DNA of 64,000 nt from an uncultured archaeon. Its GTDB lineage: Archaea > Thermoplasmatota > Poseidoniia > MGIII > CAYLMJ01. Shown here piece by piece: positions 1 through 64,000 of this stretch. The notes beneath the pieces were generated by a model. That model searched no databases. It saw nothing but the letters and a program-made list of their open reading frames with translations, and was not told the DNA's origin. Each line of letters starts with the position of its first letter. The stretch's first letter is position 1. The DNA is taken from NCBI GenBank assembly GCA_964384995.1, contig CAYLMJ010000011.1, forward strand, positions 4,417 to 68,416, written 5' to 3'. The position numbers were made by a program, and so were the translations under genes.

Positions 1-8164: not shown

Positions 8165-9448
8165 CTAAGCGTCCTGTCCAGGGGTATCGTAATCGAAGTA
8201 GGCGTCCCAGGCCTTGTCCAGGGTGGCGAGGGCCTCGGCCAATGGCACGGCCTTCAGGTCCTCCCGCTCCCCGGTGACCAGTCCCAGCCGCTTCAGCTTG
8301 GCGATGCCGTCCTCCACGTCGAAGTCGAAATGGCGGTCGAACTTGGTGGCGAACCAGCGCTCGATGGTCTTGTCCAGGGCCGCCTGCACCTCGGGGTCGG
8401 GTTTGCGCAGCAGGAAGAAGTAGGCCAGCAGGGCCTCCTTGACCTCCTCCTCCTCGGCCGCCGAGAGCAGATGGTGGATGACGCCGATGTTGTTGTCCAG
8501 GTTCTTGAAGTAGAGCCCCTCGGAGATGGTCTGCATGTACCGTATCTTGGTGTTCTTGTAGCGGTTGACCGAGCGCAGGATGTAGCCGGCCAGCACCAGC
8601 ACCAGGGCCCCCGCCGCCTGGAGCGAGCGGTCGTCGGTCTGGGTGACGGCCTCGGTGCCCGCCAGGGCCAGGCCCGCCACCGCCGCCAGCTTGACCCCCG
8701 CAGTGGCCAGTCCGCCCAGGATGGGCACCGACACCTGGAGCCGGTCCAGGAGGCTCATCTTGAGGATGGTGTTGGGGAAGACCATCTCCAGGTCGGCCTT
8801 GGGGATGTTCTTGAAGAACTTCAGATAGATCTTGCCGGTCTGCATCGATTTGACCCGGTGGGCCTTCTTGTGCCGCCGCAGGGCCTCGGGCTTCAGCCGC
8901 AGGACCATCACCAGGCGCTTGAAGAGGTCCACCTCGATCTCCTTCCAGCGAAAGAGGGTGGCCAGGCTCCTGACCTTCTCGGTGCGACGGGCCTCGCCGC
9001 GGCGAAAGAGCAGCAGCTCGGTGAACTCGTCCAGCTGAACCGCGCTGGAGAGGGGGAAGAGGGATTCGGTGTCGAAGGCCGCCTGGAGCTCCTGCTCGGT
9101 GACCTTGCGGAAGTTGGCCCGCTCAAGCATGAATGACAGCTCGTCCAGCAGGGGTCCGGTCTCGGCGGTGGTGTCCCCGTCCAGGACCGAGACGATGCCG
9201 GGGTCGGGGTTGAAGGGGCGATAGAGGGTGCGCAGGCGCTCCATCCGCTCGTTGAACTCGAAGTGGAGGGTGTTCTGGAGCAGCTGGGCGAACCTGAGAA
9301 AGAGCTTCCGGGACTCGGGGTCGTCGTCCATCTCGTTGGCCAGCAGGGTCACCAGCTCCTGGCGCTGGATGGGCACCAGGCGGCTCAGGGTCACGTCCTC
9401 CAGCTCGTCCAGCTCTTCATCCTCGTCCGGTGTCGGCTCTTCGGCCAT
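8165..9448 (-). CDS. TMEM143/DUF3754-like membrane protein (assignment from memory)
   Basis: 427 aa with an acidic N-terminus and a central hydrophobic hairpin (ILGGLATAGVKLAAVAGLALAG...AAGALVLVLAGYIL). YMQTISEGLYFKNLDNNIGVIHHLLSAAEEEEVKEALLAYFFLL and the C-terminal FDFDVEDGIAKLKRLGLV are like DUF3754. Confidence 0.5.
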   Translation of the reverse strand: MAEEPTPDEDEELDELEDVTLSRLVPIQRQELVTLLANEMDDDPESRKLFLRFAQLLQNTLHFEFNERMERLRTLYRPFNPDPGIVSVLDGDTTAETGPLLDELSFMLERANFRKVTEQELQAAFDTESLFPLSSAVQLDEFTELLLFRRGEARRTEKVRSLATLFRWKEIEVDLFKRLVMVLRLKPEALRRHKKAHRVKSMQTGKIYLKFFKNIPKADLEMVFPNTILKMSLLDRLQVSVPILGGLATAGVKLAAVAGLALAGTEAVTQTDDRSLQAAGALVLVLAGYILRSVNRYKNTKIRYMQTISEGLYFKNLDNNIGVIHHLLSAAEEEEVKEALLAYFFLLRKPDPEVQAALDKTIERWFATKFDRHFDFDVEDGIAKLKRLGLVTGEREDLKAVPLAEALATLDKAWDAYFDYDTPGQDA

Positions 9449-9554
9449 GGCGGCCCATACCGGGGGTGATTCTTACGTTTTGTTCTTACAAGGATATTGT
9501 TGGGGATCTGAGATGCACCGTTCCAGAAATCCTAATTAAGCTCTCCTTTATTCA

Positions 9555-10550
9555 ATGGCCAAGCGACGCGGGGACAACATGCCATCCGATGCAAGGGGAG
9601 CCAAGGAGCCCATCCGGGTCCTGGCCGTGGATGACAACAGGGCCGTCAGGGACACCCTACAGATGATGTTCGAGGGCTGGAAGGACCTGAAGCTGACCCT
9701 GGCCGAGAACGGGCAGGCGGCCAAGGACCGCATGACCTGCGACAGCTATCAGGTGGTGCTCACCGATATCGGGATGCCAAAGATGGATGGATTGCAGCTT
9801 CTGGAGCACATCCAGCGGGAGTTTCCCAAGATACCGGTGGTCATGCTGGCCGATTCCCATCAGGTGTCAACGGCCATGCAGGCCTTCAGGCTGGGGGCTC
9901 GGGATTACCTGCACAAGCCAATCGAGAGCGAGGCCCTCCGGCAGGTACTGGACCGGGCCATCGCCACAATCCCCCATGACGAGCCCCGCAGCCCCATCCG
10001 GGAGGACCTGGAGAAGCTGCGCTCGGCCATCGAGGCCCTGACCCCCGAGAGCCTGGGCGTGGAGGACCAGGAGGCCCAGAGCGAGGAGGTGAACCGGCTG
10101 GCGGAACTGCTCCAGAGCAAGCTGATCCACCCCCACAAGCGGGGCCACATCCACGACATCTTCCTGCTCTACAGCAAATCTGGCCTGGTCCTCGCCGACC
10201 TCACCACCCGGGAGCTGGACAAGGACGAGATGGACCTGCTGGGCAGCATGTTCGACACCGTGCGCAACTTCATGCAGGACGCCCTGCACACCGACACCGA
10301 CGAGGGCCTGAGGACCATCAGCTTCGGTGACTGGAACATCCTCTTCGAGAGGGGCCGCTGGTGCGACATGGTCGTGGTCTGCAGTGGTTTCCTGGGGGCA
10401 AGGGAGCAGGAGGCGGTCCGGGAGGCCCTGGCCTCGTTCGAGACCAGCAATGCCGAGATCCTCCCAGGTTGGAATGGGGTGCTCAACGACCTGAAGTTCC
10501 AGAAGACCATCCTGGAGGAGCTGTTCACAAGCATCGACAGGGAAGGATGA
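9555..10550 (+). CDS. CheY-like response regulator with an uncharacterised ~170-aa C-terminal output domain
   Basis: Receiver domain IRVLAVDDN...VVLTDIGMPKMDGLQLL...VVMLADS...DYLHKP. The C-terminal half (HIHDIFLLYSKSGLVLADL...ISFGDWNILFERGRWCDMVVVCSG...) matches no DNA-binding family I recognise. Confidence 0.75.
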   Translation: MAKRRGDNMPSDARGAKEPIRVLAVDDNRAVRDTLQMMFEGWKDLKLTLAENGQAAKDRMTCDSYQVVLTDIGMPKMDGLQLLEHIQREFPKIPVVMLADSHQVSTAMQAFRLGARDYLHKPIESEALRQVLDRAIATIPHDEPRSPIREDLEKLRSAIEALTPESLGVEDQEAQSEEVNRLAELLQSKLIHPHKRGHIHDIFLLYSKSGLVLADLTTRELDKDEMDLLGSMFDTVRNFMQDALHTDTDEGLRTISFGDWNILFERGRWCDMVVVCSGFLGAREQEAVREALASFETSNAEILPGWNGVLNDLKFQKTILEELFTSIDREG

Positions 10551-10703
10551 AGCGAGGGGGCGCTCGGGAGCAATATACTCGGGAGCAATATGCCCGGGAG
10601 GGCGATCGAGGCTCACTCACAACGCCGTGGTTCCATTCGGCCCGATTCCAATGCATTAATATCCAGGGAACGCTTCACGCTCTCAGCACACCATGGTGAG
10701 AAT

Positions 10704-10967
10704 ATGGCAAGCAGAATCGACCCCCACAGCACACTGATCGTCCTGAACAATTATCCTGGAAAGTACACCGCGGATTTCGAGATGTTCGATCCGGCGAGCT
10801 CACCGGTCCTCAACCGGATACCATTGAACCCCAGCGAGGACCCCGGTCCCGAGGTCATCGTGAACAAGGGCGATGTCTTCGTCTTTGACAACTACCCCGG
10901 TCAGTACCTGGTCGCCGCCTACAGCAACGACCCCGCCAACGCCTACCTCGACGTCACGCCAGCGTGA
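10704..10967 (+). CDS. small hypothetical protein (87 aa, probably all-beta)
   Basis: Internal ATG 10704 of ORF 10590..10967 (MASRIDPHSTLIVLNNYPGKYTADFEMF...GDVFVFDNYPGQYLVAAY), with an internal NYPG(K/Q)Y duplication. An ATTAATAT box lies ~45 nt upstream. Confidence 0.35.
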   Translation: MASRIDPHSTLIVLNNYPGKYTADFEMFDPASSPVLNRIPLNPSEDPGPEVIVNKGDVFVFDNYPGQYLVAAYSNDPANAYLDVTPA

Positions 10968-11058
10968 TCGTACTTGAGGGTCTGATCGAGGGCCTGATTG
11001 GAGCTTACGGACCTGGTTGGGGCTTATGGACCTGGTTGAGGGACCCTAAGCCTGGCCG

Positions 11059-12153
11059 TCAATTATCAACCCGATCCTTGTCCTGACATTCCTGCTGAAG
11101 GCCCTCGATCTCCTTGCTGAGGGTCTCCTCGTTGAGCAGGTTGGCCAGCTCCCGGGCCAGCCTCAGTTCACCCAGGGCCTCCTTCCATTTCTCCTGATCG
11201 TGGTAGAGCTGTCCCCTCTCGCGGTAGATGAAGATCAGCAGGCGCATCGAGCTTGAATCCAGGATCATCCTCTCGGCGATGTCCAGGTGCTTGTGGGCGG
11301 TCTCATGGTCGCCCTGAAGACGGCAGATGCGTTGCAACTCGATGTTCACGGCTCCCAGCATCATCTTGTCCTGGACCAGCTTGAACAGCCTCTCGGCCTG
11401 CTGGAGGTTCTCCCGGGCCGCATCGTATTCCTCGAGCTTCATGTGAACGCCGGCCAGATTGATGTGGGGGAAGCCCAGGAACACCTGGAAATGGACCATC
11501 CGTCCGATGTCCAAGGCTTTGGAAAATGACTCCTGGGCCTGCTCCAGCGCGTCGTGGTTGTAATGATAGGTCCCCAGGTTGTTCAGGGCCCTGACCGCAA
11601 AGTCCGGCCTTTCAAGTTCCCTCGCCAGGTGCTGGGTGGTGGCCCAATGCTCCAGGACCAGCTCATCGTTGTTCCTGGCGTGTTGCAGGATGCCCAGGGT
11701 GGAGTAGGCCAGGGCACCCGCCTCGCCCTCTGGCTCCATCTCGATGGCGGCCTCGCAGTCGCGGATGCTGTCATCGTAGGAACCCATCCGGTAGTAGAGC
11801 AGACCCCGCAGGGCCAGCAGATGGGCCTCTGTCTCCGGGCTCCGGGCAAAGCGAAAACCCTCGCTGATGCGGTCCTGGCAGCCGGGCCAGTTGCTGCGGG
11901 TGTAGCTCACCCAGGCGAGTCCGAGGCAGGCGGAGGCCATCAGTTCGACCTCGGTGGCATCCCTGAGGACCTGCTCGAAGAACTCCTGGGCCAGGTCTAT
12001 CTTGCCGGTGAGGAACTCGGTCTCGGCCTTGTTGAGCAGGATGGCATGCTTGCGGGTCGTATCATTGGGATAGCGGGCGGGGTCCAGATGGGTCGCGAAG
12101 TCGATGGTGCGCAGGGCCAGGTCAGGCCACTCCTCCCCGCTGTCCGAAGCCAT
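11059..12153 (-). CDS. tetratricopeptide-repeat (TPR) protein
   Basis: 364 aa with repeated A/Y/L 34-residue patterns (ALRGLLYYRMGSYDDSIRDCEAAIEMEP..., ALNNLGTYHYNHDALEQAQESFSKALDI..., ERGQLYHDQEKWKEALGELRLA). Confidence 0.7.
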   Translation of the reverse strand: MASDSGEEWPDLALRTIDFATHLDPARYPNDTTRKHAILLNKAETEFLTGKIDLAQEFFEQVLRDATEVELMASACLGLAWVSYTRSNWPGCQDRISEGFRFARSPETEAHLLALRGLLYYRMGSYDDSIRDCEAAIEMEPEGEAGALAYSTLGILQHARNNDELVLEHWATTQHLARELERPDFAVRALNNLGTYHYNHDALEQAQESFSKALDIGRMVHFQVFLGFPHINLAGVHMKLEEYDAARENLQQAERLFKLVQDKMMLGAVNIELQRICRLQGDHETAHKHLDIAERMILDSSSMRLLIFIYRERGQLYHDQEKWKEALGELRLARELANLLNEETLSKEIEGLQQECQDKDRVDN

Positions 12154-12209
12154 GGGCCTTGAATTCCCGGTGGTCTAAAAACCTCACCCGGTACGCATGC
12201 TGGCGTCGT

Positions 12210-13427
12210 TCAACCTACGATGCCCTTCTCCCTCAGCTCGCCCACATCGTATCCCAATCCACCGTAGATGGCTTCGTTCTGCTCTCCCAGGCGGGGCGGC
12301 AGGGTCAGCTCAGGGGCCACATCGGGGGCCACAGGGGGCGGGGCCACGGCCGATCCCAATCCGGTTTGCGGGTCATGGAACTTCAGCAGGCGGCGGGCCA
12401 GGTCGGGGACCTCCAGGGTCTGGGCGATGGTGTGGACCGGGGCGGCAGGCACCTTGCCGGCGTTGAGCCACTCCATCAGCCGGTCCGTCGGGTGCTTGAC
12501 GAAGCAGGCCTCCACTTCCTCCTCCAGCCGCTCCTTGTTGGCCTGGCGGGAATTGGTGGTGGCGTACTCAGGCCGGTCCAGGCCCTCGAAGCCGGGAAGC
12601 TGGCACAGGGCCTTCCACTGGGCCTCGTTGCCGGTGGCCAGGCAGAGGTGGCCGTCGGCGGTGGGATAGATGCCCACCGGGGCGAAGATGGGATGGCCGT
12701 TGCCCGACTTCTCCTGATGGTGGCCCAGGGACTCCATGCCGATGTGCAGGGCCAGCAGGGAGAGACTGCAGTCCAGCATGCTCACGTCGATGCGGCGACC
12801 CCTGCCCGTGCGGTCCCTCTGCCACAGGGCCTTGCACACCTCGGTGTAGGCCTGGTTGGCGGCCTCGAAATCGGCGATGCTGACCCCGAACTTCTGGGGC
12901 GGACTGCCAGGCTCGCCGTTGGTGAAGGAGAGGCCCGAGTAGGCCTGGATCATGGGGTCGTAGGCCGCCTCCGAGCGGTCGGGACCGAAGCCCGAGACCC
13001 CCAGCCAGATGAGCTCCGGCCGAAGCCCGGACAGCCGCTCGTGGTCGATGCCCAGCTTCTCGTAGTTGGTGGGTATCTGGTTGGAGGCGAAGACATCCAC
13101 CTTCAGCTTCACGATGAGCTCCCCCAGCAGTTCCCGCCCCTCCGGCTTGCCGAGGTCGAGGGTGATGGACTCCTTGGAGGTGTTGACGGCCATGAAGTAG
13201 CCGGTGAGGTCCTGGCCCTCTCCTTCGCCCTCCAGCACGGTGGGGCCAACCTTGCGGTTGGGGTCGCCCCACAGGGGCTCCACTCGGATGACCCGCGCCC
13301 CGTCCAGGGCCAGCCGCCAGGTGCAGTAGGGCAGGGCGATGGCCTGCTCCAGGCTGAGGACGGTGATACCTTTCAGCAGGGGTTCGGGTGAAGGCTCGCT
13401 CGTGATCGAAGCATCGGGATGGTTCAT
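12210..13427 (-). CDS. family III CoA-transferase (CaiB/BaiF/formyl-CoA transferase family)
   Basis: GITVLSLEQAIALPYCTWRLALDGARVIRVEPLWGDPNR N-terminal signature; 405 aa. Its start lies 2 nt after the MoaD-like stop, so it belongs to the same operon. Confidence 0.85.
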   Translation of the reverse strand: MNHPDASITSEPSPEPLLKGITVLSLEQAIALPYCTWRLALDGARVIRVEPLWGDPNRKVGPTVLEGEGEGQDLTGYFMAVNTSKESITLDLGKPEGRELLGELIVKLKVDVFASNQIPTNYEKLGIDHERLSGLRPELIWLGVSGFGPDRSEAAYDPMIQAYSGLSFTNGEPGSPPQKFGVSIADFEAANQAYTEVCKALWQRDRTGRGRRIDVSMLDCSLSLLALHIGMESLGHHQEKSGNGHPIFAPVGIYPTADGHLCLATGNEAQWKALCQLPGFEGLDRPEYATTNSRQANKERLEEEVEACFVKHPTDRLMEWLNAGKVPAAPVHTIAQTLEVPDLARRLLKFHDPQTGLGSAVAPPPVAPDVAPELTLPPRLGEQNEAIYGGLGYDVGELREKGIVG

Positions 13428-13428
13428 T

Positions 13429-13752
13429 TCAGCCCCCTCCGGCCGGATAGGAGATGATCACCTCGTCACCGGGCTCAAGCACAGTGGTCCCGGCGGCGAC
13501 ATCGCCGTTGACGGCCACTATGGCCGAGCGGTAGTCCAGGTCGGCCTGGAAGGCCTTGGTGAACTCCTCGCCATGGCGCTGGCAGAGGTCGGCCTCCAGC
13601 CGTTCCACGGTGGTCCCGGGTCCCAGGTCCACCTCCTCCGCGGTGCAACCTGTGTACTGGGAGAAGATGCCAAAGTAACGCACGGTGATGGTGGCGGCGG
13701 TCCCGGTGGGCGTCGAGGCCTGGGTCATGGTATCCGGTCCGGTGGTGTCCAC
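13429..13752 (-). CDS. MoaD/ThiS-family beta-grasp protein with a C-terminal Gly-Gly (SAMP/MoaD-like)
   Basis: 107 aa ending ...VAVNGDVAAGTTVLEPGDEVIISYPAGGG. Sits 14 nt downstream of the AOR gene. Confidence 0.7.
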   Translation of the reverse strand: MDTTGPDTMTQASTPTGTAATITVRYFGIFSQYTGCTAEEVDLGPGTTVERLEADLCQRHGEEFTKAFQADLDYRSAIVAVNGDVAAGTTVLEPGDEVIISYPAGGG

Positions 13753-13766
13753 CCCATCCCGATGCC

Positions 13767-15770
13767 CTATTTTAGCAAATCTTGCGCCTTCAAGGGTGGG
13801 ACGAGGTCCTCCAGCTCCAGCTCCACCAGGGTCTCGCGCCGCACCAGGCCGCTCTCCCGGTCCCAGCCCCGGAGAGCGTAGTAATCGTCCACCATCTCCT
13901 CGACCTTCTCGGGCGGGAAGTCCAGTCCCTTGTGGCGGCCCGAAGCCAGGGGCCGGTTGAACTTGGGGGGGAGCCGGTCGTCGGCCCGGCGGATGCCAAA
14001 GCGGGTGTTCAGGGCCCGCTCCAGGGTCAGTATGCGACTGCCGGTCCCCATCAGATCCTGGTAGCTCACCTGAAGTCCGGTGGCGGCGGTGAGCAGCTCG
14101 TGGTACTTGATGGAGCTGACCTCCCGCACGGGCTCGCCCTTGGCCTCGGCCCGGGCCTTGGCCCGCATCTCGGGGATGGGGTGCTGGGCGTAGTAGGAGC
14201 CCTGCATGAAGCGGCAGGAGCCCAGGCTGTCGGTCACCGCCCCCAGGTCCTCGTGGTAGGCCACCATGGCCACCTTGCCCCCGTACTCGGTCATCTGGCT
14301 CGCGCCCTCGTCGCCGAACAGCTCGAGGGAGAGCTCGGGGGGCATGCGGATCATCTCGTAGACCGGGTGGGCTCTCAGATGGTCGGAGCCGCGGCTGGCC
14401 ACGATGTAGGTGAAGCCGAAGCCCTTGGAGACCCGGGGCTCGCAGGCGATGGTGTCCATGCCCTTGATGGCGGTGGTGTACTCGGGGGCCTTGCCTCCCA
14501 GCTCCAGAGCCGCCTTGTTGGCTCCCAGGGCCGCCAGCTTCCCCAGCCTGCCCTTGCGATGGACCAGGCGCTCCACCATCTCCAGCATGGCCTCCACATT
14601 GCCGAAACTCAGGTCCAGTCCCTCATCATCGGGCAGCAGGCCGGCCCCGTTGAGCTCCATGAGCGTGGCGATGACGTTGCCCCCGGAAACACAGTCGAAC
14701 CCGTGGTCGTTGGCCAGGCCGTAAGCGTGGAAGACCGCCTCCAGATCATCGATGCCACACTTGGAGCCGAAAGCCGCCACCCCCTCGTACTCCACGTTGC
14801 CCCGGGTGCCGGCGTAGGGCCCCGATTCGATGAGGCCAAAGCGCTTGCATCGGTTGGGGCACGAGGGGCAGGCCCGGCCGGCGGGCTTGGGCGCAGAGCG
14901 GGTGGAGAGGGTGTCGCGGAAGCGCTCCCCCGAGATGGCGTCGGCCCCCTCGAACTGGGACTCGGTGAAGTTGCGGGTGGGCAGCCATCCCAGGTGGTTG
15001 CCCCAGTTGACGCAGATGGAGGTGCCCAGGGACTGGTGGGCCAGGGTCTTGAATCCCGGGTCGTTCACCACCCCCAGCCAGCCGTCTCGGGCGGCCGAGA
15101 AGTAGGCCTCGGGGTCGGCCACCTCCAGGCCCCCGGTGCCGCGGACGGCCACCGCCTTGAGCCCCTTGGAGGCCATGACCGTGCCCATGCCGGTGCGGCC
15201 GGCGGCATCCCAGTAGTCGAAGATGATGGAGCCGTAGAGCACCCCGTTCTCGGCGGCCTGGCCCACGGCGGCCACCCGCACCGCGTCGCCGCCCAGCTCC
15301 TCCTCCAAGTTCCGGGTGGTGTCGAAGACCCCGGTGCCCCAGAGATGGTCGGCGCACCGGAGCTCGACGCTGTCGTCCTCCACCGCAAGGTACATGGGCT
15401 TGGCCGACCGGCCGGTGACAACGATGGAGTCGTAGCCGGCATACTTGAGCTCGGGTCCCCAGTGGGTGCCGGCGTTGGAGTTGCCGTAGATGTCGGTGAG
15501 GGGGGACTTGGCCGCGGCGTTGACCCGGCCGGTGGTGGGACCGATGAGGCCGGTCAGGGCCCCGGTGGAGAGGCAGAAGATGTTGTCGGGCCCCAGGGGG
15601 TCGCAGTCCACCTTCAGCTCATCGTAGAGCAGGCGCGCATCGGCGCCCCGCCCGCCGTAGAAGAGGGCCAGGCGACCCTTGTCAACGGGTTGCTTGACCA
15701 CCTTCTGCCGGGTCATGTCCACCCTGAGGATGGTCCCGGCGTAGCCTCCCAGACCTCCGTTGTCGCTCAT
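13767..15770 (-). CDS. aor: aldehyde:ferredoxin oxidoreductase (tungstopterin AOR family)
   Basis: 667 aa. N-terminal GYAGTILRVDMTRQKV...GGRGADARLLYDE, cluster motif CPSCPNRC (C-x2-C-x3-C), and GNVEYEGVAAFGSKCGIDDLEAVFHAYGLANDHGFDCVS. Confidence 0.9.
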   Translation of the reverse strand: MSDNGGLGGYAGTILRVDMTRQKVVKQPVDKGRLALFYGGRGADARLLYDELKVDCDPLGPDNIFCLSTGALTGLIGPTTGRVNAAAKSPLTDIYGNSNAGTHWGPELKYAGYDSIVVTGRSAKPMYLAVEDDSVELRCADHLWGTGVFDTTRNLEEELGGDAVRVAAVGQAAENGVLYGSIIFDYWDAAGRTGMGTVMASKGLKAVAVRGTGGLEVADPEAYFSAARDGWLGVVNDPGFKTLAHQSLGTSICVNWGNHLGWLPTRNFTESQFEGADAISGERFRDTLSTRSAPKPAGRACPSCPNRCKRFGLIESGPYAGTRGNVEYEGVAAFGSKCGIDDLEAVFHAYGLANDHGFDCVSGGNVIATLMELNGAGLLPDDEGLDLSFGNVEAMLEMVERLVHRKGRLGKLAALGANKAALELGGKAPEYTTAIKGMDTIACEPRVSKGFGFTYIVASRGSDHLRAHPVYEMIRMPPELSLELFGDEGASQMTEYGGKVAMVAYHEDLGAVTDSLGSCRFMQGSYYAQHPIPEMRAKARAEAKGEPVREVSSIKYHELLTAATGLQVSYQDLMGTGSRILTLERALNTRFGIRRADDRLPPKFNRPLASGRHKGLDFPPEKVEEMVDDYYALRGWDRESGLVRRETLVELELEDLVPPLKAQDLLK

Positions 15771-16270
15771 GGGGCCACCTCGGTGGAACTGGTCGGGGAG
15801 GTGGCGTCACGTGCCTCCGCCTGATCTGCCGGGGCCACTACATTGGGGTCCGTCTGTTCATCATCCTCAGCCTCCCAGCGCAGGGCCTCGGTCTCGCACC
15901 ACTGGACGCACTTTGGGTCGCCATCGCAGGTGTCGCACTTGTAGAGCTCCAGCTTCACCGGGTCGAAGTGGATGGCCTGATGGGGACAGACCACGACGCA
16001 CTGCTTGCAGCCGATGCAGAGGCCGGGTTCGTGGACCACCGCTTTGGTATCGGGGTCAAGACCCAGGGCCCGGGTGGGGCAGGCCACGATGCAGTGGGGC
16101 GGGTCGCACTGGCGACAGCCCAGGGGGAAGTCGATGCCCTCCCATTCCAGGCGCACCACCCTGACCCGGGAGCGGTCGGGCCAGAAGCGACCGGTCTTCT
16201 CGAACGAGCAAGCGAGCTCGCAGGCTCTGCAACCGGTGCACATTTTATCGTCGAAGATGAGGCGGCCCAT
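15767..16270 (-). CDS. polyferredoxin with four [4Fe-4S] binding motifs (AorA/HybA-like electron-transfer subunit)
   Basis: CTGCRACELAC, CRQCDPPHCIVACP, CIGCKQCVVVCP, CDTCDGDPKCVQWC. ATGA overlap with the AOR start. Confidence 0.85.
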   Translation of the reverse strand: MGRLIFDDKMCTGCRACELACSFEKTGRFWPDRSRVRVVRLEWEGIDFPLGCRQCDPPHCIVACPTRALGLDPDTKAVVHEPGLCIGCKQCVVVCPHQAIHFDPVKLELYKCDTCDGDPKCVQWCETEALRWEAEDDEQTDPNVVAPADQAEARDATSPTSSTEVAP

Positions 16271-16437
16271 GGTGTTCTCCTAGGGTAGGGGGGTCTGGTT
16301 ATCGAGGGCCAGGCTTTAGGGTTTGGGAACCCGGGTTCATACTACCGTTGTTCACTTGATGGTCAAATGTCAACTCCCATCTCTTTACTCCAAACCCAAA
16401 TCCCCTTAACTGGCGCCTCAATCAGCCTGGCGTCACC

Positions 16438-17847
16438 ATGCGGTATCTCATCCTGGGAGCCGGGGCTGCCGGTCTGGCGGCGGTCGAGGCCATACGAAGC
16501 CGGGACCCCGAGGGTCAGATCATCCTCTGCTCGGCCGAGGAGGGACCGCCCTACTCCCTCTGCGCCCTGCCCGATCTCGTGGCCGGCGAGATAGAGGAAA
16601 AGGTGCTCTTCACCACGGCCAGGGGTCAGATGAAGGACTGGAACGTGGACTTCCGACCCGGCTGGCAGGCCGAGACCCTGGAGATGGCCGGCAAGGCCAC
16701 CGATGGGTCCGGTGGACGCGTGGGCTTCACCAACCGGGAATGGCTGGACTTCGATCGTCTGCTCATCGCCACCGGCTCCGAGCCCCTGCTGCCCCCTCTC
16801 CCCGGTCTGGACCGTCCGGGCATCTTCACCCGCCTGGACCTGGCGGGATGCAGGGAGCTGTCAGTGGCCCTGCCGGTGTCCGGTCGCGTGGCGGTGATCG
16901 GAGGCGGCTTCCTGGGCGTGGAGATGGCCCAGGCCCTCGTGGGACTCTCGAGCCGTCAGCGGCCGGGCAGACTGTCCGATGCCGAGGGCGAACGGGCCGA
17001 CCTTGAGGTCATCCTGGTGGAGATGGAGGACCGCCTCCTGGCCTCCATGCTGGACCGGGAGCGTTCAAGGCTGGCCCAAGAGCATCTGGAAGTCCTGGGT
17101 GTGCAAGTGGTGGCCGGGACCCGGGTGACGGAGTTCGACGGGCAAGGCGAGAGCGGGCCCGTTGAGGCCCTGGCCTGCGAGAAGGGCGATCCCATCGATT
17201 GCGACCTGGCGGTGATGGCCGTGGGCGTGAGACCCAACGTTAGCTGGCTGGAAGGCTCGGGACTCGAGGTCGGCCCATCGGGCGGACTGGCGGTCGACGA
17301 GCGGATGGGGACCCAGTTGCCAGGTGTCTTTGCGGCGGGCGATCTCATCGAGAGCTGGGACCACCTGACCGGGACCCGGGGCCTCAAGCCCACCTGGACC
17401 AACGCCGCCGAGCAGGGCCGAATCGCGGGATTGAACATGACCGCCGAGGAATTGGCGGATGGAGCCGAGGCGCCCACATACAACGGCTGGGACGACTACA
17501 ACGTGGTCCACATCGGCGAGGTCCCGTTCGTGAGCTGCGGCCAGGTCAACGACCTGCCATCAACTATCCAAAAGGTGGAGGCACCGCCCCAGATCAAAGG
17601 TGGCCGGGGCAAAGAGTGCCGGACGAGCCTCTACATCGAGGATGACCGGCTGGTAGGCCTGTGCACCATGGAACTGCCACCCAACATCGGCCACCTCCAC
17701 CATATCATCCGGGAGGGCGAGAGGCTCCCCGACCCGGACGATCCATTGCGTTCATTCTATGAATCCTCCCTCCAGGCCCGTCGCGAGGTGCGACCCATGA
17801 GTGCGCGAAAAGGGACCGAGACCGGAGCCGGGGAGGGCGCTCAATGA
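16438..17847 (+). CDS. FAD-dependent pyridine-nucleotide-disulfide oxidoreductase family flavoprotein
   Basis: MRYLILGAGAAGLAAVEAIR (GxGxxG), a second dinucleotide fold VAVIGGGFLGVEMA, and FAAGD. Its stop overlaps the iorA start (ATGA at 17844-17847). Confidence 0.8.
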   Translation: MRYLILGAGAAGLAAVEAIRSRDPEGQIILCSAEEGPPYSLCALPDLVAGEIEEKVLFTTARGQMKDWNVDFRPGWQAETLEMAGKATDGSGGRVGFTNREWLDFDRLLIATGSEPLLPPLPGLDRPGIFTRLDLAGCRELSVALPVSGRVAVIGGGFLGVEMAQALVGLSSRQRPGRLSDAEGERADLEVILVEMEDRLLASMLDRERSRLAQEHLEVLGVQVVAGTRVTEFDGQGESGPVEALACEKGDPIDCDLAVMAVGVRPNVSWLEGSGLEVGPSGGLAVDERMGTQLPGVFAAGDLIESWDHLTGTRGLKPTWTNAAEQGRIAGLNMTAEELADGAEAPTYNGWDDYNVVHIGEVPFVSCGQVNDLPSTIQKVEAPPQIKGGRGKECRTSLYIEDDRLVGLCTMELPPNIGHLHHIIREGERLPDPDDPLRSFYESSLQARREVRPMSARKGTETGAGEGAQ

Positions 17848-20030
17848 GCCTGGAGATGACCCTGCTGGCGCCGGCCGGCACCACCGTGCCCCTGCTGGGC
17901 AACGAGGCCCTGGCCCGGGGCCTGCTGGAGGGCGGCCTGCGCCTCGCCTCGGCCTACCCCGGCACCCCCTCCTCGGAGATGATGACCACCCTCCTGCGCA
18001 TCCACCAGGGGATGGGGCCGAGCAAAGGTAAATCGAAGGCCAATGATGGAGGGGACAGACCCCTGAGATACCACGCCGACTGGTCGGTGAACGAGAAGGT
18101 GGCCACCGAGGTGGCCATCGCCGGCTCCATGTCGGGACTCCGCTCGGTGACGGCCATGAAGGGCGTGGGACTCAACGTAGCCTCCGAGCCCCTGCAGGCC
18201 TACACCTACATGGGCCTGAGCGGCGGCCTGGTGGTCATCGTGGCCGACGACCCCGGGATGCACAGCTCCCACACCGAGCAGGACAACCGCCTGCTGGCCC
18301 GGCAGATCCACATGCCGGTGCTGGAGCCCGCCACCCCCCAGGAGGCCAAGGAGATGGCCGCCGCCGCGTTCGAGCTGTCCGAGGAGTGGGGCCAGCCGGT
18401 GATGATCAGGACCACCACCCGCATCTCCCACACCCGGGCCGACGTGACCCTGGGCCCCCTGCCCCCATGGCCTGACAAGGATGGAGAGCGGGAGGGGATG
18501 CAGAAGCAGGAGCGGGAGGCAGGCGGGAAGAGTGAAAGGACTGGCTTCCAGAACGCCCCCACCCGTTGGGTCAACCTGCCGGTCAACGCCCGGCGGATGC
18601 GCCTGGAGCTCATCGAGAGGCTGAAGGCCGCCGAGAAGGCGGCCAGCCAACTGTCGTTCAACCGGTACGAGGGACCCAAGGATGCCGCCAGGGCGGTCAT
18701 CGCCTGCGGTGCGGCCTATGGGCCGGTCAAGGAGGCCCTGGAGGAACTGGAGCTGGCCGACACCGTGGGAGTGGTCAAGGTGGCCACCTCCTATCCTCTG
18801 CCATCGGAGCTGATCGAGGAAGCCCTGAAGGGGGCCCAGGAGGCGCTGGTGGTGGAGGAGCTGGAACCCTTCGTTGAGCGGGAGGTGATCTCCCTGGCGC
18901 ACAAGGCGGGCCTGAAGGTCAAGGTCACGGGCAAGGAGCTGGTCCCCCAGGCCGGCGAGCTCTTCGTTGAGCAGGTGCTGATGGCCCTGGCGGCCTTTGC
19001 CGGAGTGGAAGCTCCCGCGATGGAGAATGATCTGACTGACCCGACTGACCCGAATGACAAGGCCGACCTGTCTGACCTGATGGGCATGGTGCGGCCCCGG
19101 CCCCCCACCCTGTGCGCCGGTTGCGGCCACCGGACCATCTTCTACGCCATGGCCGTCATCGACAGGCGGTTGAAGCGGCAGGGAGGCTCGGGGCTCATCA
19201 AACCCTCGGACATCGGATGTTACACCCTGGGCTACAACCCCCCCCTCCACGGTGTGGACGCCCATCTCTGCATGGGAGGCTCCATCGGCATGAGCAACGG
19301 CTTTGCCGCGGTGAACGAGGTGCTGTCCATGGAGAGCTCGAGCCCTGCCTCCGCTTCCGCCTCCGCTTCCGGCTCCACCAGCCATCTTCGCCCCATCGTC
19401 TGCACCATCGGCGACAGCACCTTCTTCCATGCCGGCCTGCCGCCCCTGACCCACGCCGCCTCCACCGGGGCCAACCTGACGGTGATCATCCTGGACAACG
19501 CCACCACGGCCATGACCGGTCATCAGCCCCATCCGGGAGCCCCGTTCGAGGGCAAGGCCATCACCATCCCCGAGGTGGTCCGGGCCCTGGGCGTGGATTG
19601 GTTGAGAGAGGTGGACACCATGGACGCGGCGGCCACCCTGAAGACCCTGGAGGAGGCGGTGGCCTATCCGGGACCGTCGGTGATCATCGCCGACTCGCCC
19701 TGCGCCGTGTTGACCATGCGGGGCCACCTGGCCGCCGGAGGCCCGCCATCACCCTACGTCATCGACCACGAGGTCTGCACCAACTGCGGCATCTGCCTCG
19801 ACCGCTTCGCCTGTCCCGCCATCCAGCGTCCCGAACCGACCCCGGAGCAATCGGCGGCGATGGAGTCGGTGGAGAGTGAGGCCGCGGCCCGCAAGGTGAT
19901 GCCCAAGCCGGTCATCCTGCATCTGCTCTGCTCGGCCTGTGGCGTGTGCGGCCAGAAGCAGGTCTGCGCCATCGGGGCCATCCGGCCGCCCGATGAGGCT
20001 CCACCCACCTCGGGGGAGGCCGGCTCATGA
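17844..20030 (+). CDS. iorA: indolepyruvate:ferredoxin oxidoreductase alpha subunit
   Basis: LLGNEALARGLLEGGLRLASAYPGTPSSE, TPP motif GDSTFFHAGLPPL, C-terminal CTNCGICLDRFACP plus CSACGVCGQKQVC. Carries several low-complexity insertions. Confidence 0.9.
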   Translation: MSLEMTLLAPAGTTVPLLGNEALARGLLEGGLRLASAYPGTPSSEMMTTLLRIHQGMGPSKGKSKANDGGDRPLRYHADWSVNEKVATEVAIAGSMSGLRSVTAMKGVGLNVASEPLQAYTYMGLSGGLVVIVADDPGMHSSHTEQDNRLLARQIHMPVLEPATPQEAKEMAAAAFELSEEWGQPVMIRTTTRISHTRADVTLGPLPPWPDKDGEREGMQKQEREAGGKSERTGFQNAPTRWVNLPVNARRMRLELIERLKAAEKAASQLSFNRYEGPKDAARAVIACGAAYGPVKEALEELELADTVGVVKVATSYPLPSELIEEALKGAQEALVVEELEPFVEREVISLAHKAGLKVKVTGKELVPQAGELFVEQVLMALAAFAGVEAPAMENDLTDPTDPNDKADLSDLMGMVRPRPPTLCAGCGHRTIFYAMAVIDRRLKRQGGSGLIKPSDIGCYTLGYNPPLHGVDAHLCMGGSIGMSNGFAAVNEVLSMESSSPASASASASGSTSHLRPIVCTIGDSTFFHAGLPPLTHAASTGANLTVIILDNATTAMTGHQPHPGAPFEGKAITIPEVVRALGVDWLREVDTMDAAATLKTLEEAVAYPGPSVIIADSPCAVLTMRGHLAAGGPPSPYVIDHEVCTNCGICLDRFACPAIQRPEPTPEQSAAMESVESEAAARKVMPKPVILHLLCSACGVCGQKQVCAIGAIRPPDEAPPTSGEAGS

Positions 20031-20689
20031 GCTCTGATGACGGACGACCGGTGAACGTGGTCATCGCCGGGGTGGGCGGCCAGGGGGTCCTGCTGGCCAG
20101 CCGCCTGCTGTGCGGCGCGGCGGTGAAGGCCGGTCTCTCGGTCCAGGCCATGGAGGAGCACGGCATGGCCCAGCGGGGCGGGGCCGTCACCACCCAGCTG
20201 AGGGTCTCCGCCGGCGAGCTCCACACGGCCCAGATACCCAGGGGCCGCGGCGATGTCCTGCTGGCCTTCGAGCCCATGGAGGGCCTGCGGGCCCTGCCGC
20301 TGATGGGTACCGGGGCGGAACTGCTGATCAACACCCGACAGCTGCCACCCCCGATCATGCCGGGAGGCGGCGGTAGCCCAGGCGGAACCGGACCGGCCGG
20401 GGTCACCACATCGCTGGACCTGGCCGAGGTGGAGCGGCTGCTAGGCGAGAGCCGCTCAAGGGTCCACCTGTTCGACGCCACCGCTCTGGCCGAGGAGGCC
20501 GGTTCGGGCCTGGCGGTTAACATGGTGCTGATAGGCGGCCTGGCGGCCCTGGGCCTCCTGCCTCCGCCCCTTGATGGTGCGGCCTTGAAGGTGTCGCTGG
20601 CAGACTGGGTGGCACCGAGGTTCCGCAAGGTCAACACCCGGGCCTTCGAGCTGGGGCATGATGTAATTGCCGGCAGCCACGGGACCTGA
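20027..20689 (+). CDS. iorB: indolepyruvate:ferredoxin oxidoreductase beta subunit
   Basis: VNVVIAGVGGQGVLLASRLL...HGMAQRGGAVTTQLRV. ATGA overlap with iorA. Confidence 0.85.
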   Translation: MSSDDGRPVNVVIAGVGGQGVLLASRLLCGAAVKAGLSVQAMEEHGMAQRGGAVTTQLRVSAGELHTAQIPRGRGDVLLAFEPMEGLRALPLMGTGAELLINTRQLPPPIMPGGGGSPGGTGPAGVTTSLDLAEVERLLGESRSRVHLFDATALAEEAGSGLAVNMVLIGGLAALGLLPPPLDGAALKVSLADWVAPRFRKVNTRAFELGHDVIAGSHGT

Positions 20690-20730
20690 ATCACGAGGGA
20701 TCTGGAACACGCCTGTGATATTTCGATGGT

Positions 20731-21150
20731 TCAGGCATCGACCGTGACCGTCTTGGACCGCGACCCTGCCTGCCCCTCCTTTCTGTGCCCTGCCTCTGTT
20801 TCCTTTTCCTTTTCTTCTTCCTCTTCAAAGGTCCGCAGGCCTCGGCAATGGAGATGCTCGGCCATGGCTCGGGCCAGATAGGTGTTGTGGATGTGGGCGA
20901 TGAGGGTGGCCTGTTCGTTGTCGAGGTTCAAGGTGTAGTACTGGGTGGCCCCCTCCCTGGTCGTCCTGGCCACCAATCCTTCCCTTTCCAAACGCTCCAT
21001 GTACTTGTAGGCCGTGGCGATGGATATCCGGGTGTGTTCGGTTAGAAAGGGGATGGTGACCTCGTCCCCTGCATAGGCTGCCAGGACCTCCAGGAGCTCG
21101 ACCCGGGGACTGTGGCCAAAGAGGTCGGTCATTGAGATGGAGGCTGTCAT
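20731..21150 (-). CDS. winged-helix transcriptional regulator (ArsR/MarR-like) with an acidic tail
   Basis: LLEVLAAYAGDEVTIPFLTEHTRISIATAYKYMERLEREGLVARTTREGATQYYTLN. Tail FEEEEEKEKETEAG. Confidence 0.6.
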   Translation of the reverse strand: MTASISMTDLFGHSPRVELLEVLAAYAGDEVTIPFLTEHTRISIATAYKYMERLEREGLVARTTREGATQYYTLNLDNEQATLIAHIHNTYLARAMAEHLHCRGLRTFEEEEEKEKETEAGHRKEGQAGSRSKTVTVDA

Positions 21151-21182
21151 TTCGGCTCCCTGTAATTGTAGTTCAGAGTTGT

Positions 21183-21215
21183 ATTTAAAACTTTTTAAAA
21201 TTTAAAATCTAAACA
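21183..21215. promoter_or_regulatory. AT-rich divergent promoter core with three TTTAAAA boxes
   Basis: atttaaaactttttaaaatttaaaatctaaaca. TTTAAAA at 21184, 21194 and 21201. The outer boxes lie ~34-38 nt from the start codons at 21150 (-) and 21239 (+). Confidence 0.5.
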
Positions 21216-21238
21216 AAGCAAGCCATGTAGATTAAAGG

Positions 21239-21631
21239 ATGAGGCGAGATCCAGCCGCAATGTCAAGGGAAAGACCGCCCCTCCCGGCCCGGCCGAACGA
21301 GAGTGAACTGGATCGAATATCAGAGGGTCTCGCCAAGAAGATCCTTGCGTTATCGGATGATGAACTCGTTCTACTGGTGGCCATATCAAATCCGAGGATG
21401 ACCGCCAAAGATAACTTTCGGACCGAGACGATAGCCCGAGCCCTCCCTCCAAGATGGAAGAGGTCCATCGATTGCCATCGGGTCTGCATGGGCCTTGTGA
21501 ACAAGAGGATAATGGCACTCTACCGTCCGGGCAACTGGAGGTTCACCAATCTTGGATTCCAGATCGCCCATTTCCTAAGAACGTTGAAGGCGAGAAGATA
21601 CGGCCTGACCAAAGTGCGAAGAAGAGGGTAG
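21239..21631 (+). CDS. hypothetical basic protein, possibly winged-helix
   Basis: 130-aa ORF in a lower-G+C stretch. LSDDELVLLVAISNP...RVCMGLVNKRIMALYRPGNWRFTNLGFQIA resembles an HTH plus wing. No family recognised. Confidence 0.35.
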   Translation: MRRDPAAMSRERPPLPARPNESELDRISEGLAKKILALSDDELVLLVAISNPRMTAKDNFRTETIARALPPRWKRSIDCHRVCMGLVNKRIMALYRPGNWRFTNLGFQIAHFLRTLKARRYGLTKVRRRG

Positions 21632-21852
21632 TCGACGGATAACGAAATGTAACTACATCTCTCGATACGACCCGTGGTTATCCTTAGAACCCACACCATC
21701 CAGGAAACACCCAATAACGACAATACAGCCCCAACATTTTTACCCCGGTTCCGTCTGGTCGGCCCACTCAGCGGGAGGCCCGGGCCGGCACGCCATCGGG
21801 TGTCACGCAGACCAAGCATCCCATCGTATCCCATACATCAGGAGTCCGCCCC

Positions 21853-22335
21853 ATGGAGACCGTCAAGATAATCCAGTTCAAACCCCAGCTCTGCAAGGAG
21901 CACCGCGACTGCGAGAGGGCCTGTTCCAAGGTCCACTTCAAGGAGGTCCGCGAAGCCGACCACTCGGCCATCCGCATCATCAAGGAGGCCAAGGCAGGCA
22001 AAGCAGGCAAGGCAGGCAAGGCGGGCGCCGGCTATCGCATGGACAACTGCAACCATTGCGGCCTGTGCATCGACATGTGCCCGGTGCTGGCCCTCAAGCG
22101 GACCCCCAAGGGCAACGTCATCCTGAACAAGAAGACCTGCGTGGGCTGCCTGTCGTGCGTGGGCTTCTGCCCCAGAGGGGTCATGCGCCTGGCCCCAGGC
22201 ACCGATGTACCGTTCAAGTGCATCTCCTGCGGCATGTGCGTCAGGGCCTGCCCCGAGGGTGCCCTGCAGCTGGCCGAGGTGGCCATCGCCGAGGTCGAGG
22301 AAGAGGTCTATTCCAGACTGGGGGTGGCCCAATGA
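21853..22335 (+). CDS. polyferredoxin (3-4 [4Fe-4S] motifs) with a (KAG)4 insertion
   Basis: CNHCGLCIDMCP, CVGCLSCVGFCP, CISCGMCVRACP plus an N-terminal CKEHRDCERAC. Insertion EAKAGKAGKAGKAGAG. Stop overlaps the next start (ATGA). Confidence 0.8.
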   Translation: METVKIIQFKPQLCKEHRDCERACSKVHFKEVREADHSAIRIIKEAKAGKAGKAGKAGAGYRMDNCNHCGLCIDMCPVLALKRTPKGNVILNKKTCVGCLSCVGFCPRGVMRLAPGTDVPFKCISCGMCVRACPEGALQLAEVAIAEVEEEVYSRLGVAQ

Positions 22336-24743
22336 CCGGAGGCGGAAGCGGAAGCGGAAGCGGAACCGGAGCCGCCGGACCAGAGGCCAGCGTGCCGGCC
22401 ACCTACCGGCCCAGGACCCTGAAGGTCCAAGGCGGCGGGTTCGAGACCGGCGATGACCGCCACGACTGGGACCTGGAGGCCCTGCGGGCCGGACACAAGG
22501 TCCTGGCCGAGCACAGGTACGACAAGAGCGAGGTGGTCCGGGGCTATTCGGGCCGGACCCTCCATATCGACCTGTCCACAAACGAGATCACGGAACGGCC
22601 GGTGAGCGAGGACATGAAGCAGAAGTTCACCGGCGGCAAGGGCTTCGGCCTGAAGCTGATGTGGGACTCCATCAAGCCCGACACCCGGTGGGACAGCGAG
22701 GAGAACGTCCTGGTGCTCAACAGCGCTCCCCTCAACGGCATCACCCAATACTCAGGCACCGGCAAGTGCCTGAGCACCACCGTGTCGCCGTCCACCGATC
22801 TGGTCTGCGACTCCAACGCCGGGGGCTACTTCGCCCCCTACCTGAAGTTCGCCGGCTTCGACGCCTTGGAGGTCCAGGGCAAGGCCGAACCTGGCACTGA
22901 TGTGGCCGTGTTCATCGACGGCAACGAGGGGGTGGTGCGCATCGAGAGCTGTCCCCTGGAGGAGACCGACGCCCACCTGGTGAGCGAGCAGCTGACCCAC
23001 CTGTACGCCGCCGCCGACACCGACGCGGCGCGTCAGAAGGTCTCGGTGGTGAGCGCCGGCAAGGGCGCCGACCACAGCTACTGGGGCTGTCTCAACATAT
23101 CATTCTACGACCAGCGGCGCAAGGTGGCCCGGCTGAAACAGCACGGCCGCGGGGGGCTGGGAGCGGTCTTCCGCAACAAGGGGCTCAAGGCCATCGTGGC
23201 CCGCATCCCGGGCTTCACCGGCACCTCCAACGATCCCTCTGATATCGACCGGCTGAACGCCATCGGGACCAAGTACCACAAGGAGATGCGGGACCTGGAC
23301 CGCCACCAATGCAACATGCGGGCGGTGGGCACCGGCAACATCGTGGAGGTGATGGACGCCTACGATCTCCTGCCCACCGAGAACTACCGCTTCGGCTCCT
23401 TCCCCAAAGCGAGCAATCTGCACTCGCCCAACTTCTACAAGCGCTTCACCCAGGTGGTGCCCGATGGCTGCTGGTACGGATGCACCATGGCCTGCTCCAA
23501 GGCCGTTGACGGCTTTGAGGTGAAGACCGGGCCCTATGCCGGCCAGAAGGTGACCGTTGATGGACCGGAGTACGAGAACTCGGCGGGTTGCGCCAACATG
23601 TCCATCTGGGACCCGGAATGGGTCATCGAGTGGAACTTCTACTGCGACACCTACGGCCTGGACACCATCTCGGTGGCCACCGGCGTGGCCTTTTACATGG
23701 AGATGTACGAGTATGGCATCCTGAACCGGGAGCGGTGTGATGGCATCGAGCTCTGCTTTGGCAACGCCGAGGGGCTGATGGAACTGCTCCACCGCATAGC
23801 GGCCGGTGATACTGGCGAGTTCGTCCAGGTGGCGGCCAAGGGGGTGCGGCGCATGAAGGACTGGCTCATCGAGAAGGGCTGGGGCGACCCCCAGCTCATC
23901 GAGGACTGCGGCATGGAGTGCAAGGGCCTGGAGTTCTCCGAGTACGTGTGCAAGGAGTCGCTGGCCCAGCAGGGCGGCTACGGCATGGCCTCCAAGGGCC
24001 CCCAGCACGACGAGGCCTGGCTCATCTTCATGGACATGGTCAACAACCAGATACCCACCTTCAAGGACAAGGCCGAGGCCCTCCACTACTTCCCCATCTG
24101 GCGCACCTGGTTCGGCATCGCCGGGCTGTGCAAACTGCCCTGGAACGACATCGTGCCCGCCGACAACGCCACCACCGAGGAGCCCGCCAAGATACCCGAG
24201 CACGTGGCCAACTACGCCGAGCTGATGACCGGGGTGACGGGCAACGCCACCGTGCCGTCGGACCTCATCGACCAGAGCGAGCGGGTCTACAACTGGCAGA
24301 GGGCCATGAACGTCTACATGGGCAAGGGCCGGCGGGCCAACGACCACATCCCGTTCAGGGCCATGGGGCCGGTGACCGAGATGGAGTACCTCTCCCGGGC
24401 CGAGCGCTACGACGGCCAGCTGGTGGAGGACCTGGGCCTGGCCGAGGCGGATGTGGAGAAGATGTCCACCCCCGAGAAGATGAAGCGCCTCCATGACCAC
24501 CGCCGGGACCGGTACCAGAAGCTGGCTGACGCGGTCTACTACCGCCGGGGCTGGACCCAGAACGGGGTGCCCACGCCCCAGAAGATGCGCCAGCTGGGAT
24601 TCGGCGACGAGACGCGGATGCTGGAGATGCTCCAGAAGGCCATCGACGAGGACGAGAAGGCGGGACTGAACGACTGGGGCGGAGACTACAGCGGCAAGCT
24701 GAAACCACCGTGCGATGAGCGTCGGTACTGGGAAAAGTGGTGA
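22332..24743 (+). CDS. divergent AOR-family oxidoreductase (803 aa, N- and C-terminal extensions)
   Basis: Start at ATG 22332 (MTGGGSGSGSGTG...). AOR N-domain GYSGRTLHIDLSTNEITERPV...GGKGFGLKLMW, GPEYENSAGCANMSIWDPEWVIEWNFYCDTYGLDTISV. The cluster motif is GCWYGCTMAC (C-x3-C-x3-C), unlike AOR1. Confidence 0.85.
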   Translation: MTGGGSGSGSGTGAAGPEASVPATYRPRTLKVQGGGFETGDDRHDWDLEALRAGHKVLAEHRYDKSEVVRGYSGRTLHIDLSTNEITERPVSEDMKQKFTGGKGFGLKLMWDSIKPDTRWDSEENVLVLNSAPLNGITQYSGTGKCLSTTVSPSTDLVCDSNAGGYFAPYLKFAGFDALEVQGKAEPGTDVAVFIDGNEGVVRIESCPLEETDAHLVSEQLTHLYAAADTDAARQKVSVVSAGKGADHSYWGCLNISFYDQRRKVARLKQHGRGGLGAVFRNKGLKAIVARIPGFTGTSNDPSDIDRLNAIGTKYHKEMRDLDRHQCNMRAVGTGNIVEVMDAYDLLPTENYRFGSFPKASNLHSPNFYKRFTQVVPDGCWYGCTMACSKAVDGFEVKTGPYAGQKVTVDGPEYENSAGCANMSIWDPEWVIEWNFYCDTYGLDTISVATGVAFYMEMYEYGILNRERCDGIELCFGNAEGLMELLHRIAAGDTGEFVQVAAKGVRRMKDWLIEKGWGDPQLIEDCGMECKGLEFSEYVCKESLAQQGGYGMASKGPQHDEAWLIFMDMVNNQIPTFKDKAEALHYFPIWRTWFGIAGLCKLPWNDIVPADNATTEEPAKIPEHVANYAELMTGVTGNATVPSDLIDQSERVYNWQRAMNVYMGKGRRANDHIPFRAMGPVTEMEYLSRAERYDGQLVEDLGLAEADVEKMSTPEKMKRLHDHRRDRYQKLADAVYYRRGWTQNGVPTPQKMRQLGFGDETRMLEMLQKAIDEDEKAGLNDWGGDYSGKLKPPCDERRYWEKW

Positions 24744-24882
24744 TGGGTCCGACCAACCTCTCTTATGCTGTCCCAACCATTATGAACCGTGACCCAAGGC
24801 CGACACCCAGCAAAGCCTGCCTCCTCCTACTTGCCTCACCTCAACCACCAAGGCTATCAAGCAGATATGGGAGGTCGATGAG

Positions 24883-25083
24883 ATGGCGATAACGGTGAAC
24901 GGCAAGGAGAGGGAACATGTGGAGGGGGAGACGGTGGCGAAGCTGTTGAAGCGGCTGAGGTTCATGTTCCCGCTGGTGGTGGTGAAGGTGAACGACCAGG
25001 TGGTGGCCAAGGAGGACTTCGGCCAGGTGGAGATCACCGAGGGTGCCAGGGTCGAGGTCATCCATCTCATCAGCGGAGGCTGA
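24883..25083 (+). CDS. ThiS/MoaD-family beta-grasp protein ending in Gly-Gly
   Basis: 66 aa: MAITVNGKEREHVEGETVAKLLKRL...VNDQVVAKEDFGQVEITEGARVEVIHLISGG. Confidence 0.7.
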   Translation: MAITVNGKEREHVEGETVAKLLKRLRFMFPLVVVKVNDQVVAKEDFGQVEITEGARVEVIHLISGG

Positions 25084-25459
25084 GGCACGGGTCGAGATCA
25101 TCATCTCATCGAGGAACTGGGCTTTGCCGAGGGCAGCTCGATAATGATGGCTCATTGAACCGATCCAACTTCATCAGGCATTGGCGGGCATAGGCAGTCG
25201 ATCGCTGGTATTGGGAAGCAAAGGCAGACAAAGGAAAGCAAGGGCAGTCATGGGTAGATGTTTGCTGGTAAAGGGAAGCAAAAGCAAGCAATGCTAGCAA
25301 AGCAGGCAAAGGAAAGCAAAAGCAGGCAAGGGCAGACAGTGGGAGGCAATACAGGGTGCAAGAGGCGGCCGTACCTCACATCACCCCTTCTCCCCCTCTA
25401 TAATGATTATACACCTGGCCTCCCCTCTTAAATATCGCCAGCCATCCCCCCACGATTCC

Positions 25460-27439
25460 ATGCCACCGGACATGAAGTGGGACTACTCAGAGTATCCCGG
25501 AGCCAAGCTCTATCCTCACATCTTCAAGCCCATCAAGATCCGCAACCTCACCATCCCCAACCGCATCAAGTACGCCGCCACCGAGGACAACTTCAACGCC
25601 CGGGACGGCTTTGTCACCGACGCCGACGTGGCCTACATGCGGGAGCGGGCCAAGGGCGTGGTGGGCGGACTCTGCACCATCCAGGGCGTCTACATGGACG
25701 AGGGGATGGAGGGCAAGGGCTACGTGGGCATGGCCGGCGCCTGGGACGACAAGTACATCCCCGGACTCAAACGGCTCAACGACGCCATCCAGGAGCAGGG
25801 GGCCTACTCGGTCATCCAGCTCATGCACTGCGGCCGCGTGGGCGGTGTTGATGTGGGCTACTGCGTCGGCCCCACCAAGATCCAGCAGAGGCTCAGGGTC
25901 CTTGAACCCGTCCGCGAGATGAGCCACGCCGACATCAAGACCTGTGTACAACAGCACGCCGACGCCGCCCGACGGGGTGTCGAGGCCGGCTACGATGTCA
26001 TGGAGATATCGGGCATCGTGGGCTACCTGCTCTCCAACTTCCTGTCATCCTACACCAACCGGAGGACCGACGAGTACGGCGGCGACATCGAGGGTCGCTG
26101 CACCTTCATGACCGAAACGGTGGGAGCTGTGCGCGACGCCATCGGCGACATGCCCCTGGTCATCCGGCTCTGCGCCGAGGAACTGCTCAACGATGTGGGC
26201 GGCAACACCCCCGAGGAGTGCATGGTCACCTACCGCTTGGCCGAGAAGGCCGGAGTCGATGTCATGAGCGTCACCCAGGGCTGGCAGGAGTCCATCCATC
26301 CGGTCATCTCCCGGGACATCGCCATGGGCTCGTGGCTCTACAACGCCGAGCGGGCCAAGCAGAACCTCTCCATCCCGGTGGCCATGGCCTACCGCCTCTT
26401 CACCCCCGACCTCCCGAACAAGGCCATCGGCGAGGGCAAGCTGGACATCTGGGAGATGTGCCGGTCGCAGATAGCCGACGCCTACATGCCCCAGAAGGTC
26501 CTTGAGGGCAGAGAGGAGGACATCCGCCACTGCGTGGGCTGCAACCTCTGCCTGGCGCGCCTGTTCCGCAACGCCCCCATGACCTGCTTCATCAACCCCA
26601 TCTGCGCTCACGACCACCAGCCGGAGTGGCAGATAACCCCCACCGACGACGAGAAGGAGGTCATGATAGTGGGAGCCGGACCCGCCGGCCTGGAATGCGC
26701 TTGGGTGGCGGCCAAGCGGGGCCACGAGGTCACCGTCTACGACAGTACCTCCGAAGTGGGTGGCAACATCCTCTACGCCGCCAAGGGGCTCCACAACGAC
26801 AGCGAGATGCTCAAGATAGTGGCCTTCCACAAGACCCAGTGCGACAAGAACGGCGTTGAGTTCAAGCTGAACACCTCGGTCACCCCTGCGATGATGGAGG
26901 AGGAGGACCCCGACGTGGTGGTCGTGGCCACCGGCACCACCATCCCCAAACCCCAGGTTCAAGCCAGCGACAAGGTGGGCATGTTCTCAATGCACGAGTA
27001 CCTGGACGGCAAGGCCAAGGTGGGCGACACCGTGGCCGTGCTGGGCAGTCGCAAGCCCGCCATCAGCGTGGCCCTGCTCCTGGCGGCCGAGGGCAAGCGG
27101 GTCTCCCTCATCGCCGAGGAGCGCAAGCTGGGCAAGAACATCAACCCATCCCTGATCTGGCGCTACATGATGAAGCTGGGCCAGGCCCGCATCATGCGCT
27201 ACACCAACGCCAAGGTGCTGGCCATCGAGGACGACCAGGTGGTCATCGAGATGCTCCATGGCATGAAGTTCCCGGTGCCGGCCGACACGGTCATCTACAC
27301 CACCCGGGAGCCCCAGCGTGATCTGGAGAAGGCCGCCCAGGAGCTGGGGGCCGAGACCTACGTCCTGGGGGACGCCATAGTGCCTCGCAATCTTTCCCAT
27401 GCCGTCCATGACGGCTATCGCATCGGCCTGAGGTTATAG
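25460..27439 (+). CDS. OYE/FadH-type flavo-iron-sulfur reductase (2,4-dienoyl-CoA reductase / enoate reductase family: FMN barrel + [4Fe-4S] + FAD/NAD(P) domain)
   Basis: LFKPIKIRNLTIPNRIKYAATED..., HCGRVG, CVGCNLCLARLFRNAPMTC cluster motif, VMIVGAGPAGLECAWVAAKRGHEVTVYD. The start is ATG 25460 or 25403. Confidence 0.8.
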   Translation: MPPDMKWDYSEYPGAKLYPHIFKPIKIRNLTIPNRIKYAATEDNFNARDGFVTDADVAYMRERAKGVVGGLCTIQGVYMDEGMEGKGYVGMAGAWDDKYIPGLKRLNDAIQEQGAYSVIQLMHCGRVGGVDVGYCVGPTKIQQRLRVLEPVREMSHADIKTCVQQHADAARRGVEAGYDVMEISGIVGYLLSNFLSSYTNRRTDEYGGDIEGRCTFMTETVGAVRDAIGDMPLVIRLCAEELLNDVGGNTPEECMVTYRLAEKAGVDVMSVTQGWQESIHPVISRDIAMGSWLYNAERAKQNLSIPVAMAYRLFTPDLPNKAIGEGKLDIWEMCRSQIADAYMPQKVLEGREEDIRHCVGCNLCLARLFRNAPMTCFINPICAHDHQPEWQITPTDDEKEVMIVGAGPAGLECAWVAAKRGHEVTVYDSTSEVGGNILYAAKGLHNDSEMLKIVAFHKTQCDKNGVEFKLNTSVTPAMMEEEDPDVVVVATGTTIPKPQVQASDKVGMFSMHEYLDGKAKVGDTVAVLGSRKPAISVALLLAAEGKRVSLIAEERKLGKNINPSLIWRYMMKLGQARIMRYTNAKVLAIEDDQVVIEMLHGMKFPVPADTVIYTTREPQRDLEKAAQELGAETYVLGDAIVPRNLSHAVHDGYRIGLRL

Positions 27440-27453
27440 GAGGAGGTGAAAAG

Positions 27454-28077
27454 ATGCCTGTGAACCTGGAAAAAGAACTGATGACCATGTACCGCAAGTT
27501 CAACACCCTGGGCAACATCGAGCGGGCCACCTGGTACGAATGGCGCCAGGCCGCTCTGGAGTTCGCCCGAGAGGGCACCGACCCCATGGACCTGGTCCTG
27601 CGGGCCTGGGAGATCGTGGGCCACGACACCGCCAAGAGCTACTTCGGGGGCCTGGACGTGACCAAGGGGCCCAAACGCTTCGTCACCGACATCGCCCGCC
27701 GGATAGTCGCCAGCTCCATCAACATGGGCGAGGACGCCAAGGTGGTGGAGAGCGACAAGGATAACGAGGTCTACGTGCGCTGGGACCGCTGTCCCTGGCC
27801 CGACTTCGCCCGTCGCTACGACGCTCCGATGGAGGAGGACCTGCAGGGTTGCGACAAGTGGTTCATGACGGTCATCGAGGACATCAACGAGGTCTTCAAC
27901 ACCCATGTTCAGCTGGAGACCCAGGCCGCGATCCCCAGCGGCGACTGCCACTGCCTGAGGCGCATCTGGGTGGACGAGTGGCACCACACCAAGGACTACA
28001 CCCTGGTGAAGCCGGGCGAGGAGCCCACCGATGCCTCCAAAGCCAAGGCCAATGCCGGCCAGAAGAAGGAGGCCTGA
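27454..28077 (+). CDS. hypothetical protein, possibly of the L-2-amino-thiazoline-4-carboxylate (ATC) hydrolase-like family
   Basis: 207 aa. VYVRWDRCPWPDFARRYD...LQGCDKWF...ETQAAIPSGDCHCLRRIW resembles the Cys-containing pattern I recall for that family. Weak call. Confidence 0.4.
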   Translation: MPVNLEKELMTMYRKFNTLGNIERATWYEWRQAALEFAREGTDPMDLVLRAWEIVGHDTAKSYFGGLDVTKGPKRFVTDIARRIVASSINMGEDAKVVESDKDNEVYVRWDRCPWPDFARRYDAPMEEDLQGCDKWFMTVIEDINEVFNTHVQLETQAAIPSGDCHCLRRIWVDEWHHTKDYTLVKPGEEPTDASKAKANAGQKKEA

Positions 28078-28079
28078 GG

Positions 28080-28280
28080 ATGGTCATCGAGATCGATGTG
28101 GAGAAGTGCCAGATGTGCGGCGGCCTGTGCGAGCCGGTGTGCGTGGACATCTGTCCGACCTCGGCCCTGATGGTTGGCGACGGCAAGATACTGGTCACCG
28201 AGTTCCTCTGTGAGGACTGCAACGAGTGCGGCTTCGCTTGCCCGGACAAGGCCATGGAGATCGTGAAGGTCACCTGGTAG
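28080..28280 (+). CDS. small 2x[4Fe-4S] ferredoxin
   Basis: 66 aa: MVIEIDVEKCQMCGGLCEPVCVDICP...CEDCNECGFACP. AGGAGG lies 8-13 nt upstream, and ATG 28080 is 2 nt after the previous stop. Confidence 0.8.
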   Translation: MVIEIDVEKCQMCGGLCEPVCVDICPTSALMVGDGKILVTEFLCEDCNECGFACPDKAMEIVKVTW

Positions 28281-28298
28281 TTCGGGTGAACTTGTGAT

Positions 28299-28338
28299 CA
28301 CCACAGAGACACAGAGAGCACAGAGATAGCACAGAGTT
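28299..28338. repeat. CACAGAG heptamer repeat element (4 direct units), copy 1 of 3
   Basis: caccacagagacacagagagcacagagatagcacagag. Units start at 28302/28310/28319/28330 (spacing 8, 9, 11). Lies between convergent stops at 28280 and 28363. Confidence 0.85.
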
Positions 28339-28362
28339 CATCTGTTGTTCAGATATCACGCC

Positions 28363-28977
28363 TCAAGGTTGCTGGAACAGCCAGTTGCTTGCCTGCCCCA
28401 CAGCTTCCATCATCTCGACCACGTAATCCGGCCTCTTATCGTCTCTCCAGCAGGGCATGCCGCCGCGGTCGATGTAGCCCAGGACCTGGTGGAAGACCGA
28501 CCGGGAAAGGATGATGTCGCCGATGGAGAGGATGTCGGTATCCCGATCCGAGGTGATGGGGATGGCGTGGGGGGCGGCGTACTGCAGGAGGAGGCGTTCC
28601 ACCGGTTCCCGGTTGCGATGGCCCTCGGGCTTCTGCTTGAAATCCTCCTGCCGCTCAGGGAAGGGGAACAGCTTGTAGACCTCGCCGATGAAGCCGGAGA
28701 GCAGGGTGCCCTGGATGGCGCCATGGAGACTGCCGATGTCCTCGGGTGATAGGATATGGAACTCCAGGGTCGTGTCAAGATTTGCCTCGACCTGCCCTGC
28801 CTTTGCTTTGCCCACCTCCCCAGCCAATGCCTCCTCTTGCTGTGCCCACTCGATTATCGCGGCGCAGAGGTCGGAGGCGAAGATGAAGTGGTCGTCGATT
28901 AGAAAGCAGTCGGTGTCGATGTTGAAGAAGCCGATGGGGATGTGGCCGCGGCTGAGGGAGTCGAAACCAAGGGGCAT
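28363..28977 (-). CDS. hypothetical protein (204 aa)
   Basis: Start moved to ATG 28977 (MPLGFDSLSRGHIPIGFFNID...) because the longer ORF's N-terminus is translated from the repeat element at 29023..29083. No family recognised. Confidence 0.4.
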   Translation of the reverse strand: MPLGFDSLSRGHIPIGFFNIDTDCFLIDDHFIFASDLCAAIIEWAQQEEALAGEVGKAKAGQVEANLDTTLEFHILSPEDIGSLHGAIQGTLLSGFIGEVYKLFPFPERQEDFKQKPEGHRNREPVERLLLQYAAPHAIPITSDRDTDILSIGDIILSRSVFHQVLGYIDRGGMPCWRDDKRPDYVVEMMEAVGQASNWLFQQP

Positions 28978-29022
28978 GAGTTTCACGAGGTTTGGGTCAG
29001 AGGAGTGATTATATGAAGAATA

Positions 29023-29083
29023 GACACAGATTTCACAGATTGCACGGATTATTTTAATCCGTGAGATCGGTGTAATCCGTGTC
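29023..29083. repeat. CAC(A/G)GAT heptamer hairpin element (3 direct + 3 inverted units)
   Basis: gacacagatttcacagattgcacggattattttaatccgtgagatcggtgtaatccgtgtc. Units at 9-nt spacing with the arms about 22/28 complementary. Lies just 3' of the HdrD-like gene. Confidence 0.8.
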
Positions 29084-29092
29084 AAATGATTA

Positions 29093-30445
29093 TCAGGATT
29101 TCGGCAGTGCCATCTCAACGATCTGGGCCAACTCGAATATCTTCACCTTCGACTTCATCTTCCGTAGCGTGTACCGGAAGTTGTTACAGCACATGGGACA
29201 GGGCGTCACGATGGCGTCCACCTCGCCCATTGCGTCCATCGCGCCCACTGCATTGGCTGGGGAGGCGTTGGTGGGCTCGCTGGGACCATTGTTTTCTTGG
29301 TCATCATCCTCGGCCTTTGCATCGTAGGTGATGGGCCGGGGCAGGCAGAGCTCCAGCTTGCGCCTGGCTATCTCCATGGCCTTCTCTCTCTGATGGGCCC
29401 ACATGCCGCCGCCGCCGCCACAGCACATGGCCTTCTCCCCCGTCGGGTCCATCTCCACCAGCTCCAGGCCCTCTATGGCCCGCAACACCTCCCGCGGCTC
29501 ATCGTACACTCCAGCCTCTCGTCCCAGCGAACACGGGTCATGGTAGGTCACCCGCATCGGTTCTGGCAACGCGAGGTCGATCTTCGTTGCAGGAGGAGGC
29601 GTGGTTGAGCTCTCTGCGACAGCAGGAGGCACAGACCCAACAGCAGGAGGAGGCGAGGGCTGTGTGTCGGCAGATATTGGCTCGTCCTCCGAGGCTTCCT
29701 GCGCATCCCCATTCTCAAGCAGGTACTGCGAGAGATGGAGCACCTCGATGTCACCCAGGTCGAGACCCATGCGATTGGGATAGAGGTTGGTGAAGGCGTT
29801 GAAACAGCCTGCACATGACACGACTACCTTCTTCACCCCGGCCTCCCGGAAGGCATCCAGGGTTCGCGTGGCAATCTCCCGGGCCGCTTCGTCAAGACCC
29901 AGCACCGACAGGGGCTCTCCACAGCAGGGCTCCTCGGGCAGGAGGCGGAAGCCGTCACCCACGTTCTGCAGGACCTTAGCCGTGGCCCGGGCCAGCCTGT
30001 GGGACATCATGGAGGGGGTGCAACCAACCCAGTACAGCGTCTCGGCATCCTCATTGGGCCGTATGCTATCGTCTAGCCACGAGGCCTTGGTGCGGGTCAG
30101 GGACTGGTAGGGACTGCCGGTGTCCAGGATGGTCTGGCCGGTCTGGTTCACAACCTCGGGGGCGTGACCCTCCTCCAGCGCCACTTTTCGCAGGGCCAGC
30201 ACCAGGTCGGGCAGGTCCAGGCCCTCTGTGCACAGCACCTCGCACCGGTCGCACTGGGTGCAGAGCCAGGGCACCTGACCCAGAAAGCCGGGGTCGCTGG
30301 CCAGCCCCAGCTGGAGTCGCCGGACCATGCGGCGGATGTGGAAGTCGGTGACCTCGAAGGTGGGGCAGGCGGCGGTGCAGGTGCCACACTGGATGCAGCT
30401 GCGGATGAGCTGGCCGTATGCATCACGGAGGTTCTGGCCGGCCAT
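29093..30445 (-). CDS. HdrD-like Fe-S protein (2x[4Fe-4S] ferredoxin domain + two CCG domains)
   Basis: CIQCGTCTAACP and CTQCDRCEVLC. CCG-type motifs CCGEP, SCAGCFN, HDPCSLGR, CCGGGGG, TPCPMCCNNF. A Pro/Ser-rich and an acidic insertion lie between the conserved blocks. Confidence 0.8.
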   Translation of the reverse strand: MAGQNLRDAYGQLIRSCIQCGTCTAACPTFEVTDFHIRRMVRRLQLGLASDPGFLGQVPWLCTQCDRCEVLCTEGLDLPDLVLALRKVALEEGHAPEVVNQTGQTILDTGSPYQSLTRTKASWLDDSIRPNEDAETLYWVGCTPSMMSHRLARATAKVLQNVGDGFRLLPEEPCCGEPLSVLGLDEAAREIATRTLDAFREAGVKKVVVSCAGCFNAFTNLYPNRMGLDLGDIEVLHLSQYLLENGDAQEASEDEPISADTQPSPPPAVGSVPPAVAESSTTPPPATKIDLALPEPMRVTYHDPCSLGREAGVYDEPREVLRAIEGLELVEMDPTGEKAMCCGGGGGMWAHQREKAMEIARRKLELCLPRPITYDAKAEDDDQENNGPSEPTNASPANAVGAMDAMGEVDAIVTPCPMCCNNFRYTLRKMKSKVKIFELAQIVEMALPKS

Positions 30446-30447
30446 GC

Positions 30448-32622
30448 TCAGCCACCTCCCCCATCGCCAGCTTCATCCCCATCCTCATCCACATCTTCAT
30501 CCTCTATCCCGTAGGCCTCGGCGTCCAGGCCCAACTTCTCGACCATGTCCTTCATGGTGGCCACGAACTTGGGACCGTCGGCCGCCGACATCCAGACGTT
30601 CCAGATGCGGTCGGTTTTGTAGCCCTTCTTCGCCAGCTTCTTCGTTAGGCGCTCGATGCGCTTTTGGCACTTGTAGTTACCGTTGATGTAATGGCAGGTG
30701 GGGAACTCACAGCCCGCCACCAACACCCCGCCGGCTCCCAGGTCCAAGGCCTGCTGGACCCAGTCGTTCTTCACCCTTCCCGAGCACATGACCCGGATGA
30801 GGCGGGCGTTGGGGGGATACTCGGCGCGGCTGACGCCGGCCAGGTCCACGGCGCCCATGGCGCACCAGTGACAGCAGAAGGCGAGTATCTTCTGCTCGGG
30901 CTCCAGGGCCAGGGCCGAGACGATCTGGGCCTCGATCTGCCGGTCGGAGTAGTGTATGATCTGGATGGCGTCGGAGGGGCACTCTGCGGCGCAGGTGCCG
31001 CAACCCTTGCACAGGGCCTCCAGGGCGTTGGGCACCTTCCGCTTGGCCGCCGGGTCCACGATCTCGATGGCGCTGTAGGGGCAGACCTTGGCGCAGAGGC
31101 CGCATTCGGAGCAGAGGTCGTGATCGATCTGGCAGATGATGCCAGGGGCCTCGATGTAGCCTCGGCGCATGGGTATGACAGCCCGCATGGCCGCCCCCAT
31201 GGCCTCCTCCATGGCCCAGCGCACGCCCTTGGGCGAACGGGCCCCGCCGCAGACATAGAGGCCGTCGCCGGCGAAGTCCAGGGGCGCCAGCTTGATGTGG
31301 GCCTCCTGGAAGTAGCCATCCTTGTCAGACGATACCTTTAGCTGGCCCTTCAGCTCCTCCACCGAGGGGTCACCGACCAGCGCCGTGGTGAGGACCGCCA
31401 GGTCCACGGGTATCTGGAGCTCCACATCCAGAAGCAGGTCCCTGGCCCGCACCATCAGACCGCCGTCATCCCCCATCACCACCTCGGGCGGGGTGTCGGG
31501 GTCATAGCGCACGAGGCGGATGTCATGGCCCTTCAGGGCCTGGCGGACGTAGTTGGCCTCCTCGCCCTGGACGTTTAGGTCGCGATAGAATACGAACACT
31601 GGAGCGGCAGGGTCCCGCTCCTTGAGGGTGATGGCGTTGCGGATGGAGGCCAGACAGCCCACGTTGCAGCAGCCCCGCTCAGCATTGCGCGAGCCGACGC
31701 AGTTGAAGATGGCCACCGCCTTTCCATCCACCTTGGAGGCCTTGGGGTCGGCCAGCATAGCCTCCAGTTGCATCTGGGTGATGACACCGGGATGAGAGCC
31801 AAAGCCGAACAGCCCCTGGGGCTCAAGCTCGCCCATGCCGGTGGCCACGATGATGGTGGAGACCTCCAGCTCGTCGCTGGAACCACCCTTGAGCTGTACC
31901 GAGTAGTTGCCGATGTAGCCGGAGATGGAGCCGGTCACCGTGTTGGTGTGGACCGTGATGTTTGTCGCGGCCTTCACCTCGGCCGCCTGGCGTTCAACCA
32001 TCTTGTGGGCCTCGATGTCGGCGGGGGCCAGCATGTGGAGTCGGTTCAGCAGGCCGCCCAGTCTCGCCTCCCGCTCCACGAGATGGACCTCGAAGCCCTG
32101 TCTCGCCACCCCCAGGGCCGCGGTCATGCCGGCGATGCCGCCGCCGAGGACCAGACAGGTCCGGCCCACCGACAGGCGTATCTCCTGGGCCGGCTCCAGC
32201 AGGCGGGCCTTGGCCACGCCCATGGCCACCAGGTCCATGGCCTTGCGGGTGGCCGCCCCGGGCCGGGAGCGATGGACCCAGGAGCTCTGCTCCCGGATGC
32301 TCACGAACTCCAGCAGGTAGGGGTTGAGGCCGGCCTCCTTCACCGCGTCCTTGAAGAGGGGTTCGTGGGTCCGGGGGGTGCACGAGGCGACGACCACCCG
32401 CTCCAGCTCGTGCTCGTTGATGAACGCCTTGATCTGGGCCAGGTAGTCGGCCGAGCAGATCCAGCGGCCCTCGTCCACGAAGACCACCCCCTCCAGGCCC
32501 TTGGCGTACTCCGCCACCGCCGGCACGTCCACGGTGCCCAGGATGTTGGAGCCGCAGTCGCAGACGAAGACGCCAACGCGGGGGTCCGGTTCATCGGCGG
32601 CCCGGTCAGCCATCGGCCTCAC
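30448..32622 (-). CDS. HdrA-like flavoprotein fused to an MvhD-like domain (QmoB-like architecture)
   Basis: N-domain VGVFVCDCGSNILGTVDV...ASCTPRTHEP, FAD fold LVLGGGIAGMTAAL, CSECGLCAKVCP and CKGCGTCAAECP. MvhD part FCCHWCAMGAVDLAG...RVMCSGRV...VAGCEFPTCHY. Confidence 0.85.
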   Translation of the reverse strand: MRPMADRAADEPDPRVGVFVCDCGSNILGTVDVPAVAEYAKGLEGVVFVDEGRWICSADYLAQIKAFINEHELERVVVASCTPRTHEPLFKDAVKEAGLNPYLLEFVSIREQSSWVHRSRPGAATRKAMDLVAMGVAKARLLEPAQEIRLSVGRTCLVLGGGIAGMTAALGVARQGFEVHLVEREARLGGLLNRLHMLAPADIEAHKMVERQAAEVKAATNITVHTNTVTGSISGYIGNYSVQLKGGSSDELEVSTIIVATGMGELEPQGLFGFGSHPGVITQMQLEAMLADPKASKVDGKAVAIFNCVGSRNAERGCCNVGCLASIRNAITLKERDPAAPVFVFYRDLNVQGEEANYVRQALKGHDIRLVRYDPDTPPEVVMGDDGGLMVRARDLLLDVELQIPVDLAVLTTALVGDPSVEELKGQLKVSSDKDGYFQEAHIKLAPLDFAGDGLYVCGGARSPKGVRWAMEEAMGAAMRAVIPMRRGYIEAPGIICQIDHDLCSECGLCAKVCPYSAIEIVDPAAKRKVPNALEALCKGCGTCAAECPSDAIQIIHYSDRQIEAQIVSALALEPEQKILAFCCHWCAMGAVDLAGVSRAEYPPNARLIRVMCSGRVKNDWVQQALDLGAGGVLVAGCEFPTCHYINGNYKCQKRIERLTKKLAKKGYKTDRIWNVWMSAADGPKFVATMKDMVEKLGLDAEAYGIEDEDVDEDGDEAGDGGGG

Positions 32623-34021
32623 CTCCCCACTCAGCCGCCCTGAGACTGGCGGCGATGGCCTGGGTCACCGATTCGGAGATGTCGATGGGACCTGTGGCCC
32701 CGCCGCAGAGGTAGATGCCCTCGACAGTGGATTCCAGGGGGGCGAAGACCGGGTCCCTCTCGGCGAAGTAGCCCCGCTCGTTCAGCTCCAGGCCCAGCCG
32801 CTTGGCCAGCCTGGCGTTGCGCTGTCCCGGCAGGAGCCCGGCGGCCAGCACCAGCAGGTCCAGCTCCAGGTCATGCAGTTCGCCGGAGTCCAGGTCCTCG
32901 TAGCGCACGGTGAGGCACTTCGTCTCCGGGTCCTGAAAGACATCCGAGGGCTTCCCCTTGAGGTACCTGACGCCATGGCCCTGGGCCCGCCTGACGAAGT
33001 CGTGAAAGCCCTTGCCGTAATCCTTGAGATTGTGATGGAAAACGTAGGCCTCCACCTCCGGGTCGTGCTCCTTGGCGATGATGGTCTGCTTGGTGGAGAA
33101 CATGCAGCAGACCTTGGAGCAGTAGGGTAGGTGACCTCCCTGATCTGCCTTCAGCTCGGCCTGGGGTACCTCGGGTAGCTCATCCTTCAGTCCCACCTCC
33201 CGGCCCACGCACTGGACCCAGCCGATGCGCTTGGGATGCTTGCCGTCGGAGAGCCGGATGATGTCGCCCTCGGTGGGCCCCCCGGCGTTCATGAGCCGCT
33301 CGAACTGCATGGTGGTCAGGACGTTGTCGTATGTGGCGTAGCCGTAGTGGTCGGCCGGGGGCTCGTAGGGTTCCACCCCGGTGGCCACGATGATGCTCTT
33401 GATCCTCAGCTTGTGACGCTTGTCCTTCTGCCACAGCAGGACCGCCTCGGCCCCCTCCTTGCGGCAGGCCACCACGCAATCGGCTATCTGGCACTCCCGG
33501 CACTGGGAGCAGTCGATGATGCAGCGGCCCACGCAGGCGCCAGCATGGTCCATGTGGCCAAAGCGGCACAGGGGGCTCACCACGTAGGTGTTGGGCACGG
33601 CCTGGGGGAAGGGGAGGCCGATGAGCTTGCGGATGCCGCCCAGCTTGCCATCCAGCTCGTCGGGCAGGGAGACCGGGCAGGCCTCGGCGCACTTGGCACA
33701 GCCCTTGCATCTGTCCTCGTCCACGAACTTGGCCTTCTCCACCACCGTGACCTTGAAGTCGCCAGCCTTGCCCTTGACCTTGCGGACGATGGAGTTGGTG
33801 AGCAGGGTGATGTTGGGATGGGTCTGCACCTCGTACATCTTGGGGGCCTCGATGCAGATGGAGCAGTCGTTGGTGGGGAAGGTCTTGTCCAGCCGGGCCA
33901 TGAGCCCGCCGATGGATGGGGTGTCGTCCAGGAGGTAGACCTGCTCGCCAAGGTCGGCCAGGTTGAGGGCGGCCTCGATTCCGGCGATGCCTCCTCCGAT
34001 GACCAGGACCCCGGCCGTCAT
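32606..34021 (-). CDS. HdrA-like flavoprotein, core only (FAD domain with inserted ferredoxin)
   Basis: VLVIGGGIAGIEAALNLA, hallmark LDKTFPTNDCSICIEAPKM, CKGCAKCAEACP, CSKVCCMFS. 17-nt overlap with the downstream HdrA/MvhD gene. Confidence 0.85.
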   Translation of the reverse strand: MTAGVLVIGGGIAGIEAALNLADLGEQVYLLDDTPSIGGLMARLDKTFPTNDCSICIEAPKMYEVQTHPNITLLTNSIVRKVKGKAGDFKVTVVEKAKFVDEDRCKGCAKCAEACPVSLPDELDGKLGGIRKLIGLPFPQAVPNTYVVSPLCRFGHMDHAGACVGRCIIDCSQCRECQIADCVVACRKEGAEAVLLWQKDKRHKLRIKSIIVATGVEPYEPPADHYGYATYDNVLTTMQFERLMNAGGPTEGDIIRLSDGKHPKRIGWVQCVGREVGLKDELPEVPQAELKADQGGHLPYCSKVCCMFSTKQTIIAKEHDPEVEAYVFHHNLKDYGKGFHDFVRRAQGHGVRYLKGKPSDVFQDPETKCLTVRYEDLDSGELHDLELDLLVLAAGLLPGQRNARLAKRLGLELNERGYFAERDPVFAPLESTVEGIYLCGGATGPIDISESVTQAIAASLRAAEWGGEADG

Positions 34022-34206
34022 GGTCCCGCCTCCCGTTGGAAGGTTGGTGGGATGGGCAGAGGGCTGGCAAGCGGGTTGTGGGTCATGGGTCTGCTCCGGT
34101 CAGGATGCAAGGTCATGGGTCAGGTCTGATCATGGTGATGGGGTGGGTCTCTTTGTCTTCTGCCGTCCTCGTTGATGTACTACATGTAATGACGTGGCCA
34201 TGGCGC

Positions 34207-36312
34207 TCAGAGTGCCACCGGCTCCTGGAACTCGCCAAAGACCTCGCGGAAGAGGGCCGAGATCTCCCCGACCGTGGCGTAGGCCTCCACCGCCTCCATG
34301 ATGGCGGGCATGAGATTCTCGTCGCTCTTGGCCGTTGCCTCCAACCGTTGTAACGCCGCGTCCACGGCGGCCTGGTCCCGACTGGCCTTGATATCCTTCA
34401 GGCGCCCGATCTGTTCCTGTGCGGCATCCGGCTCGTAATCGTGAAGCTTCACCGCCCGTTCCTGGTCTCGCTCGGCACTGCGGTACTTGTTGACCCCCAC
34501 CTTGACGAACTCCCCCGACTGGACCGCCCGCTCGTGGGCGTAGGCCTGGGCCGCCACCTGGCGCTGGAGACTGCCCTCGGCGATGGCCTGCACGATGCCG
34601 CCCCACTCCCGGACCCGCCCCATCTCCTTGATGATGCGCCCCTCCAGCTCGCTGGTCAGGGACTCGATGTAGTAGGAGCCGCCCAGGGGGTCCACGGTGT
34701 CGGCCAGGCCCATCTCCTCGATGAGGATCTGCATGGTGCGCAGGGAGACCAGGGCCGCCTCCTTGGAGGGGATGGTGTAGGCCTCGTCGTAGGAGCAGAG
34801 GGCCATGGTCTGGGTGCCCGACAGGGCGGATATGAGAGCGTAGTAGGCTCCCCGCACGATGTTGTTCAGGGGCTCCTCGATGGTGAGCCCACCCCCGCCG
34901 CCGCCGGCGATCATCTTCAGCTTCTGGGCCTTGGGATTGGCCACCCCCAGCTCGTCGCGCACCAGTTTGGCCCACAGCCGCCGCCCCGCCCTGAACTTGG
35001 CCACTTGCTCGAAGAGGTTGCCGTGGATGTCGAAGTTGAAGCTCACCTGGGAGGCGAAATGTTCGGGGTCCAGGCCCCGTCCCTCCATGCGGCGCACGTA
35101 CTCTGTGGCAATGGCGAAGGCGTAGGCCATCTCCTGCACCGGATCGGCCCCGGACTCGCGGATGTGGTAGCCGCACACCGAGACCGGGTAGTACTTGGGC
35201 ACATGGCGGGCGCAGTGCTCCCACACGTCGATGACCAGGCGGATGGAGGGTTCGACAGGATAGATCCACGTGCCGCGACCAACGAACTCCTTGAGGATGT
35301 CGTTCTGGGCGGTGCCCCGGATCTGGTCCATGGCCAGGCCCTGCTTGCGGGCCACCACCAGGTACATGGCCACCAGGATGGGGGCGGTGGAGTTGATGGT
35401 CAGCGAGGTGGAGATGCGGTCCAGGGGGATGGCGTCGAAGGCCACCTCCATGTCGGCCAGGGTGTCCACGGCCATGCCCACCCGGCCCACCTCGCCCGCG
35501 GCCCGGGGGTCGTCGGAGTCGAGCCCCATCTGGGTGGGCAGGTCGAAGGCCACGTTGAGGGCGTTCTGGCCCTCGCCGATGAGGTACTTGAAGCGCTCGT
35601 TGGTCTGGGAGGGGGTGCCGAAACCGGAGTACTGGCGCATGGTGAAGGGCCGCGCCCGGTACATCAGGTCGTGGATGCCCCTGGTGAAGGGGAAGTCGCC
35701 AGGCCGGCCCACCTCGGAATCCAGGTCCAGGTCGGCCACCTGCTCGGGGCCGTAAACCGGCAGGGGCTCGACGCCCGATTCCAGGACCACCTTCCGGGCC
35801 TGGGGCCGGCGGGGTGGGGGCGCCCCCGTTTTCTTACCTGCCGCCGGGGTCTCTTCTGCCTCCTTTGCTGGATCCTCAGGAGCCGCCACTTCCCGTCCTC
35901 CGACCCTGGCCACCGCCTCCCGCAGGCCCGCGGCGATGTCCTCCAATCGGGCGCTGGTGGGGAAGATGTCCACGACACCCAGCTCCCGGAGGGGCCCGTG
36001 GTCCCGGGCCGGGATGTTGCCACCGAAGAACACCGGGACCTCGGAGAGCCCCTCGGCGCTCATGCGCTCCCTCAGGTGCTCGGCGATGGGCAGATGGGCG
36101 CCCGAGAGGATGGAGAGCCCGATGGCGTCGACATCCTCCTCCAGGGCCGCGGCCACGATCTGGTCCACGGTCCTGTGGAGTCCGGTGTAGATGACCTCGA
36201 AGCCGGAATCGCGGAGGGCCAGGGCCACCACCTTGGCCCCCTGGTCGTGGCCGTCCAGGCCCGGTTTGGCGATGAGCACGCGGATGGGTCTTGGAGCTGT
36301 ATCGTCTGACAT
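34207..36312 (-). CDS. methylmalonyl-CoA-mutase-type B12 enzyme, single polypeptide with the B12-binding domain N-terminal to the catalytic barrel
   Basis: N-terminal IRVLIAKPGLDGHDQGAKVVA (DxHxxG), a Pro/Ala/Lys linker, then FPFTRGIHDLMYRARPFTMRQYSGFG...LNVAFDLPTQMGLDSD...NDILKEFVGRGTWIYP. Start at ATG 36312 (MSDDTAPRPIRV...). Confidence 0.85.
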   Translation of the reverse strand: MSDDTAPRPIRVLIAKPGLDGHDQGAKVVALALRDSGFEVIYTGLHRTVDQIVAAALEEDVDAIGLSILSGAHLPIAEHLRERMSAEGLSEVPVFFGGNIPARDHGPLRELGVVDIFPTSARLEDIAAGLREAVARVGGREVAAPEDPAKEAEETPAAGKKTGAPPPRRPQARKVVLESGVEPLPVYGPEQVADLDLDSEVGRPGDFPFTRGIHDLMYRARPFTMRQYSGFGTPSQTNERFKYLIGEGQNALNVAFDLPTQMGLDSDDPRAAGEVGRVGMAVDTLADMEVAFDAIPLDRISTSLTINSTAPILVAMYLVVARKQGLAMDQIRGTAQNDILKEFVGRGTWIYPVEPSIRLVIDVWEHCARHVPKYYPVSVCGYHIRESGADPVQEMAYAFAIATEYVRRMEGRGLDPEHFASQVSFNFDIHGNLFEQVAKFRAGRRLWAKLVRDELGVANPKAQKLKMIAGGGGGGLTIEEPLNNIVRGAYYALISALSGTQTMALCSYDEAYTIPSKEAALVSLRTMQILIEEMGLADTVDPLGGSYYIESLTSELEGRIIKEMGRVREWGGIVQAIAEGSLQRQVAAQAYAHERAVQSGEFVKVGVNKYRSAERDQERAVKLHDYEPDAAQEQIGRLKDIKASRDQAAVDAALQRLEATAKSDENLMPAIMEAVEAYATVGEISALFREVFGEFQEPVAL

Positions 36313-36555
36313 GGCTTGGGCTCCCGGAAGTGAGGGCATGGGCCTTTCGTTCTTTACCTTTTGCAAGGACCAACAGCGGGCAGAGGCCGATCACGGGGCC
36401 CTCAAGCGGTACAGCAGGCATCAGGCGATCAGGGGCCAGGGCGGCTTGCCGGGCAATTAATTCCAGTAGGATTGAAATCGTAATGCCCCATGTTGAATAC
36501 ACACATTAAATACTCATCACGCCTGAACGAACCATCCAGAGGAGCCACGATCGCC

Positions 36556-37731
36556 ATGTTCTCATTGATCCTTCGCCGCTCCCTGGGCCAGCGCAAGGCC
36601 CGGGTGGCCATAGCCGTGGTGGCCGTCATGATGGGTGCCTCCATAGCCAGCGCCCTGCTCATGGTATCACTGGACATCCGCGACAAGGTGGGCTACGAGT
36701 TCCGCAGTTACGGAGCCAACATCCTGCTGGTGCCAGAGAGCGAGAGCATCTCCATCAGCATCGGCGACGTGGACTACGGCTCGGTGACCGAGCAGAGCTA
36801 CATCGATGAGGAGGACCTGCCCAAGATCAAGGACCATGTCTGGGGCGAGAACGTGCTGGGCTACGCCCCCTACCTCTACTCGGTGGTCTACGTTGGCGAC
36901 CAGGTGGCCATTCTCACCGGGACCTGGTTCGACCAGGTGCAGAAGATAAGTCCCTGGTGGGAGGTGGAGGGCCACTGGATCGACGACCGCAACGACACCA
37001 CCCGCACCATGGTGGGCACCACAGTGGCCCGCATCCTGGACCTGGAGCTGGGCGACACCCTGGACATCGCCTACAATAACTCTGGCAACCTGTCCACGAG
37101 CCAGCTCACTGTGGCCGGCATAGTCACCACCGGCGGCTCCGAGGACAACCAGATATTCGTCAACCTGGGCCTGGCCCAGGAGCTCACCAGGCGGCAGGGC
37201 AAGGTCAACACGGTCCAGGTCAGCGCCCTGTGCATCCAGTGTCCGGTGGACACCATGGCCGCCACCATCGAGGAACAACTCCCGGGTGTGGAGGCCAAGA
37301 CGGTCAAGCAGGTGACCACCGCCGAGATGAACCTGCTGGAGAAGCTGGAACAGCTGATGCTGCTGGTGACGGCCCTGGCCCTGATGGCCTCGGCCCTGGG
37401 CGTCTCGACCACGATGACCTCCTCGGTGATGGAGCGGACCACGGAGATGGGGACGATGAAGGCCCTGGGCTCACCCGATTCCAGGATCGCCCTGCTCTTC
37501 CTCTGTGAAGGCCTGATCATCGGCATTCTGGGTGGCCTGCTGGGTTTCGGCGTGGGCGTCGTCTTTGCCAAGTACCTGGGACAGAGCGTATTTTCGGCCA
37601 CCATCGCCCCGCGCCTGAGCGTGGCCCTGGCGGCCATCGGGCTGTCGGTGGGCGTGACCCTGGCCGCTTCCATCCTGCCGGTGAGACGGGCCCTGTCCAT
37701 CCAGCCGGCCCTGGTCCTGAGGGGTGAGTGA
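36556..37731 (+). CDS. FtsX/MacB-type ABC transporter permease
   Basis: MFSLILRRSLGQRKARVAIAVVAVMMGASIASALL, a large extracytoplasmic loop and a C-terminal FtsX-like 3-TM bundle (MKALGSPDSRIALLFLCEGLIIGILGGLLG...). Confidence 0.8.
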   Translation: MFSLILRRSLGQRKARVAIAVVAVMMGASIASALLMVSLDIRDKVGYEFRSYGANILLVPESESISISIGDVDYGSVTEQSYIDEEDLPKIKDHVWGENVLGYAPYLYSVVYVGDQVAILTGTWFDQVQKISPWWEVEGHWIDDRNDTTRTMVGTTVARILDLELGDTLDIAYNNSGNLSTSQLTVAGIVTTGGSEDNQIFVNLGLAQELTRRQGKVNTVQVSALCIQCPVDTMAATIEEQLPGVEAKTVKQVTTAEMNLLEKLEQLMLLVTALALMASALGVSTTMTSSVMERTTEMGTMKALGSPDSRIALLFLCEGLIIGILGGLLGFGVGVVFAKYLGQSVFSATIAPRLSVALAAIGLSVGVTLAASILPVRRALSIQPALVLRGE

Positions 37732-38577
37732 ATGGAGGCTTCCGCGACCATGGGAACCCAATGCATCGAGGGCCAGGAGCACCCGAGCCATCCCATCATC
37801 TCCACCACCGGGCTGATAATGGACTACAACGACCAGACCCGGGCCCTCAACGGCGTGGACCTGGAGGTGGAGCCAGGGGAGTGGTTGACCATCATGGGCC
37901 CCTCGGGGTCGGGCAAGACCACCCTGATGAACCTCATCGGTGGACTCCTGCAGCCCACGGCCGGTCGCATCGCAGTAGAGGAGGTGGACATCGGCTCGCT
38001 GAGCCCCAGGGAGCTGGTGAGCTTCAGGCGCGAGAAGATAGGATTCATCTTCCAGCAGTTCCACCTGATACCCTATCTCAACGCCCTGGAGAACGTCATG
38101 CTCTCCATGTACTTTCACAGCCTGGCCGACGAGGAGGAGGCACGGGAGGCCTTGCGCCGGGTGGGACTGGCCCACCGGGCCCACCATCTGCCCTCCCAGA
38201 TGTCGGGGGGCGAGCAGCAGCGGGTGGCCGTGGCCCGGGCCCTGGTGAACTCACCCCAGGTGCTCCTGGCCGATGAGCCCACCGGCAACCTGGACCAGGA
38301 CAACGGCCAGACCATCCTGGAGCTGATGCGGGAACTCCACCAGGAGGGTCACACCATCGTGCTCATCACCCACGAACCGACCATCGCCGAACTGGGGGAC
38401 CGGACCATCCGGCTGGTGGACGGCAGGGTGGAGGGAGCAGCACAGGGGACCTCGACCGGGAATGAGGAACCAAAACATCCAGAACTTTCAGAACTTTCAG
38501 AACAACCAGAAGAACCAGAAGATCCAGAAAATAACCAGAATACACCAACTAAGGAGGAACAACATGACGACCAATGA
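37732..38577 (+). CDS. ABC transporter ATP-binding protein (MacB/LolD type) with an acidic tail
   Basis: Walker [10 protein letters not shown], signature [15 protein letters not shown], Walker [12 protein letters not shown]. Starts directly after the permease stop. Confidence 0.9.
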
Positions 38578-39373
38578 AATGGTGAACTGCGGCGAATGCG
38601 GCGCAAAGGTCAAGCCCACCAACCTGGTCTCCCATCTGGAGCGGGTCCACTCTCTGGGCCCGGAAGCCGCAAAGGGCCCCAAGGGCAAAGGCAAGGACCG
38701 GTCCGACAAGGCTGGCAAAGCAAAGACAAAAGCCCAGGCCAAGGCACCGGCGAAGAATCAGAACAAGAACAGGACCGGCAAGACCGCCCGTTCGAAGTCC
38801 GGGGGCTCCACGGGAGGCCTCAAGACCCTGGGAACCACCGGGTCCCGTTCCAGACTGGACAAGGCGGCCCAAGTCCGACAGGAGCGAACGCGCAATCTCA
38901 TGATAGCCGTGGGTGCCACCCTGGCCCTGGTGATCCTGGTGGGAGCGGCCCTGATGCTGGCCCCCGGCGGCGACGATGATGATGGGTCGGGCATCCCGGT
39001 CCTGCAGGCCGTGAACGGCGAGGTGCGCATCCCCACCGCCGAGGTGGACGACGGTGACATCCATTTCTACTACTACGACGAGGATGGCGACGGCGATGGT
39101 GACATCAAGTTCTATGTCCACCGCAACCACCGGGACAACCTCCTGACCCGCTTCAGCGTCTGCGAGCCTTGCAAGGGCCTTGACTTCACCACCCGCGACA
39201 ACGGCGCCCGCATCCACTGCGAGGTGTGCGGCACCGAGTGGGACTCGGACACCTACGAGGGCCTCAAGGGCGGCTGTCAGGACGACCCGCCACCTCACCT
39301 GGACCACACCCTCTCGGGTTCCAACGTGGTCATCGACGAGGACGACCTGAAGGCCGGCGGACACTACTTCTGA
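38564..39373 (+). CDS. membrane-anchored protein: N-terminal C2H2-like zinc finger, one TM helix, C-terminal DUF2318-like Cys-rich domain
   Basis: AAGGAGGA lies 6-13 nt before ATG 38564. CGECGAKVKPTNLVSHLERVH; TM MIAVGATLALVILVGAALML; FSVCEPCKGLDF...IHCEVCGTEW...LKGGCQDDPPPHL resembles the COG4393/DUF2318 domain found next to FtsX-type ABC genes. Confidence 0.55.
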   Translation: MTTNEMVNCGECGAKVKPTNLVSHLERVHSLGPEAAKGPKGKGKDRSDKAGKAKTKAQAKAPAKNQNKNRTGKTARSKSGGSTGGLKTLGTTGSRSRLDKAAQVRQERTRNLMIAVGATLALVILVGAALMLAPGGDDDDGSGIPVLQAVNGEVRIPTAEVDDGDIHFYYYDEDGDGDGDIKFYVHRNHRDNLLTRFSVCEPCKGLDFTTRDNGARIHCEVCGTEWDSDTYEGLKGGCQDDPPPHLDHTLSGSNVVIDEDDLKAGGHYF

Positions 39374-39474
39374 GGCCCTCTCCGCCTGGAGCTTAACTGC
39401 ATAACACTTATATACCATGAACTGAAAATTAATGCACTTCAGTACAACTTTCAACAGTTGTATCAGGTGATTGC

Positions 39475-40080
39475 ATGGTGTGTGCTATCCAGACTCGCAA
39501 GACATTGCTGCTTGCTTTAGTGGCCATTGCCCTCATGGTGATGGTGCCTTTCAGTTCGTGTGCCGAAACGTATGAAGTGGAGGTCGCAGTGACCTTCTAC
39601 TACATCGACGATGTGACCATAGATTTTGGTTCCTTCTATTCGGATGACTACCATCCTCTTGTGATAATGCTTCCGGCCGAGGTGTTCTTCTCCAACAAGG
39701 TGACCTTCGAGGACAAGCGCTCGGGCGATGAGCTGCGCAAGGTCAAGATCAAGATCGCCGTTGACGATGACGCAACCCAGTGGAAGCAGAAGACCTACTC
39801 GGGTGATTACGACTGGGAAGGCAATCCCAGGGGCGAGAAGAAATACACCCAGGAGTTCGGGGCCGGCGAGGACACCCCCTACATCGCCACCATCTACGAG
39901 CTCTACCACAAGGTCGGCGACCAGTGGGTCCAGGACGATTACGCCAAGGTCGGCGAGGAAGCCATGGTCTTCACCCTGTCGGGACCCTACAACGACGGCG
40001 AACCCGCCAGTGTCATACTCGACGACGACCTCATCCAGCTCTCCGTGGACCAGGGTATCGACCCCGACGACCTGTCATAG
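39475..40080 (+). CDS. secreted or lipid-anchored hypothetical protein
   Basis: 201 aa. Signal-like N-terminus TLLLALVAIALMVMVPFSSCAE (possible lipobox Cys). Acidic and beta-rich. The 5' part has lower G+C. Confidence 0.45.
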   Translation: MVCAIQTRKTLLLALVAIALMVMVPFSSCAETYEVEVAVTFYYIDDVTIDFGSFYSDDYHPLVIMLPAEVFFSNKVTFEDKRSGDELRKVKIKIAVDDDATQWKQKTYSGDYDWEGNPRGEKKYTQEFGAGEDTPYIATIYELYHKVGDQWVQDDYAKVGEEAMVFTLSGPYNDGEPASVILDDDLIQLSVDQGIDPDDLS

Positions 40081-40251
40081 GCCGGTCCGTCCATTACCAA
40101 TAAGCCACTTCGGCAACAGCGGTGGCCATGTTTAGGTAAGGCAGAGGCCATACATAGGCCAGGCTGAGGTTATACTTAGGTCATGCACAGACCATGTAGA
40201 TGCCATGCCACGGCCATGCCGCGGCCATGCCCTGATGCAAAGAAAGTTACG

Positions 40252-41397
40252 CTAATCCAGCCTCTCGAAGACCCGCTCCACGATGTCCAGGGCCCGGGTG
40301 ATGATGTCAGAGGAGGTGGCAAAGGAGAAGCGCAGGTAGCCCTCGCCTCCGGGACCGAAGACACTGCCGGGGGTGCAGATGACCCCGGCCCGGGCGATGC
40401 GATGGGCCAGTTCCACAGATGAGAGGTCCTGCTTGTAGCGGGCAAAGGCGTAGAATGAACCTCCCGGGAGGGGACAGCTGAGGCCGTTCATCCGGTTGAG
40501 CCGTTCCACCATCAGGTCCCGGCGTTTGCGATAGCGGCCCACCATCTCGTCGATCCAATCCTGGGGGAAGTTGCTCAGGCCATCCAGGGCGGCATACTGC
40601 AACGGCGTGGGCGGGCAGGAGACCAGATGGTAGTGGAGCTTCAGCAGGGCCTCGACAGCCTCGGGGGCGGCCAGCACCCAGCCCAGCCTCCAGCCGGTCA
40701 TGGCAAAGAGCTTGGAGAAGGAGTTGACGTAGATGATGTTCTCCTCGTTGCCATCGTAGAATGTAGCGTGGGGCTGGAAGATTATCTCGTCGTAGACCTC
40801 GTCGGTGATCAGGGCCAGTCCGTGGTCGTCAGCCAGCTCCTTGAGGCCGCGGATGGTCTCGGCCGGCCAGCAGGCGCCGGTGGGGTTGGAGGGGCTGTTG
40901 ACCAGCATGGCGGTGGTCTTGGGGGTGATGAGCTCGGCCACCTGCTCCACCTGGGGGATGAAGTCGTGCTCGAACTCGATGGGGTAGCGCACCGGCTTGG
41001 CCCCCGCCAGCCTCACGATGCCCTGGTTCAGGACAAAGCCCACCCCGGGGATGAGCACCTCCTGACCACGTTCCACCAGGCCCATTGCGGCCAGGGCCAG
41101 GCCCTCGGTGGCCCCCAGGGTGACCATCACCTGGTAGGGGTCGATGTAGGTCCTGCGCTTGGCGGTCTCGTGGGCGGCGATGGCCTTCTTCAGGGCGGGC
41201 AGGCCCCCGGTGGGGGAGTACTTGTTGAGCCCCTGACCCACGGCGTGATGGAGGGCCTCCTGGATCTGTTCCGGCGGGTCGAGGTCGGGCTCACCCAGGC
41301 CCAGATGAAGGGAGTTCTCGTCGGCCAGCTCCAGCATCTTGCGGATGCCCGACATCTCGATGGTGTCGATGGTGCTGGAGAAGTTGAGCCGGTTCAT
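40252..41397 (-). CDS. class I/II pyridoxal-phosphate aminotransferase (aspartate/aromatic type)
   Basis: Start at ATG 41397 (MNRLNFSSTIDTIEMSGIRKMLELA...). PLP-Lys motif NSFSKLFAMTGWRLGW. Confidence 0.85.
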   Translation of the reverse strand: MNRLNFSSTIDTIEMSGIRKMLELADENSLHLGLGEPDLDPPEQIQEALHHAVGQGLNKYSPTGGLPALKKAIAAHETAKRRTYIDPYQVMVTLGATEGLALAAMGLVERGQEVLIPGVGFVLNQGIVRLAGAKPVRYPIEFEHDFIPQVEQVAELITPKTTAMLVNSPSNPTGACWPAETIRGLKELADDHGLALITDEVYDEIIFQPHATFYDGNEENIIYVNSFSKLFAMTGWRLGWVLAAPEAVEALLKLHYHLVSCPPTPLQYAALDGLSNFPQDWIDEMVGRYRKRRDLMVERLNRMNGLSCPLPGGSFYAFARYKQDLSSVELAHRIARAGVICTPGSVFGPGGEGYLRFSFATSSDIITRALDIVERVFERLD

Positions 41398-41434
41398 GGG
41401 GTTACCTTGCCAAGTGATTTGAGAGCTCGATGGT

Positions 41435-42307
41435 TCAGTCATCCCGGGTGTGGTCGTAGAAGCCCCGGCCGCTCTTGCGTCCATGGTGGCCCGCCCGCAC
41501 CATCTTCCGCAGCAGGTAGCTGGGGCGGTACTTTGTGTCGCCGAACTCCTGCATCATGTAGTCCATGCCCTCCACCACGATGGGGATGCCGCCGGTGTAG
41601 TCGGCCAGCTCCAGGGGGCCCATGGGGTGGGCCAGGCCCAGCTTGATGGCCTTGTCGATGTCCTCGGGGGAGGCGATGCCCTCGGCCACCATGCAGGCGG
41701 CCTCGTTGATGATGACATCCACCATCCGCGAGACGATGAAGCCGGGGGTGTCCTTCACCACCACAGTCTCCTTGCCCATGATCTCCCGGGAGACCATCTG
41801 GGCCGCTTCCAGGGTCTCATCTGATGTGCGCGCCCCGGTGACTATCTCCACCAGCTTCATCACCGCCACGGGGTTGAAGAAGTGCATGCCGATGACCCGC
41901 TCGGGGCCCTCAACGACGGAGGCGATGTCGCTGATGGAGAGGGCCGAGGTGTTGGTGGCCAGGATGGTGTCGGGCCGGCAGAGCTGGCCCAGCCTGGTGA
42001 AGATGTCCTTCTTCAGGGCCATGTCCTCGAACACCGACTCGATGACCAGGTCGGTATCGGGCACGGCCTCCTCCAGGGTGGTGCAGGGGCGCAGACGGCC
42101 CATTATCTCCTTGGCCTGCTCCTCGGTGAGCTTGCCCTTGGCCACGAAGAAGCGCTGAAGGGTCTTCTCGATGCCGGCCAAGCCCCGCTGGACCGCCTCG
42201 TCGGTGACGTCCTGCAGGGCCACCTGACAGCCTTTGAAGGCCAGGACCTGGGCTATCTGGGCGCCCATGACCCCGGCGCCCAGCACGGCGACTTTATCTA
42301 TCTTCAT
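41435..42307 (-). CDS. hbd: 3-hydroxyacyl/3-hydroxybutyryl-CoA dehydrogenase
   Basis: MKIDKVAVLGAGVMGAQIAQV..., HFFNPVAVMKLVEIV, C-terminal PSYLLRKMVRAGHHGRKSGRGFYD. Confidence 0.9.
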   Translation of the reverse strand: MKIDKVAVLGAGVMGAQIAQVLAFKGCQVALQDVTDEAVQRGLAGIEKTLQRFFVAKGKLTEEQAKEIMGRLRPCTTLEEAVPDTDLVIESVFEDMALKKDIFTRLGQLCRPDTILATNTSALSISDIASVVEGPERVIGMHFFNPVAVMKLVEIVTGARTSDETLEAAQMVSREIMGKETVVVKDTPGFIVSRMVDVIINEAACMVAEGIASPEDIDKAIKLGLAHPMGPLELADYTGGIPIVVEGMDYMMQEFGDTKYRPSYLLRKMVRAGHHGRKSGRGFYDHTRDD

Positions 42308-42341
42308 GTTTGATGCTCCTTGATCTGTTGGTTGGTAAAGG

Positions 42342-43484
42342 TCATTTCTGCAATTCCCTGGCGATGATGTCCAGGTTGATGGTCTGGGTGCCGCCACCGT
42401 AGAGGAACCAGCGGGCGTCCCGCAGGTAGCGCTGGGGTCCCAGCTCCAGGGAGGTGCCCAGGGCCCCGAAGATGCGCCCGGCCTGCTCGGCGCAGTCGAT
42501 GGAGGTCTCGGTGGCCACGAACTTGGCCATGGCCGACTCCTTGTTCACCGGCAGATCCTTGTCCATGCGCCAGGCGGCCTGGTAGATGAGCAGACGGCTG
42601 GTCTCGATGTCCATGGCCATCTGAGCCAGCTTGTGGGCCATGGCCTGGAACTTGACGATGGGCCGGCCGAAGGCCCGTCTCTGCTGGGCGTAGGCGATGG
42701 AGTCCTCCAGGGCCGCCCGGGAGACGCCCAGGGCCAGGGCCCCGGTGTGGACCCGGATGTCGTTGAGCACTCCCCGCAGGAGCGGGAAGCCCTGGCCCTC
42801 CTTGCCGCCAAAGAGGTTCTCGACGGGGATCTCCACGTTGCGCAGGTTGACCTCGTAGCAATGGACCCCCCAGGCCGATAGCTTGGGGATCTCGCTGCCC
42901 ACCTCCAGGCCGGGGGTGTCGGCGTCCACCAGGAAGAGGTCGATGCCCTTGAAGCCGGCCTCGGGGTCGGTCTTGGCCGCCACGGTGAAGTAGTCGGCCC
43001 GGTCGGCGCCGGTGATCCAGCTCTTGGAGCCGTCCAGCAGGTAGGTGTCGCCCTGGCGCACGGCGGTGGTGGCGATGGCCCCCAGGTCGGTGCCGCCAAG
43101 GGGCTCGGTCATGCAGATGCCGCCGGTCTTCTCGCCCTTGATGGCCGGGTAGAGCAGACGTTCCTTCTGCTCCTCGGTGCCGCAGCGGTAGACGAACTCG
43201 GTGCCCATCAGACACTGCATCATGGTGGCGGCGGCCACCGACAGGTAGCCTCTGGCCAGCTCCTCCAGCATGATGGCGAAGAGGACATTGTCGCCTCCCT
43301 GACCACCTATCTCCTCTGGGTAGCGCAGGCCGTAGTAACCCATGTCGGCGATGGCCTTGTAGAGCTCCTCGGGGATGGTGTGCTCCTTTTCCATCTGGTC
43401 AACGCGGGGGTAGATCTGCTGTTCCACGAACTCGGCGACGGTGCGGCGGAAGAGCTCCTGCTCGGTAGAGAAGGCGAAATCCAT
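42342..43484 (-). CDS. acyl-CoA dehydrogenase
   Basis: 380 aa. MDFAFSTEQELFRRTVAEFV..., CMTEPLGGTDLGAI, and a typical C-terminal helical domain ending YGGGTQTINLDIIAREL. Confidence 0.9.
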   Translation of the reverse strand: MDFAFSTEQELFRRTVAEFVEQQIYPRVDQMEKEHTIPEELYKAIADMGYYGLRYPEEIGGQGGDNVLFAIMLEELARGYLSVAAATMMQCLMGTEFVYRCGTEEQKERLLYPAIKGEKTGGICMTEPLGGTDLGAIATTAVRQGDTYLLDGSKSWITGADRADYFTVAAKTDPEAGFKGIDLFLVDADTPGLEVGSEIPKLSAWGVHCYEVNLRNVEIPVENLFGGKEGQGFPLLRGVLNDIRVHTGALALGVSRAALEDSIAYAQQRRAFGRPIVKFQAMAHKLAQMAMDIETSRLLIYQAAWRMDKDLPVNKESAMAKFVATETSIDCAEQAGRIFGALGTSLELGPQRYLRDARWFLYGGGTQTINLDIIARELQK

Positions 43485-43589
43485 CTGGCGGCCTCATCCC
43501 CTGACGGCTATTGCCTCGGGGAAGGGGGCATGGGCCATCGAGGGTTTAAGGATTGGTAATACCCAGACCCGGAGAGGTCCGTACCGACC

Positions 43590-43808
43590 TCAAGACGGGC
43601 TTCGTTCATCGCCCTCGTCCAGGACCCGCTTCACTCGGCCCACCTGACCCGAGGCTAGTCTGACCTTGATGCCGTGGGGATGGGTGGCCGACCTCGTCAG
43701 GATGGAGGCGATGACGCCCTCGGTGAGGTTGCCCGACCGCTGGTCCCGCTTCTGGACCACGGCCACCCTCATCCCGGGTCTCAGGTCTTTGCGCTGTATG
43801 GTGGTCAT
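43590..43808 (-). CDS. YwbE/DUF2196-family small protein
   Basis: 72 aa. GMRVAVVQKRDQRSGNLTEGVIASILTRSATHPHGIKVRLASGQVGRV matches the YwbE signature (THPHGIKVRL). Confidence 0.65.
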   Translation of the reverse strand: MTTIQRKDLRPGMRVAVVQKRDQRSGNLTEGVIASILTRSATHPHGIKVRLASGQVGRVKRVLDEGDERSPS

Positions 43809-43820
43809 GGACTCGCGCCT

Positions 43821-44606
43821 TTACTCCGTGAGGCGCTTCCGCCTTTTAACCGATGGCCTTCTCCACAGTTCCTTGCTACCCTTCGCTTTGGCATTTCGAT
43901 AGATGTTCTCCAGGCGGTCAATCTCGGAGACGAAGTCCCGCTTGTCGACGGCATATTCGCCCACGATATGTTGCAAATTCTCCTCGGGTTTGTATCCCAA
44001 ACCGCCCCAGAAGATGTCACTGATGATTACCTGCTCATCTTGATGGGATACATTCCAGTAAATGGTTTCACAACAACCGCTGCACCCGCAACCTCGCGTT
44101 AATAATTCGCTCTCCACACTGGGTTGGACCTGATCATCGACAATGAGGTCCTGGTTCCTGGACTTAAGGAAGGGTTCGATATTGATGCGGGTGGTATGGG
44201 AGAGGACCACGAGTTCATCCTTGTAGACCAGGCGTAGGATGTTGAAGTAGTGCAGGCATATCTCGAGGTTCCCCTCGAACCGCCCTTTTTCACCACCACT
44301 GTGGAAGGCATGGGCCAGATTGATCTTGAAGGCCTTGAACCGGGCTCGCTTCAGGCACGTCAGGAAGCGACCGATGGCCTCCCGGTGGTCGGGCTTCTGA
44401 TTGGCGATCTTCCTTAGATACTGGTAGACGATGTTGCGGGAGCGATCATCAGTATAGCTCCTCCGTGATATCTCAGCTATTAGCTCGTTGACGGTTTCGA
44501 CATCGGTTCCCATGAATCTGTTCAACTCTTTGAAGAAGTCCCGCCTCTCCTTCCCCTGGTTGTAGGGTGTGGGAGGTCTTTGTTTCGGTTCTTGGTCTGT
44601 GTTCAT
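43821..44606 (-). CDS. orphan protein with a CGCSGCC cluster, encoded in a markedly lower-G+C segment
   Basis: 261-aa ORF, with its ATG overlapping the upstream stop (ATGA at 44603-44606). No recognisable domain. Basic tail RRPSVKRRKRLTE. Confidence 0.5.
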   Translation of the reverse strand: MNTDQEPKQRPPTPYNQGKERRDFFKELNRFMGTDVETVNELIAEISRRSYTDDRSRNIVYQYLRKIANQKPDHREAIGRFLTCLKRARFKAFKINLAHAFHSGGEKGRFEGNLEICLHYFNILRLVYKDELVVLSHTTRINIEPFLKSRNQDLIVDDQVQPSVESELLTRGCGCSGCCETIYWNVSHQDEQVIISDIFWGGLGYKPEENLQHIVGEYAVDKRDFVSEIDRLENIYRNAKAKGSKELWRRPSVKRRKRLTE

Positions 44607-45112
44607 TCCTGTTTGGCCTCCCGTTCCTGATAAACCCTGTTGAACTTCAGGATGTAGAGGGCTAGGAAGATGAGGGTCGTGACACCGGCGATGAGGTAGA
44701 TGCGGGGGGCGGCCAGGTCGCTGCTAAGATACAACGGATTGCCATCCTTGGGGTGAAAGGGGTTCATCTCGGAGTAGATGAGGGAGTCGTAGAGGATGTG
44801 GGAGAAGGTGCCGAGGAAGGCCCCCAGGGTGATGGAGCGCAGATTGGCCTCCGGCTCCCAGCAGAAGAACTCCTTCAGCCTCGCCACCGGTTTCCTGAGC
44901 AGCCAGGCGACTCCGATGATGACCAGGGCCATGGCGGTGGCCCCGGCGAAGGTGTGTAGGTGGCCGTGGATGGGCGATCCCCATGCCACGTAGGCGAAGA
45001 ACTCCAGGTCGATGAGCACACTCCCCAGCGCGGCGGCAAAGAGGTCCACTCTCCCGGGCCAGCGATGGGCCAGCAGGCCGGGCAGGCCGATGTGGAGGGG
45101 TGTGACGGGCAT
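44603..45112 (-). CDS. membrane protein of the DUF4184/YdjM-like (putative metal-dependent hydrolase) type
   Basis: 169 aa. MPVTPLHIGLPGLLAHRWP...IDLEFFAY...PIHGHLHTFAG...SHILYDSLIYSEMNPFHP has conserved His/Asp between TM helices. Confidence 0.45.
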   Translation of the reverse strand: MPVTPLHIGLPGLLAHRWPGRVDLFAAALGSVLIDLEFFAYVAWGSPIHGHLHTFAGATAMALVIIGVAWLLRKPVARLKEFFCWEPEANLRSITLGAFLGTFSHILYDSLIYSEMNPFHPKDGNPLYLSSDLAAPRIYLIAGVTTLIFLALYILKFNRVYQEREAKQE

Positions 45113-45235
45113 CCGATGATGGCAAGGCTCCAGGATAATTGAATGCTGGGGTCCAAACCCCGGGCTGGACCAGCATTGCCAATCCGGCCTCCTTTTTTAG
45201 CCGCCCGCCTTTGCCAGGACTCCCGGGAGATCACC

Positions 45236-47335
45236 ATGCGCATCGGCATCGACGTGGGCGGTACCTTCACCGACTTTCTGCTGACCACCGACGACAACCA
45301 GTTCGAGGTCTACAAGGTTCTGTCGACCCCGCCCGACCCCTCGGAGGGGGTGCTCACCGGCCTGCGGGAGATGGCCGCCGCTCACTCGCTGGAGCTGGCC
45401 GCCTTCCTGGACCGGGTGGAGACCATCGTCCATGGCACCACGGTGACCACCAACGCCGTGCTCACCTACAACGGGGCCAGGACAGGCCTGCTCACCACCC
45501 ACGGGGTCCGCGACGCTCTGGAGATGCGCCGGGGCATCCGCGAGGAGCAGTACAACAACCGCTACACCAACGTGAAGCCCCTGGTGCCCCGCTACCTTCG
45601 CCATCCGGTGCGGGGACGCCTGGACGCCGCGGGACAGGAGCTGGAGGCCCTGGAGGAGGGTGACATCAAGGCCGGCCTGCAGCTGTTCCAAAAGGAGGGC
45701 GTCGAGGCGGTGGCGGTCTGCTACATGAACGCCTTTGCCGACCCCGACCACGAGGCCCGCACCGCAAAAATGGTGCACAAGGCCATGCCCGAGGCCTATC
45801 TCACCACCTCTACCGAACTGCTCCCCTCCATCCGCTTCTACGACCGCCTCTCCACCACGGTCCTCAACTCCTACGTCGGCCCCATCCTGCGCTCCTATCT
45901 GCGCTCCCTCACAGCCAGGCTTGCGGAGGCGGGCTTTGGCGGGGTCCTGCTCATCATGCAGTCCAACGGCGGGGTCATCGCCCCCGAGGTGGCCATCGAC
46001 ACCGCGGCGGCCACCCTGCTGTCGGGACCGGCGGGAGGCCCGGTGGCGGCCCTGACCTATGCCGGGCTCCATGGCCATCGCGACTGCCTTACCATGGACA
46101 TGGGCGGCACCTCGTTCGACGCCGCCCTCATCCGTGACGGTCAGCCCCTGGTGACCACCGAGGGGGAGATCAACCGCCTGCGGCTGGCCCTGCCCATGCT
46201 GGGCATCCACACCATCGGCGCCGGCGGCGGCTCCATCGCCTGGCTGGACGAGGGCGGCCTCCTGCGCATGGGCCCCCAGAGCGCGGGGGCCAATCCCGGA
46301 CCTGTGAGCTACGGCCTGGGGGGTGAGCGGCCCACCTGCACCGACGCCAACCTCCTGCTGGGCTACCTGGACCCCGATTACTTCGCCGGTGGTCGCATGC
46401 CCCTGGACAGGGTGGCGGCCGCGGCCGCGGTAACCTCACAGATAGCGGAACCCCTGGGCCTGAGCCTCACCGAGGCGGTGGCCGGAATGTACCAGGTCAT
46501 CAACGTCAACATGGCCGCCGGGGTCCGCGAGATAACCATCAAGCGGGGTCACGACCCCCGGGACTTCCCCTTGGTCGTGGCCGGCGGGGCCGGTCCTTTG
46601 CATGGCTGCGCCATCGCCTCCGAGCTGGAGATACCCTTCCTGCTGGTGCCCCGGGAGTCATCCATCTTCTGCGCCGCCGGGATGCTGATGTCCGACCTGA
46701 GCCACGACTTCGTGCGCACCCACCCGGCCGACCTGCTGGACCTGGACCCGGCCGTTCTGCGGGAGCTCTACGATGAGATGGAACACCGGGGTCGCGACCT
46801 GCTGGAGCTGGAGAACATCCCCGAGGCGCGGATGGAACTGCACCCTTCGCTGGACCTGCGCTACCAGAAGCAGTATCACGAGGTGACGGTGTCGGTGACC
46901 ATGGATGAGATAGCCCGGGGTGATATGGCGGCCATGGCCTCCCGCTTCCATCCCGAGCACAACCGGCTCTACGGCTACTCCCTGGAGGAGGAGGGCACCC
47001 CGGTGGAGCTCATCAACTGCCGCCTGCGGGCAACGGGCCGCACCGAGAAGCCCCGCTTCACCACCGAGGCCATGACCGAGGTGCCGCTGGACCGGGCCCT
47101 CAAGGGTCACCGGGAGGCCTACCTGCCCGCCGCCAACGCCTTTGCCAAGGTGCCGGTGTACGACGGACTGGCCCTGTTGCACGGCCACACCTTCGATGGC
47201 CCCGCCCTGGTGGAACAGCCCAACACCACCCTGATGGTCATGCCCGAGTACCGCCTGCGGGTGGATGGCTACGGCAGTTACGTGGTCTACCTGAAGGAGC
47301 GGGAAGAGGAGATGGCGGGGAGGTTGAAGGCATGA
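45236..47335 (+). CDS. hyuA: hydantoinase/oxoprolinase family, A (ATP-hydrolysing) subunit
   Basis: Start at ATG 45236: MRIGIDVGGTFTDFLL..., TMDMGGTSFD, IGAGGGSIAW. Confidence 0.85.
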   Translation: MRIGIDVGGTFTDFLLTTDDNQFEVYKVLSTPPDPSEGVLTGLREMAAAHSLELAAFLDRVETIVHGTTVTTNAVLTYNGARTGLLTTHGVRDALEMRRGIREEQYNNRYTNVKPLVPRYLRHPVRGRLDAAGQELEALEEGDIKAGLQLFQKEGVEAVAVCYMNAFADPDHEARTAKMVHKAMPEAYLTTSTELLPSIRFYDRLSTTVLNSYVGPILRSYLRSLTARLAEAGFGGVLLIMQSNGGVIAPEVAIDTAAATLLSGPAGGPVAALTYAGLHGHRDCLTMDMGGTSFDAALIRDGQPLVTTEGEINRLRLALPMLGIHTIGAGGGSIAWLDEGGLLRMGPQSAGANPGPVSYGLGGERPTCTDANLLLGYLDPDYFAGGRMPLDRVAAAAAVTSQIAEPLGLSLTEAVAGMYQVINVNMAAGVREITIKRGHDPRDFPLVVAGGAGPLHGCAIASELEIPFLLVPRESSIFCAAGMLMSDLSHDFVRTHPADLLDLDPAVLRELYDEMEHRGRDLLELENIPEARMELHPSLDLRYQKQYHEVTVSVTMDEIARGDMAAMASRFHPEHNRLYGYSLEEEGTPVELINCRLRATGRTEKPRFTTEAMTEVPLDRALKGHREAYLPAANAFAKVPVYDGLALLHGHTFDGPALVEQPNTTLMVMPEYRLRVDGYGSYVVYLKEREEEMAGRLKA

Positions 47336-47402
47336 GGCTGCAAAGGTTTGATGCGATTGGGGTCAAGAGGAGGCTGAAGGCATGAGGAGGGAGCAGGCAT
47401 GA
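47332..47402 (+). promoter_or_regulatory. two micro-ORFs (17 and 6 codons) chaining hyuA to hyuB through three successive ATGA overlaps
   Basis: ATG 47332 overlaps hyuA TGA 47333-35. MRLQRFDAIGVKRRLKA stops at TGA 47383-85, overlapping ATG 47382. MRREQA stops at TGA 47400-02, overlapping hyuB ATG 47399. Confidence 0.4.
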
Positions 47403-49081
47403 GCGTGCCCATAGACAAGATCCTGGCCTCGGTGCTCCAGTGCCGGTTCAAGTCCATCACCGAGGAGATGTCCCTTGCCCTGACCAAGACCACCCGCAGT
47501 CCCATCCTGTGCGAGGCCAAGGACTTCGTCACCGGGCTCTACGACGCGGAAGGCAACATGCTTGAGCAGACCGAGAACCTGCCCATCCTTTCCTTCTCGC
47601 TGGCTCCCGTGTGCAAGTACATCCGGGAGTACTTCGGCGACGAGCTCTACCCCGGCGATGTCATCTTCCACAACGACGTCTTCTCCATGGGCAACCAGAA
47701 CAACGACGTGGCCGTCTACAAGCCCATCTTCCATGACGAGACCCTGGTGGGCTGGTCGGCGTGCAAGGGCCATCAGGCCGATATCGGCGGGGCGGTGGCG
47801 GGCGGCTACAATCCCCAGGCCACCGAGGTGTGGCAGGAGGCCCTGCGCATACCACCGGTGAAGGTCTACGAGAAGGGCAAACTGCGCAAGGATGTCTGGG
47901 ATCTCATCTTCGCCAACATCCGCTTCCCCATCGTGGCCGAGGACATGAAGGCCGAGATAGGCTCATGCGTCGTGGGCGAGCGGGGCCTGCTGAGGGTCGT
48001 CGAGCGCTACGGCATCGAGGTCTTTGAGGCCCACAAGCGCTACCTCTTCGATGCCACCGAGCGGATGATGCGGGCCGAGATAGCCACCATCCCCGAGGGC
48101 ACATACCAGGGCGAGGCCACCGTCTACTACGACGGCCGGACCCCGGGGAGCACCTACCAGATCCGGGTGACCATCACCGTCACCAAGGACAGCATCCGTT
48201 TCGACTACTCCGACACCGACGGCCAGACCGATGGCTTCGTCAACGGCACCTACACAAGCTCGGCCTCGGCCACCATCCTGACCTTCCTGCAGATGGTGAA
48301 CCCCGACCTGCCCCACAACGAGGGCATGGTGCGGCCCATCGAGATAATCATCCCCGAGGGCACCATCCTCAACGCCAGGTTCCCGGCGGCGACGACCTTT
48401 GGCAACCACCTCTGCCCACCCAACGCCGACGCCATCATCCGGGCCCTGGCCCCGGCCATCCCCGAGCGGGTGACCGCCGGCTGGAACGCCCTGCTGTGCC
48501 AGCTCACCACCGGCACCGACCCCCGCAAGGAACTGCCCTACGTGGACATAGGCTTCATGGGCCTCAAGGGCGGCTCGGGGGCCACCAAGGGTGTGCCGGG
48601 CTACGACCACATCGGGATGATCGACGCCTCGGGGGGCCTGCTGGACCAGGACTACGAGATGTTCGAACAGCAGACGCCCCACCGCCTGCTCCAGCATGAG
48701 TTCCTGAGGGACTCCTACGGCGCGGGACAGTGGCGAGGTGGCTTGGGCGTGGTGACGGCCTTTGAGATCGGCAGTGACGACACCAAGGTGGTGACCTTCG
48801 GCGATGGAGACGTGGAGCCTGCCTTCGGCCTATTCGGCGGCGGTGTGGGGAGCCTCAATCGCATGGAACTGCGCTACCCCGACGGCAAGGTCTACACCAC
48901 GACGACCAAGGACCTCATCGAGGGCGTTCCCAGGGGCACCATCCTCTACCAGGAGGCAGGGGGCGGTGGAGGCTACGGCGACCCGAAGAAGCGCAAGGAG
49001 GAGCTGGTGGAAGACGAGGTGCGCGACGGCCTGCTGAGCAAGGAGAAGGCCAAGGCCGATTACGGGTTCGAGGTGGATTAG
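47399..49081 (+). CDS. hyuB: hydantoinase/oxoprolinase family, B subunit
   Basis: 560 aa with typical Hydantoinase_B blocks (AKDFVTGLYDAEGNMLEQ..., HQADIGGAVAGGYNP, GGGGYGDP). Confidence 0.85.
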   Translation: MSVPIDKILASVLQCRFKSITEEMSLALTKTTRSPILCEAKDFVTGLYDAEGNMLEQTENLPILSFSLAPVCKYIREYFGDELYPGDVIFHNDVFSMGNQNNDVAVYKPIFHDETLVGWSACKGHQADIGGAVAGGYNPQATEVWQEALRIPPVKVYEKGKLRKDVWDLIFANIRFPIVAEDMKAEIGSCVVGERGLLRVVERYGIEVFEAHKRYLFDATERMMRAEIATIPEGTYQGEATVYYDGRTPGSTYQIRVTITVTKDSIRFDYSDTDGQTDGFVNGTYTSSASATILTFLQMVNPDLPHNEGMVRPIEIIIPEGTILNARFPAATTFGNHLCPPNADAIIRALAPAIPERVTAGWNALLCQLTTGTDPRKELPYVDIGFMGLKGGSGATKGVPGYDHIGMIDASGGLLDQDYEMFEQQTPHRLLQHEFLRDSYGAGQWRGGLGVVTAFEIGSDDTKVVTFGDGDVEPAFGLFGGGVGSLNRMELRYPDGKVYTTTTKDLIEGVPRGTILYQEAGGGGGYGDPKKRKEELVEDEVRDGLLSKEKAKADYGFEVD

Positions 49082-49167
49082 TCTAACAGCCAAACAGCCA
49101 AACAGGCAATTGATAGGTTCCCGTACCCACACAGCTATTAACCTCCCCATCTCCCTCCCGCCTCACC

Positions 49168-50571
49168 ATGCGACCGTTCGAACCCAACGCGCTCATCGAG
49201 CCCTTCAAGATCAAGATGGTGGAGCCCCTGCCCCGTCCCTCCCTCAGACAGCGGGGCGAGGCCCTCAAGCGGGCCCGGTTCAATCTCTTCGGCCTGAAGG
49301 CTGGCGAAGTGCTCATCGATCTTATGACCGACTCGGGGACCTCGGCCATGAGCCAGGGCCAGTGGGCGGGGATGCTGCTGGGCGACGAGTCCTACGCCGG
49401 GGCCCGCTCATTCTCCCGCTTCCATCACGCCATCCAGGAGGTCACTGGTCTTGCGCACATCATCCCCTGCCATCAGGGGCGGGCGGCGGAGCGGATGCTC
49501 TTCTCACTCGTCGGCGGCGAGGGCAAGGCGGTGCCCGGCAACACCCACTTTGACACCACCCGGGCCAACATCGAGCGCTCCAGGGCGGACGCTCTGGATT
49601 TCGTCATCCCCGAGGGTCTCGACCCCTCCTCCGAGCATCCCTTCAAGGGCAACGTGGACATCGCCGGCTTTGGCGACTGGCTGGCCGAGCATCATGAACA
49701 GGTCCCGCTCTTCATCCTCACCGTCACCAACAACTCGGGCGGGGGCCAGCCGGTGTCCCTGGCCAACATGCGAGCCCTGAAGGAACTGCTGGACGGGTAC
49801 GACATCCCCCTGTTCCTTGATGCCGCCCGCTTTGCCGAGAACGCCTACTTCATCAAGTTGAGGGAGCCCGGCTACTCCGACCGGACGCCCAAGGAGATCG
49901 CAAAGGAGATGTTCGGACTGGCCGACGGGGCCATGATGTCCATGAAGAAGGACGCCTTTGGCAACATCGGCGGCTTCCTGGCGCTCAACGACGACGAGCT
50001 GGCTCAGCAGTGCCGCAACCTGCTCATCATCGGCGAGGGCTTCCCCACCTATGGCGGTCTGGCCGGCCGTGACCTGGAAGCCCTGGCCGTGGGCCTGACC
50101 GAGGTGCTGGACGAGCATTACCTGGAGTACCGCATCGCCTCCACCGCCTACCTCTGGCGCCACCTGGACCGGGAAGGGGTGCCCCTCCTGCGACCGGCCG
50201 GCGGCCACGCCGTCTACCTGGATGGCCGGGCCTTCCTGCCCCACATCGAGCCGGCCGAACTGCCGGGTCAGGCCCTGTCGGTGGCCCTCTACCAGACCGC
50301 CGGCATCCGCTCGGTGGAGATCGGCACCGTGATGTTCGGCAGGACCGACCCCGACACGGGTCTGCAGTTACCGGCCTCCATGGACCTGGTGCGCCTGGCC
50401 ATCCCCCGCCGGGTCTACACCCAGTCCCACATCGACTACGTGGTGGAGGGCGTCACCCACGTGTTCCAGGAGCGGGATTCCATCGGCGGCTACCGGCTGG
50501 TGGACGAGCCCCCGGCCCTGCGCCACTTCACCTGCGGTTTTGAGCCCATCGACTGGGACCCGCTGGGCTGA
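49168..50571 (+). CDS. beta-eliminating lyase: tryptophanase / tyrosine phenol-lyase family
   Basis: EPFKIKMVEP..., IDLMTDSGTSAMS, HQGRAAE, PLP-Lys block MSMKKDAFGNIGGFLAL, GGHAVYLD. The residues I can read do not separate Trp-ase from TPL. Confidence 0.85.
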   Translation: MRPFEPNALIEPFKIKMVEPLPRPSLRQRGEALKRARFNLFGLKAGEVLIDLMTDSGTSAMSQGQWAGMLLGDESYAGARSFSRFHHAIQEVTGLAHIIPCHQGRAAERMLFSLVGGEGKAVPGNTHFDTTRANIERSRADALDFVIPEGLDPSSEHPFKGNVDIAGFGDWLAEHHEQVPLFILTVTNNSGGGQPVSLANMRALKELLDGYDIPLFLDAARFAENAYFIKLREPGYSDRTPKEIAKEMFGLADGAMMSMKKDAFGNIGGFLALNDDELAQQCRNLLIIGEGFPTYGGLAGRDLEALAVGLTEVLDEHYLEYRIASTAYLWRHLDREGVPLLRPAGGHAVYLDGRAFLPHIEPAELPGQALSVALYQTAGIRSVEIGTVMFGRTDPDTGLQLPASMDLVRLAIPRRVYTQSHIDYVVEGVTHVFQERDSIGGYRLVDEPPALRHFTCGFEPIDWDPLG

Positions 50572-50631
50572 ACCCCGCCCCAACCTGCCGCACAGGCCAA
50601 CGAGCCAACAAGAAAATTTATAAACTATCAG

Positions 50632-52413
50632 ATGCAAGGTCTCTTTGCTGGTAGTATGCGCACTTTGTCCATCTTCCTGATGGCGCTGGTCGGGGGAATC
50701 CTCCTGCTGGCGTTGTCCACCCAATCATCTGCGAGCGAGGGAGCCGGCCCCGGAGCCGGCGGCGATGAGAGCGACAACGGGACCGCCGGTCCCAGGCTGG
50801 CCCTCTTCGATCACGCCAGGAAGGTCACCTCCGACGAGCTGGACAGCCTGACCTTCCGCTTCTCGGTGAAGGAGCTCAAGGGCGAGGATCCGGCCAACCT
50901 GACCTTCAAGCTGGCCTGGGCCCGCGCCACCTACGGCGAGGAGGCTGCCAACGCCGCCAAGGATATCAACAGCTCAGCCACGGGCCTGAACCAGGGCGAT
51001 GGTGGACGGGGTGGTTCCGCGAACTCGTCCTCCAACGACGTCAGCGATGAGCTGGACCAGATCGAGAAGAAGTACGCCCTGAAATGGAACCCCCTCTCCA
51101 GGCCGGTCCAGCAGATAGGCAACTCAACCAACTTCGCCTTCCAGCTGGCGGGCCAGCATCAGCTCCCGGCCGGATACTACCTCCTACGGGTGCAGGTCCT
51201 GGATGAGGAGGGCAACCGGACCCTCATGTGGCTCTTCAGCGACCGGCCCCTGATGGTCTACTACAAGGAGGTCAAGCAGAAGGTGTCGCTCAACATAATC
51301 ACGGTGCCCGACTACCCCAACAGCACCCTCCATTACCGCGTCCGGTACGAGGGCCCCTTCCTGGAGAACCCCCTGGCCTTCATCACCGCCCCCCACATCG
51401 GCCTGGTGGACCACCGCATCAATATGAGCGGCATCATGGTCGCCAATGGCGGTGAACTGACGGGCAACTACTCCTTCTTCCCTTTGCCCATCCCCCACGG
51501 GGCTTACACTCTGCACCTGCGCGGGGTCGATGGTGCCAACCGCACGGTCAGCGTCAACTCCCATTTCATATTGAAGGCCCACAACCTGACCAGCGACGGT
51601 GACAACGAGGTCGAGAGCGAGAGCGGCCGGCTCAAGATCAAGCTGAAGGTCAAGGGCAACCTCACCAACGCCCTGCTCAGCCTGGAGGAGCTGGACATCA
51701 ACCCCGGTCACGAGCTCAACCTCACCAAGCTGAAACTGAAGTTCAAGGACCAGATACCGCCGGGTCAGGTGCACAAACTGGGACGTTACCTGTCGGTGGA
51801 ACCCTCCTCGGAAGTCATCCAGCAGCTGCGGAACGCCACCCTGCGCTTCTACGTCAACGCCACCGACCTGGACGAGAATGGCACCCCCCTGGGCCAGCGC
51901 ATCCACGGCCTGCGGGTCTTCTACTTCAACGAGACCTCGGGCGAGTGGGAGCCTGTGGCGGGCTCGGGCTACGACCCGGTCAATGGGTACGTCTGGGCCC
52001 TCATCCCCCACTTCTCCATATACGGCCTCTTTGGCACCAACGTGGCCCCCACGGCCTCCATCGACCCGGCCTCGGTGACCGTCTACAGCGGCGAGGAGTT
52101 CACCCTGCAGGGTGAAGGCAACGACCTGGACGGCGAGATCGTAGAGTGGGCCTGGGACCTGGACGGCGACGGCGAGTACGAGCTGGTCTCAACCACATCG
52201 GGAGAGGTTACCCACTCCTACACCACCACCGGGACCCATCAAGCCAAGCTGAGGGTCTCGGACGATCAGGGTGCCACCGGCTTCGAGCAGATCACCATCA
52301 CGGTGAAGGACGGGTCCGCGGATGACGACGACGACTCGGTGCCTCTGCCAATATGGGTCTCACTGATGGCTCTCCTGGCGGCAGTTGTCCTGATCGCTGG
52401 ACGCAGACGCTAA
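50632..52413 (+). CDS. secreted cell-surface glycoprotein candidate with a PKD domain and a C-terminal TM anchor
   Basis: Signal-like N-terminus, 17 N-x-S/T sequons, PKD motif EWAWDLDGDGEYE...THSYTTTGTHQAKLRVSDDQG, C-terminus DDDDDSVPLPIWVSLMALLAAVVLIAGRRR. Confidence 0.7.
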   Translation: MQGLFAGSMRTLSIFLMALVGGILLLALSTQSSASEGAGPGAGGDESDNGTAGPRLALFDHARKVTSDELDSLTFRFSVKELKGEDPANLTFKLAWARATYGEEAANAAKDINSSATGLNQGDGGRGGSANSSSNDVSDELDQIEKKYALKWNPLSRPVQQIGNSTNFAFQLAGQHQLPAGYYLLRVQVLDEEGNRTLMWLFSDRPLMVYYKEVKQKVSLNIITVPDYPNSTLHYRVRYEGPFLENPLAFITAPHIGLVDHRINMSGIMVANGGELTGNYSFFPLPIPHGAYTLHLRGVDGANRTVSVNSHFILKAHNLTSDGDNEVESESGRLKIKLKVKGNLTNALLSLEELDINPGHELNLTKLKLKFKDQIPPGQVHKLGRYLSVEPSSEVIQQLRNATLRFYVNATDLDENGTPLGQRIHGLRVFYFNETSGEWEPVAGSGYDPVNGYVWALIPHFSIYGLFGTNVAPTASIDPASVTVYSGEEFTLQGEGNDLDGEIVEWAWDLDGDGEYELVSTTSGEVTHSYTTTGTHQAKLRVSDDQGATGFEQITITVKDGSADDDDDSVPLPIWVSLMALLAAVVLIAGRRR

Positions 52414-52476
52414 AGCTGAGGATCAACGCGGGGACCACAACCAGGCTATCCTCCTCCGCCTCACCCGGTCAGCCGG

Positions 52477-53376
52477 TCAGCCGGTCCCCGCCTCTTCAGC
52501 CTCTCCCACTTCACCTGCCTCACTTGCCTCTCCTGCCTCTTTCAACTTCAGGGCCGTTCCAGCCTCCTCGGCCTGGTCCTCTATATCGTCATCGATCTCA
52601 TCCTCTTCATCCTCACCATCGGCCCGGGCCTGGAGCCTCAGATAGAGGTACGGAATGGCCACGACGATGAGGAAGAGCAGGAGGGGGACGGCGATGTCCC
52701 AGCTGGCCAGGTCGCCCAGGTTGCGCAGGTCCAGCAGGGATTCAGTGAAGACCAGCAGCAGGTAGTTGGCCACGATGGCGCCCAGGATGGTGCCGGCCAT
52801 GTAGGCTCGGAAGCTGATGCGGGATAGGCTGGCCAGGAAGCTGATGGCAAAAAAGGGCCCCAGCATGCGCAGGAGAAAGAGGGTGAAGACCGAGCGGATC
52901 TCGGTCCTCAGATCGTCGGGCTCCTCGATGGCGGCGAAACGCTTGCGGAACCAGCCCAGGCCGCTCATGTTGCGGATGCGGCTCTGCAGGAAGCCCCCGG
53001 CCGCGCGCTTCTGGCTCAGGTAGCCCTCGATGCTGCGGACCCCCAGGTAGCGCACCGCCAGAAAGGAGATGAGGCCGCCCAGGATGGCGCCGATCACCGA
53101 GAGGAACAGACCGGACCATTTGCCAAAGAGCACCCCCCCTGCGGCGGTGAGGAACGATACCGGGAAGACGAAGGCCACCACGGCGTAGAGCACCACGTAG
53201 GCCAAGGGCCCCCAGAAACCGTAATCGTCGGTGATGTCCCGCAGGTCACCCTCAGAGCGGACCTCAACCACGCCGCTGTACCAAACCGTGGCCAGGGCGC
53301 CGATGATGAGCAACAGCAACAGCAAGGGGCCTAACCAGGGCAGGCGATCCAGCAGGCTCCGGGAAGGTTCCCCCAT
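52477..53376 (-). CDS. TVP38/TMEM64 (DedA-related) family membrane protein with an acidic tail
   Basis: VVLYAVVAFVFPVSFLTAAGGVLFGKWSGLFLSVIGAILGGLISFLAVRYLG. Tail ADGEDEEDEIDDDIEDQAEEAG... Confidence 0.75.
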   Translation of the reverse strand: MGEPSRSLLDRLPWLGPLLLLLLIIGALATVWYSGVVEVRSEGDLRDITDDYGFWGPLAYVVLYAVVAFVFPVSFLTAAGGVLFGKWSGLFLSVIGAILGGLISFLAVRYLGVRSIEGYLSQKRAAGGFLQSRIRNMSGLGWFRKRFAAIEEPDDLRTEIRSVFTLFLLRMLGPFFAISFLASLSRISFRAYMAGTILGAIVANYLLLVFTESLLDLRNLGDLASWDIAVPLLLFLIVVAIPYLYLRLQARADGEDEEDEIDDDIEDQAEEAGTALKLKEAGEASEAGEVGEAEEAGTG

Positions 53377-53612
53377 TGATATTGGAAGTTGTTTGCTATT
53401 ATAAGAAATGGTATGGCAATAACATAACCTGGAACCTCATCCGATCTGGAGAACCAGTGTCGGTCCGCCACCATGGTTCGAAACCGACAAATAGAGTTCA
53501 GCCCCTGCCCTCCCCGAAGAAGTGTGTTAATTGTAGTTACACGGTGAAGGATAGGGTGATGATGGGCAGGGACGGGTAGACCGTAGAGTGTACCAGATGA
53601 TCGGGAGCCGGG

Positions 53613-54068
53613 TCAATCCTTGGGCTTGGCCAGGAGCTTCTTGAGCACCAGCAGGTCCTTGACCTGGGCCTTGACCTTGAGCTTCTTGGTGGCGTAGGCC
53701 TTGATGGGCTTGAGGGTGCCCGCCAGCATGCCCGACATGGTGGCGTGGTCGGCGAGGATGGTGATGTCGGGACCGGCCTCGGGGTCATCCTCGGCGACAC
53801 CGTCCAGGGGCAGGGCGACCCGGGTGATGGCCTCCAGGGTGGAGTCGGCCAGACGGGTGGTGAAGCCCACCTGCTCGCCCACCTGGATCAGGACCTCCTT
53901 CTCCATGCCGGTGATGAACTTGGCGAACTTGGGCTCGTTGGGTATCTGCTCGTTGAAGAGCCGCACCTTCTCGGCGATGAGCTCCTCGATGGTATCCATC
54001 GAGAGCAGGTTGGCCGGGTCTGCGGCCGGGGCGGCGGCTGGGGCTGTATCGTCGTTGACCATGGTCAC
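53613..54068 (-). CDS. SCP2 sterol-carrier-like domain protein
   Basis: 151 aa. ...ITILADHATMSGMLAGTLKPIKAYATKKLKVKAQVKDLLVLKKLL is the C-terminal SCP2 pattern. Confidence 0.65.
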   Translation of the reverse strand: MTMVNDDTAPAAAPAADPANLLSMDTIEELIAEKVRLFNEQIPNEPKFAKFITGMEKEVLIQVGEQVGFTTRLADSTLEAITRVALPLDGVAEDDPEAGPDITILADHATMSGMLAGTLKPIKAYATKKLKVKAQVKDLLVLKKLLAKPKD

Positions 54069-54081
54069 AACTCGGTCCCGG

Positions 54082-54825
54082 TCAGTCGGCGAACCGGTCC
54101 AGGGAGGCCTGCGGTCTCAGCAGGCGGTCCACGGTCTTCCAGGTCCGACGAGTGCCCGGAGGCAACTGGTGATTGTCACGCCAGTAGCGCTTGATAAACT
54201 CTTGGGTGACCGGGTCGGATGGATAGCCCGAGCCGACGTCATCGTCGACCTGCTCGGCCAGCCTGGCGATGGCGCGGTCGCGGGCCACCTTGGCCAGGAT
54301 GGAGGCGGCCGCCACCACTGGATAGCGGGTGTCGGCCTTGTGCTCGCACACCATCTCGATGGGTGGCAGAGGAGCATCAGCGGTGGCCACCGCCAGCCGG
54401 TTGTTCACCTCCCGGGCGTAGTTGGCGGCGTTGGAATCGGCGGCATCCAGGTAGGCGGTGACCCGCAGTTGAGCCGAACGAGAGGCGTCAGCTTCCCCGG
54501 CCAGCCGGGCCACGACCAGGGCTTTCAGGACGCTGGCGAAGAGCCGGGCCTCGATGCGATTGAGGGTCATCTGGGAGCGCAGGGCGTCCAGGTCCTCGGC
54601 CTCGAGGAAGACCAGCTCCCACTCCGTGTTATCCTTGATCTTGACCTCCAGCTCCTCCCGGCGTTTTGGCGTCAGGAGCTTGGAATCGCGCACTCCCAGT
54701 CTCCTCAGCGGTCCATCGTCTGAGACGGCCACCCCGCCCACGACCAGGGGTCCAAGGACCGGCCCCCGTCCGGCCTCATCGACTCCGCAGATCATGCGTC
54801 GTCGATTCAGTTGGTCGACCGGCAT
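54082..54825 (-). CDS. rnhB: ribonuclease HII
   Basis: ICGVDEAGRGPVLGPLVVGGVAV..., DSKLLTPKRRE, ASILAKVARD. Confidence 0.9.
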   Translation of the reverse strand: MPVDQLNRRRMICGVDEAGRGPVLGPLVVGGVAVSDDGPLRRLGVRDSKLLTPKRREELEVKIKDNTEWELVFLEAEDLDALRSQMTLNRIEARLFASVLKALVVARLAGEADASRSAQLRVTAYLDAADSNAANYAREVNNRLAVATADAPLPPIEMVCEHKADTRYPVVAAASILAKVARDRAIARLAEQVDDDVGSGYPSDPVTQEFIKRYWRDNHQLPPGTRRTWKTVDRLLRPQASLDRFAD

Positions 54826-54928
54826 AGCCGTTCTCCTCCGTAGCCCCTCATGAATTCGGGGCTCACGGCCTCATCAACTCCGCAGATCATGCGTCCCCCA
54901 AGCCATGGGAGACCTCATCTGAATTGGC

Positions 54929-55012
54929 AACCACAGAGACACAGAGAGCACAGAGAGAGCACAGAGAATGTACTTTGTGTCGTGCTCTGTGAACTCTGTG
55001 ACCCTGTGGTGG
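54929..55012. repeat. CACAGAG heptamer element, copy 2 of 3, the only copy with an inverted arm (long imperfect hairpin)
   Basis: Direct units at 54932/54940/54949/54960. Inverted CTCTGTG units at 54985 and 54994, plus degenerate cctgtgg at 55003. Lies between the priS stop (55027) and the rnhB start (54825). Confidence 0.85.
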
Positions 55013-55026
55013 ATCTTGGAACAACA

Positions 55027-56265
55027 TCAGGCCTCCTCCCTGGCTGACAGGGCCAGGGTCGCCCATTTGCGGCAGAGAAAGTAGACGGCGGCGAAGGTGG
55101 GCAGCTCGGCCACCTCACTGGGCTCCAGTCCGTAGGCCTCGCCCCTGAGGGTCACCTTGCCCGGCCTGGGTCCCGCCCTGACCTTCACCGGCCTGTCGTC
55201 CAGGACCACCGCCTGCTGGTAGGGGTCGAAATCCTGCATCCCTTCCAGGGGCACCGGTACGACGGCCAGACCGGTACCGCCGTGGAGCGAGCCCGGCAGG
55301 CGGATGAGTCGATGGGTGTCGGTGGTCACAGGCTCGTCGGTGTGGCCCCGGCTGTCGGCGACGGCCTGTTCCAGCCAGTGGTCGCGCAGGGCGGAGGGGG
55401 CGGCCTCCCAGACCTGCTGGAGCTTGGCTCCCTTCTTCACCAGCTTGGTGAGCTTCTCCACCGTCTTGGGGCCCACGCCCTTGATCTGCATCAGTTGGGG
55501 CAGGCTGTCCAGCCGCTTGGGATCGCCCAGGACCCGCATGTAGGCCTGGACGGTGCGGGAGAGCCGGCCGCCCCAGCCGGGGCTGTCGGGGGAGGGCAGG
55601 ACCTTGATCACCTGGGGGTGCTCCTTGCCCTTGTAGCGGGTCCAGGTCTTCACCCGGTTGACCAGGACCTTGTCCAGGTCAAGGCCGGTACTGGTGATGT
55701 AGTCGACGATCTCCCGCCGGCCGTGGCTGTCCAGCTTGAGGAGCCTTGGGTCCCGGACGTGGATGTGATAGCCCCGGCCTCCCGAGAAGTAGACCTTGAG
55801 CCAGCGGGGCTCCAGGCCCAGGTCCCCCAGCAGGAACTCGTGGACCAGCCGGTTGGTCTCGACCAGGGTCTGCTCCATGAGCCTGGGGAAGGGGGTGCCC
55901 TCCGCCGCCTCCATGTGGTCGGCGTCCAGGTCGAACACCAGGTCGGCCCCCTGCCAGACCTTGTCCACCATCTTTGCCGCCGAGGGCTTGCGATAGTAGG
56001 CCACCGAGTGGTAGGCGTGGGCCGGATGGGCATGATGGAGATGGTCCTTCAGCGAGCGCCGACTGGTGAAGGTGAGGTGGCGCCGCATCGACCGGCCCCA
56101 GGGGATGAAGCCCCACTCCCGGTGGTTGAAACGGGGAGGCAGGTCCAACTTCGCCTGGCGATAGTAGGCAGTAAAGCATTGGGTCAGGAAGCGCTGGGTG
56201 TGGGCCTGCTCCATGTCGGCCAGCAGGGGCGTTTCAATCCCCTCCGGCAGGGTCTGGCTGGCCAT
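55027..56265 (-). CDS. priS: archaeal/eukaryotic DNA primase catalytic (small) subunit
   Basis: REWGFIPWG...RH, HSVAYY, catalytic LVFDLDADH, SGGRGYHIHV. The alternative ATG 56214 would remove the 32-nt overlap with the upstream gene. Confidence 0.85.
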   Translation of the reverse strand: MASQTLPEGIETPLLADMEQAHTQRFLTQCFTAYYRQAKLDLPPRFNHREWGFIPWGRSMRRHLTFTSRRSLKDHLHHAHPAHAYHSVAYYRKPSAAKMVDKVWQGADLVFDLDADHMEAAEGTPFPRLMEQTLVETNRLVHEFLLGDLGLEPRWLKVYFSGGRGYHIHVRDPRLLKLDSHGRREIVDYITSTGLDLDKVLVNRVKTWTRYKGKEHPQVIKVLPSPDSPGWGGRLSRTVQAYMRVLGDPKRLDSLPQLMQIKGVGPKTVEKLTKLVKKGAKLQQVWEAAPSALRDHWLEQAVADSRGHTDEPVTTDTHRLIRLPGSLHGGTGLAVVPVPLEGMQDFDPYQQAVVLDDRPVKVRAGPRPGKVTLRGEAYGLEPSEVAELPTFAAVYFLCRKWATLALSAREEA

Positions 56266-56947
56266 CGCCGTTCTTGTTGTCTTCCGCTCCCTCTACCTCA
56301 TCAACTTCCGGTTCGCCTCCCTTCTTCAGTTCCTTTTCATCCCTGAAATCGTTATCATCATCCTCTGCATCCCTCTCCACTTCTTCCTCAACCTCATCAT
56401 CTTCCTCATCCTCGTCGGTCTCGAGATCCTCGTCCAGGGGTCCCTCATCCAGGGAGCGAGAGGCCTCCTCCACCTCACCCATCGTCATCTCCACGGGGAC
56501 CAACCCCTTCAGGTCGTCGGGCGTCACCCCCATCGCGGCCCAGGCCTTCCGGGCCTTCAGGAACTCGGGCAGCAGGTAGCCCACTCCCAACCGGTGGGTG
56601 AACTTGAACTTCCAGGGCAGGCGGGGCAGACTCACCGCCAGCAGGCGCAGGAGGCGGGTGACCTCCCGTCGGGAACCACCATCGAACCGGCTCACCTCCA
56701 GGAAGTGGAGCTGGCCGCCGTGACCCGGTGATTCGTCCCAGCATTCGATATCGAACCGGGCCGGATGGGAGACCTTGAAGCGGAAGGTGCGGGCGAAGCG
56801 GTCCAGGGTGATGACGAAGGTGAACCTGGAGAAGTGACGCTGGCCGATGCGGTACTCGCAGGTGTAACCCAGCTCCCTGAGGCTCTCCCGCAGCACCAGT
56901 GCCAGGGAGCGGGCGTTGGAGGAGCTGGGAAGTTTCCGGGCCGTCAT
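56234..56947 (-). CDS. orphan protein with a ~150-aa basic domain and an extremely acidic tail, embedded between pheT and priS
   Basis: 237 aa. MTARKLPSSSNARSLALVLRESLRELGYTCEYRIGQRHFSRFTFVITLDRF..., tail DEDLETDEDEEDDEVEEEVERDAEDDDNDF. Starts 6 nt after the pheT stop. Confidence 0.4.
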   Translation of the reverse strand: MTARKLPSSSNARSLALVLRESLRELGYTCEYRIGQRHFSRFTFVITLDRFARTFRFKVSHPARFDIECWDESPGHGGQLHFLEVSRFDGGSRREVTRLLRLLAVSLPRLPWKFKFTHRLGVGYLLPEFLKARKAWAAMGVTPDDLKGLVPVEMTMGEVEEASRSLDEGPLDEDLETDEDEEDDEVEEEVERDAEDDDNDFRDEKELKKGGEPEVDEVEGAEDNKNGDGQPDPAGGD

Positions 56948-56953
56948 GGCCCC

Positions 56954-58657
56954 TCAGAGCTCGAACTCGCCGGCGATGAGCGGATGGGCCAGGTCCCAGG
57001 CCACGATGGTCGAAGGGGCCAGCTCCCCGAAATGACCCAGGGTCTGCCCGTCAACCATGACCCTGGCACACCGGCCAGGGATGTACTCGGGTCGCTGGAC
57101 CCCTTCCAGCTTCAGCTCCAGTCCCTGGTCCAGATTCAGGCGGCCCAGCAGGCTCTCGGTCAGCCCCTTGGCCCGGCTGAAGTTGGCCCGGGCCGCCAGC
57201 TCCACGAAGGCCATCCGCTGGTGGTTGGCGTGGTCCCGGACCACCTCGCCCACCTCGAAGAGCCGCTGGGGCAGTTCGCGATGGGTGTTGGAGGCCAGCA
57301 CCTCCATGAGCCCGGGAAGCAGGGAGGTGCGCATCAGGCTGTACTCGACACCGATGGGGTTGGCCATGCGGGTCACCTGGACCGTCGCTCCATCATCCGA
57401 CGCGATGGCCCCGCCATCTGCGACCTCGACCCCCATCTTCTGGAACTGGGCCGCCGGTCCGGACAGCGAGAGGGTCATGACCTCCTGGAAGCCCAGGCCC
57501 ACCAGGGTCTCCCTGGCGGCCTCTGCCCGCTCCTGCGGCTCCCGACGGGAGCCGAAGGTCATGGAGCCGGGCAGGGTCTCCTTGGAGTTGAGGTAGCCCA
57601 GGCCGATGGCGGCCTCCTCCACCAGGTCCACCCGATGCAGGATGTCCCAGCGGTAGGCCGGCACCTGCACCTCCAGCAGGTCCTGGTCGGGATCGGCAAG
57701 CTTCGCATCCAGCCCCATGCGCTGGAAGGCCAGTTGCAGGAGCTCCGGGTTCTGCTCCCAGCCCAACAGCCGCTCCAGGTAGGCCAGCTCCACCGACCAG
57801 CTCTGGGGTGCCAGGTCGGGGGTGACCAGGGTCTTGCCCGAGGTGGGGCCCAAGTTAGGGTCCTCGGGGTAGATCACCTTCACCGCCTCGACGGTCCCTT
57901 CCCGCTCGGCCAGGGCGCAGGCCACGATGTTCAGGGTCTGGGTGACCGCGGCCAGGTCCAGACCGGTGACATCCAGCAGGATGTTGGTGGTGGAATCGGT
58001 GACGGTGGTGACGGTGCCGTTGATGATGGGTGGGAAGGAGAGCACCTGGTCGTTGGCATCGAAGATGATGGGATAGCGGTCGAAGCCCTCCATCAGGTGG
58101 GCGTAATCGATACCCTTGGGATGCTGGGTCAGGATCTGGTCCAGGTCCATCTCCCGGGTCTCCTGGAGGGGCACGAACGAGACCTCGCGGGGCTTCACGG
58201 CGGTGTAGCGGAAGGGCGGCGTCAGATCGTCCATGTCATGGACGCCGATGGAGACCTTGCTGCGCTTGCGGCCCAGGGTCAGGTGGAGCTTCTCCTGGAG
58301 CTCCATCATTGCGATGATGGCGTCGTCGTCCATCTCCACCCCCCTTACCGCGCCGCTGACCACCCAGGGTCGGACCCCAAGCACCGGCGGCTCGACCCGC
58401 ATCTCCATCTTGGCGGGGGCGACCGGGTAGTCCTGCAGGCCCGGCTTTCGCCCGGTGAAGGCCCGCATGGCCCGGGCCACGCCCTCCACCGAGTAGAGGT
58501 CGGGTCGGTCGGGGAAGAACTCCACCGACAGCTCCTCGCCGTCGACCCGGTCCACGTCGGCGCCGATTAGGGGCACCAGCTCCAGGAACTCATCCTGGGA
58601 CAGGTCCAGGCCGGACAGGCGGGCAAAGTCGCTGAAATAGAAGTTGATGACCGGCAT
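56954..58657 (-). CDS. pheT: phenylalanine--tRNA ligase beta subunit (archaeal type)
   Basis: 567 aa. MPVINFYFSDFARLSGLDLSQDEFLELVPLIGADVDRVDGEELSVEFFPDRPDLYSVEGVARAMRAF, with B3/4 and B5 blocks following. Confidence 0.9.
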   Translation of the reverse strand: MPVINFYFSDFARLSGLDLSQDEFLELVPLIGADVDRVDGEELSVEFFPDRPDLYSVEGVARAMRAFTGRKPGLQDYPVAPAKMEMRVEPPVLGVRPWVVSGAVRGVEMDDDAIIAMMELQEKLHLTLGRKRSKVSIGVHDMDDLTPPFRYTAVKPREVSFVPLQETREMDLDQILTQHPKGIDYAHLMEGFDRYPIIFDANDQVLSFPPIINGTVTTVTDSTTNILLDVTGLDLAAVTQTLNIVACALAEREGTVEAVKVIYPEDPNLGPTSGKTLVTPDLAPQSWSVELAYLERLLGWEQNPELLQLAFQRMGLDAKLADPDQDLLEVQVPAYRWDILHRVDLVEEAAIGLGYLNSKETLPGSMTFGSRREPQERAEAARETLVGLGFQEVMTLSLSGPAAQFQKMGVEVADGGAIASDDGATVQVTRMANPIGVEYSLMRTSLLPGLMEVLASNTHRELPQRLFEVGEVVRDHANHQRMAFVELAARANFSRAKGLTESLLGRLNLDQGLELKLEGVQRPEYIPGRCARVMVDGQTLGHFGELAPSTIVAWDLAHPLIAGEFEL

Positions 58658-58780
58658 CCTTCACCCCAGGGTGCCCGCCACCTTAAGCTTAGATGCCTGG
58701 CCTGGGCTGAGGGGATGGGATTCAGATCGCAAAATAGCCTCCCGGCTGGGCCCAAGGCCGAGCTTGAGCGGAATGAGGGT

Positions 58781-58888
58781 TCAGCCTTTCTTGAGCCGGC
58801 GCTCGCGCTTGCGGCGGCGCATCTTCTTCTTGCGCCATTTCCAGCGCTGTTGGCCGTGCTTCTTCCAGACCCGGGAACTGCGTTTCAT
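58781..58888 (-). CDS. rpl41e: ribosomal protein L41e
   Basis: Internal ATG of ORF 58781..58996 gives the 35-aa peptide MKRSSRVWKKHGQQRWKWRKKKMRRRKRERRLKKG, the archaeal L41e pattern (RWKW...KRxRRLKR). Confidence 0.7.
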   Translation of the reverse strand: MKRSSRVWKKHGQQRWKWRKKKMRRRKRERRLKKG

Positions 58889-59017
58889 GGGATCACTGGG
58901 GTTGCGGTTCGGGTTCCGGAACGTGCCGGTTCCCGACCGGGTTGCGGCCAAGCTGGTGGTGGTATTTAAGTCCCATACCAACCCGGGATGGCTCAAGGAT
59001 GGTCGGGACCCGAGGGT

Positions 59018-59644
59018 TCAGACGAGGTCGTACCGCCCAGGTGTGGGCGAGTAGATGAGCCCCGCCTCCTGAAGGCGGCCAACCCACCCCTCCACGGCTT
59101 TGGCCCACTTTGCGTCACTGTCCGGGTCATCATCGGTGACCTTGACCACGCCCAGCCGCCGAAGGAGCTCCCGAAGCTCGCTCTCATCGAAATCATCCTG
59201 AAGATTCCCCAGCTCCCTGACCGCCGTGGTCACCCGCTCCCAGCGACTGCTGGCCCCCGAGATGGCGGCCGCCCGCAAGGCCATTGTGAGAGGGTCCAGT
59301 TTGGACTGGGCTCTTCCGCCATCGGGTCTGGGTCGACCGGGACCTGCGGATGAATTGTCGGTCTCGGGTGGTTCCAGCCTTCGGGCCCTCGGCCGACCAT
59401 GGTCCACCAGGATGGCCTCACCGAACTCGGGGGGCAGGTCCCCCTTCAACGATTCGGCCACCCGGCCCACGGCCTCGGGCAGCTGCTTGGCCTCCTCCAC
59501 GCGGGCCCAGACCTTGAGCCGCTGGACGTTCAGGGCCTTGTTGCATCGGGGACAACGGCTGGTCTTGATGGAGAGGGCCAGGCCCTTGGGCCAGCGACAC
59601 TGGGGGCAGACCACCACACCGTAATCATGGGGGGTCGCCAGCAT
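59018..59644 (-). CDS. zinc-ribbon protein (DUF1922/DUF5817-like N-terminus) with a C-terminal winged-helix-like domain
   Basis: MLATPHDYGVVVCPQCRWPKGLALSIKTSRCPRCNKAL...; C-terminus LQEAGLIYSPTPGRYDLV. The upstream ATG 59809 would add a Pro/Ala-rich leader. The ORF beyond that overlaps asnS and is rejected. Confidence 0.5.
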   Translation of the reverse strand: MLATPHDYGVVVCPQCRWPKGLALSIKTSRCPRCNKALNVQRLKVWARVEEAKQLPEAVGRVAESLKGDLPPEFGEAILVDHGRPRARRLEPPETDNSSAGPGRPRPDGGRAQSKLDPLTMALRAAAISGASSRWERVTTAVRELGNLQDDFDESELRELLRRLGVVKVTDDDPDSDAKWAKAVEGWVGRLQEAGLIYSPTPGRYDLV

Positions 59645-59884
59645 CCAGGCCAGGGGCAGGCAGACGAGGCGGCTCTGTCGTGACCGGTGCGGTCGGTCCG
59701 AACACCTCTTGGTGGCAGGGGCAGGGGCAGGAGTCGGAGCCGGGGCTGGAGCCGTAGCAGGGGTTCGTGCGAGAGCGGGAGGCAAGCTGGTCTTTCTCTT
59801 GCGTTTCATCGTACCTGGCAATTTGGCCCTGGGCCGCTGGGGTCCTCTGCACAATCCTTTTGGTCCCCTTAAAGCTGTCAGGCC

Positions 59885-61270
59885 ATGCGGGACTATCCCG
59901 AGTTTCCAGAACCGGAGGGTTGGACCTCCATCAGCGCCATCCAGCGAGGCGAGCACGACGGACAGAGGGTGAAGGTCCGGGGCTGGATATACCGCACCCG
60001 CTCCTCGGGTTCCATCGCCTTCGTGGTGGTCCGCGACACCACCGGCGTCATCCAGTGCACCGTGAAGAAGGGCCGCGCCCCCGATGAGGACCTGGAAGGG
60101 GCCAAGAAGGCCCTGCTGGAATCCTCGGTGGTGGTTGAGGGGCAGGTCGCCGAGGACAAGCGAGCACCCGGAGGCCACGAGCTGCAGGCCACCGGTTTCG
60201 AGGTGCTCCATTACGCCGAGCCCTTTCCCATCACCCAGGACCAGTCCGACGAGTGGCTGCTGGACAACCGCCACCTGTGGCTGCGCTCCCGGGACATGAA
60301 CGCCACGATGCGCATACGGGCCACCTTCTTCGGAGCTTTCAGGGAGTTCTGGGATGGCAAGGGCTACACCGAGGTCCAGTCCCCCAGCTTCGTCCGCGAC
60401 GCCTGCGAGGGTGGCTCGACCCTCTTCAACGTCTACACCGACGACGACAGTGCCCCGTTGCCCCCGGGCGCCGAGCCAGAGCCAGGCACCCCCCCCTCGG
60501 CCCAGAGGTTCTACGCTTACCTGACCCAGTCCTGGCAGTTATACGCCGAGGCCATGATGTTCTCCATCGAGAAGATATACACAATCGCCCCCAGCTTCAG
60601 GGCCGAGAAGTCCCGGACCCGCCGTCACGTGTCGGAGTTCTGGCACGCCGAGGTTGAGGCGGCCTGGACCCACAACGAGCAGATGATGGCCCTGGACGAG
60701 GAGATGCTGTGCCACCTGCTGGACCGGGTGCTGGAGAACCACGAGCCCGAACTGGAACAGCTGGGCCGGGACGTGGCGCCCCTGAAGGCCATCGAGGCCC
60801 CGTTCGAGCGGATGAGGTACCAGGAGGTGCTGGACGAGCTCAACAACATGGGCTTCGACCTGGCGTGGGGCGATGACTTCGGCTACACCGAGGAGAAGGC
60901 TCTGACCGCCCAGCGGACCATACCGCTCTACATCACCCACTTCCCCAAGGAGAAGGGGTTCTACCATCGGCCCGACCCGGCTGAGCCCAAGTCCCTGGTC
61001 TGCCACGACCTGCTGGCCCCCGAGGGCTACGGGGAGATAATCGGTGGCGGCGAGCGGGTGTGGGACCCGGACGAGCTGATGGCGCGCATCGAGGAGGAGG
61101 ACCTGGACCCCGAGAGCCTGGGCTGGTACCTGGACCTGCGCAAGTACGGCTCGGTGCCCCATTCGGGATTCGGCCTGGGCCTGGACCGGGCGCTGTCGTG
61201 GATCTGCGGCGCCGACCACATCAAGCATGTGATACCGTTTCCGAGGACCATGCGGCGGACGCGGCCTTGA
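59885..61270 (+). CDS. asnS: asparagine--tRNA ligase (class IIb)
   Basis: OB-fold RVKVRGWIYRTRSSGSIAFVVVRD, motif 2 FRAEKSRTRRHVSEFWHAE, YLDLRKYGSVPHSGFGLGLDR. Confidence 0.85.
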   Translation: MRDYPEFPEPEGWTSISAIQRGEHDGQRVKVRGWIYRTRSSGSIAFVVVRDTTGVIQCTVKKGRAPDEDLEGAKKALLESSVVVEGQVAEDKRAPGGHELQATGFEVLHYAEPFPITQDQSDEWLLDNRHLWLRSRDMNATMRIRATFFGAFREFWDGKGYTEVQSPSFVRDACEGGSTLFNVYTDDDSAPLPPGAEPEPGTPPSAQRFYAYLTQSWQLYAEAMMFSIEKIYTIAPSFRAEKSRTRRHVSEFWHAEVEAAWTHNEQMMALDEEMLCHLLDRVLENHEPELEQLGRDVAPLKAIEAPFERMRYQEVLDELNNMGFDLAWGDDFGYTEEKALTAQRTIPLYITHFPKEKGFYHRPDPAEPKSLVCHDLLAPEGYGEIIGGGERVWDPDELMARIEEEDLDPESLGWYLDLRKYGSVPHSGFGLGLDRALSWICGADHIKHVIPFPRTMRRTRP

Positions 61271-61291
61271 TGGCGTGACCTCCTCGGATCA

Positions 61292-61339
61292 ACCACAGAG
61301 ACACAGAGAACACAGAGTAATCACAGAGAACTCACAGAG
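61292..61339. repeat. CACAGAG heptamer element, copy 3 of 3 (5 direct units)
   Basis: accacagagacacagagaacacagagtaatcacagagaactcacagag. Units at 61294/61302/61311/61322/61333 (spacing 8, 9, 11, 11). Starts 22 nt after the asnS stop. Confidence 0.85.
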
Positions 61340-61453
61340 TTGAGTTCATTGATGTTTCTCGACGATAGGACTACAAGTAGTTACATAGGCGAGAGGCTTC
61401 GTTTGCCTCCTCCTGCTGGGTTGTGAAAGCCCTCCTTGTGTGGGAATGGAGGG

Positions 61454-61699
61454 TCAGTTCTTCCACTTGAGCTGGAACTCGATCTCCTGTTCCTTGTTGC
61501 CCCGCTCGTGCTCGATGTTGTAGATGGCGTCTCTGGGCACCCGGACCCGCTCACCGCCCAGGGAGATGGTGAAGGCCTTGCCCCCCTCCAGGCAGTCGGC
61601 CAGACGACGTAGCTTGGCCGCGAACTGGTCCACCGGGTAGGTCAGTTCCACATCGCGCTTGCCCTTGCCTTGGGCCTTGCTCTTGGGTTTGGCTGGCAT
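61454..61699 (-). CDS. amphi-Trp domain protein
   Basis: MPAKPKSKAQGKGKRDVELTYPVDQFAAKLRRLADCLEGGKAFTISLGGERVRVPRDAIYNIEHERGNKEQEIEFQLKWKN. The layout and the EIEFQLKW ending match the amphi-Trp family as I recall it. Confidence 0.6.
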   Translation of the reverse strand: MPAKPKSKAQGKGKRDVELTYPVDQFAAKLRRLADCLEGGKAFTISLGGERVRVPRDAIYNIEHERGNKEQEIEFQLKWKN

Positions 61700-61822
61700 G
61701 GTGTCATCCTCAGAAATGGCAGATCGCAAGGGTCAGGATGGGGGCGGCTGAAAAGACTTTGTCACCATTCTGACACATCAGTGCAGACACAGCGATATCT
61801 TCAGCCATGTTGAAGAACTGCC

Positions 61823-62407
61823 ATGGTCGATGGGTCGATCCCGGAGCCTGCCTCCCTTCCCCCCTCCCCTTCCCCTTATTCTCGCTCATCCTCCAAACCC
61901 GTTGATGGGAAACCCGCATCCGGCAATACAAGGCTGGCGACCTTCGGTGCCGGATGTTTCTGGGGGGTGGAGCTGGCTTTCTCCCAACTGAAGGGAGTGG
62001 TGAGCACTCGTGTGGGATACAGTGGCGGCGACGAGGCATCCTATCCTGCGCCCACCTATCGCCAGGTCTGTCACGGTCACACCAGGCATGCCGAGGTGGT
62101 GCGGGTGGAGTACGACCCAGCGGTCATCAGCTATGACGAGCTCCTGCGGACCTTCTGGTCGTGCCATGACCCCACCCAGCTCAACCGCCAGGGTCCCGAC
62201 CTGGGCCCCCAGTACCGGTCGGCTATCCTATACCACGACGACGGGCAGAGGGAAGCGGCCCTGGCCTCACTGGAGCGGGAGCAGGAGCGGTTGGGACCGG
62301 GGCGCAGGATAGTCACCGAGCTCGTCCAGGCGGGGCCGTTCCATACGGCCGAGGAGTATCACCAGGGATACCTGAAGAAGCGGGGCCTGGCGGCCTGCCA
62401 TATCTGA
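61823..62407 (+). CDS. msrA: peptide-methionine (S)-S-oxide reductase
   Basis: ATFGAGCFWGVELAF, GYSGG, HAEVVRVEYDP, NRQGPDLGPQYRSAI. A ~35-aa Pro/Ser-rich N-terminal leader is included. Confidence 0.9.
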   Translation: MVDGSIPEPASLPPSPSPYSRSSSKPVDGKPASGNTRLATFGAGCFWGVELAFSQLKGVVSTRVGYSGGDEASYPAPTYRQVCHGHTRHAEVVRVEYDPAVISYDELLRTFWSCHDPTQLNRQGPDLGPQYRSAILYHDDGQREAALASLEREQERLGPGRRIVTELVQAGPFHTAEEYHQGYLKKRGLAACHI

Positions 62408-62477
62408 TATTCTAGAGGCAGATCTGGCCCAAGCTCGGGCTGATGCGATGGTGTTGGAGCGAAGTGGTGGAAGAGGC

Positions 62478-62798
62478 CTATTTCTTGTTCTCGGCTTCGG
62501 CTTCCATGCGGGCGATGCGGGTCTTCCATCCCCTTTTGGCGGCCCAGGAGCGGATCATGAAGCGGAACTTCTCGTCAGCCGCGTCAGTGAACACGTAGTT
62601 GTTGCGGATGTGACGTACGGTCTTCTTCTCGATGTCGGTGTACTTTCCGGCATCGGCCACCATGGCGTACAGGGTATCGCAATCATCCACGGAGATGCGT
62701 CCGTCGCCCTGGCCGGCAACGATGGTCTCGACCTGCTCCAACATGGCCCGGTCGAACTTGGCGCCTCGATCGTTCTCGATATAGTAATCGCTGGACAT
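62478..62798 (-). CDS. hypothetical protein (106 aa)
   Basis: Clean ORF with typical codon bias: MSSDYYIENDRGAKFDRAMLEQVETIVAGQGDGRISVDDCDTLYAMVADAGKYTDIEKKTVRHIRNNYVFTDAADEKF... No family recognised. Confidence 0.45.
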   Translation of the reverse strand: MSSDYYIENDRGAKFDRAMLEQVETIVAGQGDGRISVDDCDTLYAMVADAGKYTDIEKKTVRHIRNNYVFTDAADEKFRFMIRSWAAKRGWKTRIARMEAEAENKK

Positions 62799-63001
62799 CT
62801 GAAACCTCCTTGAGAGATACTCGATGCATCAAACGATTCTTGAATATTAATGTTCGCCTATTTTGCGTCCTCTTGCAAGTTCATTGGGTCATGAGGGGGC
62901 CGGTAGCCACCGTTCCGAGTCCCGCGTTCAACGCAAGTTTTATTAATCTGCTCTAGGAGGAAATCCTTGCACGCACACCGTGCAATATCACTGTGCTGGC
63001 G

Positions 63002-63103
63002 ATGAAGCTGCTGGTGCCAACATCCTGCACCCTGGCTGTGGCCGAGCCAGCCGGTGCGGACGGAACGACAGACGGCGTTCTTGACAAGGTGGACATGAGA
63101 TAA
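63002..63103 (+). CDS. micro-ORF A (33 codons), paralogous to micro-ORF B
   Basis: MKLLVPTSCTLAVAEPAGADGTTDGVLDKVDMR. Shares the 5' flank (ccttg..gctggcRATGA) and the AEPAxGxDG-coding block with 63253..63399. Confidence 0.2.
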   Translation: MKLLVPTSCTLAVAEPAGADGTTDGVLDKVDMR

Positions 63104-63252
63104 TAGTCTCTTTCCCGATCATTGGCAAGATCCTGTGGGGGTCGGTTCCACCAAATATCGTTCAATTCAATATCGAAGGTCTTTTTAACTGGCAACCGGA
63201 AAAAACCTTGGCACACCCACGCACGGGGCCACACTACCCAACTGCGCTGGCA

Positions 63253-63399
63253 ATGACGCTACAATCACTCGCCACCCTATCACCCACCACCCGATCACCC
63301 GATCACCCGATCACCCGATCACCCGTCCCCTTCGCATCGGTCTTAGCTGAGCCAGCCAGCGGGGATGGACCGTGGAACAGCATTCACCTTGTGACCTAA
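63253..63399 (+). CDS. micro-ORF B (48 codons), containing the 8-bp microsatellite
   Basis: MTLQSLATLSPTTRSPDHPITRSPVPFASVLAEPASGDGPWNSIHLVT. It is the internal ATG of listed ORF 63208..63399. Confidence 0.2.
   Translation: MTLQSLATLSPTTRSPDHPITRSPVPFASVLAEPASGDGPWNSIHLVT
63293..63324. repeat. (GATCACCC)x4 perfect 8-bp tandem repeat
   Basis: gatcacccgatcacccgatcacccgatcaccc, preceded by the degenerate ctatcacccaccaccc. Confidence 0.9.
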
Positions 63400-63787
63400 A
63401 AGAAGTGAATTGAGCTAACAGAAGTGAATTGAGAAATTAAGGTAATCCCGGGAGCTCCCAAGAAGACCCGCAAGCCCCTCTGGACAAGTGGCATTTTAGC
63501 TGCGGGTTCTCATGCGTGGAAGCTCACCAGGACTCCTCTCCTCGTATTAATGGATTTTAAATCTTATGCCTTTTGAACCTCGGTTGCCCGGGTTGGTAGA
63601 GTTCTCTTTTGAAAAAACTTAAATATCCAAACACGAAAAAGAAACATGTCGGTTCCATCAAGTCTTACTGTTACGCGTCCTGTGACAGTGTCTTACCTGT
63701 TCTGGGACCGGCCCTTTTCATCTTCATGTAGCATTGCATCGGCCGATCAGCCTCCTTGGGCAAGCCAAGATATCGATGGTGGAAGAC

Positions 63788-63946
63788 TCAGTCCCAGGAG
63801 AGGTAGGCCAGCACCGCCAGCAGGGTCTCTAACAGGATGAGGAATATGCCGGCGCCAAGGGAGAGATGGCCCATGAACGTGGCGTAGATTGAGCCGGCCG
63901 TGGCCAGGAGAATGAAGATAATCAGCACCCTGCTGTCAAAGGCCAT
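63788..63946 (-). CDS. possible 52-aa two-TM micro-protein (below the ORF-track cutoff)
   Basis: Hand translation: MAFDSRVLIIFILLATAGSIYATFMGHLSLGAGIFLILLETLLAVLAYLSWD. G+C-rich third positions match the rest of the genome. Competes with the + strand ORF 63646..63840. Confidence 0.25.
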   Translation of the reverse strand: MAFDSRVLIIFILLATAGSIYATFMGHLSLGAGIFLILLETLLAVLAYLSWD

Positions 63947-64000
63947 GTTCAATGGATGAAAGGGGTGACCTTGCTATTTACCATATCGGAAAGAGCGGGC

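What the first reader, a model, noticed from the sequence alone, without database searches (positions are those of the whole stretch)
21853..36312. Convergent AOR-family/OYE-reductase operon facing a split-HdrA/MvhD/HdrD block: candidate new ferredoxin-coupled (possibly bifurcating) reductase system
+ strand, in order:
- polyferredoxin, then (ATGA overlap) an 803-aa divergent AOR-family protein. Its cluster motif is GCWYGCTMAC (C-x3-C-x3-C) instead of the C-x2-C-x3-C of AOR1, and it has extra ~70-aa N-terminal and ~60-aa C-terminal extensions.
- a ThiS-like GG protein
- an OYE/FadH-type FMN+[4Fe-4S]+FAD reductase
- an ATC-hydrolase-like protein
- a 2x[4Fe-4S] ferredoxin
- strand, converging on the same point: a B12 acyl-CoA mutase, an HdrA-like core, an HdrA-like/MvhD fusion, an HdrD-like CCG protein and a 204-aa orphan.

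Established knowledge: class II benzoyl-CoA reductase (BamB-I) combines exactly these part types, namely an AOR-family W enzyme, Fe-S, HdrD-like, HdrA-like and MvhD-like parts. The OYE/FadH family includes 2-naphthoyl-CoA reductases and clostridial enoate reductases.

Differences here: there is no NuoEFG-like (BamGHI) module, no hydrogenase, no HdrB/C and no membrane subunit. The AOR paralogue's motif also differs from BamB as I recall it.

Inference: a soluble low-potential electron-transfer or bifurcation machine. It would serve reduction of an aryl/enoyl acid or CoA ester in an amino-acid-fermenting archaeon.
Basis: partly seen in the sequence, partly recalled or inferred. Interest (0 to 1): 0.8.

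Follow-up and report, generated by a model that had tools for sequence, protein, structure and literature searches.

The report
NCR-like reductase coupled to split HdrA
The eleven genes are real, but they form two units: an ordinary tungsten-type aldehyde oxidoreductase set, and a widely conserved, apparently undescribed pairing of a naphthoyl-CoA-reductase-like flavoenzyme with its own ferredoxin and a split heterodisulfide-reductase-type electron-bifurcating module.

Summary
Observation confirmed: all listed genes exist at the stated coordinates with the stated domains. This includes the C-x3-C-x3-C motif and the terminal extensions of the 803-aa AOR paralogue.

Interpretation partly supported.

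(1) polyFd–AOR2–ThiS is a WorS–WorL–WorX set, that is, a class II tungsten oxidoreductase of catalogued but uncharacterised WOR clade 7.
- It keeps the residues typical of aldehyde oxidisers and is closer to PfAOR than to BamB.
- It lies next to an OYE or Hdr gene in 0 of 50 other species with at least 5 kb of downstream sequence.

(2) The OYE is 39.5% identical to 2-naphthoyl-CoA reductase (NCR) and lacks the NADPH-binding motif.
- With the ATC-hydrolase-like protein and the 66-aa ferredoxin it forms an invariant triplet (70/70 loci).
- The HdrA-core plus HdrA/MvhD pair lies within 10 kb in 21 of 24 well-flanked loci. This holds in archaea and bacteria and in four different gene orders.
- The third Hdr subunit is either the CCG-type HdrD or, in the probably bacterial loci, an HdrC/GltD-like NAD(P)-binding protein.

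This points to a soluble HdrA-type bifurcating or confurcating module serving an NCR-like low-potential CoA-ester reductase. The substrate and the direction of electron flow are inferred, not shown.

The B12 mutase and the 204-aa orphan are only locally conserved. A different AOR type (AOR1) does recur beside the module in a few distant genomes.

The parts
21853..22335 (+). WorS-like polyferredoxin (polyFd2), partner of AOR2
   Evidence: Fer4 families. 15 Cys and three CxxCxxCxxxC motifs. ATGA overlap with AOR2. Found upstream of AOR2 orthologues in 54 of 80 loci.
22332..24743 (+). AOR2: WorL subunit, WOR clade 7 (class II tungsten/molybdopterin oxidoreductase)
   Evidence: AFOR_N plus AFOR_C. 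Best solved match PfAOR 2e-38, BamB 2e-22. Invariant C380/C384/C388/C600 and T334/E415/Y538/H559. 67-68% identical to A0A151ELW1 on LSSH01000039, which is listed as clade 7.
24883..25083 (+). ThiS/MoaD-like GG protein (WorX)
   Evidence: PF02597 and TIGR01683. Found near AOR2 orthologues in 50 of 80 loci. Named WorX, with a presumed role in pterin maturation, in PMC13328260.
25428..25435 (+). TATA-like box TTAAATAT about 25-32 nt upstream of the OYE start codon (putative own promoter, near-leaderless transcript)
   Evidence: Read directly from the sequence. The ThiS-OYE gap is 376 nt. Promoter function is inferred.
25460..27439 (+). NCR-like Fe-S flavoenzyme (OYE/FadH family: FMN barrel, [4Fe-4S] linker, FAD domain, degenerate second dinucleotide domain)
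   Evidence: Pfam. NCR 6qkg 1e-137, 39.5% identity over 635 positions; DCR 6e-74. Y88, Y189, R236 and E332 are conserved. The NADPH GxGxxG motif is absent.
27454..28077 (+). ATC_hydrolase-like protein, invariant partner of the OYE
   Evidence: PF14196, weak hit. Present after the OYE in 70/70 loci with room. Invariant R31, G92, E105, P114-W115-P116, E128; no conserved Cys.
28080..28280 (+). 66-aa 2x[4Fe-4S] ferredoxin, third gene of the OYE operon
   Evidence: Fer4 hits. Present in 70/70 loci with room. 2-nt gap to the ATC-like gene.
28363..28977 (-). 204-aa orphan downstream of HdrD (lineage-specific)
   Evidence: No Pfam or NCBIfam hit. Found only in same-species contigs and in one relative whose HdrA/MvhD is 84% identical (L088, orphan 68% identical).
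29093..30445 (-). HdrD-like subunit (HdrC-type dicluster domain plus two HdrB-type CCG domains, with an 80-aa low-complexity insert)
   Evidence: Fer4_8 plus 2 x CCG. CCG at residues 174 and 341, with CxxC partners. PDB HdrC and HdrB hits. 370-aa orthologues follow HdrA/MvhD.
30448..32613 (-). HdrA/MvhD fusion (HdrA N-domain, TrxR-like FAD domain without the inserted ferredoxin domain, C-terminal ferredoxin domain, MvhD)
   Evidence: FlpD plus Fer4 plus Pyr_redox_2. Matches 5odc HdrA residues 3-234 and 325-656, and MvhD. HdrA2 model 630 bits.
32606..34021 (-). HdrA core (TrxR-like FAD domain plus inserted ferredoxin domain); predicted heterodimer partner of the fusion
   Evidence: Matches HdrA residues 146-562 only. 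8-nt overlap with the fusion gene. Always adjacent to the fusion in relatives.
34207..36312 (-). Fused B12-binding/acyl-CoA mutase; neighbour, not part of the conserved module
   Evidence: PF02310 plus PF01642. 185-nt gap to HdrAcore. Adjacent only in L088, the relative whose HdrA/MvhD is 84% identical. MCM-like genes occur in only 5 of the OYE loci clustered.

Best explanation
The region holds two separate functional units that happen to be neighbours in this Thermoplasmatota lineage.

Unit 1 (21853-25083) is a class II tungsten-type oxidoreductase. It consists of WorS polyferredoxin, a WorL subunit of WOR clade 7, and the ThiS-like WorX. Most likely it interconverts aldehydes and acids with ferredoxin.

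Unit 2 (25460-34021) is a conserved module.
- The catalytic part is a 2-naphthoyl-CoA-reductase-like Fe-S flavoenzyme. It cannot bind NAD(P)H and so needs an external low-potential one-electron donor.
- It is followed by an obligatory ATC-hydrolase-like partner of unknown role and a dedicated 2x[4Fe-4S] ferredoxin.
- These are paired with a soluble heterodisulfide-reductase-type machine. An HdrA heterodimer is split into a core subunit (FAD plus inserted ferredoxin domain) and a second subunit (N-domain, FAD, C-terminal ferredoxin domain, MvhD). The third subunit is HdrD with its CCG clusters.

Proposed mechanism (inferred):
- The HdrA flavin couples an exergonic electron transfer to or from the HdrD terminal with the supply of very low-potential electrons.
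- The HdrD terminal would handle a thiol/disulfide-type acceptor in the CCG-type loci. The other loci carry an HdrC/GltD-like NAD(P) subunit instead.
- The low-potential electrons pass through the operon ferredoxin to the FAD, then the [4Fe-4S] cluster, then the FMN of the OYE.
- The OYE then reduces an aromatic or conjugated unsaturated acyl-CoA.
- This is analogous to how BamDEF(GHI) is thought to drive BamBC in class II benzoyl-CoA reductase, but with a flavin enzyme (type III) instead of a tungsten enzyme.

What is shown: gene content, domain architecture, the conserved linkage, and the NCR-like residues. What is inferred: physical complex formation, the direction of electron flow, and the substrate.
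For: Linkage:
- ATC-like and Fd genes follow the OYE in 70/70 metagenome loci that have at least 1 kb downstream.
- The HdrA pair lies within 10 kb in 21/24 loci with at least 5 kb on both sides, and in 14/17 with at least 8 kb.
- The association survives four gene orders: convergent (window), divergent, Hdr followed by OYE on the same strand, and OYE followed by Hdr on the same strand with short intergenic gaps.
- Source names for relatives span Thermoplasmata, Nezhaarchaeales, Thermoprotei, Desulfatiglandales, Dehalococcoidia and Planctomycetes.
- At least nine contig lengths are shared between the top-120 lists for the OYE and for HdrA/MvhD.

OYE chemistry:
- NCR is by far the best solved match (463 bits, against 253 for FadH).
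- The NCR-specific Y82 and E341 are kept. DCR His26 is replaced by an invariant Glu42. The NADPH GxGxxG motif is absent, as in NCR.

Hdr module:
- The two HdrA-like proteins carry complementary HdrA domains.
- HdrD has both CCG motifs.
- In the other loci the third subunit is a 583-aa protein with Fer4_8, Fer4_20 and Pyr_redox_2, i.e. GltD/NfnB-like.

CoA-ester context:
- An enoyl-CoA hydratase gene ends 2 nt before the OYE in L172.
- A 4HBT thioesterase lies upstream in two relatives.
Against: - No experiment or complex prediction links the proteins. Adjacency could reflect a shared pathway rather than a shared complex.
- The association is not universal. L111, L113, L148 and L171 have the triplet without a nearby Hdr pair, and L169 has the Hdr trio without a nearby OYE.
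- Several NCR hallmark residues differ: H284 becomes Q, W459 becomes M/L, F375 becomes L, F573 becomes S. The cluster motif is CxxCxxC instead of CxxCxxxC. Substrate and redox potential may therefore differ from NCR.
- The direction of electron flow is not determined. A Bcd/Etf-like scheme with a high-potential enoyl-CoA as acceptor fits the same parts.
- The role of the ATC-like protein is unknown. The structure model has low confidence, pLDDT 66.
- I could not read the main review of HdrA modules (Appel et al. 2021), so prior description cannot be excluded.
Confidence: 0.6

Rival explanations
1. AOR2, its polyferredoxin, the OYE and the Hdr block form one BamB-I-like machine in which the divergent AOR paralogue is a catalytic, ring- or acid-reducing subunit.
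For: - The part list resembles BamBCDEF: an AOR-family protein, Fe-S protein, and HdrD-, HdrA- and MvhD-like parts.
- AOR-family genes of another clade lie beside the OYE/Hdr module in L170, the P0144 contig and L108.
- In L170 the OYE triplet lies between the AOR gene and a ThiS-like gene.
Against: - AOR2 orthologues in 80 species never have an OYE, ATC or HdrD gene within reach. The count is 0 of 50 loci with at least 5 kb downstream.
- The closest OYE relatives (71-74% identical) lack AOR2.
- AOR2 is closer to PfAOR than to BamB and keeps the residues of aldehyde oxidisers.
- There is a 376-nt gap with a TATA-like box before the OYE.
- There is no BamGHI-like module.
Confidence: 0.07
2. The same conserved OYE/Fd/Hdr module, but working like Bcd/EtfAB or caffeyl-CoA reductase.
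- A mid-potential donor delivers electron pairs to the HdrA flavin. In the variant loci that donor would be NAD(P)H entering through the GltD-like subunit.
- One electron reduces the operon ferredoxin, which is the uphill branch.
- The other electron goes downhill through the OYE to a high-potential enoyl- or dienoyl-CoA.
- The module would then be an energy-conserving generator of reduced ferredoxin rather than a driver of a difficult reduction.
For: - The OYE/FadH family includes 2,4-dienoyl-CoA reductase.
- Beta-oxidation genes flank the module: ECH, thiolase, SDR, ACAD and 3HCDH.
- The variant loci encode an NAD(P)-binding GltD-like subunit and a free small ferredoxin.
Against: - The OYE is much closer to the low-potential NCR than to DCR. 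It carries acidic residues (E332, E42) expected to lower the FMN potential.
- In the CCG-type version the third terminal is HdrD. In known Hdr systems this is an acceptor site, which leaves no obvious mid-potential donor in the cluster.
Confidence: 0.2
3. The OYE works oxidatively, like its relatives trimethylamine and histamine dehydrogenase.
- It would dehydrogenate or hydroxylate an N-heterocycle or CoA ester, for example the pyrrole ring of an indole derivative ahead of lactam hydrolysis.
- It would hand the electrons to ferredoxin and Hdr for disposal.
For: - TMADH and histamine dehydrogenase share the architecture.
- In CCG-type loci, caprolactamase-like HydA/HydB genes sit directly upstream of the OYE.
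- The window island carries a tryptophanase-family gene, IorAB, HydAB, a family III CoA-transferase, a B12 mutase and an ACAD. These recall the anaerobic indoleacetate (iaa) pathway (PMC8360864; early steps recalled from memory of Ebenau-Jehle 2012).
Against: - Similarity to NCR is far higher than to the amine dehydrogenases (463 against 165-179 bits).
- HydAB is absent from the roughly 30 co-directional VOC/GltD-type loci.
- No direct comparison with Iaa proteins was possible.
Confidence: 0.08
4. The Hdr block is an independent redox module, for example one that recycles a thiol cofactor, and merely tends to sit in the same catabolic islands as the OYE triplet. There is no electron exchange between them.
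For: - There are exceptions in both directions: L111, L113, L148, L171 and L169.
- The third subunit and the neighbouring genes vary.
Against: - Linkage is kept in 21/24 well-flanked loci, in both domains, and through four rearranged gene orders. This includes tightly spaced single-strand operons.
- The OYE lacks any built-in donor site, and the module supplies exactly the kind of donor predicted for NCR.
Confidence: 0.1

Closest known systems
2-Naphthoyl-CoA reductase (NCR, type III aryl-CoA reductase; PDB 6QKG)
   Same: [quoted passage not shown]
- 39.5% identity over 635 residues.
- The proton donor Tyr (Y197/Y189), Y82/Y88, R245/R236 and the potential-lowering E341/E332 are conserved.
- No NADPH-binding glycine motif, so an external low-potential donor is needed.
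   Different: - H284 becomes Q, W459 becomes M/L, and the Phe cluster is only partly kept.
- CxxCxxC spacing in the cluster motif, and no 122-135 insertion.
- Always followed by an ATC-like protein and a ferredoxin, and usually linked to an HdrA pair. No such partners are described for NCR in the papers I could read.
- The host is an archaeon, not a known PAH degrader.
Class II benzoyl-CoA reductase BamBCDEFGHI
   Same: It combines a catalytic reductase for a low-potential aryl-CoA with HdrD-like (BamD), HdrA-like (BamE) and MvhD-like (BamF) parts. It is thought to use flavin-based bifurcation.
   Different: - Here the conserved catalytic partner is a flavoenzyme (OYE), not the tungsten subunit.
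- AOR2 is not BamB-like.
- No NuoEFG-like BamGHI. The variant loci use a GltD-like NAD(P) subunit instead.
Methanogen MvhAGD-HdrABC, and the HdrA2 (HdrA-MvhD fusion) complexes
   Same: All HdrA domains, MvhD, the HdrC-type dicluster and the HdrB-type CCG domains are present. HdrA 5ODC matches at 1e-105 to 1e-118.
   Different: - HdrA is split into two complementary paralogues, so a heterodimer is predicted.
- HdrB and HdrC are fused as HdrD.
- There is no hydrogenase, formate dehydrogenase or methanogenesis context in the window.
QmoAB (with HdrCB) of sulfate reducers (comparison from memory)
   Same: Two adjacent HdrA paralogues. The second is larger and carries a C-terminal MvhD domain. An HdrC/B-type protein follows.
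   Different: There is no membrane QmoC (no transmembrane segment), and the scans of the window genes showed no apr or sat genes. Not tested with Qmo-specific models.
Class II WOR (WorLS with WorX), WOR clade 7 (Schut 2021; Putumbaka 2026, PMC13328260)
   Same: AOR2 with its polyferredoxin and ThiS-like gene fits the definition. An orthologue is listed in clade 7.
   Different: No clade 7 enzyme has been characterised. AOR2 has the unusual C-x3-C-x3-C spacing and conserved terminal extensions.

Membership tests
Class II benzoyl-CoA reductase (BamB-type W subunit with BamC-I) | The catalytic AOR-family subunit groups with BamB rather than with the aldehyde oxidoreductases | tested here: not met
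   AOR2 scores 135 bits against PfAOR and 82 bits against BamB 4z3w, which ranks last of nine solved AOR-family hits. T334/E415/Y538/H559 match the residues of aldehyde oxidisers.
Class II benzoyl-CoA reductase (BamB-type W subunit with BamC-I) | The AOR-family gene is conserved in one cluster with HdrD-, HdrA- and MvhD-like genes | tested here: not met
   0 of 50 AOR2-orthologue loci with at least 5 kb downstream carry an OYE, ATC or HdrD gene. One locus has an unrelated HdrA gene 5 kb upstream.
Class II benzoyl-CoA reductase (BamB-type W subunit with BamC-I) | NuoEFG-like BamGHI NAD-binding module | tested here: not met
   No such domains were found in the 50 window proteins scanned.
Class II WOR (WorLS +/- WorX), clade 7 | WorL with AFOR_N and AFOR_C domains, four cluster Cys and the pterin/catalytic residues | tested here: met
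   Pfam 1.7e-43 and 2.1e-85. C380/C384/C388/C600 and T334/E415/Y538/H559 are invariant in 20 homologues.
Class II WOR (WorLS +/- WorX), clade 7 | Adjacent WorS polyferredoxin and ThiS-like WorX; no FAD subunit or bifurcating WorABC in the operon | tested here: met
   polyFd overlaps AOR2 by 4 nt and ThiS lies 139 nt downstream. The pattern is conserved in 54 and 50 of 80 loci respectively. WorS has 15 rather than 16 Cys.
Class II WOR (WorLS +/- WorX), clade 7 | Clade assignment in the published 92-clade tree | tested here: met
   By orthology only. L012 is contig LSSH01000039, whose first gene is 67-68% identical to AOR2. The supplement lists A0A151ELW1 on that contig, as its first gene, with CladeID 7.
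Class II WOR (WorLS +/- WorX), clade 7 | Tungsten content and aldehyde:ferredoxin activity | not testable with these tools
   Needs purified protein.
Type III aryl-CoA reductase (NCR-like OYE) | Three-domain Fe-S flavoenzyme architecture with a four-Cys [4Fe-4S] linker | tested here: met
   Aligned to 6qkg residues 13-669. C358/C361/C364/C376 are invariant, but the spacing is CxxCxxC rather than CxxCxxxC.
Type III aryl-CoA reductase (NCR-like OYE) | [quoted passage not shown] | tested here: inconclusive
   The GxGxxG motif of DCR (GCGGIG) is replaced by GSRKPA in the window protein (GGKKPG in the family consensus), as in NCR (GGNEIS). The blocking W459 is M/L here. Dependence on a particular donor cannot be shown from sequence.
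Type III aryl-CoA reductase (NCR-like OYE) | NCR active-site set Y197, Y82, H284, R245, E341 | tested here: inconclusive
   Four of five are conserved (Y189, Y88, R236, E332). H284 is an invariant Gln276.
Type III aryl-CoA reductase (NCR-like OYE) | Dearomatising activity on an aryl-CoA | not testable with these tools
   Needs enzyme assays.
HdrA-type flavin-based electron-bifurcating complex | Full set of HdrA domains (N-domain, FAD/TrxR domain, inserted and C-terminal ferredoxin domains) plus MvhD | tested here: met
   Present, but split over two proteins. The fusion covers 5odc residues 3-234 and 325-656 plus MvhD. The core covers residues 146-562.
HdrA-type flavin-based electron-bifurcating complex | HdrC-type dicluster and HdrB-type double CCG domains | tested here: met
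   Fer4_8 plus two CCG stretches, with CCG at residues 174 and 341 and CxxC partners.
HdrA-type flavin-based electron-bifurcating complex | Associated donor enzyme (hydrogenase, formate dehydrogenase or an F420-dependent unit) | tested here: not met
   None was found among the window genes scanned. In the variant loci a GltD-like NAD(P) subunit is encoded instead of HdrD.
HdrA-type flavin-based electron-bifurcating complex | Demonstrated bifurcation | not testable with these tools
   Needs coupled redox assays.

The most novel reading that the evidence does not exclude
The OYE/ATC/ferredoxin plus split-HdrA module could be a fourth, tungsten-free and ATP-independent way of reducing aromatic rings. 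In this reading a type III (flavin) aryl-CoA reductase is driven below the ferredoxin potential by an HdrA-type bifurcating module. It would be widespread in sediment archaea and bacteria. In this archaeon it would act on a monocyclic or heterocyclic aryl-CoA derived from tryptophan or indoleacetate breakdown, for example 2-aminobenzoyl-CoA. This would also identify the long-sought class of physiological donor for NCR-type enzymes.
Probability: 0.12. Interest if true: 0.9.

Novelty: new variant of a known kind. Interest (0 to 1): 0.62.

Why it matters
- The physiological electron donor of type III (OYE-type) aryl-CoA reductases is an acknowledged open question. [quoted passage not shown]
- Here a large NCR-like subfamily comes with its own ferredoxin and an HdrA-type module. 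At least 575 metagenome contigs matched it, from both domains. That makes the donor question directly testable.
- It would also add a new catalytic partner (a flavoenzyme) and a new subunit layout to the short list of HdrA-based bifurcating systems. The layout is a heterodimeric split HdrA, with HdrD and a GltD-like subunit as alternatives.
- It marks a possible low-potential reductive step in the carbon metabolism of abundant uncultured sediment archaea (Thermoplasmatota, Nezhaarchaeales) and bacteria (Desulfatiglandales, Dehalococcoidia).
- The AOR2 part matters less. It adds a well-conserved archaeal example to WOR clade 7, which is abundant but uncharacterised.

Tried and rejected
- AOR2 as a BamB analogue: rejected.
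- The B12 mutase and the 204-aa orphan as module members: rejected. They are conserved only in the closest relatives.
- A metal cluster in the ATC-like protein: rejected. Its Cys are not conserved.
- A profile search of the ATC-like family against PDB sequences found nothing.
The single-sequence model has pLDDT 66 and gives only weak Bet3/H-NOX/V4R-type fold hits with TM 0.3-0.4. I treat this as a lead only.
- Literature searches for OYE, dienoyl-CoA reductase or aryl-CoA reductase together with HdrA or MvhD found no description of this cluster.
- Two papers could not be read: Appel et al. 2021 on HdrA modules and Ebenau-Jehle et al. 2012 on the iaa pathway. The iaa comparison therefore rests on PMC8360864 plus memory.
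- NCBIfam has no Iaa-specific models that matched. HydAB matches caprolactamase best, below its cutoff.
- A first tblastn filter (at least 40-50% coverage) missed the GltD-type third subunit. It was found by ORF calling plus Pfam.
- Some 'HdrC_GltD' tblastn hits fall inside the OYE's own FAD domain. These are artefacts and were ignored.

Full report
**1. What is in the sequence**

The window has 56-68% G+C, and true genes show GC3 of about 0.75-0.9.

On the + strand:
- polyferredoxin 21853-22335
- AOR2 22332-24743, with an ATGA overlap to the polyferredoxin
- ThiS-like 24883-25083
- OYE/FadH-type flavoenzyme 25460-27439
- ATC_hydrolase-like 27454-28077
- 66-aa ferredoxin 28080-28280

On the - strand, converging on the same point:
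- 204-aa orphan 28363-28977
- HdrD-like 29093-30445
- HdrA/MvhD fusion 30448-32613
- HdrA core 32606-34021
- fused B12-binding/acyl-CoA mutase 34207-36312

Intergenic distances:
- The OYE, ATC-like and ferredoxin genes are tightly spaced (14 and 2 nt).
- HdrAcore, HdrA/MvhD and HdrD are tightly spaced (-8 and 2 nt).
- ThiS is separated from the OYE by 376 nt. That gap holds a TTAAATAT box about 25-32 nt before the start codon.
- The mutase is separated from HdrAcore by 185 nt.

No protein has a transmembrane-like segment.

The AOR2 motif C380-WYG-C384-TMA-C388 is confirmed, as is the canonical CPSCPNRC of the second AOR in the window, AOR1 at 13767-15770 on the - strand.

The same arrangement occurs on a public 110.6-kb contig and on several shorter contigs from other samples. 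It is therefore not an assembly artefact.

Source names of the closest homologues, together with archaeal marker genes in the window, place the organism in the Thermoplasmatota.

**2. The AOR2 unit**

- AOR2 matches all solved AOR-family structures only distantly. PfAOR is best at 2e-38. BamB is worst of nine at 2e-22.
- From the printed alignment, the four cluster cysteines correspond to C380/C384/C388/C600.
- The four residues cited as typical of aldehyde-oxidising WORs are T243, E313, Y427 and H448 in PfAOR. They correspond to T334, E415, Y538 and H559, all invariant in 20 homologues.
- The family is large. At least 579 species-level genome loci matched. Identities are 63-75% in Thermoplasmatota and 54-59% in many bacteria.
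- In those loci the polyferredoxin (54/80) and the ThiS-like gene (50/80) are the only recurring neighbours.
- None of the 50 loci with at least 5 kb downstream has an OYE, ATC-like, HdrD or mutase gene. Only one has an HdrA gene, and it is unrelated.
- Two relatives 74% identical to AOR2 show unrelated genes downstream.

In the 2026 WOR classification, WorL plus a polyferredoxin WorS defines class II. The ThiS-like gene is 'WorX', thought to act in pterin maturation. The supplement of that paper lists the orthologue on contig LSSH01000039 as clade 7. That contig is my locus L012, and its protein is 67-68% identical to AOR2. Clade 7 is abundant, contains class I and class II enzymes, and has no characterised member.

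AOR2 is therefore a new member of a catalogued but unstudied clade, not a BamB analogue.

**3. The OYE unit**

The nearest solved relative of the OYE is 2-naphthoyl-CoA reductase (6QKG): 1e-137, 463 bits, 39.5% identity over 635 positions. This is well ahead of E. coli 2,4-dienoyl-CoA reductase at 253 bits and the amine dehydrogenases at 165-179 bits.

I compared the alignment with the NCR paper.

Residues kept:
- the proton-donating Tyr (Y197/Y189)
- its NCR-specific partner Y82/Y88
- R245/R236
- E341/E332, the acidic residue that lowers the FMN potential and is absent from DCR

Further points that fit a low-potential enzyme:
- DCR's positively charged His26 is an invariant Glu42 in this family.
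- The NADPH-binding GxGxxG of DCR is absent, as in NCR.

Differences from NCR:
- H284 becomes Gln276.
- W459 becomes Met/Leu.
- The Phe cluster is only partly kept.
- The cluster motif has CxxCxxC spacing.
- The NCR 122-135 insertion is missing.

So this is an NCR-like but distinct subfamily that needs an external low-potential donor. NCR's own physiological donor is unknown. [quoted passage not shown]

**4. The conserved linkage**

I scanned metagenome contigs with an alignment of the OYE subfamily. At least 575 contigs encode relatives, and 80 loci 54-63% identical were analysed.

- tblastn with the window proteins shows that the ATC-like gene and the small ferredoxin follow the OYE in 70/70 loci with at least 1 kb downstream.
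- The HdrAcore plus HdrA/MvhD pair lies within 10 kb in 21/24 loci with at least 5 kb on both sides, and in 14/17 with at least 8 kb.

Context look-ups from the Hdr side and from the OYE side give the same picture in four different gene orders:
- Convergent: the window, plus a relative whose HdrA/MvhD is 72% identical and has no AOR, a 154-kb contig, and a MAG labelled Planctomycetes.
- Divergent: Nezhaarchaeales (also L109).
- Hdr followed by OYE on one strand: a Thermoplasmata chromosome.
- OYE followed by Hdr on one strand: L172 and about 30 further loci.

At least nine contig lengths are shared between the two top-120 homologue lists.

Exceptions exist. L111, L113, L148 and L171 have the triplet without a nearby Hdr pair. 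L169 has the Hdr trio without a nearby OYE.

The third Hdr gene varies:
- a CCG-type HdrD of about 370 aa in the window-like loci, most of them from named archaea
- a split CCG protein plus an Fe-S protein in L172
- a 583-aa protein in the co-directional loci, which are probably bacterial. It has an HdrC-like dicluster domain fused to Fer4_20 and Pyr_redox_2, that is, a GltD/NfnB-like NAD(P)-binding module. In those loci a VOC/glyoxalase-family gene is also embedded in the operon and a TetR regulator lies upstream.

**5. Anatomy of the Hdr block**

- Against HdrA of the methanogen complex (5ODC), the fusion protein covers residues 3-234 and 325-656 and then MvhD. It therefore lacks the inserted ferredoxin domain.
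- The core protein covers residues 146-562. This is the FAD domain with the inserted ferredoxin domain, but without the N-terminal and C-terminal domains.
- The two are complementary, so they probably form a heterodimer in place of the HdrA homodimer. From memory, this layout resembles QmoA/QmoB.
- HdrD has an HdrC-type dicluster domain and two complete CCG motifs.

**6. Mechanism**

Shown:
- an NCR-like enzyme without an NAD(P)H motif
- a dedicated ferredoxin
- a complete set of HdrA, MvhD and HdrBC-type cofactor domains
- their conserved linkage

Inferred: they exchange electrons.

My preferred reading has these steps:
- The HdrA flavin couples an exergonic branch to the delivery of very low-potential electrons.
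- The exergonic branch runs through HdrD, or through the NAD(P) subunit in the variant loci.
- The low-potential electrons reach the OYE through the ferredoxin.
- The OYE then reduces a conjugated or aromatic acyl-CoA.
- This is the logic proposed for class II benzoyl-CoA reductase, but with a flavin catalyst.

A CoA-ester substrate is supported by three observations. An enoyl-CoA hydratase gene ends 2 nt before the OYE in L172. Thioesterase genes lie upstream in two relatives. Beta-oxidation genes flank the module.

The main rival uses the same parts in the Bcd/Etf manner. A mid-potential donor would reduce ferredoxin at the expense of a high-potential enoyl-CoA. I cannot decide between these two from sequence.

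An oxidative, TMADH-like role is a further minority possibility.

**7. Wider context**

The window is a catabolic island. It carries:
- family III CoA-transferase 12210-13427
- AOR1 with its own polyferredoxin 13767-16270, on the - strand
- PadH-like flavoprotein 16438-17847
- IorAB 17844-20689
- aminotransferase 40252-41484
- 3-hydroxyacyl-CoA dehydrogenase 41435-42397
- acyl-CoA dehydrogenase 42342-43484
- caprolactamase-like HydA/HydB 45143-49081
- a tryptophanase-family lyase 49168-50571

The same families surround the OYE/Hdr module in the 154-kb contig.
- There, HydB and HydA are co-directional with the OYE and lie directly upstream of it.
- An AOR with polyferredoxin, ThiS and a CoA-transferase lies directly upstream of HdrAcore.

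In L170 an AOR 60% identical to the window's AOR1 (not to AOR2) lies directly upstream of the OYE.

So tungsten oxidoreductases of the AOR1 type recur near the module in about 4 of 11 CCG-type loci with enough context. This is a rough count, and the background expectation rests on memory. It suggests a link at the level of the pathway.

The combination of a lactamase/hydantoinase-like enzyme, a family III CoA-transferase, a B12 mutase and an acyl-CoA dehydrogenase recalls the anaerobic indoleacetate (iaa) pathway (PMC8360864; the early steps are from memory). I could not test this directly.

**8. Novelty**

Searches of the open literature found no description of an OYE- or NCR-type enzyme linked to HdrA.

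- The AOR2 part is a new member of a known kind.
- The OYE/Hdr module is a new variant of known kinds, namely HdrA-based bifurcating systems and type III aryl-CoA reductases.

**9. Verdict**

- Observation: confirmed.
- Interpretation: partly supported. It is right about the OYE-Hdr coupling and its low-potential character. It is wrong about AOR2 as a BamB-like component and about the mutase and the orphan.
- Interest is moderate to high. The module is widespread and conserved, and it bears on the open question of the electron donor for NCR-type enzymes.

Noticed in passing
window 13767-17847 (AOR1 13767-15770 -, polyFd1 15767-16270 -, flavoprotein 16438-17847 +): The window holds a second AOR-family enzyme. 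It has the canonical CxxCxxxC motif, its own Fer4_11-type polyferredoxin and a divergently transcribed PadH-like pyridine-nucleotide-disulfide oxidoreductase, so the set looks like a class III WOR. Its orthologue (60% identical) lies directly upstream of the OYE-ATC-Fd triplet in L170. A similar set precedes HdrAcore in the 154-kb contig.
   Followed up: partly
window 12210-13427, 17844-20689, 34207-36312, 40252-50571: The window looks like a catabolic island for aromatic amino acids. It has a tryptophanase-family lyase, IorAB, an aminotransferase, caprolactamase-like HydA/HydB, a family III CoA-transferase, a B12 acyl-CoA mutase, an ACAD and a 3HCDH. The set recalls the anaerobic indoleacetate (iaa) pathway, and the same families flank the OYE/Hdr module in other contigs.
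   Followed up: partly
L114-L162 (e.g. L137:9144-18848): A variant of the module, probably bacterial, forms a single-strand operon: TetR, OYE, ATC-like, Fd, a VOC/glyoxalase-family protein (methylmalonyl-CoA-epimerase-like), HdrAcore, HdrA/MvhD, and a 583-aa fusion of an HdrC-like dicluster with a GltD/NfnB-like NAD(P) module that takes the place of HdrD.
   Followed up: partly
window 27454-28077: The ATC_hydrolase-like partner has no conserved cysteines. It has invariant R31, G92, E105, P114-W115-P116 and E128. A low-confidence AF2 model (pLDDT 66) weakly resembles the Bet3/H-NOX/V4R small-ligand-binding fold.
   Followed up: partly
window 25200-25335 and 28302-28336: There are imperfect purine-rich repeats, (AAGCAAAGC)n with a 19-nt period, in the ThiS-OYE spacer. 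There is a (CACAGAGAG)n repeat in the 82-nt convergent spacer between the ferredoxin and the orphan gene.
   Followed up: no
window 21981-22026, 22337-22370, 29093-30445, 30448-30510: Several proteins carry lineage-specific low-complexity inserts. polyFd2 has KAGKAGKAGKAG. AOR2 has an N-terminal GSGSGSG. HdrD has an insert of about 80 aa rich in Pro, Ser and Ala (450 aa against about 370 aa in relatives). HdrA/MvhD has an acidic tail rich in Asp, Glu and Gly.
   Followed up: no
window 34207-36312: The acyl-CoA mutase has its B12-binding domain at the N-terminus, ahead of the catalytic domain. This is the reverse of the order in canonical methylmalonyl-CoA mutase. It scores below the equivalog cutoff (583 against 876 bits).
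   Followed up: no
L081:7289-9485, L082:218-2354, L083:7619-9544: In the relatives 74% identical to AOR2, three conserved small genes of about 160, 245 and 250 aa precede the polyferredoxin. One has a faint Oxidored_molyb hit. They are absent upstream of AOR2 in the window.
   Followed up: no
L169:5800-13155: A Methanomassiliicoccales MAG carries the HdrAcore, HdrA/MvhD and HdrD trio without a nearby OYE. The trio is preceded there by another HdrA-like protein (578 aa) and a FlpD/Fer4 protein (333 aa).
   Followed up: no

Follow-up and report, generated by a model that had tools for sequence, protein, structure and literature searches.

The phased CACAGAG arrays found downstream of three genes in the window (the whole 64,000-nt stretch of archaeal DNA analyzed here) probably represent arms of a horizontally acquired hairpin cassette whose copies in the window are non-autonomous or half-deleted. 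The element is small, selfish and apparently undescribed; its full form carries a tiny Cas4-like nuclease gene, and many bacterial phyla have it in common with this marine archaeon.

Phased heptamer arrays in the window

A preliminary description had reported three identical 17-mers with CACAGAG units at +8, +9 and +11 and an additional +11 unit in the third copy. An exact recount reproduced this: the window has three copies of the 17-mer CCACAGAGACACAGAGA and no more (at 28301, 54931 and 61293, each on the + strand), and its count was 0 in 100 dinucleotide-preserving shuffles. The heptamer CACAGAG starts at 28302/28310/28319/28330 at locus 1 and at 54932/54940/54949/54960 at locus 2 (+8, +9, +11 in both cases), and at 61294/61302/61311/61322/61333 at locus 3 (8-9-11-11). 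The letters AGTTCAT, noted earlier after two of the copies, are present 3' of loci 1 and 3. These arrays and two related palindromes are as follows:

28296..28336, + strand: locus 1, solo arm; head GATCAC (28296-28301), four CACAGAG, spacers A, AG and ATAG
54926..55010, no strand assigned: locus 2, complete gene-less palindrome; head GGCAAC, closing GT at 55009-55010
61287..61339, + strand: locus 3, solo arm; head GATCAAC, five CACAGAG, no second arm
29025..29081, no strand assigned: sister-family palindrome of another word; CACAGAT tt CACAGAT tg CACGGAT, loop, ATCCGTG ag ATCGGTG ta ATCCGTG
5229..5275, no strand assigned: second palindrome of the CACGGAT/CACAGAT word; three units, loop, two inverted units

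Chance similarity or local slippage is a negligible explanation for these arrays. The lone heptamer is mildly enriched in the window (19 observed versus 12.6 expected), as such an explanation might have it, but the expected count of the 17-mer is 0, 24 arms of the genome share the same non-uniform 8-9-11 spacing, which is also seen in unrelated phyla, and a reversed-pattern control gave no match in 301 genomes. Unit order and spacing represent a conserved architecture, as the argument against simple slippage had held.

All three loci have a short head (TTCAC/AAC) and at least three tandem C-R-C-N-R-A-G heptamers 1 to 4 nt apart, by which we define an arm. An inverted arm pair forming a hairpin is present at locus 2; loci 1 and 3 have one arm each, and a relaxed search did not find a partner arm at locus 1. 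The left arm of locus 2 (54932-54966, four units, 8-9-11) is followed by the 6-nt loop AATGTA (54967-54972) and by a right arm (54973-55008) with CTTTGTG at 54973, CTCTGTG at 54985 and 54994 and CCCTGTG at 55002, spaced 8-9-12 from the outside inward. The resulting 81-nt palindrome folds at -45.6 kcal/mol (RNAfold, z = -7.3). The earlier statement that the elements lack terminal inverted repeats does not hold, since locus 2 has its inverted partner arm just past the loop and most genomic copies are likewise hairpins. The palindrome at 29025..29081, about 700 nt from locus 1, follows the same design as locus 2 with a 9-9 spacing.

Searching the whole window against Rfam 15 at gathering score gave no matches, not even to rRNA, and the searchable literature contained no description of the element; no described repeat or RNA family fits the arrays, as had been noted. 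A CRISPR array was rejected on dimensions, the units being 7 nt with spacers of 1 to 4 nt, versus CRISPR repeats of 24 to 40 nt with unique spacers of similar length.

Copies elsewhere in the genome

The 2.63-Mb genome contains 46 arms at 33 loci, with two spacing patterns only and the majority of arms in inverted pairs. About 30 loci were thus found beyond those in the window; the outcome that the preliminary description had set against itself, no copies elsewhere, did not arise. The whole-genome census comprises 19 gene-less palindromes, 12 partner-less arms and one full cassette. The hairpins are stereotyped (-34 to -47 kcal/mol, z from -4.7 to -10), the copies have diverged with no sign of a recent burst, and the 15-nt flanks of the paired copies hold no direct repeat that would represent a target-site duplication. 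About 10 palindromes of the CACGGAT/CACAGAT word were also found, without a matching nuclease gene in this incomplete assembly.

The basic arm consists of a short head (TTCAC, ATCAC or TCAAC) and three or four CACAGAG units spaced 8-9-11 or 9-9 nt from the outside inward. Two inverted arms with a loop of 6 to 20 nt form a gene-less palindrome of 60 to 85 nt, of which locus 2 is an example, and two inverted arms around about 460 nt form the full cassette encoding a GxxExxY protein. Solo arms, as at loci 1 and 3, are most simply half-elements left by the deletion of one arm; that a solo arm can arise from a pair is shown by the sister species, in which one arm is missing at the shared priS site of locus 2.

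The flanks of solo arms show no trace of a nuclease gene or of a second arm. Two other origins for them were rejected. Solo arms as 3' stumps of cassettes were sought by tblastn of 60 family proteins against the inner flanks, with a best E of 0.04 and both positive controls recovered. Solo arms at contig ends could have marked the ends of a large multicopy IS; those ends turned out to be tRNA genes with 55-nt assembly overlaps. A link to the period-11 arrays of this genome was also dismissed: these are a separate and much larger family that sometimes shares the same long intergenic gaps, and five co-locations are not clearly above expectation.

The units themselves are under constraint. Between copies in this genome, 321/336 positions in heptamers are pairable versus 12/57 in spacers. 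Heptamers and spacer length are conserved and spacer letters are free, also at an orthologous site across species: at the priS site, the sister species differs at 3/28 positions in units and at 5/7 in spacers (P = 0.003). Non-complementary spacers are not a family-wide rule, holding in this genome but failing in bacterial copies, where 103/148 spacer positions are pairable.

The full cassette encodes a predicted Cas4-like nuclease

No ORF had been recognized in the elements earlier; an ORF-bearing member of the family does exist elsewhere in the genome, with a nuclease gene in the full-length copy. This sole full cassette (C5:88184-88717) has two 8-9-11 arms bracketing an intact gene whose product matches PF13366 (1.8e-42) and TIGR04256 GxxExxY (1.6e-44). 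Its interior has 37% GC versus 65% in the flanks, and the boundary is sharp and lies exactly at the inner arm ends.

From its predicted fold, the cargo is a minimal Cas4/RecB-type PD-(D/E)xK nuclease of about 125 residues. The structural model (pLDDT 90) is closest to Cas4 SSO0001 among solved structures (PDB 4IC1, TM 0.56 over about 100 residues). Next in rank are the lambda-exonuclease, AddB and Dna2 domains; a sequence search of the PDB gave no match. Invariant residues are D74, E84, K86 and Q98-x3-Y102. The protein shares D...ExK and QxxxY with Cas4 (SSO0001) and RecB domains and differs from them in comprising the catalytic core only, with no Fe-S domain and no CRISPR context.

GxxExxY/PF13366 is among the largest small-protein families without known function, with at least 8,000 candidates among the matches listed. 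It was summarized in a review as "function unknown, multiple transfers" (PMC3424549). The literature on GxxExxY or PF13366 that we searched contained nothing about the element, and a search for the heptamer returned unrelated matches only.

Distribution in the phylum and comparison with a sister species

Arms were detected in 7/301 genomes of the phylum and the nuclease in 26/301, and each of the seven with arms also encodes the nuclease (Fisher 1.6e-8). The other 294/301 lack arms, as do 39 genomes belonging to the same order. Among GxxExxY genes in other genomes of the phylum, at least 8/11 have arms. One distant genome (G047) contains a burst of 18 near-identical arms. That genome also encodes PF05635 four-helix-bundle proteins, rejected as an alternative cargo as no CACAGAG arms lie within 1.5 kb of their genes; PF05635 is absent from the genome studied here (G000) and from its sister species (G001).

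The preliminary description had suggested a search for presence/absence polymorphism, and the two species do differ at most orthologous sites. About 20 arrays were counted in the sister species; most of their sites have no array in this genome, and most sites occupied in this genome are vacant there. The array of locus 3, for example, is missing from the orthologous gap. Arms at the same orthologous site in both species were found twice. No nuclease gene with CACAGAG arms was seen in the sister genome, whose assembly is incomplete. Among strains, 12 + 17 public contigs of the same population, encoding identical flanking proteins, do not differ by a single base at loci 2 and 3. The intergenic DNA of the sister species has diverged too far for base-precise empty sites to be defined, and neither a transposition event nor an empty-site junction could be defined from the sister genome and these 29 public contigs. 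The cleanest empty-site case (G001:C113 versus G000:C26) differs by about 165 nt, more than the element alone.

Patchy distribution, species-specific sites and foreign composition together suggest that the element is or was mobile, and that it may have entered the lineage by horizontal transfer.

Placement downstream of genes

Locus 1 lies between two convergent genes, a Fer4-domain ORF (27849-28280, +) and an ORF on the opposite strand (28363-29118, -). Locus 2 lies between the priS stop codon (55027-55029, - strand) and an RNase HII gene (54082-54825, -), and locus 3 is flanked by the gene for a class IIb aminoacyl-tRNA synthetase (59885-61270, +) and, converging on it, an Amphi-Trp gene (~61454-61729, -). 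Of the gene names proposed before, priS is backed by a PF01896 match. The "asnS" assignment holds at the level of a class IIb synthetase (PF01336 and PF00152), its exact specificity remaining a prediction, and "ferredoxin" corresponds to a weak Fer4 match of the gene 5' of locus 1 (E = 2.5e-4).

The distances of 20 to 60 nt past stop codons given earlier are about right. Locus 1 starts 21 nt past its stop (28278-28280) and locus 3 starts 23 nt past its stop (61268-61270); at locus 2 the array as first described is 60 nt from the priS stop, and the whole element is only 16 nt away. Genome-wide, the distance between a copy and the 3' end of an adjacent gene is 10 to 26 nt in 13 of 29 cases, and between tandem genes copies are always closer to the upstream stop.

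Such placement could point to a host function, in which the host would have recruited the arrays, or have been served by them from the start, as phased sites where a protein that binds DNA or RNA docks near the 3' ends of genes (3'-UTR stability, processing or boundary elements, for example), and the likeness to the cassette would reflect origin rather than present function. The tight positions past stops would suit this, as would the constraint on heptamers and spacer length with free spacer letters, the two sites shared between species, and the perfect units retained by solo arms although these are unable to fold. Nevertheless, we regard a host function as improbable. The adjoining genes are unrelated to one another, most sites are unshared between species, and no candidate host binding protein was found. 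The absence of arms from the same-order genomes and from nearly the whole phylum rules out that any conserved host machinery depends on them. Further, one copy (C66) lies in frame within a coding gene, adding 22 codons in a loop of a GT87-type membrane protein, and purifying selection against promoter disruption would likewise leave copies close to stops.

A terminator role, one of three proposed in the preliminary description, is unsupported: no T-run of at least 4 directly follows the elements, the following letters being GGTTGCC, TTCATCTG and TTGAGTTC. The "decayed miniature mobile element" fits best among the three, and the protein-binding array stays viable because heptamers are constrained and spacers are free. 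Under the mobile cassette reading, the position just past stops may simply reflect tolerated or preferred insertion sites, with no host function.

Arms and nuclease genes in other phyla

A search of wider genomes for phylogenetic spread, as had been suggested, showed that the family crosses bacterial phyla into archaea. At least 119 loci carry the exact arm, and they come from Methanothrix and from over a dozen bacterial phyla; at these loci the fourth unit, where present, is at +11 in 20/32, and at four of them a GxxExxY gene lies 17 to 53 nt inside the arm. Bacterial full-length members with a PF13366/TIGR04256 gene inside the arms include L108, L058 and L102. In the opposite direction, from gene to arm, tandem-word arms flank 68/80 metagenomic GxxExxY genes on at least one side.

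The arm word clusters on the nuclease tree, requiring 32 changes where shuffles never gave fewer than 36 and the minimum possible is 12. A coherent clade of about 10 proteins has CACGAAG arms in common. One homologue at 65% identity has CACGAAG arms, and those at 55 to 57% identity have CACAGAG. A simple rule of one genome, one word and one nuclease was rejected, as the match is only partial.

We also considered that the hairpins are an independent REP-like family and that the nuclease gene is a secondary invader, similar to a homing endonuclease gene, that inserts copies of itself into hairpin loops, with the arms serving as homology. This is unlikely, although several observations are in its favor: gene-less forms outnumber cassettes by 19 to 1 in this genome and by about 63 to 4 among bacterial arm pairs, the word changes often on the tree and near relatives use different words, the CACGGAT/CACAGAT hairpins lack a matching nuclease here, and the GC boundary coincides exactly with the inner arm ends. 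Its corollary, equally unlikely, is that a gene-less palindrome would be an empty site and that the arrays would owe nothing to the nuclease for their spread. Against an invader, the clustering of the word on the protein tree remains significant, the CACGAAG clade is coherent, and the close pair L181/L183 is collinear through head, arms and gene as a unit. The 36-residue gene stump between the arms at locus L094 speaks for gene loss rather than gain, and nuclease genes accompany arms in every arm-positive genome of the phylum. Moreover, the spread of the hairpins themselves would go unexplained: neither this genome nor the burst genome has a RAYT-type gene.

Several observations count against the mobile cassette reading: the number of word switches on the tree, the palindromes of this genome and the arrays of the sister genome that lack a matching nuclease (in incomplete assemblies), the solo arms without remnants, the diverged copies with no recent burst, the failure to define an insertion event, and the two conserved sites, which could mean a host function.

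Proposed mechanism and significance

In the mobile cassette reading, gene-less copies would derive from cassettes by internal deletion and would need a function of the cassette in trans. The phased heptamers would be the cis sites for that function, most probably that of the nuclease, acting on a hairpin or cruciform or on single-stranded DNA. More speculatively, we suggest a minimal mobile element of about 0.5 kb that spans both domains, in which the 8-9-11 outside-in ruler might fix the hairpin register and the nuclease might propagate the element in place of a DDE, HUH, serine or tyrosine recombinase. Gene-less and half copies might then persist at gene 3' ends and in frame as their heptamers are still bound or converted; we advance this extended scheme only tentatively. 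To our knowledge, a Cas4/RecB-type nuclease is not among the known transposases.

The association ties the GxxExxY family to a defined DNA structure, making the phased heptamer hairpins a concrete candidate substrate for the predicted nuclease. It also suggests that DNA might be moved without any known transposase family. For annotation, the element accounts for orphan repeats between genes, dozens of them in each genome, across many phyla and in archaea, and the repeats can be flagged as markers of horizontal transfer between domains.

Relation to known elements

The intervening sequences (IVS) of bacterial 23S rRNA in Coxiella, Leptospira and Salmonella are about 430 to 530 nt long, with one small ORF and a stem (PMC4990558). 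They resemble the cassette in size and in having terminal inverted repeat stems around a small ORF, a GC content below that of the host, a sporadic distribution suggestive of horizontal transfer and a suspected but unexplained mobility. IVS sit inside a 23S rRNA helix, are excised by RNase III, encode S23p/PF05635 and have a plain 28-bp duplex stem; the elements described here follow protein-coding genes (one lies inside a gene), encode a PD-(D/E)xK protein and have phased tandem heptamers. All copies in the window lie between protein-coding genes and none in a 23S rRNA helix. The cassette design may explain the origin of ORF-bearing 23S rRNA IVS, for which an explanation has long been lacking.

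REP, BIME and REPIN sequences are short extragenic palindromes present in tens of copies, often past stop codons, singly or as inverted pairs and without target duplication. A REP is a single imperfect hairpin of 20 to 40 nt with a GTAG head that is mobilized by a Y1 HUH enzyme. The elements here are similar in copy number (tens), in their location 3' of stops, in occurring singly or inverted and in flanking a presumed mobilizing gene, but they have three to five heptamers at fixed spacing, a Cas4/RecB-like gene instead of Y1, and the same word across phyla and domains. As in MITEs, gene-less derivatives keep their inverted ends and a gene-stump intermediate is seen; unlike in MITEs, there is no target duplication, no DDE transposase, and an autonomous form of only about 0.5 kb.

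That the copies are MITEs of a DDE transposon, or REP/REPIN sequences mobilized by a RAYT, is very improbable. They are short, intergenic, palindromic, multicopy and patchy, as either would be. However, target-site duplications are lacking, no larger element with these ends was found, and the copies at contig ends abut tRNA genes rather than an IS. Y1_Tnp/RAYT (PF01797) gave 0 matches in this genome (~90% complete) and in G047, while 6/14 control genomes gave matches, and the sole ORF found between such arms encodes the PD-(D/E)xK nuclease.

Rickettsia palindromic elements are 100 to 150 nt long, are confined to Rickettsia and may sit in frame and be translated. The tandem heptamers and the nuclease gene set the present family apart from them, and the in-frame copy in C66, which sits in a hypervariable loop, is a point of likeness.

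Three CACAGAG arrays and a palindrome

The 17-mer CCACAGAGACACAGAGA, which the preliminary description had reported at three loci, is present on the + strand at window positions 28301, 54931 and 61293, and it was absent from 100 dinucleotide-preserving shuffles of the window. The start positions of the CACAGAG units and their spacings (+8, +9 and +11, with an extra +11 at locus 3) are exactly as that description gave them.

28296-28336, + strand: locus 1, CACAGAG array
54926-55010, + strand followed by inverted units: locus 2, CACAGAG array between the priS stop and the RNase HII start (public gene calls)
61287-61339, + strand: locus 3, CACAGAG array between an aaRS gene and a convergent Amphi-Trp gene (public gene calls)

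An inverted repeat at locus 2 had been overlooked, the elements having been described as free of terminal inverted repeats. With inverted CTCTGTG units at 54985 and 54994 and one-mismatch inverted units at 54973 and 55002, a second, inverted arm follows after a 6-nt loop, which makes locus 2 a palindrome of 81 nt (54930-55010). The three loci most likely represent a copy without the gene (locus 2) and two half copies (loci 1 and 3) of a hairpin cassette in which two inverted arms, each a short head plus tandem heptamers (words), surround a GxxExxY nuclease gene.

A motif, CGACGATAGG, is located at 61360-61369, 20 nt to the inside of locus 3. It also adjoins arrays at the orthologous site in the sister species (G001, the only other genome of the genus), at locus L154 of G001, and at about position 17300 of contig C19 in the source genome (G000). 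The window additionally holds period-11 (and period-22) tandem arrays at 5766-5871 and 40133-40231, for example CGTATAGAGAA and CTACCGTTTAC, which belong to a separate, large family in G000.

Census and architecture of the arms

The G000 assembly comprises 2.63 Mb in 79 contigs (61% GC) and is partial, as is that of G001 (90% and 83% complete, respectively). The window spans positions 4417-68416 of G000 contig C11. We counted 46 arms at 33 G000 loci when allowing up to one mismatch per unit, so that the dispersed nature proposed for the arrays extends to many copies beyond the window. Arms come in only two main spacing patterns, 8-9-11 with four units and 9-9 with three (unit start spacings in nt, from the outer end inward), and nearly all follow a short head that ends in AC (TTCAC, ATCAC or TCAAC). 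After a relaxed search for degenerate partners, the loci included 19 gene-less inverted pairs, 1 arm-gene-arm cassette and 12 partnerless arms.

Paired elements are predicted to fold into one stereotyped rod made up of an outer helix of 9 bp (ACCACAGAG/CTCTGTGGT), three further helices of 7 bp and a loop of six or more nucleotides (-34 to -47 kcal/mol, z-scores -4.7 to -10). In the G000 palindromes, 321/336 unit positions are pairable compared to 12/57 spacer positions. Non-pairing spacers are no family-wide rule, however, because spacers of the bacterial copies described below mostly pair (103/148 positions).

About ten G000 palindromes of the same design (spacing 9-9) are built from CACGGAT/CACAGAT, two of them in the window (29025-29081 and 5229-5275). 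No nuclease gene with CACGGAT/CACAGAT arms was found in the G000 assembly, while the sister species has one. Tandem duplications of 88 nt (C48:16-138) and 47 nt (C52:18188-18269) each hold a whole head-plus-arm unit; the 47-nt duplication is present in G000 relative to G001. The duplicated copies differ only outside the heptamers, and at C52 only in head and spacers.

A full-length cassette encodes a putative nuclease

At C5:88184-88717, a + arm and a - arm, each 8-9-11, enclose a 130-codon ORF that matches PF13366 PDDEXK_3 (E 1.8e-42) and TIGR04256 "GxxExxY protein" (E 1.6e-44) and is the sole GxxExxY gene in the G000 assembly. The interior has a GC content of 37% against 65% in the 2-kb flanks, with the shift exactly at the inner arm ends. 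The family is very large (at least 8,000 candidates). Among the matches listed, the closest relatives share 60-68% identity with the G000 protein; most of the named ones come from bacteria.

D74, E84, K86, Q98 and Y102 are invariant in an alignment of 40 family sequences. While a sequence search of solved structures gave no match, the AlphaFold model (pLDDT 90) was closest to Cas4 SSO0001 (4IC1; probability 1.0, TM 0.56), followed by the nuclease domains of lambda-exonuclease, AddB, MGME1 and Dna2, and did not resemble Hjc-type junction resolvases. Judged by these structural matches, the cargo is predicted to be a minimal RecB/Cas4-type nuclease core.

Of the GxxExxY family, the searchable literature says no more than "function unknown, multiple transfers" (PMC3424549). 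The nearest described design to the hairpin cassette is the ORF-bearing 23S rRNA intervening sequence, itself unexplained (PMC4990558); location and ORF family both speak against identity with it. An Rfam search returned no match to the element. Neither a target duplication nor a transposase, as for a MITE, nor a Y1 gene, as for REP/RAYT, was found, and the element also lacks the defining features of a terminator and of CRISPR.

Arms and gene recur together in bacteria and metagenomes

Scanning one genome per prokaryotic species for CACAGAG-N-CACAGAG-NN-CACAGAG yielded at least 119 loci. Those listed fall in Planctomycetota, Acidobacteriota, Verrucomicrobiota, Chloroflexota, Cyanobacteriota, Myxococcota, Desulfobacterota, Chlamydiota, Bacteroidota and others, and also in Methanothrix. 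They again carry an outer CAC or AAC head, and a fourth unit, where present, lies at +11 in 20 of 32 cases. GxxExxY homologues with 51-57% identity to the archaeal protein are encoded at no fewer than six, and in at least four of these one end of the gene lies 17-53 nt inward of the arm. A complete cassette is present in Phycisphaerales (L108); in Pyrinomonadaceae, L058 is flanked by an 8-9-11 arm at either end, and at L094 just a 36-residue 5' stump of the gene is left between the arms. The 74 +/- arm pairs of the listed loci are mostly less than 150 nt apart, with a few at 300-450 nt. We conclude that the CACAGAG arrays are most likely the arms of a horizontally acquired hairpin-cassette family.

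The converse scan started from 80 metagenomic GxxExxY loci and revealed tandem-word arms on both sides of the gene in 42, on one side in 26 and on neither in 12. The words form the class C-R-C-N-R-A-G (CACAGAG 33, CACGAAG 13, CGCAGAG 8, CACGGAG 6, CGCGGAG 5, and others). A tree of 77 nucleases requires 32 changes of word; shuffled labels required 36 or more (mean 41.6), and 12 is the possible minimum. Word assignment was automatic, and a decayed arm can look like a switch of word. Therefore, arms and gene tend toward joint inheritance, if not strictly. In the closely related pair L181 and L183, head, both arms and gene are collinear, and the arms decay unit by unit. The main competing explanation, that the GxxExxY gene is a homing-type invader of hairpins that existed before it, appears unlikely to us.

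As to the function of the arms in the cassette family, we infer that the phased heptamers may be read by the cassette nuclease and that the elements are or were mobile. A simple model in which each nuclease recognises its own arm word is at odds with the frequent word changes on the nuclease tree and with the imperfect match between nuclease words and hairpin words within genomes. G001 has two nuclease genes, with arms in other words than its roughly 20 CACAGAG arrays (ACGCAGAT/ACGCTGAT and CACGGAT/CACAGAT).

At L169 (Phycisphaeraceae contig JBBDRF010000071.1), two tandem palindromic elements of about 170 nt flank the GxxExxY gene, and the arm topology is opposite to the usual one: a - arm precedes the gene and a + arm follows it.

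Patchy distribution within the phylum

The arm was not found in 39 genomes of the same order. In a sample of 301 genomes from across the phylum it occurs in 7, and a reversed-pattern control gave no matches there. A distant genome, G047, carries 18 arms that are nearly identical. All 7 arm-positive genomes are among the 26 of 301 that encode PF13366 (Fisher P = 1.6e-8, uncorrected for relatedness or genome size), and tandem-word arms frame at least 8 of 11 further nuclease genes of the phylum. A host role of the arrays as phased docking sites would be compatible with their conservation pattern, but is hard to reconcile with an element missing from almost all relatives, and we regard it as very unlikely.

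Orthologous sites differ between the sister species

Public contigs from the same population are identical to the window at loci 2 and 3. In G001, the orthologous gap of locus 3, between the same two genes, has no CACAGAG array and instead holds an unrelated array with an 11-nt period. Locus 1 corresponds to a 1.9-kb rearrangement, likewise without a CACAGAG array: downstream of the ferredoxin-like gene (L015, C186:2450-4700), a 1.9-kb insert repeats the 3' end of that gene and also holds small AT-rich ORFs and 11-nt arrays. Period-11 arrays (L013 and L015) fill the very gaps that hold CACAGAG arrays in G000.

At locus 2, G001 has kept the priS-side arm alone, and the other arm is missing together with about 35 nt of flank. 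Between the species, 3/28 unit positions differ versus 5/7 spacer positions (P = 0.003). This comparison shows that the heptamers are under constraint and that the solo arm arose from a pair by deletion. Conversely, about 12 G001 arrays adjoin genes whose G000 orthologues have none.

In a single G001 gap (L158, 350-720) that measures only 67 nt in G000, three word-hairpins (CACAGAG, ACGCTGATTA and CACGGAT) are packed together, which could reflect nesting or an insertion hot spot. An (AGAC)n microsatellite interrupts the degenerate left arm at G001 L156 (about 960-1000), so arms can seed simple repeats.

Placement relative to genes

Genes outside the window are crude ORF calls. On these, 13 of 29 adjacent gene 3' ends lie 10-26 nt from the element, in agreement with the position just beyond stop codons noted for the window arrays, and in tandem gene pairs the element is always closer to the upstream stop than to the downstream start. 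One copy is located within a gene.

C66:3257-3322 (G000): paired copy, 66 nt, inside a 596-aa PF09594 (GT87-type) membrane-protein gene

This copy keeps the reading frame and has no stop codon, so it is presumably translated. It occupies a loop that homologues of 76-78% identity show to be hypervariable. Two solo arms of G000 (C36:22148-22182 and C54:15866-15901) precede tRNA genes by about 100-130 nt and have their inner ends directed at the tRNA.

What the first reader, a model, noticed from the sequence alone, without database searches (positions are those of the whole stretch)
30448..34021. HdrA split into two complementary paralogues, one fused to MvhD
The 471-aa protein keeps the FAD core with the hallmark LDKTFPTNDCSICIEAPKM, the inserted ferredoxin (CKGCAKCAEACP) and CSKVCCM. 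It lacks the N-terminal cluster domain and the C-terminal ferredoxins. The 724-aa protein has the N-terminal domain (VGVFVCDCGSNILGTVDV), a FAD fold in which the DCSxC segment is replaced by LNRLHMLAPADIEAHKM, two C-terminal ferredoxin motifs and a complete MvhD domain. The genes overlap by 17 nt. Methanogen HdrA acts as a homodimer, and QmoA/QmoB is the known heteromeric variant but partners with membrane-bound QmoC. Here the partner is a soluble HdrD-like protein, giving a QmoAB-like/HdrD hybrid with no hydrogenase to justify the MvhD domain.
Basis: partly seen in the sequence, partly recalled or inferred. Interest (0 to 1): 0.6.

Follow-up and report, generated by a model that had tools for sequence, protein, structure and literature searches.

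The report
Two-gene HdrA heterodimer with HdrD partner
Two adjacent genes encode complementary halves of the electron-splitting flavoprotein HdrA, followed by a soluble HdrD-like partner; the pair is real and conserved from archaea to bacteria inside a larger reductase gene cassette, but split HdrA as such has been described before.

Summary
A (32606-34021, 471 aa) has the FAD core, the DCSIC motif and an enlarged inserted ferredoxin. B (30448-32613/32622, 721/724 aa) has the N-terminal cluster domain, an FAD core without DCSxC and without the inserted ferredoxin, the C-terminal ferredoxin and a fused MvhD. D (29093-30445) is a soluble HdrC+HdrB-type (HdrD-like) protein.

The pair is not an orthologue of QmoAB. 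It is 24-28% identical to a canonical QmoA/QmoB. It branches apart from them in a tree. The genome has no QmoC, AprA, sulfite reductase or McrA.

A and B form a tightly co-inherited pair. A lies directly upstream of B in 63 of 64 loci, at 55-65% identity, in Thermoplasmatota, Methanomethylicia, Nezhaarchaeales, Desulfobacterota, Chloroflexota and Planctomycetota. A fused A'-B' paralogue exists in the same genome. Bacteria replace HdrD with an HdrC-GltD (NADPH-type) fusion.

The pair usually sits beside an NCR-like old-yellow-enzyme reductase, a PF14196 protein and a dedicated 66-aa ferredoxin, as it does here.

Most likely it is an asymmetric, soluble HdrA-type electron-bifurcating core. Complementary tandem HdrAs and QmoAB-HdrD arrangements are already published. 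I found no description of the cassette and the partner swap. The claim "no hydrogenase" is wrong for the genome.

The parts
32606..34021 (-). Subunit A (471 aa). HdrA-type FAD/thioredoxin-reductase core carrying DCSIC (C53, C56; C56 is the Cys197 equivalent), the core cluster ligands C271/C301/C305/C306, and an inserted ferredoxin domain with 12 invariant Cys. It has no N-terminal domain and no C-terminal ferredoxin.
   Evidence: SD-like GGGAGG lies 8 nt before the ATG
30448..32622 (-). Subunit B (724 aa from GTG 32622; more likely 721 aa from ATG 32613). It has the N-terminal cluster domain (C21, C23, C56, C81), an FAD core lacking DCSxC and lacking the inserted ferredoxin, a variant core cluster motif C308-x9-CC-x3-C323, a C-terminal 2x[4Fe-4S] ferredoxin, a fused MvhD/FlpD domain (residues 579-697) and an acidic tail.
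29093..30445 (-). Subunit D (450 aa). Soluble HdrD-like protein with an HdrC-like 2x[4Fe-4S] domain (residues about 5-112) and two complete CCG motifs. It has two low-complexity insertions (about residues 249-292 and 368-402). It starts 2 nt after the stop codon of B.
29043..29063 (-). Hairpin CACGGATT-AAAATA-AATCCGTG in an A+T-rich spacer just after the stop of D. It is a likely end of the A-B-D transcript.
   Evidence: sequence read directly; function inferred
25403..27439 (+). Conserved neighbour. Three-domain old-yellow-enzyme flavoprotein (FMN barrel, [4Fe-4S], FAD domain) closest to 2-naphthoyl-CoA reductase. It is convergent with the A-B-D operon.
27454..28077 (+). Conserved neighbour. 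PF14196 (ATC_hydrolase-like) protein of unknown role, always next to the OYE gene.
28080..28280 (+). Conserved neighbour. Dedicated 66-aa 2x[4Fe-4S] ferredoxin, 55-64% identical in 44 loci. It follows the PF14196 gene in 39 of 39 loci.

Best explanation
A and B form an obligate 1:1 heterodimer that replaces the HdrA homodimer.

Only one complete electron circuit can be assembled, and it uses pieces from both subunits:
- Entry port: the MvhD [2Fe-2S] domain and the C-terminal ferredoxin of B.
- Interface [4Fe-4S] cluster: three Cys from the N-terminal domain of B plus Cys56 of A.
- Low-potential exit: the inserted ferredoxin of A. It has 12 Cys, enough for three clusters.
- FAD: each subunit keeps an FAD fold and a core cluster.

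D docks through its HdrC-like domain. Its two CCG (non-cubane cluster) sites add a dithiol/disulfide site.

The complex is soluble and works as a flavin-based electron-bifurcating or confurcating core. It links a still unknown disulfide/dithiol couple, a low-potential ferredoxin and a third partner that binds at MvhD. Bacterial versions have NADP(H) in place of the disulfide couple, through an HdrC-GltD fusion.

In this genome, as in most relatives, the core belongs to a cassette with an NCR-like OYE reductase and its own small ferredoxin. The most likely job is to supply or balance low-potential electrons for that reductase.

Shown here: domain anatomy, ligand complementarity, co-inheritance, partner swap, synteny.
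Inferred: heterodimer formation, bifurcation, direction of electron flow, the substrates.
For: Domain complementarity against solved HdrA and MvhD structures.

Cys197 logic:
- The N-terminal cluster of HdrA takes one ligand, Cys197, from the partner protomer (PMC9012536).
- A keeps DCSIC in 65 of 65 sequences but has no N-terminal domain.
- B keeps the N-terminal domain cysteines but has no Cys at that position in 80 sequences.

Co-inheritance:
- A lies directly upstream of B in 9 of 9 archaeal and 54 of 55 bacterial loci with enough flank.
- The A and B trees are congruent.
- The start and stop codons overlap.

Fusion link:
- The same genome encodes a 1065-aa fusion of a paralogous A' (with DCSIC) and B' (N-terminal domain, no DCSxC), followed by an MvhD gene.

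Partner:
- It is HdrD-like in 9 of 10 archaeal loci and HdrC-GltD in 47 of 54 bacterial loci.
- Both partner types share a homologous HdrC-like N-terminus, 40% identical over 78 aa.
- All CCG cysteines are kept.

No membrane segment in A, B or D.

Cassette:
- The OYE lies within 7 kb in 28 of 31 bacterial and 3 of 5 archaeal loci with both flanks, plus this window, in three different gene orders.
- The ferredoxin follows the PF14196 gene in 39 of 39 loci.
- The OYE is closest to NCR (463 bits against 253 for the dienoyl-CoA reductase).
Against: - No biochemical or structural data exist for this family.
- The OYE-PF14196-ferredoxin trio is absent within 8 kb in the closest relative (L009) and in several archaeal loci (L010/L018, L016). 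Coupling to the OYE is therefore not obligatory.
- True NCR genes in strain NaphS2 sit beside NuoEFG-like genes, not beside an HdrA pair (PMC2988823).
- The Trp that blocks the NADPH site in NCR aligns to Met in the window's OYE.
- No candidate disulfide substrate is identified. The genome lacks McrA, sulfite reductase and AprA.
- With three ports and free ferredoxin, several electron-flow schemes fit equally well.
- QmoAB itself has never been shown to bifurcate.
Confidence: 0.55

Rival explanations
1. H2-dependent Hdr. A-B-D is a heterodisulfide-type reductase that docks, through the fused MvhD of B, onto one of the genome's Mvh-type [NiFe]-hydrogenases. It bifurcates electrons from H2 to an unknown disulfide (via D) and to ferredoxin, as MvhAGD-HdrABC does. 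The OYE neighbourhood would be incidental in this archaeon.
For: - There are two [NiFe]-hydrogenase large-subunit loci in the genome.
- In solved complexes MvhD is the adaptor between the hydrogenase and HdrA.
- The closest relative, L009, lacks the OYE trio nearby.
Against: - Both hydrogenase loci carry their own MvhD genes and their own full-length HdrA genes next to them.
- No hydrogenase gene lies next to the pair in any of the 82 loci.
- The bacterial versions pair with an NADPH module instead.
Confidence: 0.15
2. Non-bifurcating electron wire. A-B-D only passes electrons between ferredoxin and a dithiol/disulfide, as a ferredoxin:disulfide reductase. The second FAD and the MvhD domain would be structural or relay elements, as has been discussed for QmoAB.
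For: - The heterodimer has lost one of each peripheral domain.
- B has an altered core-cluster motif.
- Bifurcation has not been shown for the analogous QmoAB (background in PMC3333476).
Against: - All ligand sets for the three-way circuit of bifurcating HdrA are strictly conserved across two domains of life.
- A is more similar to bifurcating methanogen HdrA than to QmoA.
Confidence: 0.15
3. Genuine Qmo function. A and B are QmoA and QmoB, delivering electrons to APS reductase, with HdrD replacing QmoC as in some Gram-positive sulfate reducers.
For: - The domain partition is the same as in QmoA/QmoB.
- QmoAB-HdrD arrangements exist next to aprAB in some bacteria (PMC10504309).
Against: - The roughly 90%-complete genome has no AprA, no sulfite reductase and no QmoC above cut-off.
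- Identity to a canonical QmoA/QmoB is 24-28%.
- The sulfate reducer Desulfocarbo has both a canonical aprA-qmoAB..qmoC locus and, separately, this pair.
- QmoA and QmoB form their own branch in the tree.
Confidence: 0.02
4. BamDEF-like module. A-B-D is the HdrA/MvhD/HdrD-type electron module of a class II benzoyl-CoA-reductase-like tungsten enzyme, serving the AOR-family genes in the window.
For: - BamD, BamE and BamF are HdrD-, HdrA- and MvhD-like (PMC12016498).
- Two AOR-family genes lie in the window.
- An AOR gene lies near the pair in L012, L013, L017 and L029.
Against: - Both tested AORs (window AOR2 and the L017 AOR) match ordinary aldehyde:ferredoxin oxidoreductases best, and BamB worst.
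- AOR is not among the conserved neighbour clusters of the 82 loci.
- No BamGHI-like genes were seen.
Confidence: 0.05

Closest known systems
Tandem or fused complementary HdrA paralogues of ANME archaea and Moorella (HdrA5/6, 12/13, 3, 4; Chadwick et al. 2022, PMC9012536)
   Same: [quoted passage not shown] The genes are adjacent or fused. A heterodimer that breaks the two-fold symmetry of HdrA is inferred.
   Different: - Those examples come from methane/alkane-metabolising archaea and an acetogen, with FdhAB-, HdrBC- or MetFV-type partners.
- This family also divides the two ferredoxin domains between the subunits.
- It has a 12-Cys inserted domain, a variant core-cluster motif in B and a fused MvhD.
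- Its partners are HdrD or HdrC-GltD, and it travels with an OYE/ferredoxin cassette.
- Direct orthology to the ANME groups was not tested.
QmoABC / QmoAB-HdrBC / QmoAB-HdrD of sulfate reducers and sulfur oxidisers (PMC3333476, PMC10504309)
   Same: There is a small HdrA-like subunit without the N- and C-terminal domains, and a large one with an N-terminal domain, a C-terminal ferredoxin and an MvhD domain. Soluble HdrBC/HdrD partners occur in some lineages.
   Different: - Identity is only 24-28%.
- QmoA and QmoB branch together, apart from A and B.
- QmoB keeps the canonical core-cluster motif.
- There is no aprBA, sat or QmoC here.
- The pair coexists with canonical Qmo in Desulfocarbo.
MvhAGD-HdrABC of methanogens (solved structures 5odc, 9sfi, 8rvu)
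   Same: This is the best structural template for every domain of A, B (including MvhD) and the HdrC/HdrB parts of D. It has the same FAD core and the same cluster ligands.
   Different: - It is a homodimer of full-length HdrA, with separate MvhD, HdrB and HdrC and a bound hydrogenase.
- Its substrate is CoM-S-S-CoB.
- Here McrA is absent, and NCBIfam HdrA scores are far below cut-off (435 and 630 bits against a cut-off of 1100).
HdrA2B2C2 of Methanosarcina acetivorans (PMC5296606; NCBIfam NF040770)
   Same: It is an HdrA fused to MvhD, and it is the best-scoring curated family for both A and B.
   Different: HdrA2 is a single full-length polypeptide that uses F420H2 and HdrB2C2. Here the functions are divided over two genes, and both scores are below the family cut-off.
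2-Naphthoyl-CoA reductase, a type III aryl-CoA reductase (6qkg; PMC6502838). Relevant to the neighbouring OYE only.
   Same: It is the best solved match over the full length. It has the same FMN barrel, [4Fe-4S] and FAD domain layout. Both have a degenerate second dinucleotide-binding motif (NCR read from the alignment, the OYE family).
   Different: The substrate is unknown. NCR Trp459 aligns to Met. Known ncr genes in NaphS2 neighbour NuoEFG-like genes, not an HdrA pair.

Membership tests
QmoAB (APS-reductase-linked) | Small QmoA-type plus large QmoB-type (MvhD-bearing) HdrA-like subunits encoded in tandem | tested here: met
QmoAB (APS-reductase-linked) | Orthology to characterised QmoA/QmoB | tested here: not met
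   Identity is 28% and 24% to Desulfocarbo QmoA and QmoB, against 60% and 55% to that organism's second pair. In the tree, QmoA+QmoB are split from all other sequences with 99/98 support. Only one Qmo pair was sampled.
QmoAB (APS-reductase-linked) | QmoC partner and genomic or functional link to AprBA/Sat | tested here: not met
   No QmoC above cut-off. No AprA by tblastn. No sulfite reductase domain. The genome is 89.8% complete.
CoB-CoM heterodisulfide reductase HdrA / HdrA2 (NCBIfam equivalogs) | Score above the curated cut-off, in a methanogenic context | tested here: not met
   434.8 and 630.2 bits against a cut-off of 1100. No McrA.
Heteromeric (symmetry-broken) HdrA | Complementary presence of the N-terminal cluster domain and the Cys197 ligand in two adjacent HdrA genes | tested here: met
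   criterion taken from PMC9012536
Heteromeric (symmetry-broken) HdrA | Strict co-occurrence and co-evolution of the two genes; fused forms exist | tested here: met
Heteromeric (symmetry-broken) HdrA | Physical A:B heterodimer with a shared interface cluster | not testable with these tools
   The structure tool takes a single chain only. No experimental data exist.
Flavin-based electron-bifurcating HdrA modules | FAD-binding fold plus the ligands of the core, N-terminal, inserted and C-terminal clusters | tested here: met
   GxGxxG is present in both subunits, and all Cys sets are invariant. They are distributed over two subunits.
Flavin-based electron-bifurcating HdrA modules | Coupled reduction of a low- and a high-potential acceptor | not testable with these tools
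   Needs enzyme assays.
HdrD (HdrC+HdrB fusion) | N-terminal 2x[4Fe-4S] domain and two CX31-39CCX35-36CXXC (CCG) motifs | tested here: met
   The second motif is interrupted by a 35-aa low-complexity insert, but its Cys residues are kept.
HdrD (HdrC+HdrB fusion) | Membrane partner HdrE; CoM-S-S-CoB as substrate | tested here: not met
   No adjacent membrane protein and no hydrophobic segment. No McrA.
Type III aryl-CoA reductase (NCR), for the neighbouring OYE | Three-domain OYE closest to NCR, with a blocked NADPH site | tested here: inconclusive
   The best PDB hit is NCR at 463 bits. The second Rossmann motif is degenerate. NCR Trp459 aligns to Met. The substrate is unknown.

The most novel reading that the evidence does not exclude
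The A-B pair is the core of an undescribed, horizontally mobile, cross-domain cassette. The cassette comprises an OYE reductase, a PF14196 protein, a dedicated ferredoxin, the asymmetric HdrA heterodimer, and either HdrD or HdrC-GltD. In it, an Hdr-type bifurcase makes low-potential ferredoxin specifically for an NCR-like flavoenzyme. That would be a candidate for the unidentified physiological electron-donor system of NCR-like (type III aryl-CoA reductase-type) flavoenzymes. The co-substrate module would be swapped between NADPH in bacteria and a thiol/disulfide couple in archaea.
Probability: 0.3. Interest if true: 0.75.

Novelty: new variant of a known kind. Interest (0 to 1): 0.5.

Why it matters
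HdrA-type bifurcases are central to anaerobic energy metabolism, but outside methanogens their substrates are mostly unknown.

This family is a naturally 'halved' HdrA, with only one possible electron circuit. That makes it a clean system for asking which FAD bifurcates and how the interface cluster works.

The exchange of the terminal module (HdrD against HdrC-GltD) on a conserved docking domain shows how these machines are rewired.

If the link to the NCR-like OYE and its ferredoxin holds, it gives a testable candidate for how such low-potential flavoenzymes are supplied with electrons. It would also give a function to Hdr genes in non-methanogenic, non-sulfate-reducing archaea.

Tried and rejected
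- Canonical Qmo reading: rejected on identity, the tree, and the absence of QmoC, AprA and sulfite reductase.
- Methanogen Hdr reading: rejected because there is no McrA and the family scores are below cut-off.
- Bam-like reading: the AORs in the window and in L017 are ordinary AOR type, with BamB the weakest hit. AOR is not a conserved neighbour.
- B12 mutase upstream of A, and the 204-aa ORF downstream of D: each is conserved only in the closest relative L009, so neither is part of the system.
- Literature searches for the OYE + HdrA cassette found no description.
  - Estelmann 2015 is not held.
  - The Appel 2021 HdrA review was not looked up, so the novelty claim is limited to what could be searched.
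- No Glyoxalase (VOC) gene, which is present in the bacterial operons, was found in the window.
- Heterodimer structure prediction was not possible, because the tool takes a single chain and its output gives no inter-residue distances. I therefore did not spend a job on the fused paralogue.
- The organism's lineage is not named by the tools. The nearest named protein relatives are Thermoplasmatota MAGs.


Full report
**Observation.**
The minus strand carries three tightly packed ORFs.
- A (P0001) spans 32606-34021 and is 471 aa.
- B (P0002) spans 30448-32622 and is 724 aa.
- D (P0003) spans 29093-30445 and is 450 aa.

D starts 2 nt after the stop of B. The GTG start of B lies inside a GGAGGTGA motif. 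The ATG at 32613, used by the identical database protein of 721 aa (P0004), is the more likely start. It gives an ATGGCTGA start/stop overlap of 8 nt rather than 17. A hairpin in an A+T-rich spacer follows D.

**Domain anatomy.**
Against solved structures, A aligns to residues 146-558 of methanogen HdrA (9sfi, 369 bits). That is the FAD/thioredoxin-reductase core plus the inserted ferredoxin.

B aligns to 5odc HdrA residues 3-234 and 318-646, so it skips the inserted ferredoxin. Its tail aligns to MvhD (5odc_D) and to Pfam FlpD at residues 579-697.

D is an HdrC-like dicluster domain plus two CCG domains. It has two low-complexity inserts relative to a 371-aa homologue, but all motif cysteines are kept.

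None of the three proteins has a membrane-like segment.

**Why a heterodimer.**
In HdrA the N-terminal [4Fe-4S] cluster takes its fourth ligand, Cys197, from the partner protomer. Chadwick et al. used complementary loss of the N-terminal domain and Cys197 to infer heterodimers of tandem HdrAs (PMC9012536). The same logic applies here and is strictly conserved.
- In 65 A-type sequences the DCSIC motif (C53, C56) is invariant.
- In 80 B-type sequences the N-terminal cysteines (C21, C23, C56, C81) are conserved, and no Cys occurs at the DCSxC position.
- B also has a variant core-cluster motif (C308-x9-CC-x3-C323).
- The inserted domain of A has 12 invariant cysteines. That is enough for three clusters instead of two. 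This is an inference.

A lies directly upstream of B in 9 of 9 archaeal and 54 of 55 bacterial loci with sufficient flank. The A and B subtrees have the same topology.

The same genome also encodes a 1065-aa natural fusion of a paralogous A' (with DCSIC) and B' (N-terminal domain, no DCSxC), followed by a separate MvhD gene. That is a fusion-type link between the two halves.

Taken together, only one full MvhD -> C-terminal ferredoxin -> FAD -> interface cluster -> inserted ferredoxin circuit can be built, and it needs both subunits.

**Not QmoAB.**
The domain partition is the one known from QmoA/QmoB, but the pair is not orthologous to them.

In Desulfocarbo indianensis I located the canonical aprA-qmoA-qmoB...qmoC locus. 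Its QmoA is 28% identical to A and its QmoB 24% identical to B. The second pair in the same organism (L077) is 60% and 55% identical.

In a core-domain tree:
- QmoA and QmoB are separated from all other sequences with 99/98 support.
- A-type sequences plus the fused A' group with a methanogen HdrA.
- B-type sequences plus the fused B' form their own clade.

Only one Qmo pair was sampled, and QmoB is a long branch.

The window's genome (2.63 Mb, 89.8% complete) lacks several markers.
- No QmoC above cut-off.
- No AprA.
- No sulfite-reductase domain.
- No McrA.

It does have two [NiFe]-hydrogenase loci, each with its own MvhD. So 'no hydrogenase' applies only to the window.

**Distribution.**
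B-type proteins of about 685 aa at 55-65% identity are abundant in public data. In species-representative genomes they occur in these groups:
- Thermoplasmatota
- Methanomethylicia
- Nezhaarchaeales
- Nitrososphaerota
- Desulfobacterota, including the isolate Desulfocarbo
- Dehalococcoidia and Anaerolineales
- Planctomycetota, including a Kuenenia MAG
- Acidobacteriota

Within the window's own class only 2 of 201 sampled genomes (this one and a congener) have an orthologue. The pair is therefore patchy and probably spreads horizontally as a unit.

**Partners and cassette.**
The gene after B is HdrD-like in 9 of 10 archaeal loci and 1 of 54 bacterial loci. In 47 of 54 bacterial loci it is instead a 584-aa fusion of an HdrC-like ferredoxin with a GltD/NfnB-like NAD(P)H flavoprotein. 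The N-terminus of that fusion is 40% identical to the N-terminus of D. The docking domain is kept and the catalytic end is swapped.

Clustering all neighbours of 82 loci gave a conserved set.
- The bacterial order is TetR > OYE > PF14196 > ferredoxin > glyoxalase-fold > (aminotransferase) > A > B > HdrC-GltD.
- Archaea and one Planctomycetota MAG have A > B > D facing ferredoxin < PF14196 < OYE, as in this window, or the OYE unit upstream.
- The OYE is within 7 kb in 28 of 31 bacterial and 3 of 5 archaeal loci with both flanks.
- The 66-aa 2x[4Fe-4S] ferredoxin (window 28080-28280) follows the PF14196 gene in 39 of 39 loci.

The window's OYE (25403-27439) is closest to 2-naphthoyl-CoA reductase (463 bits against 253 for the dienoyl-CoA reductase). 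Its family has a degenerate second dinucleotide-binding motif. For NCR-type enzymes the in vivo donor is thought to be a low-potential ferredoxin or ferredoxin-like domain, and it is still unknown (PMC6502838, PMC13101529).

There are three caveats on the OYE link.
- The trio is missing near the pair in the closest relative and in some other archaeal loci.
- Known ncr genes of NaphS2 neighbour NuoEFG-like genes.
- NCR Trp459 aligns to Met here.

**Mechanism proposed.**
A-B is an asymmetric HdrA core. D supplies a CCG dithiol/disulfide site through an HdrC-like wire. MvhD is the adaptor for a third partner. The inserted ferredoxin of A is the low-potential exit to the dedicated ferredoxin, and from there to the OYE.

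Which couple is donor and which is acceptor cannot be settled here.
- With NADPH (bacterial version), a Bcd/Etf-like scheme is thermodynamically plausible: NADPH gives reduced ferredoxin plus reduction of an enoyl substrate.
- With a thiol couple (archaeal version), the disulfide is more likely the high-potential acceptor, and a donor enters at MvhD.

I put about 0.85 on the heterodimer. I put about 0.55 on the whole statement as a bifurcating core functionally tied to the cassette.

**Comparison and novelty.**
Heteromeric HdrA is known from QmoAB, from the ANME tandem and fused HdrAs, and from Moorella. QmoAB-HdrBC/HdrD variants, and 'type II' Qmo-like pairs in organisms without Dsr/Apr, have been noted (PMC10504309).

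Four things appear undescribed in the literature I could search.
- This specific, highly conserved cross-domain orthologous pair.
- Its 12-Cys inserted domain and variant B cluster motif.
- The HdrD/HdrC-GltD module swap.
- The OYE-PF14196-ferredoxin cassette.

I rate it a new variant of a known kind, of moderate interest.

**Limits.**
- No multimer modelling was possible.

Noticed in passing
own genome C7:29408-32605 (-), outside the window: A 1065-aa single polypeptide fuses an A-type HdrA (DCSIC, canonical 8-Cys inserted ferredoxin) to a B-type HdrA (N-terminal domain, no DCSxC, C-terminal ferredoxin). A separate MvhD gene follows at C7:28977-29525. Each half is about 41% identical to the window's A and B.
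   Followed up: partly
own genome C7:42909-57267 and C8:51000-66700: The genome holds at least seven HdrA-like genes. It also has two [NiFe]-hydrogenase loci, four stand-alone MvhD genes and several HdrD/HdrC-like genes, although it lacks McrA, AprA and sulfite reductase. Hdr-type modules are therefore unusually abundant for a non-methanogen.
   Followed up: partly
window 29093-30445 and 30448-30520: D carries two low-complexity inserts: Pro/Ala/Ser-rich at about residues 249-292, and acidic at about 368-402. B ends in an Asp/Glu/Gly tail. Both features are absent from homologues (371 aa and about 685 aa).
   Followed up: partly
window 28363-28977 (-): A 204-aa ORF with no Pfam match lies after the hairpin downstream of D. 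It is conserved (69% identity) only in the closest relative, L009.
   Followed up: partly
window 34207-36366 (-): A fused B12-binding domain plus methylmalonyl-CoA-mutase-type barrel (B12 domain first) lies directly upstream of A. This adjacency is shared only with L009 (87% identity).
   Followed up: partly
L017:36-16732 (Thermoplasmatales MAG) compared with window 12210-49081: The same set of families recurs around the pair in a distant Thermoplasmatales MAG: a Pyr_redox_2 flavoprotein, a ferredoxin plus AOR, a family-III CoA-transferase, and hydantoinase A/B directly upstream of the OYE in the same operon. This hints at a shared catabolic island with an unknown substrate.
   Followed up: partly
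L070 (Kuenenia stuttgartiensis MAG), L045: The Kuenenia locus has A and B but neither partner type nor the OYE trio within 7 kb. L045 is the only locus with enough flank that lacks an A gene upstream of B.
   Followed up: no
window 29043-29082 (-): CACGGATTA occurs twice within 40 nt after the stop of D. The second copy forms the 5' arm of the hairpin CACGGATT-AAAATA-AATCCGTG.
   Followed up: no
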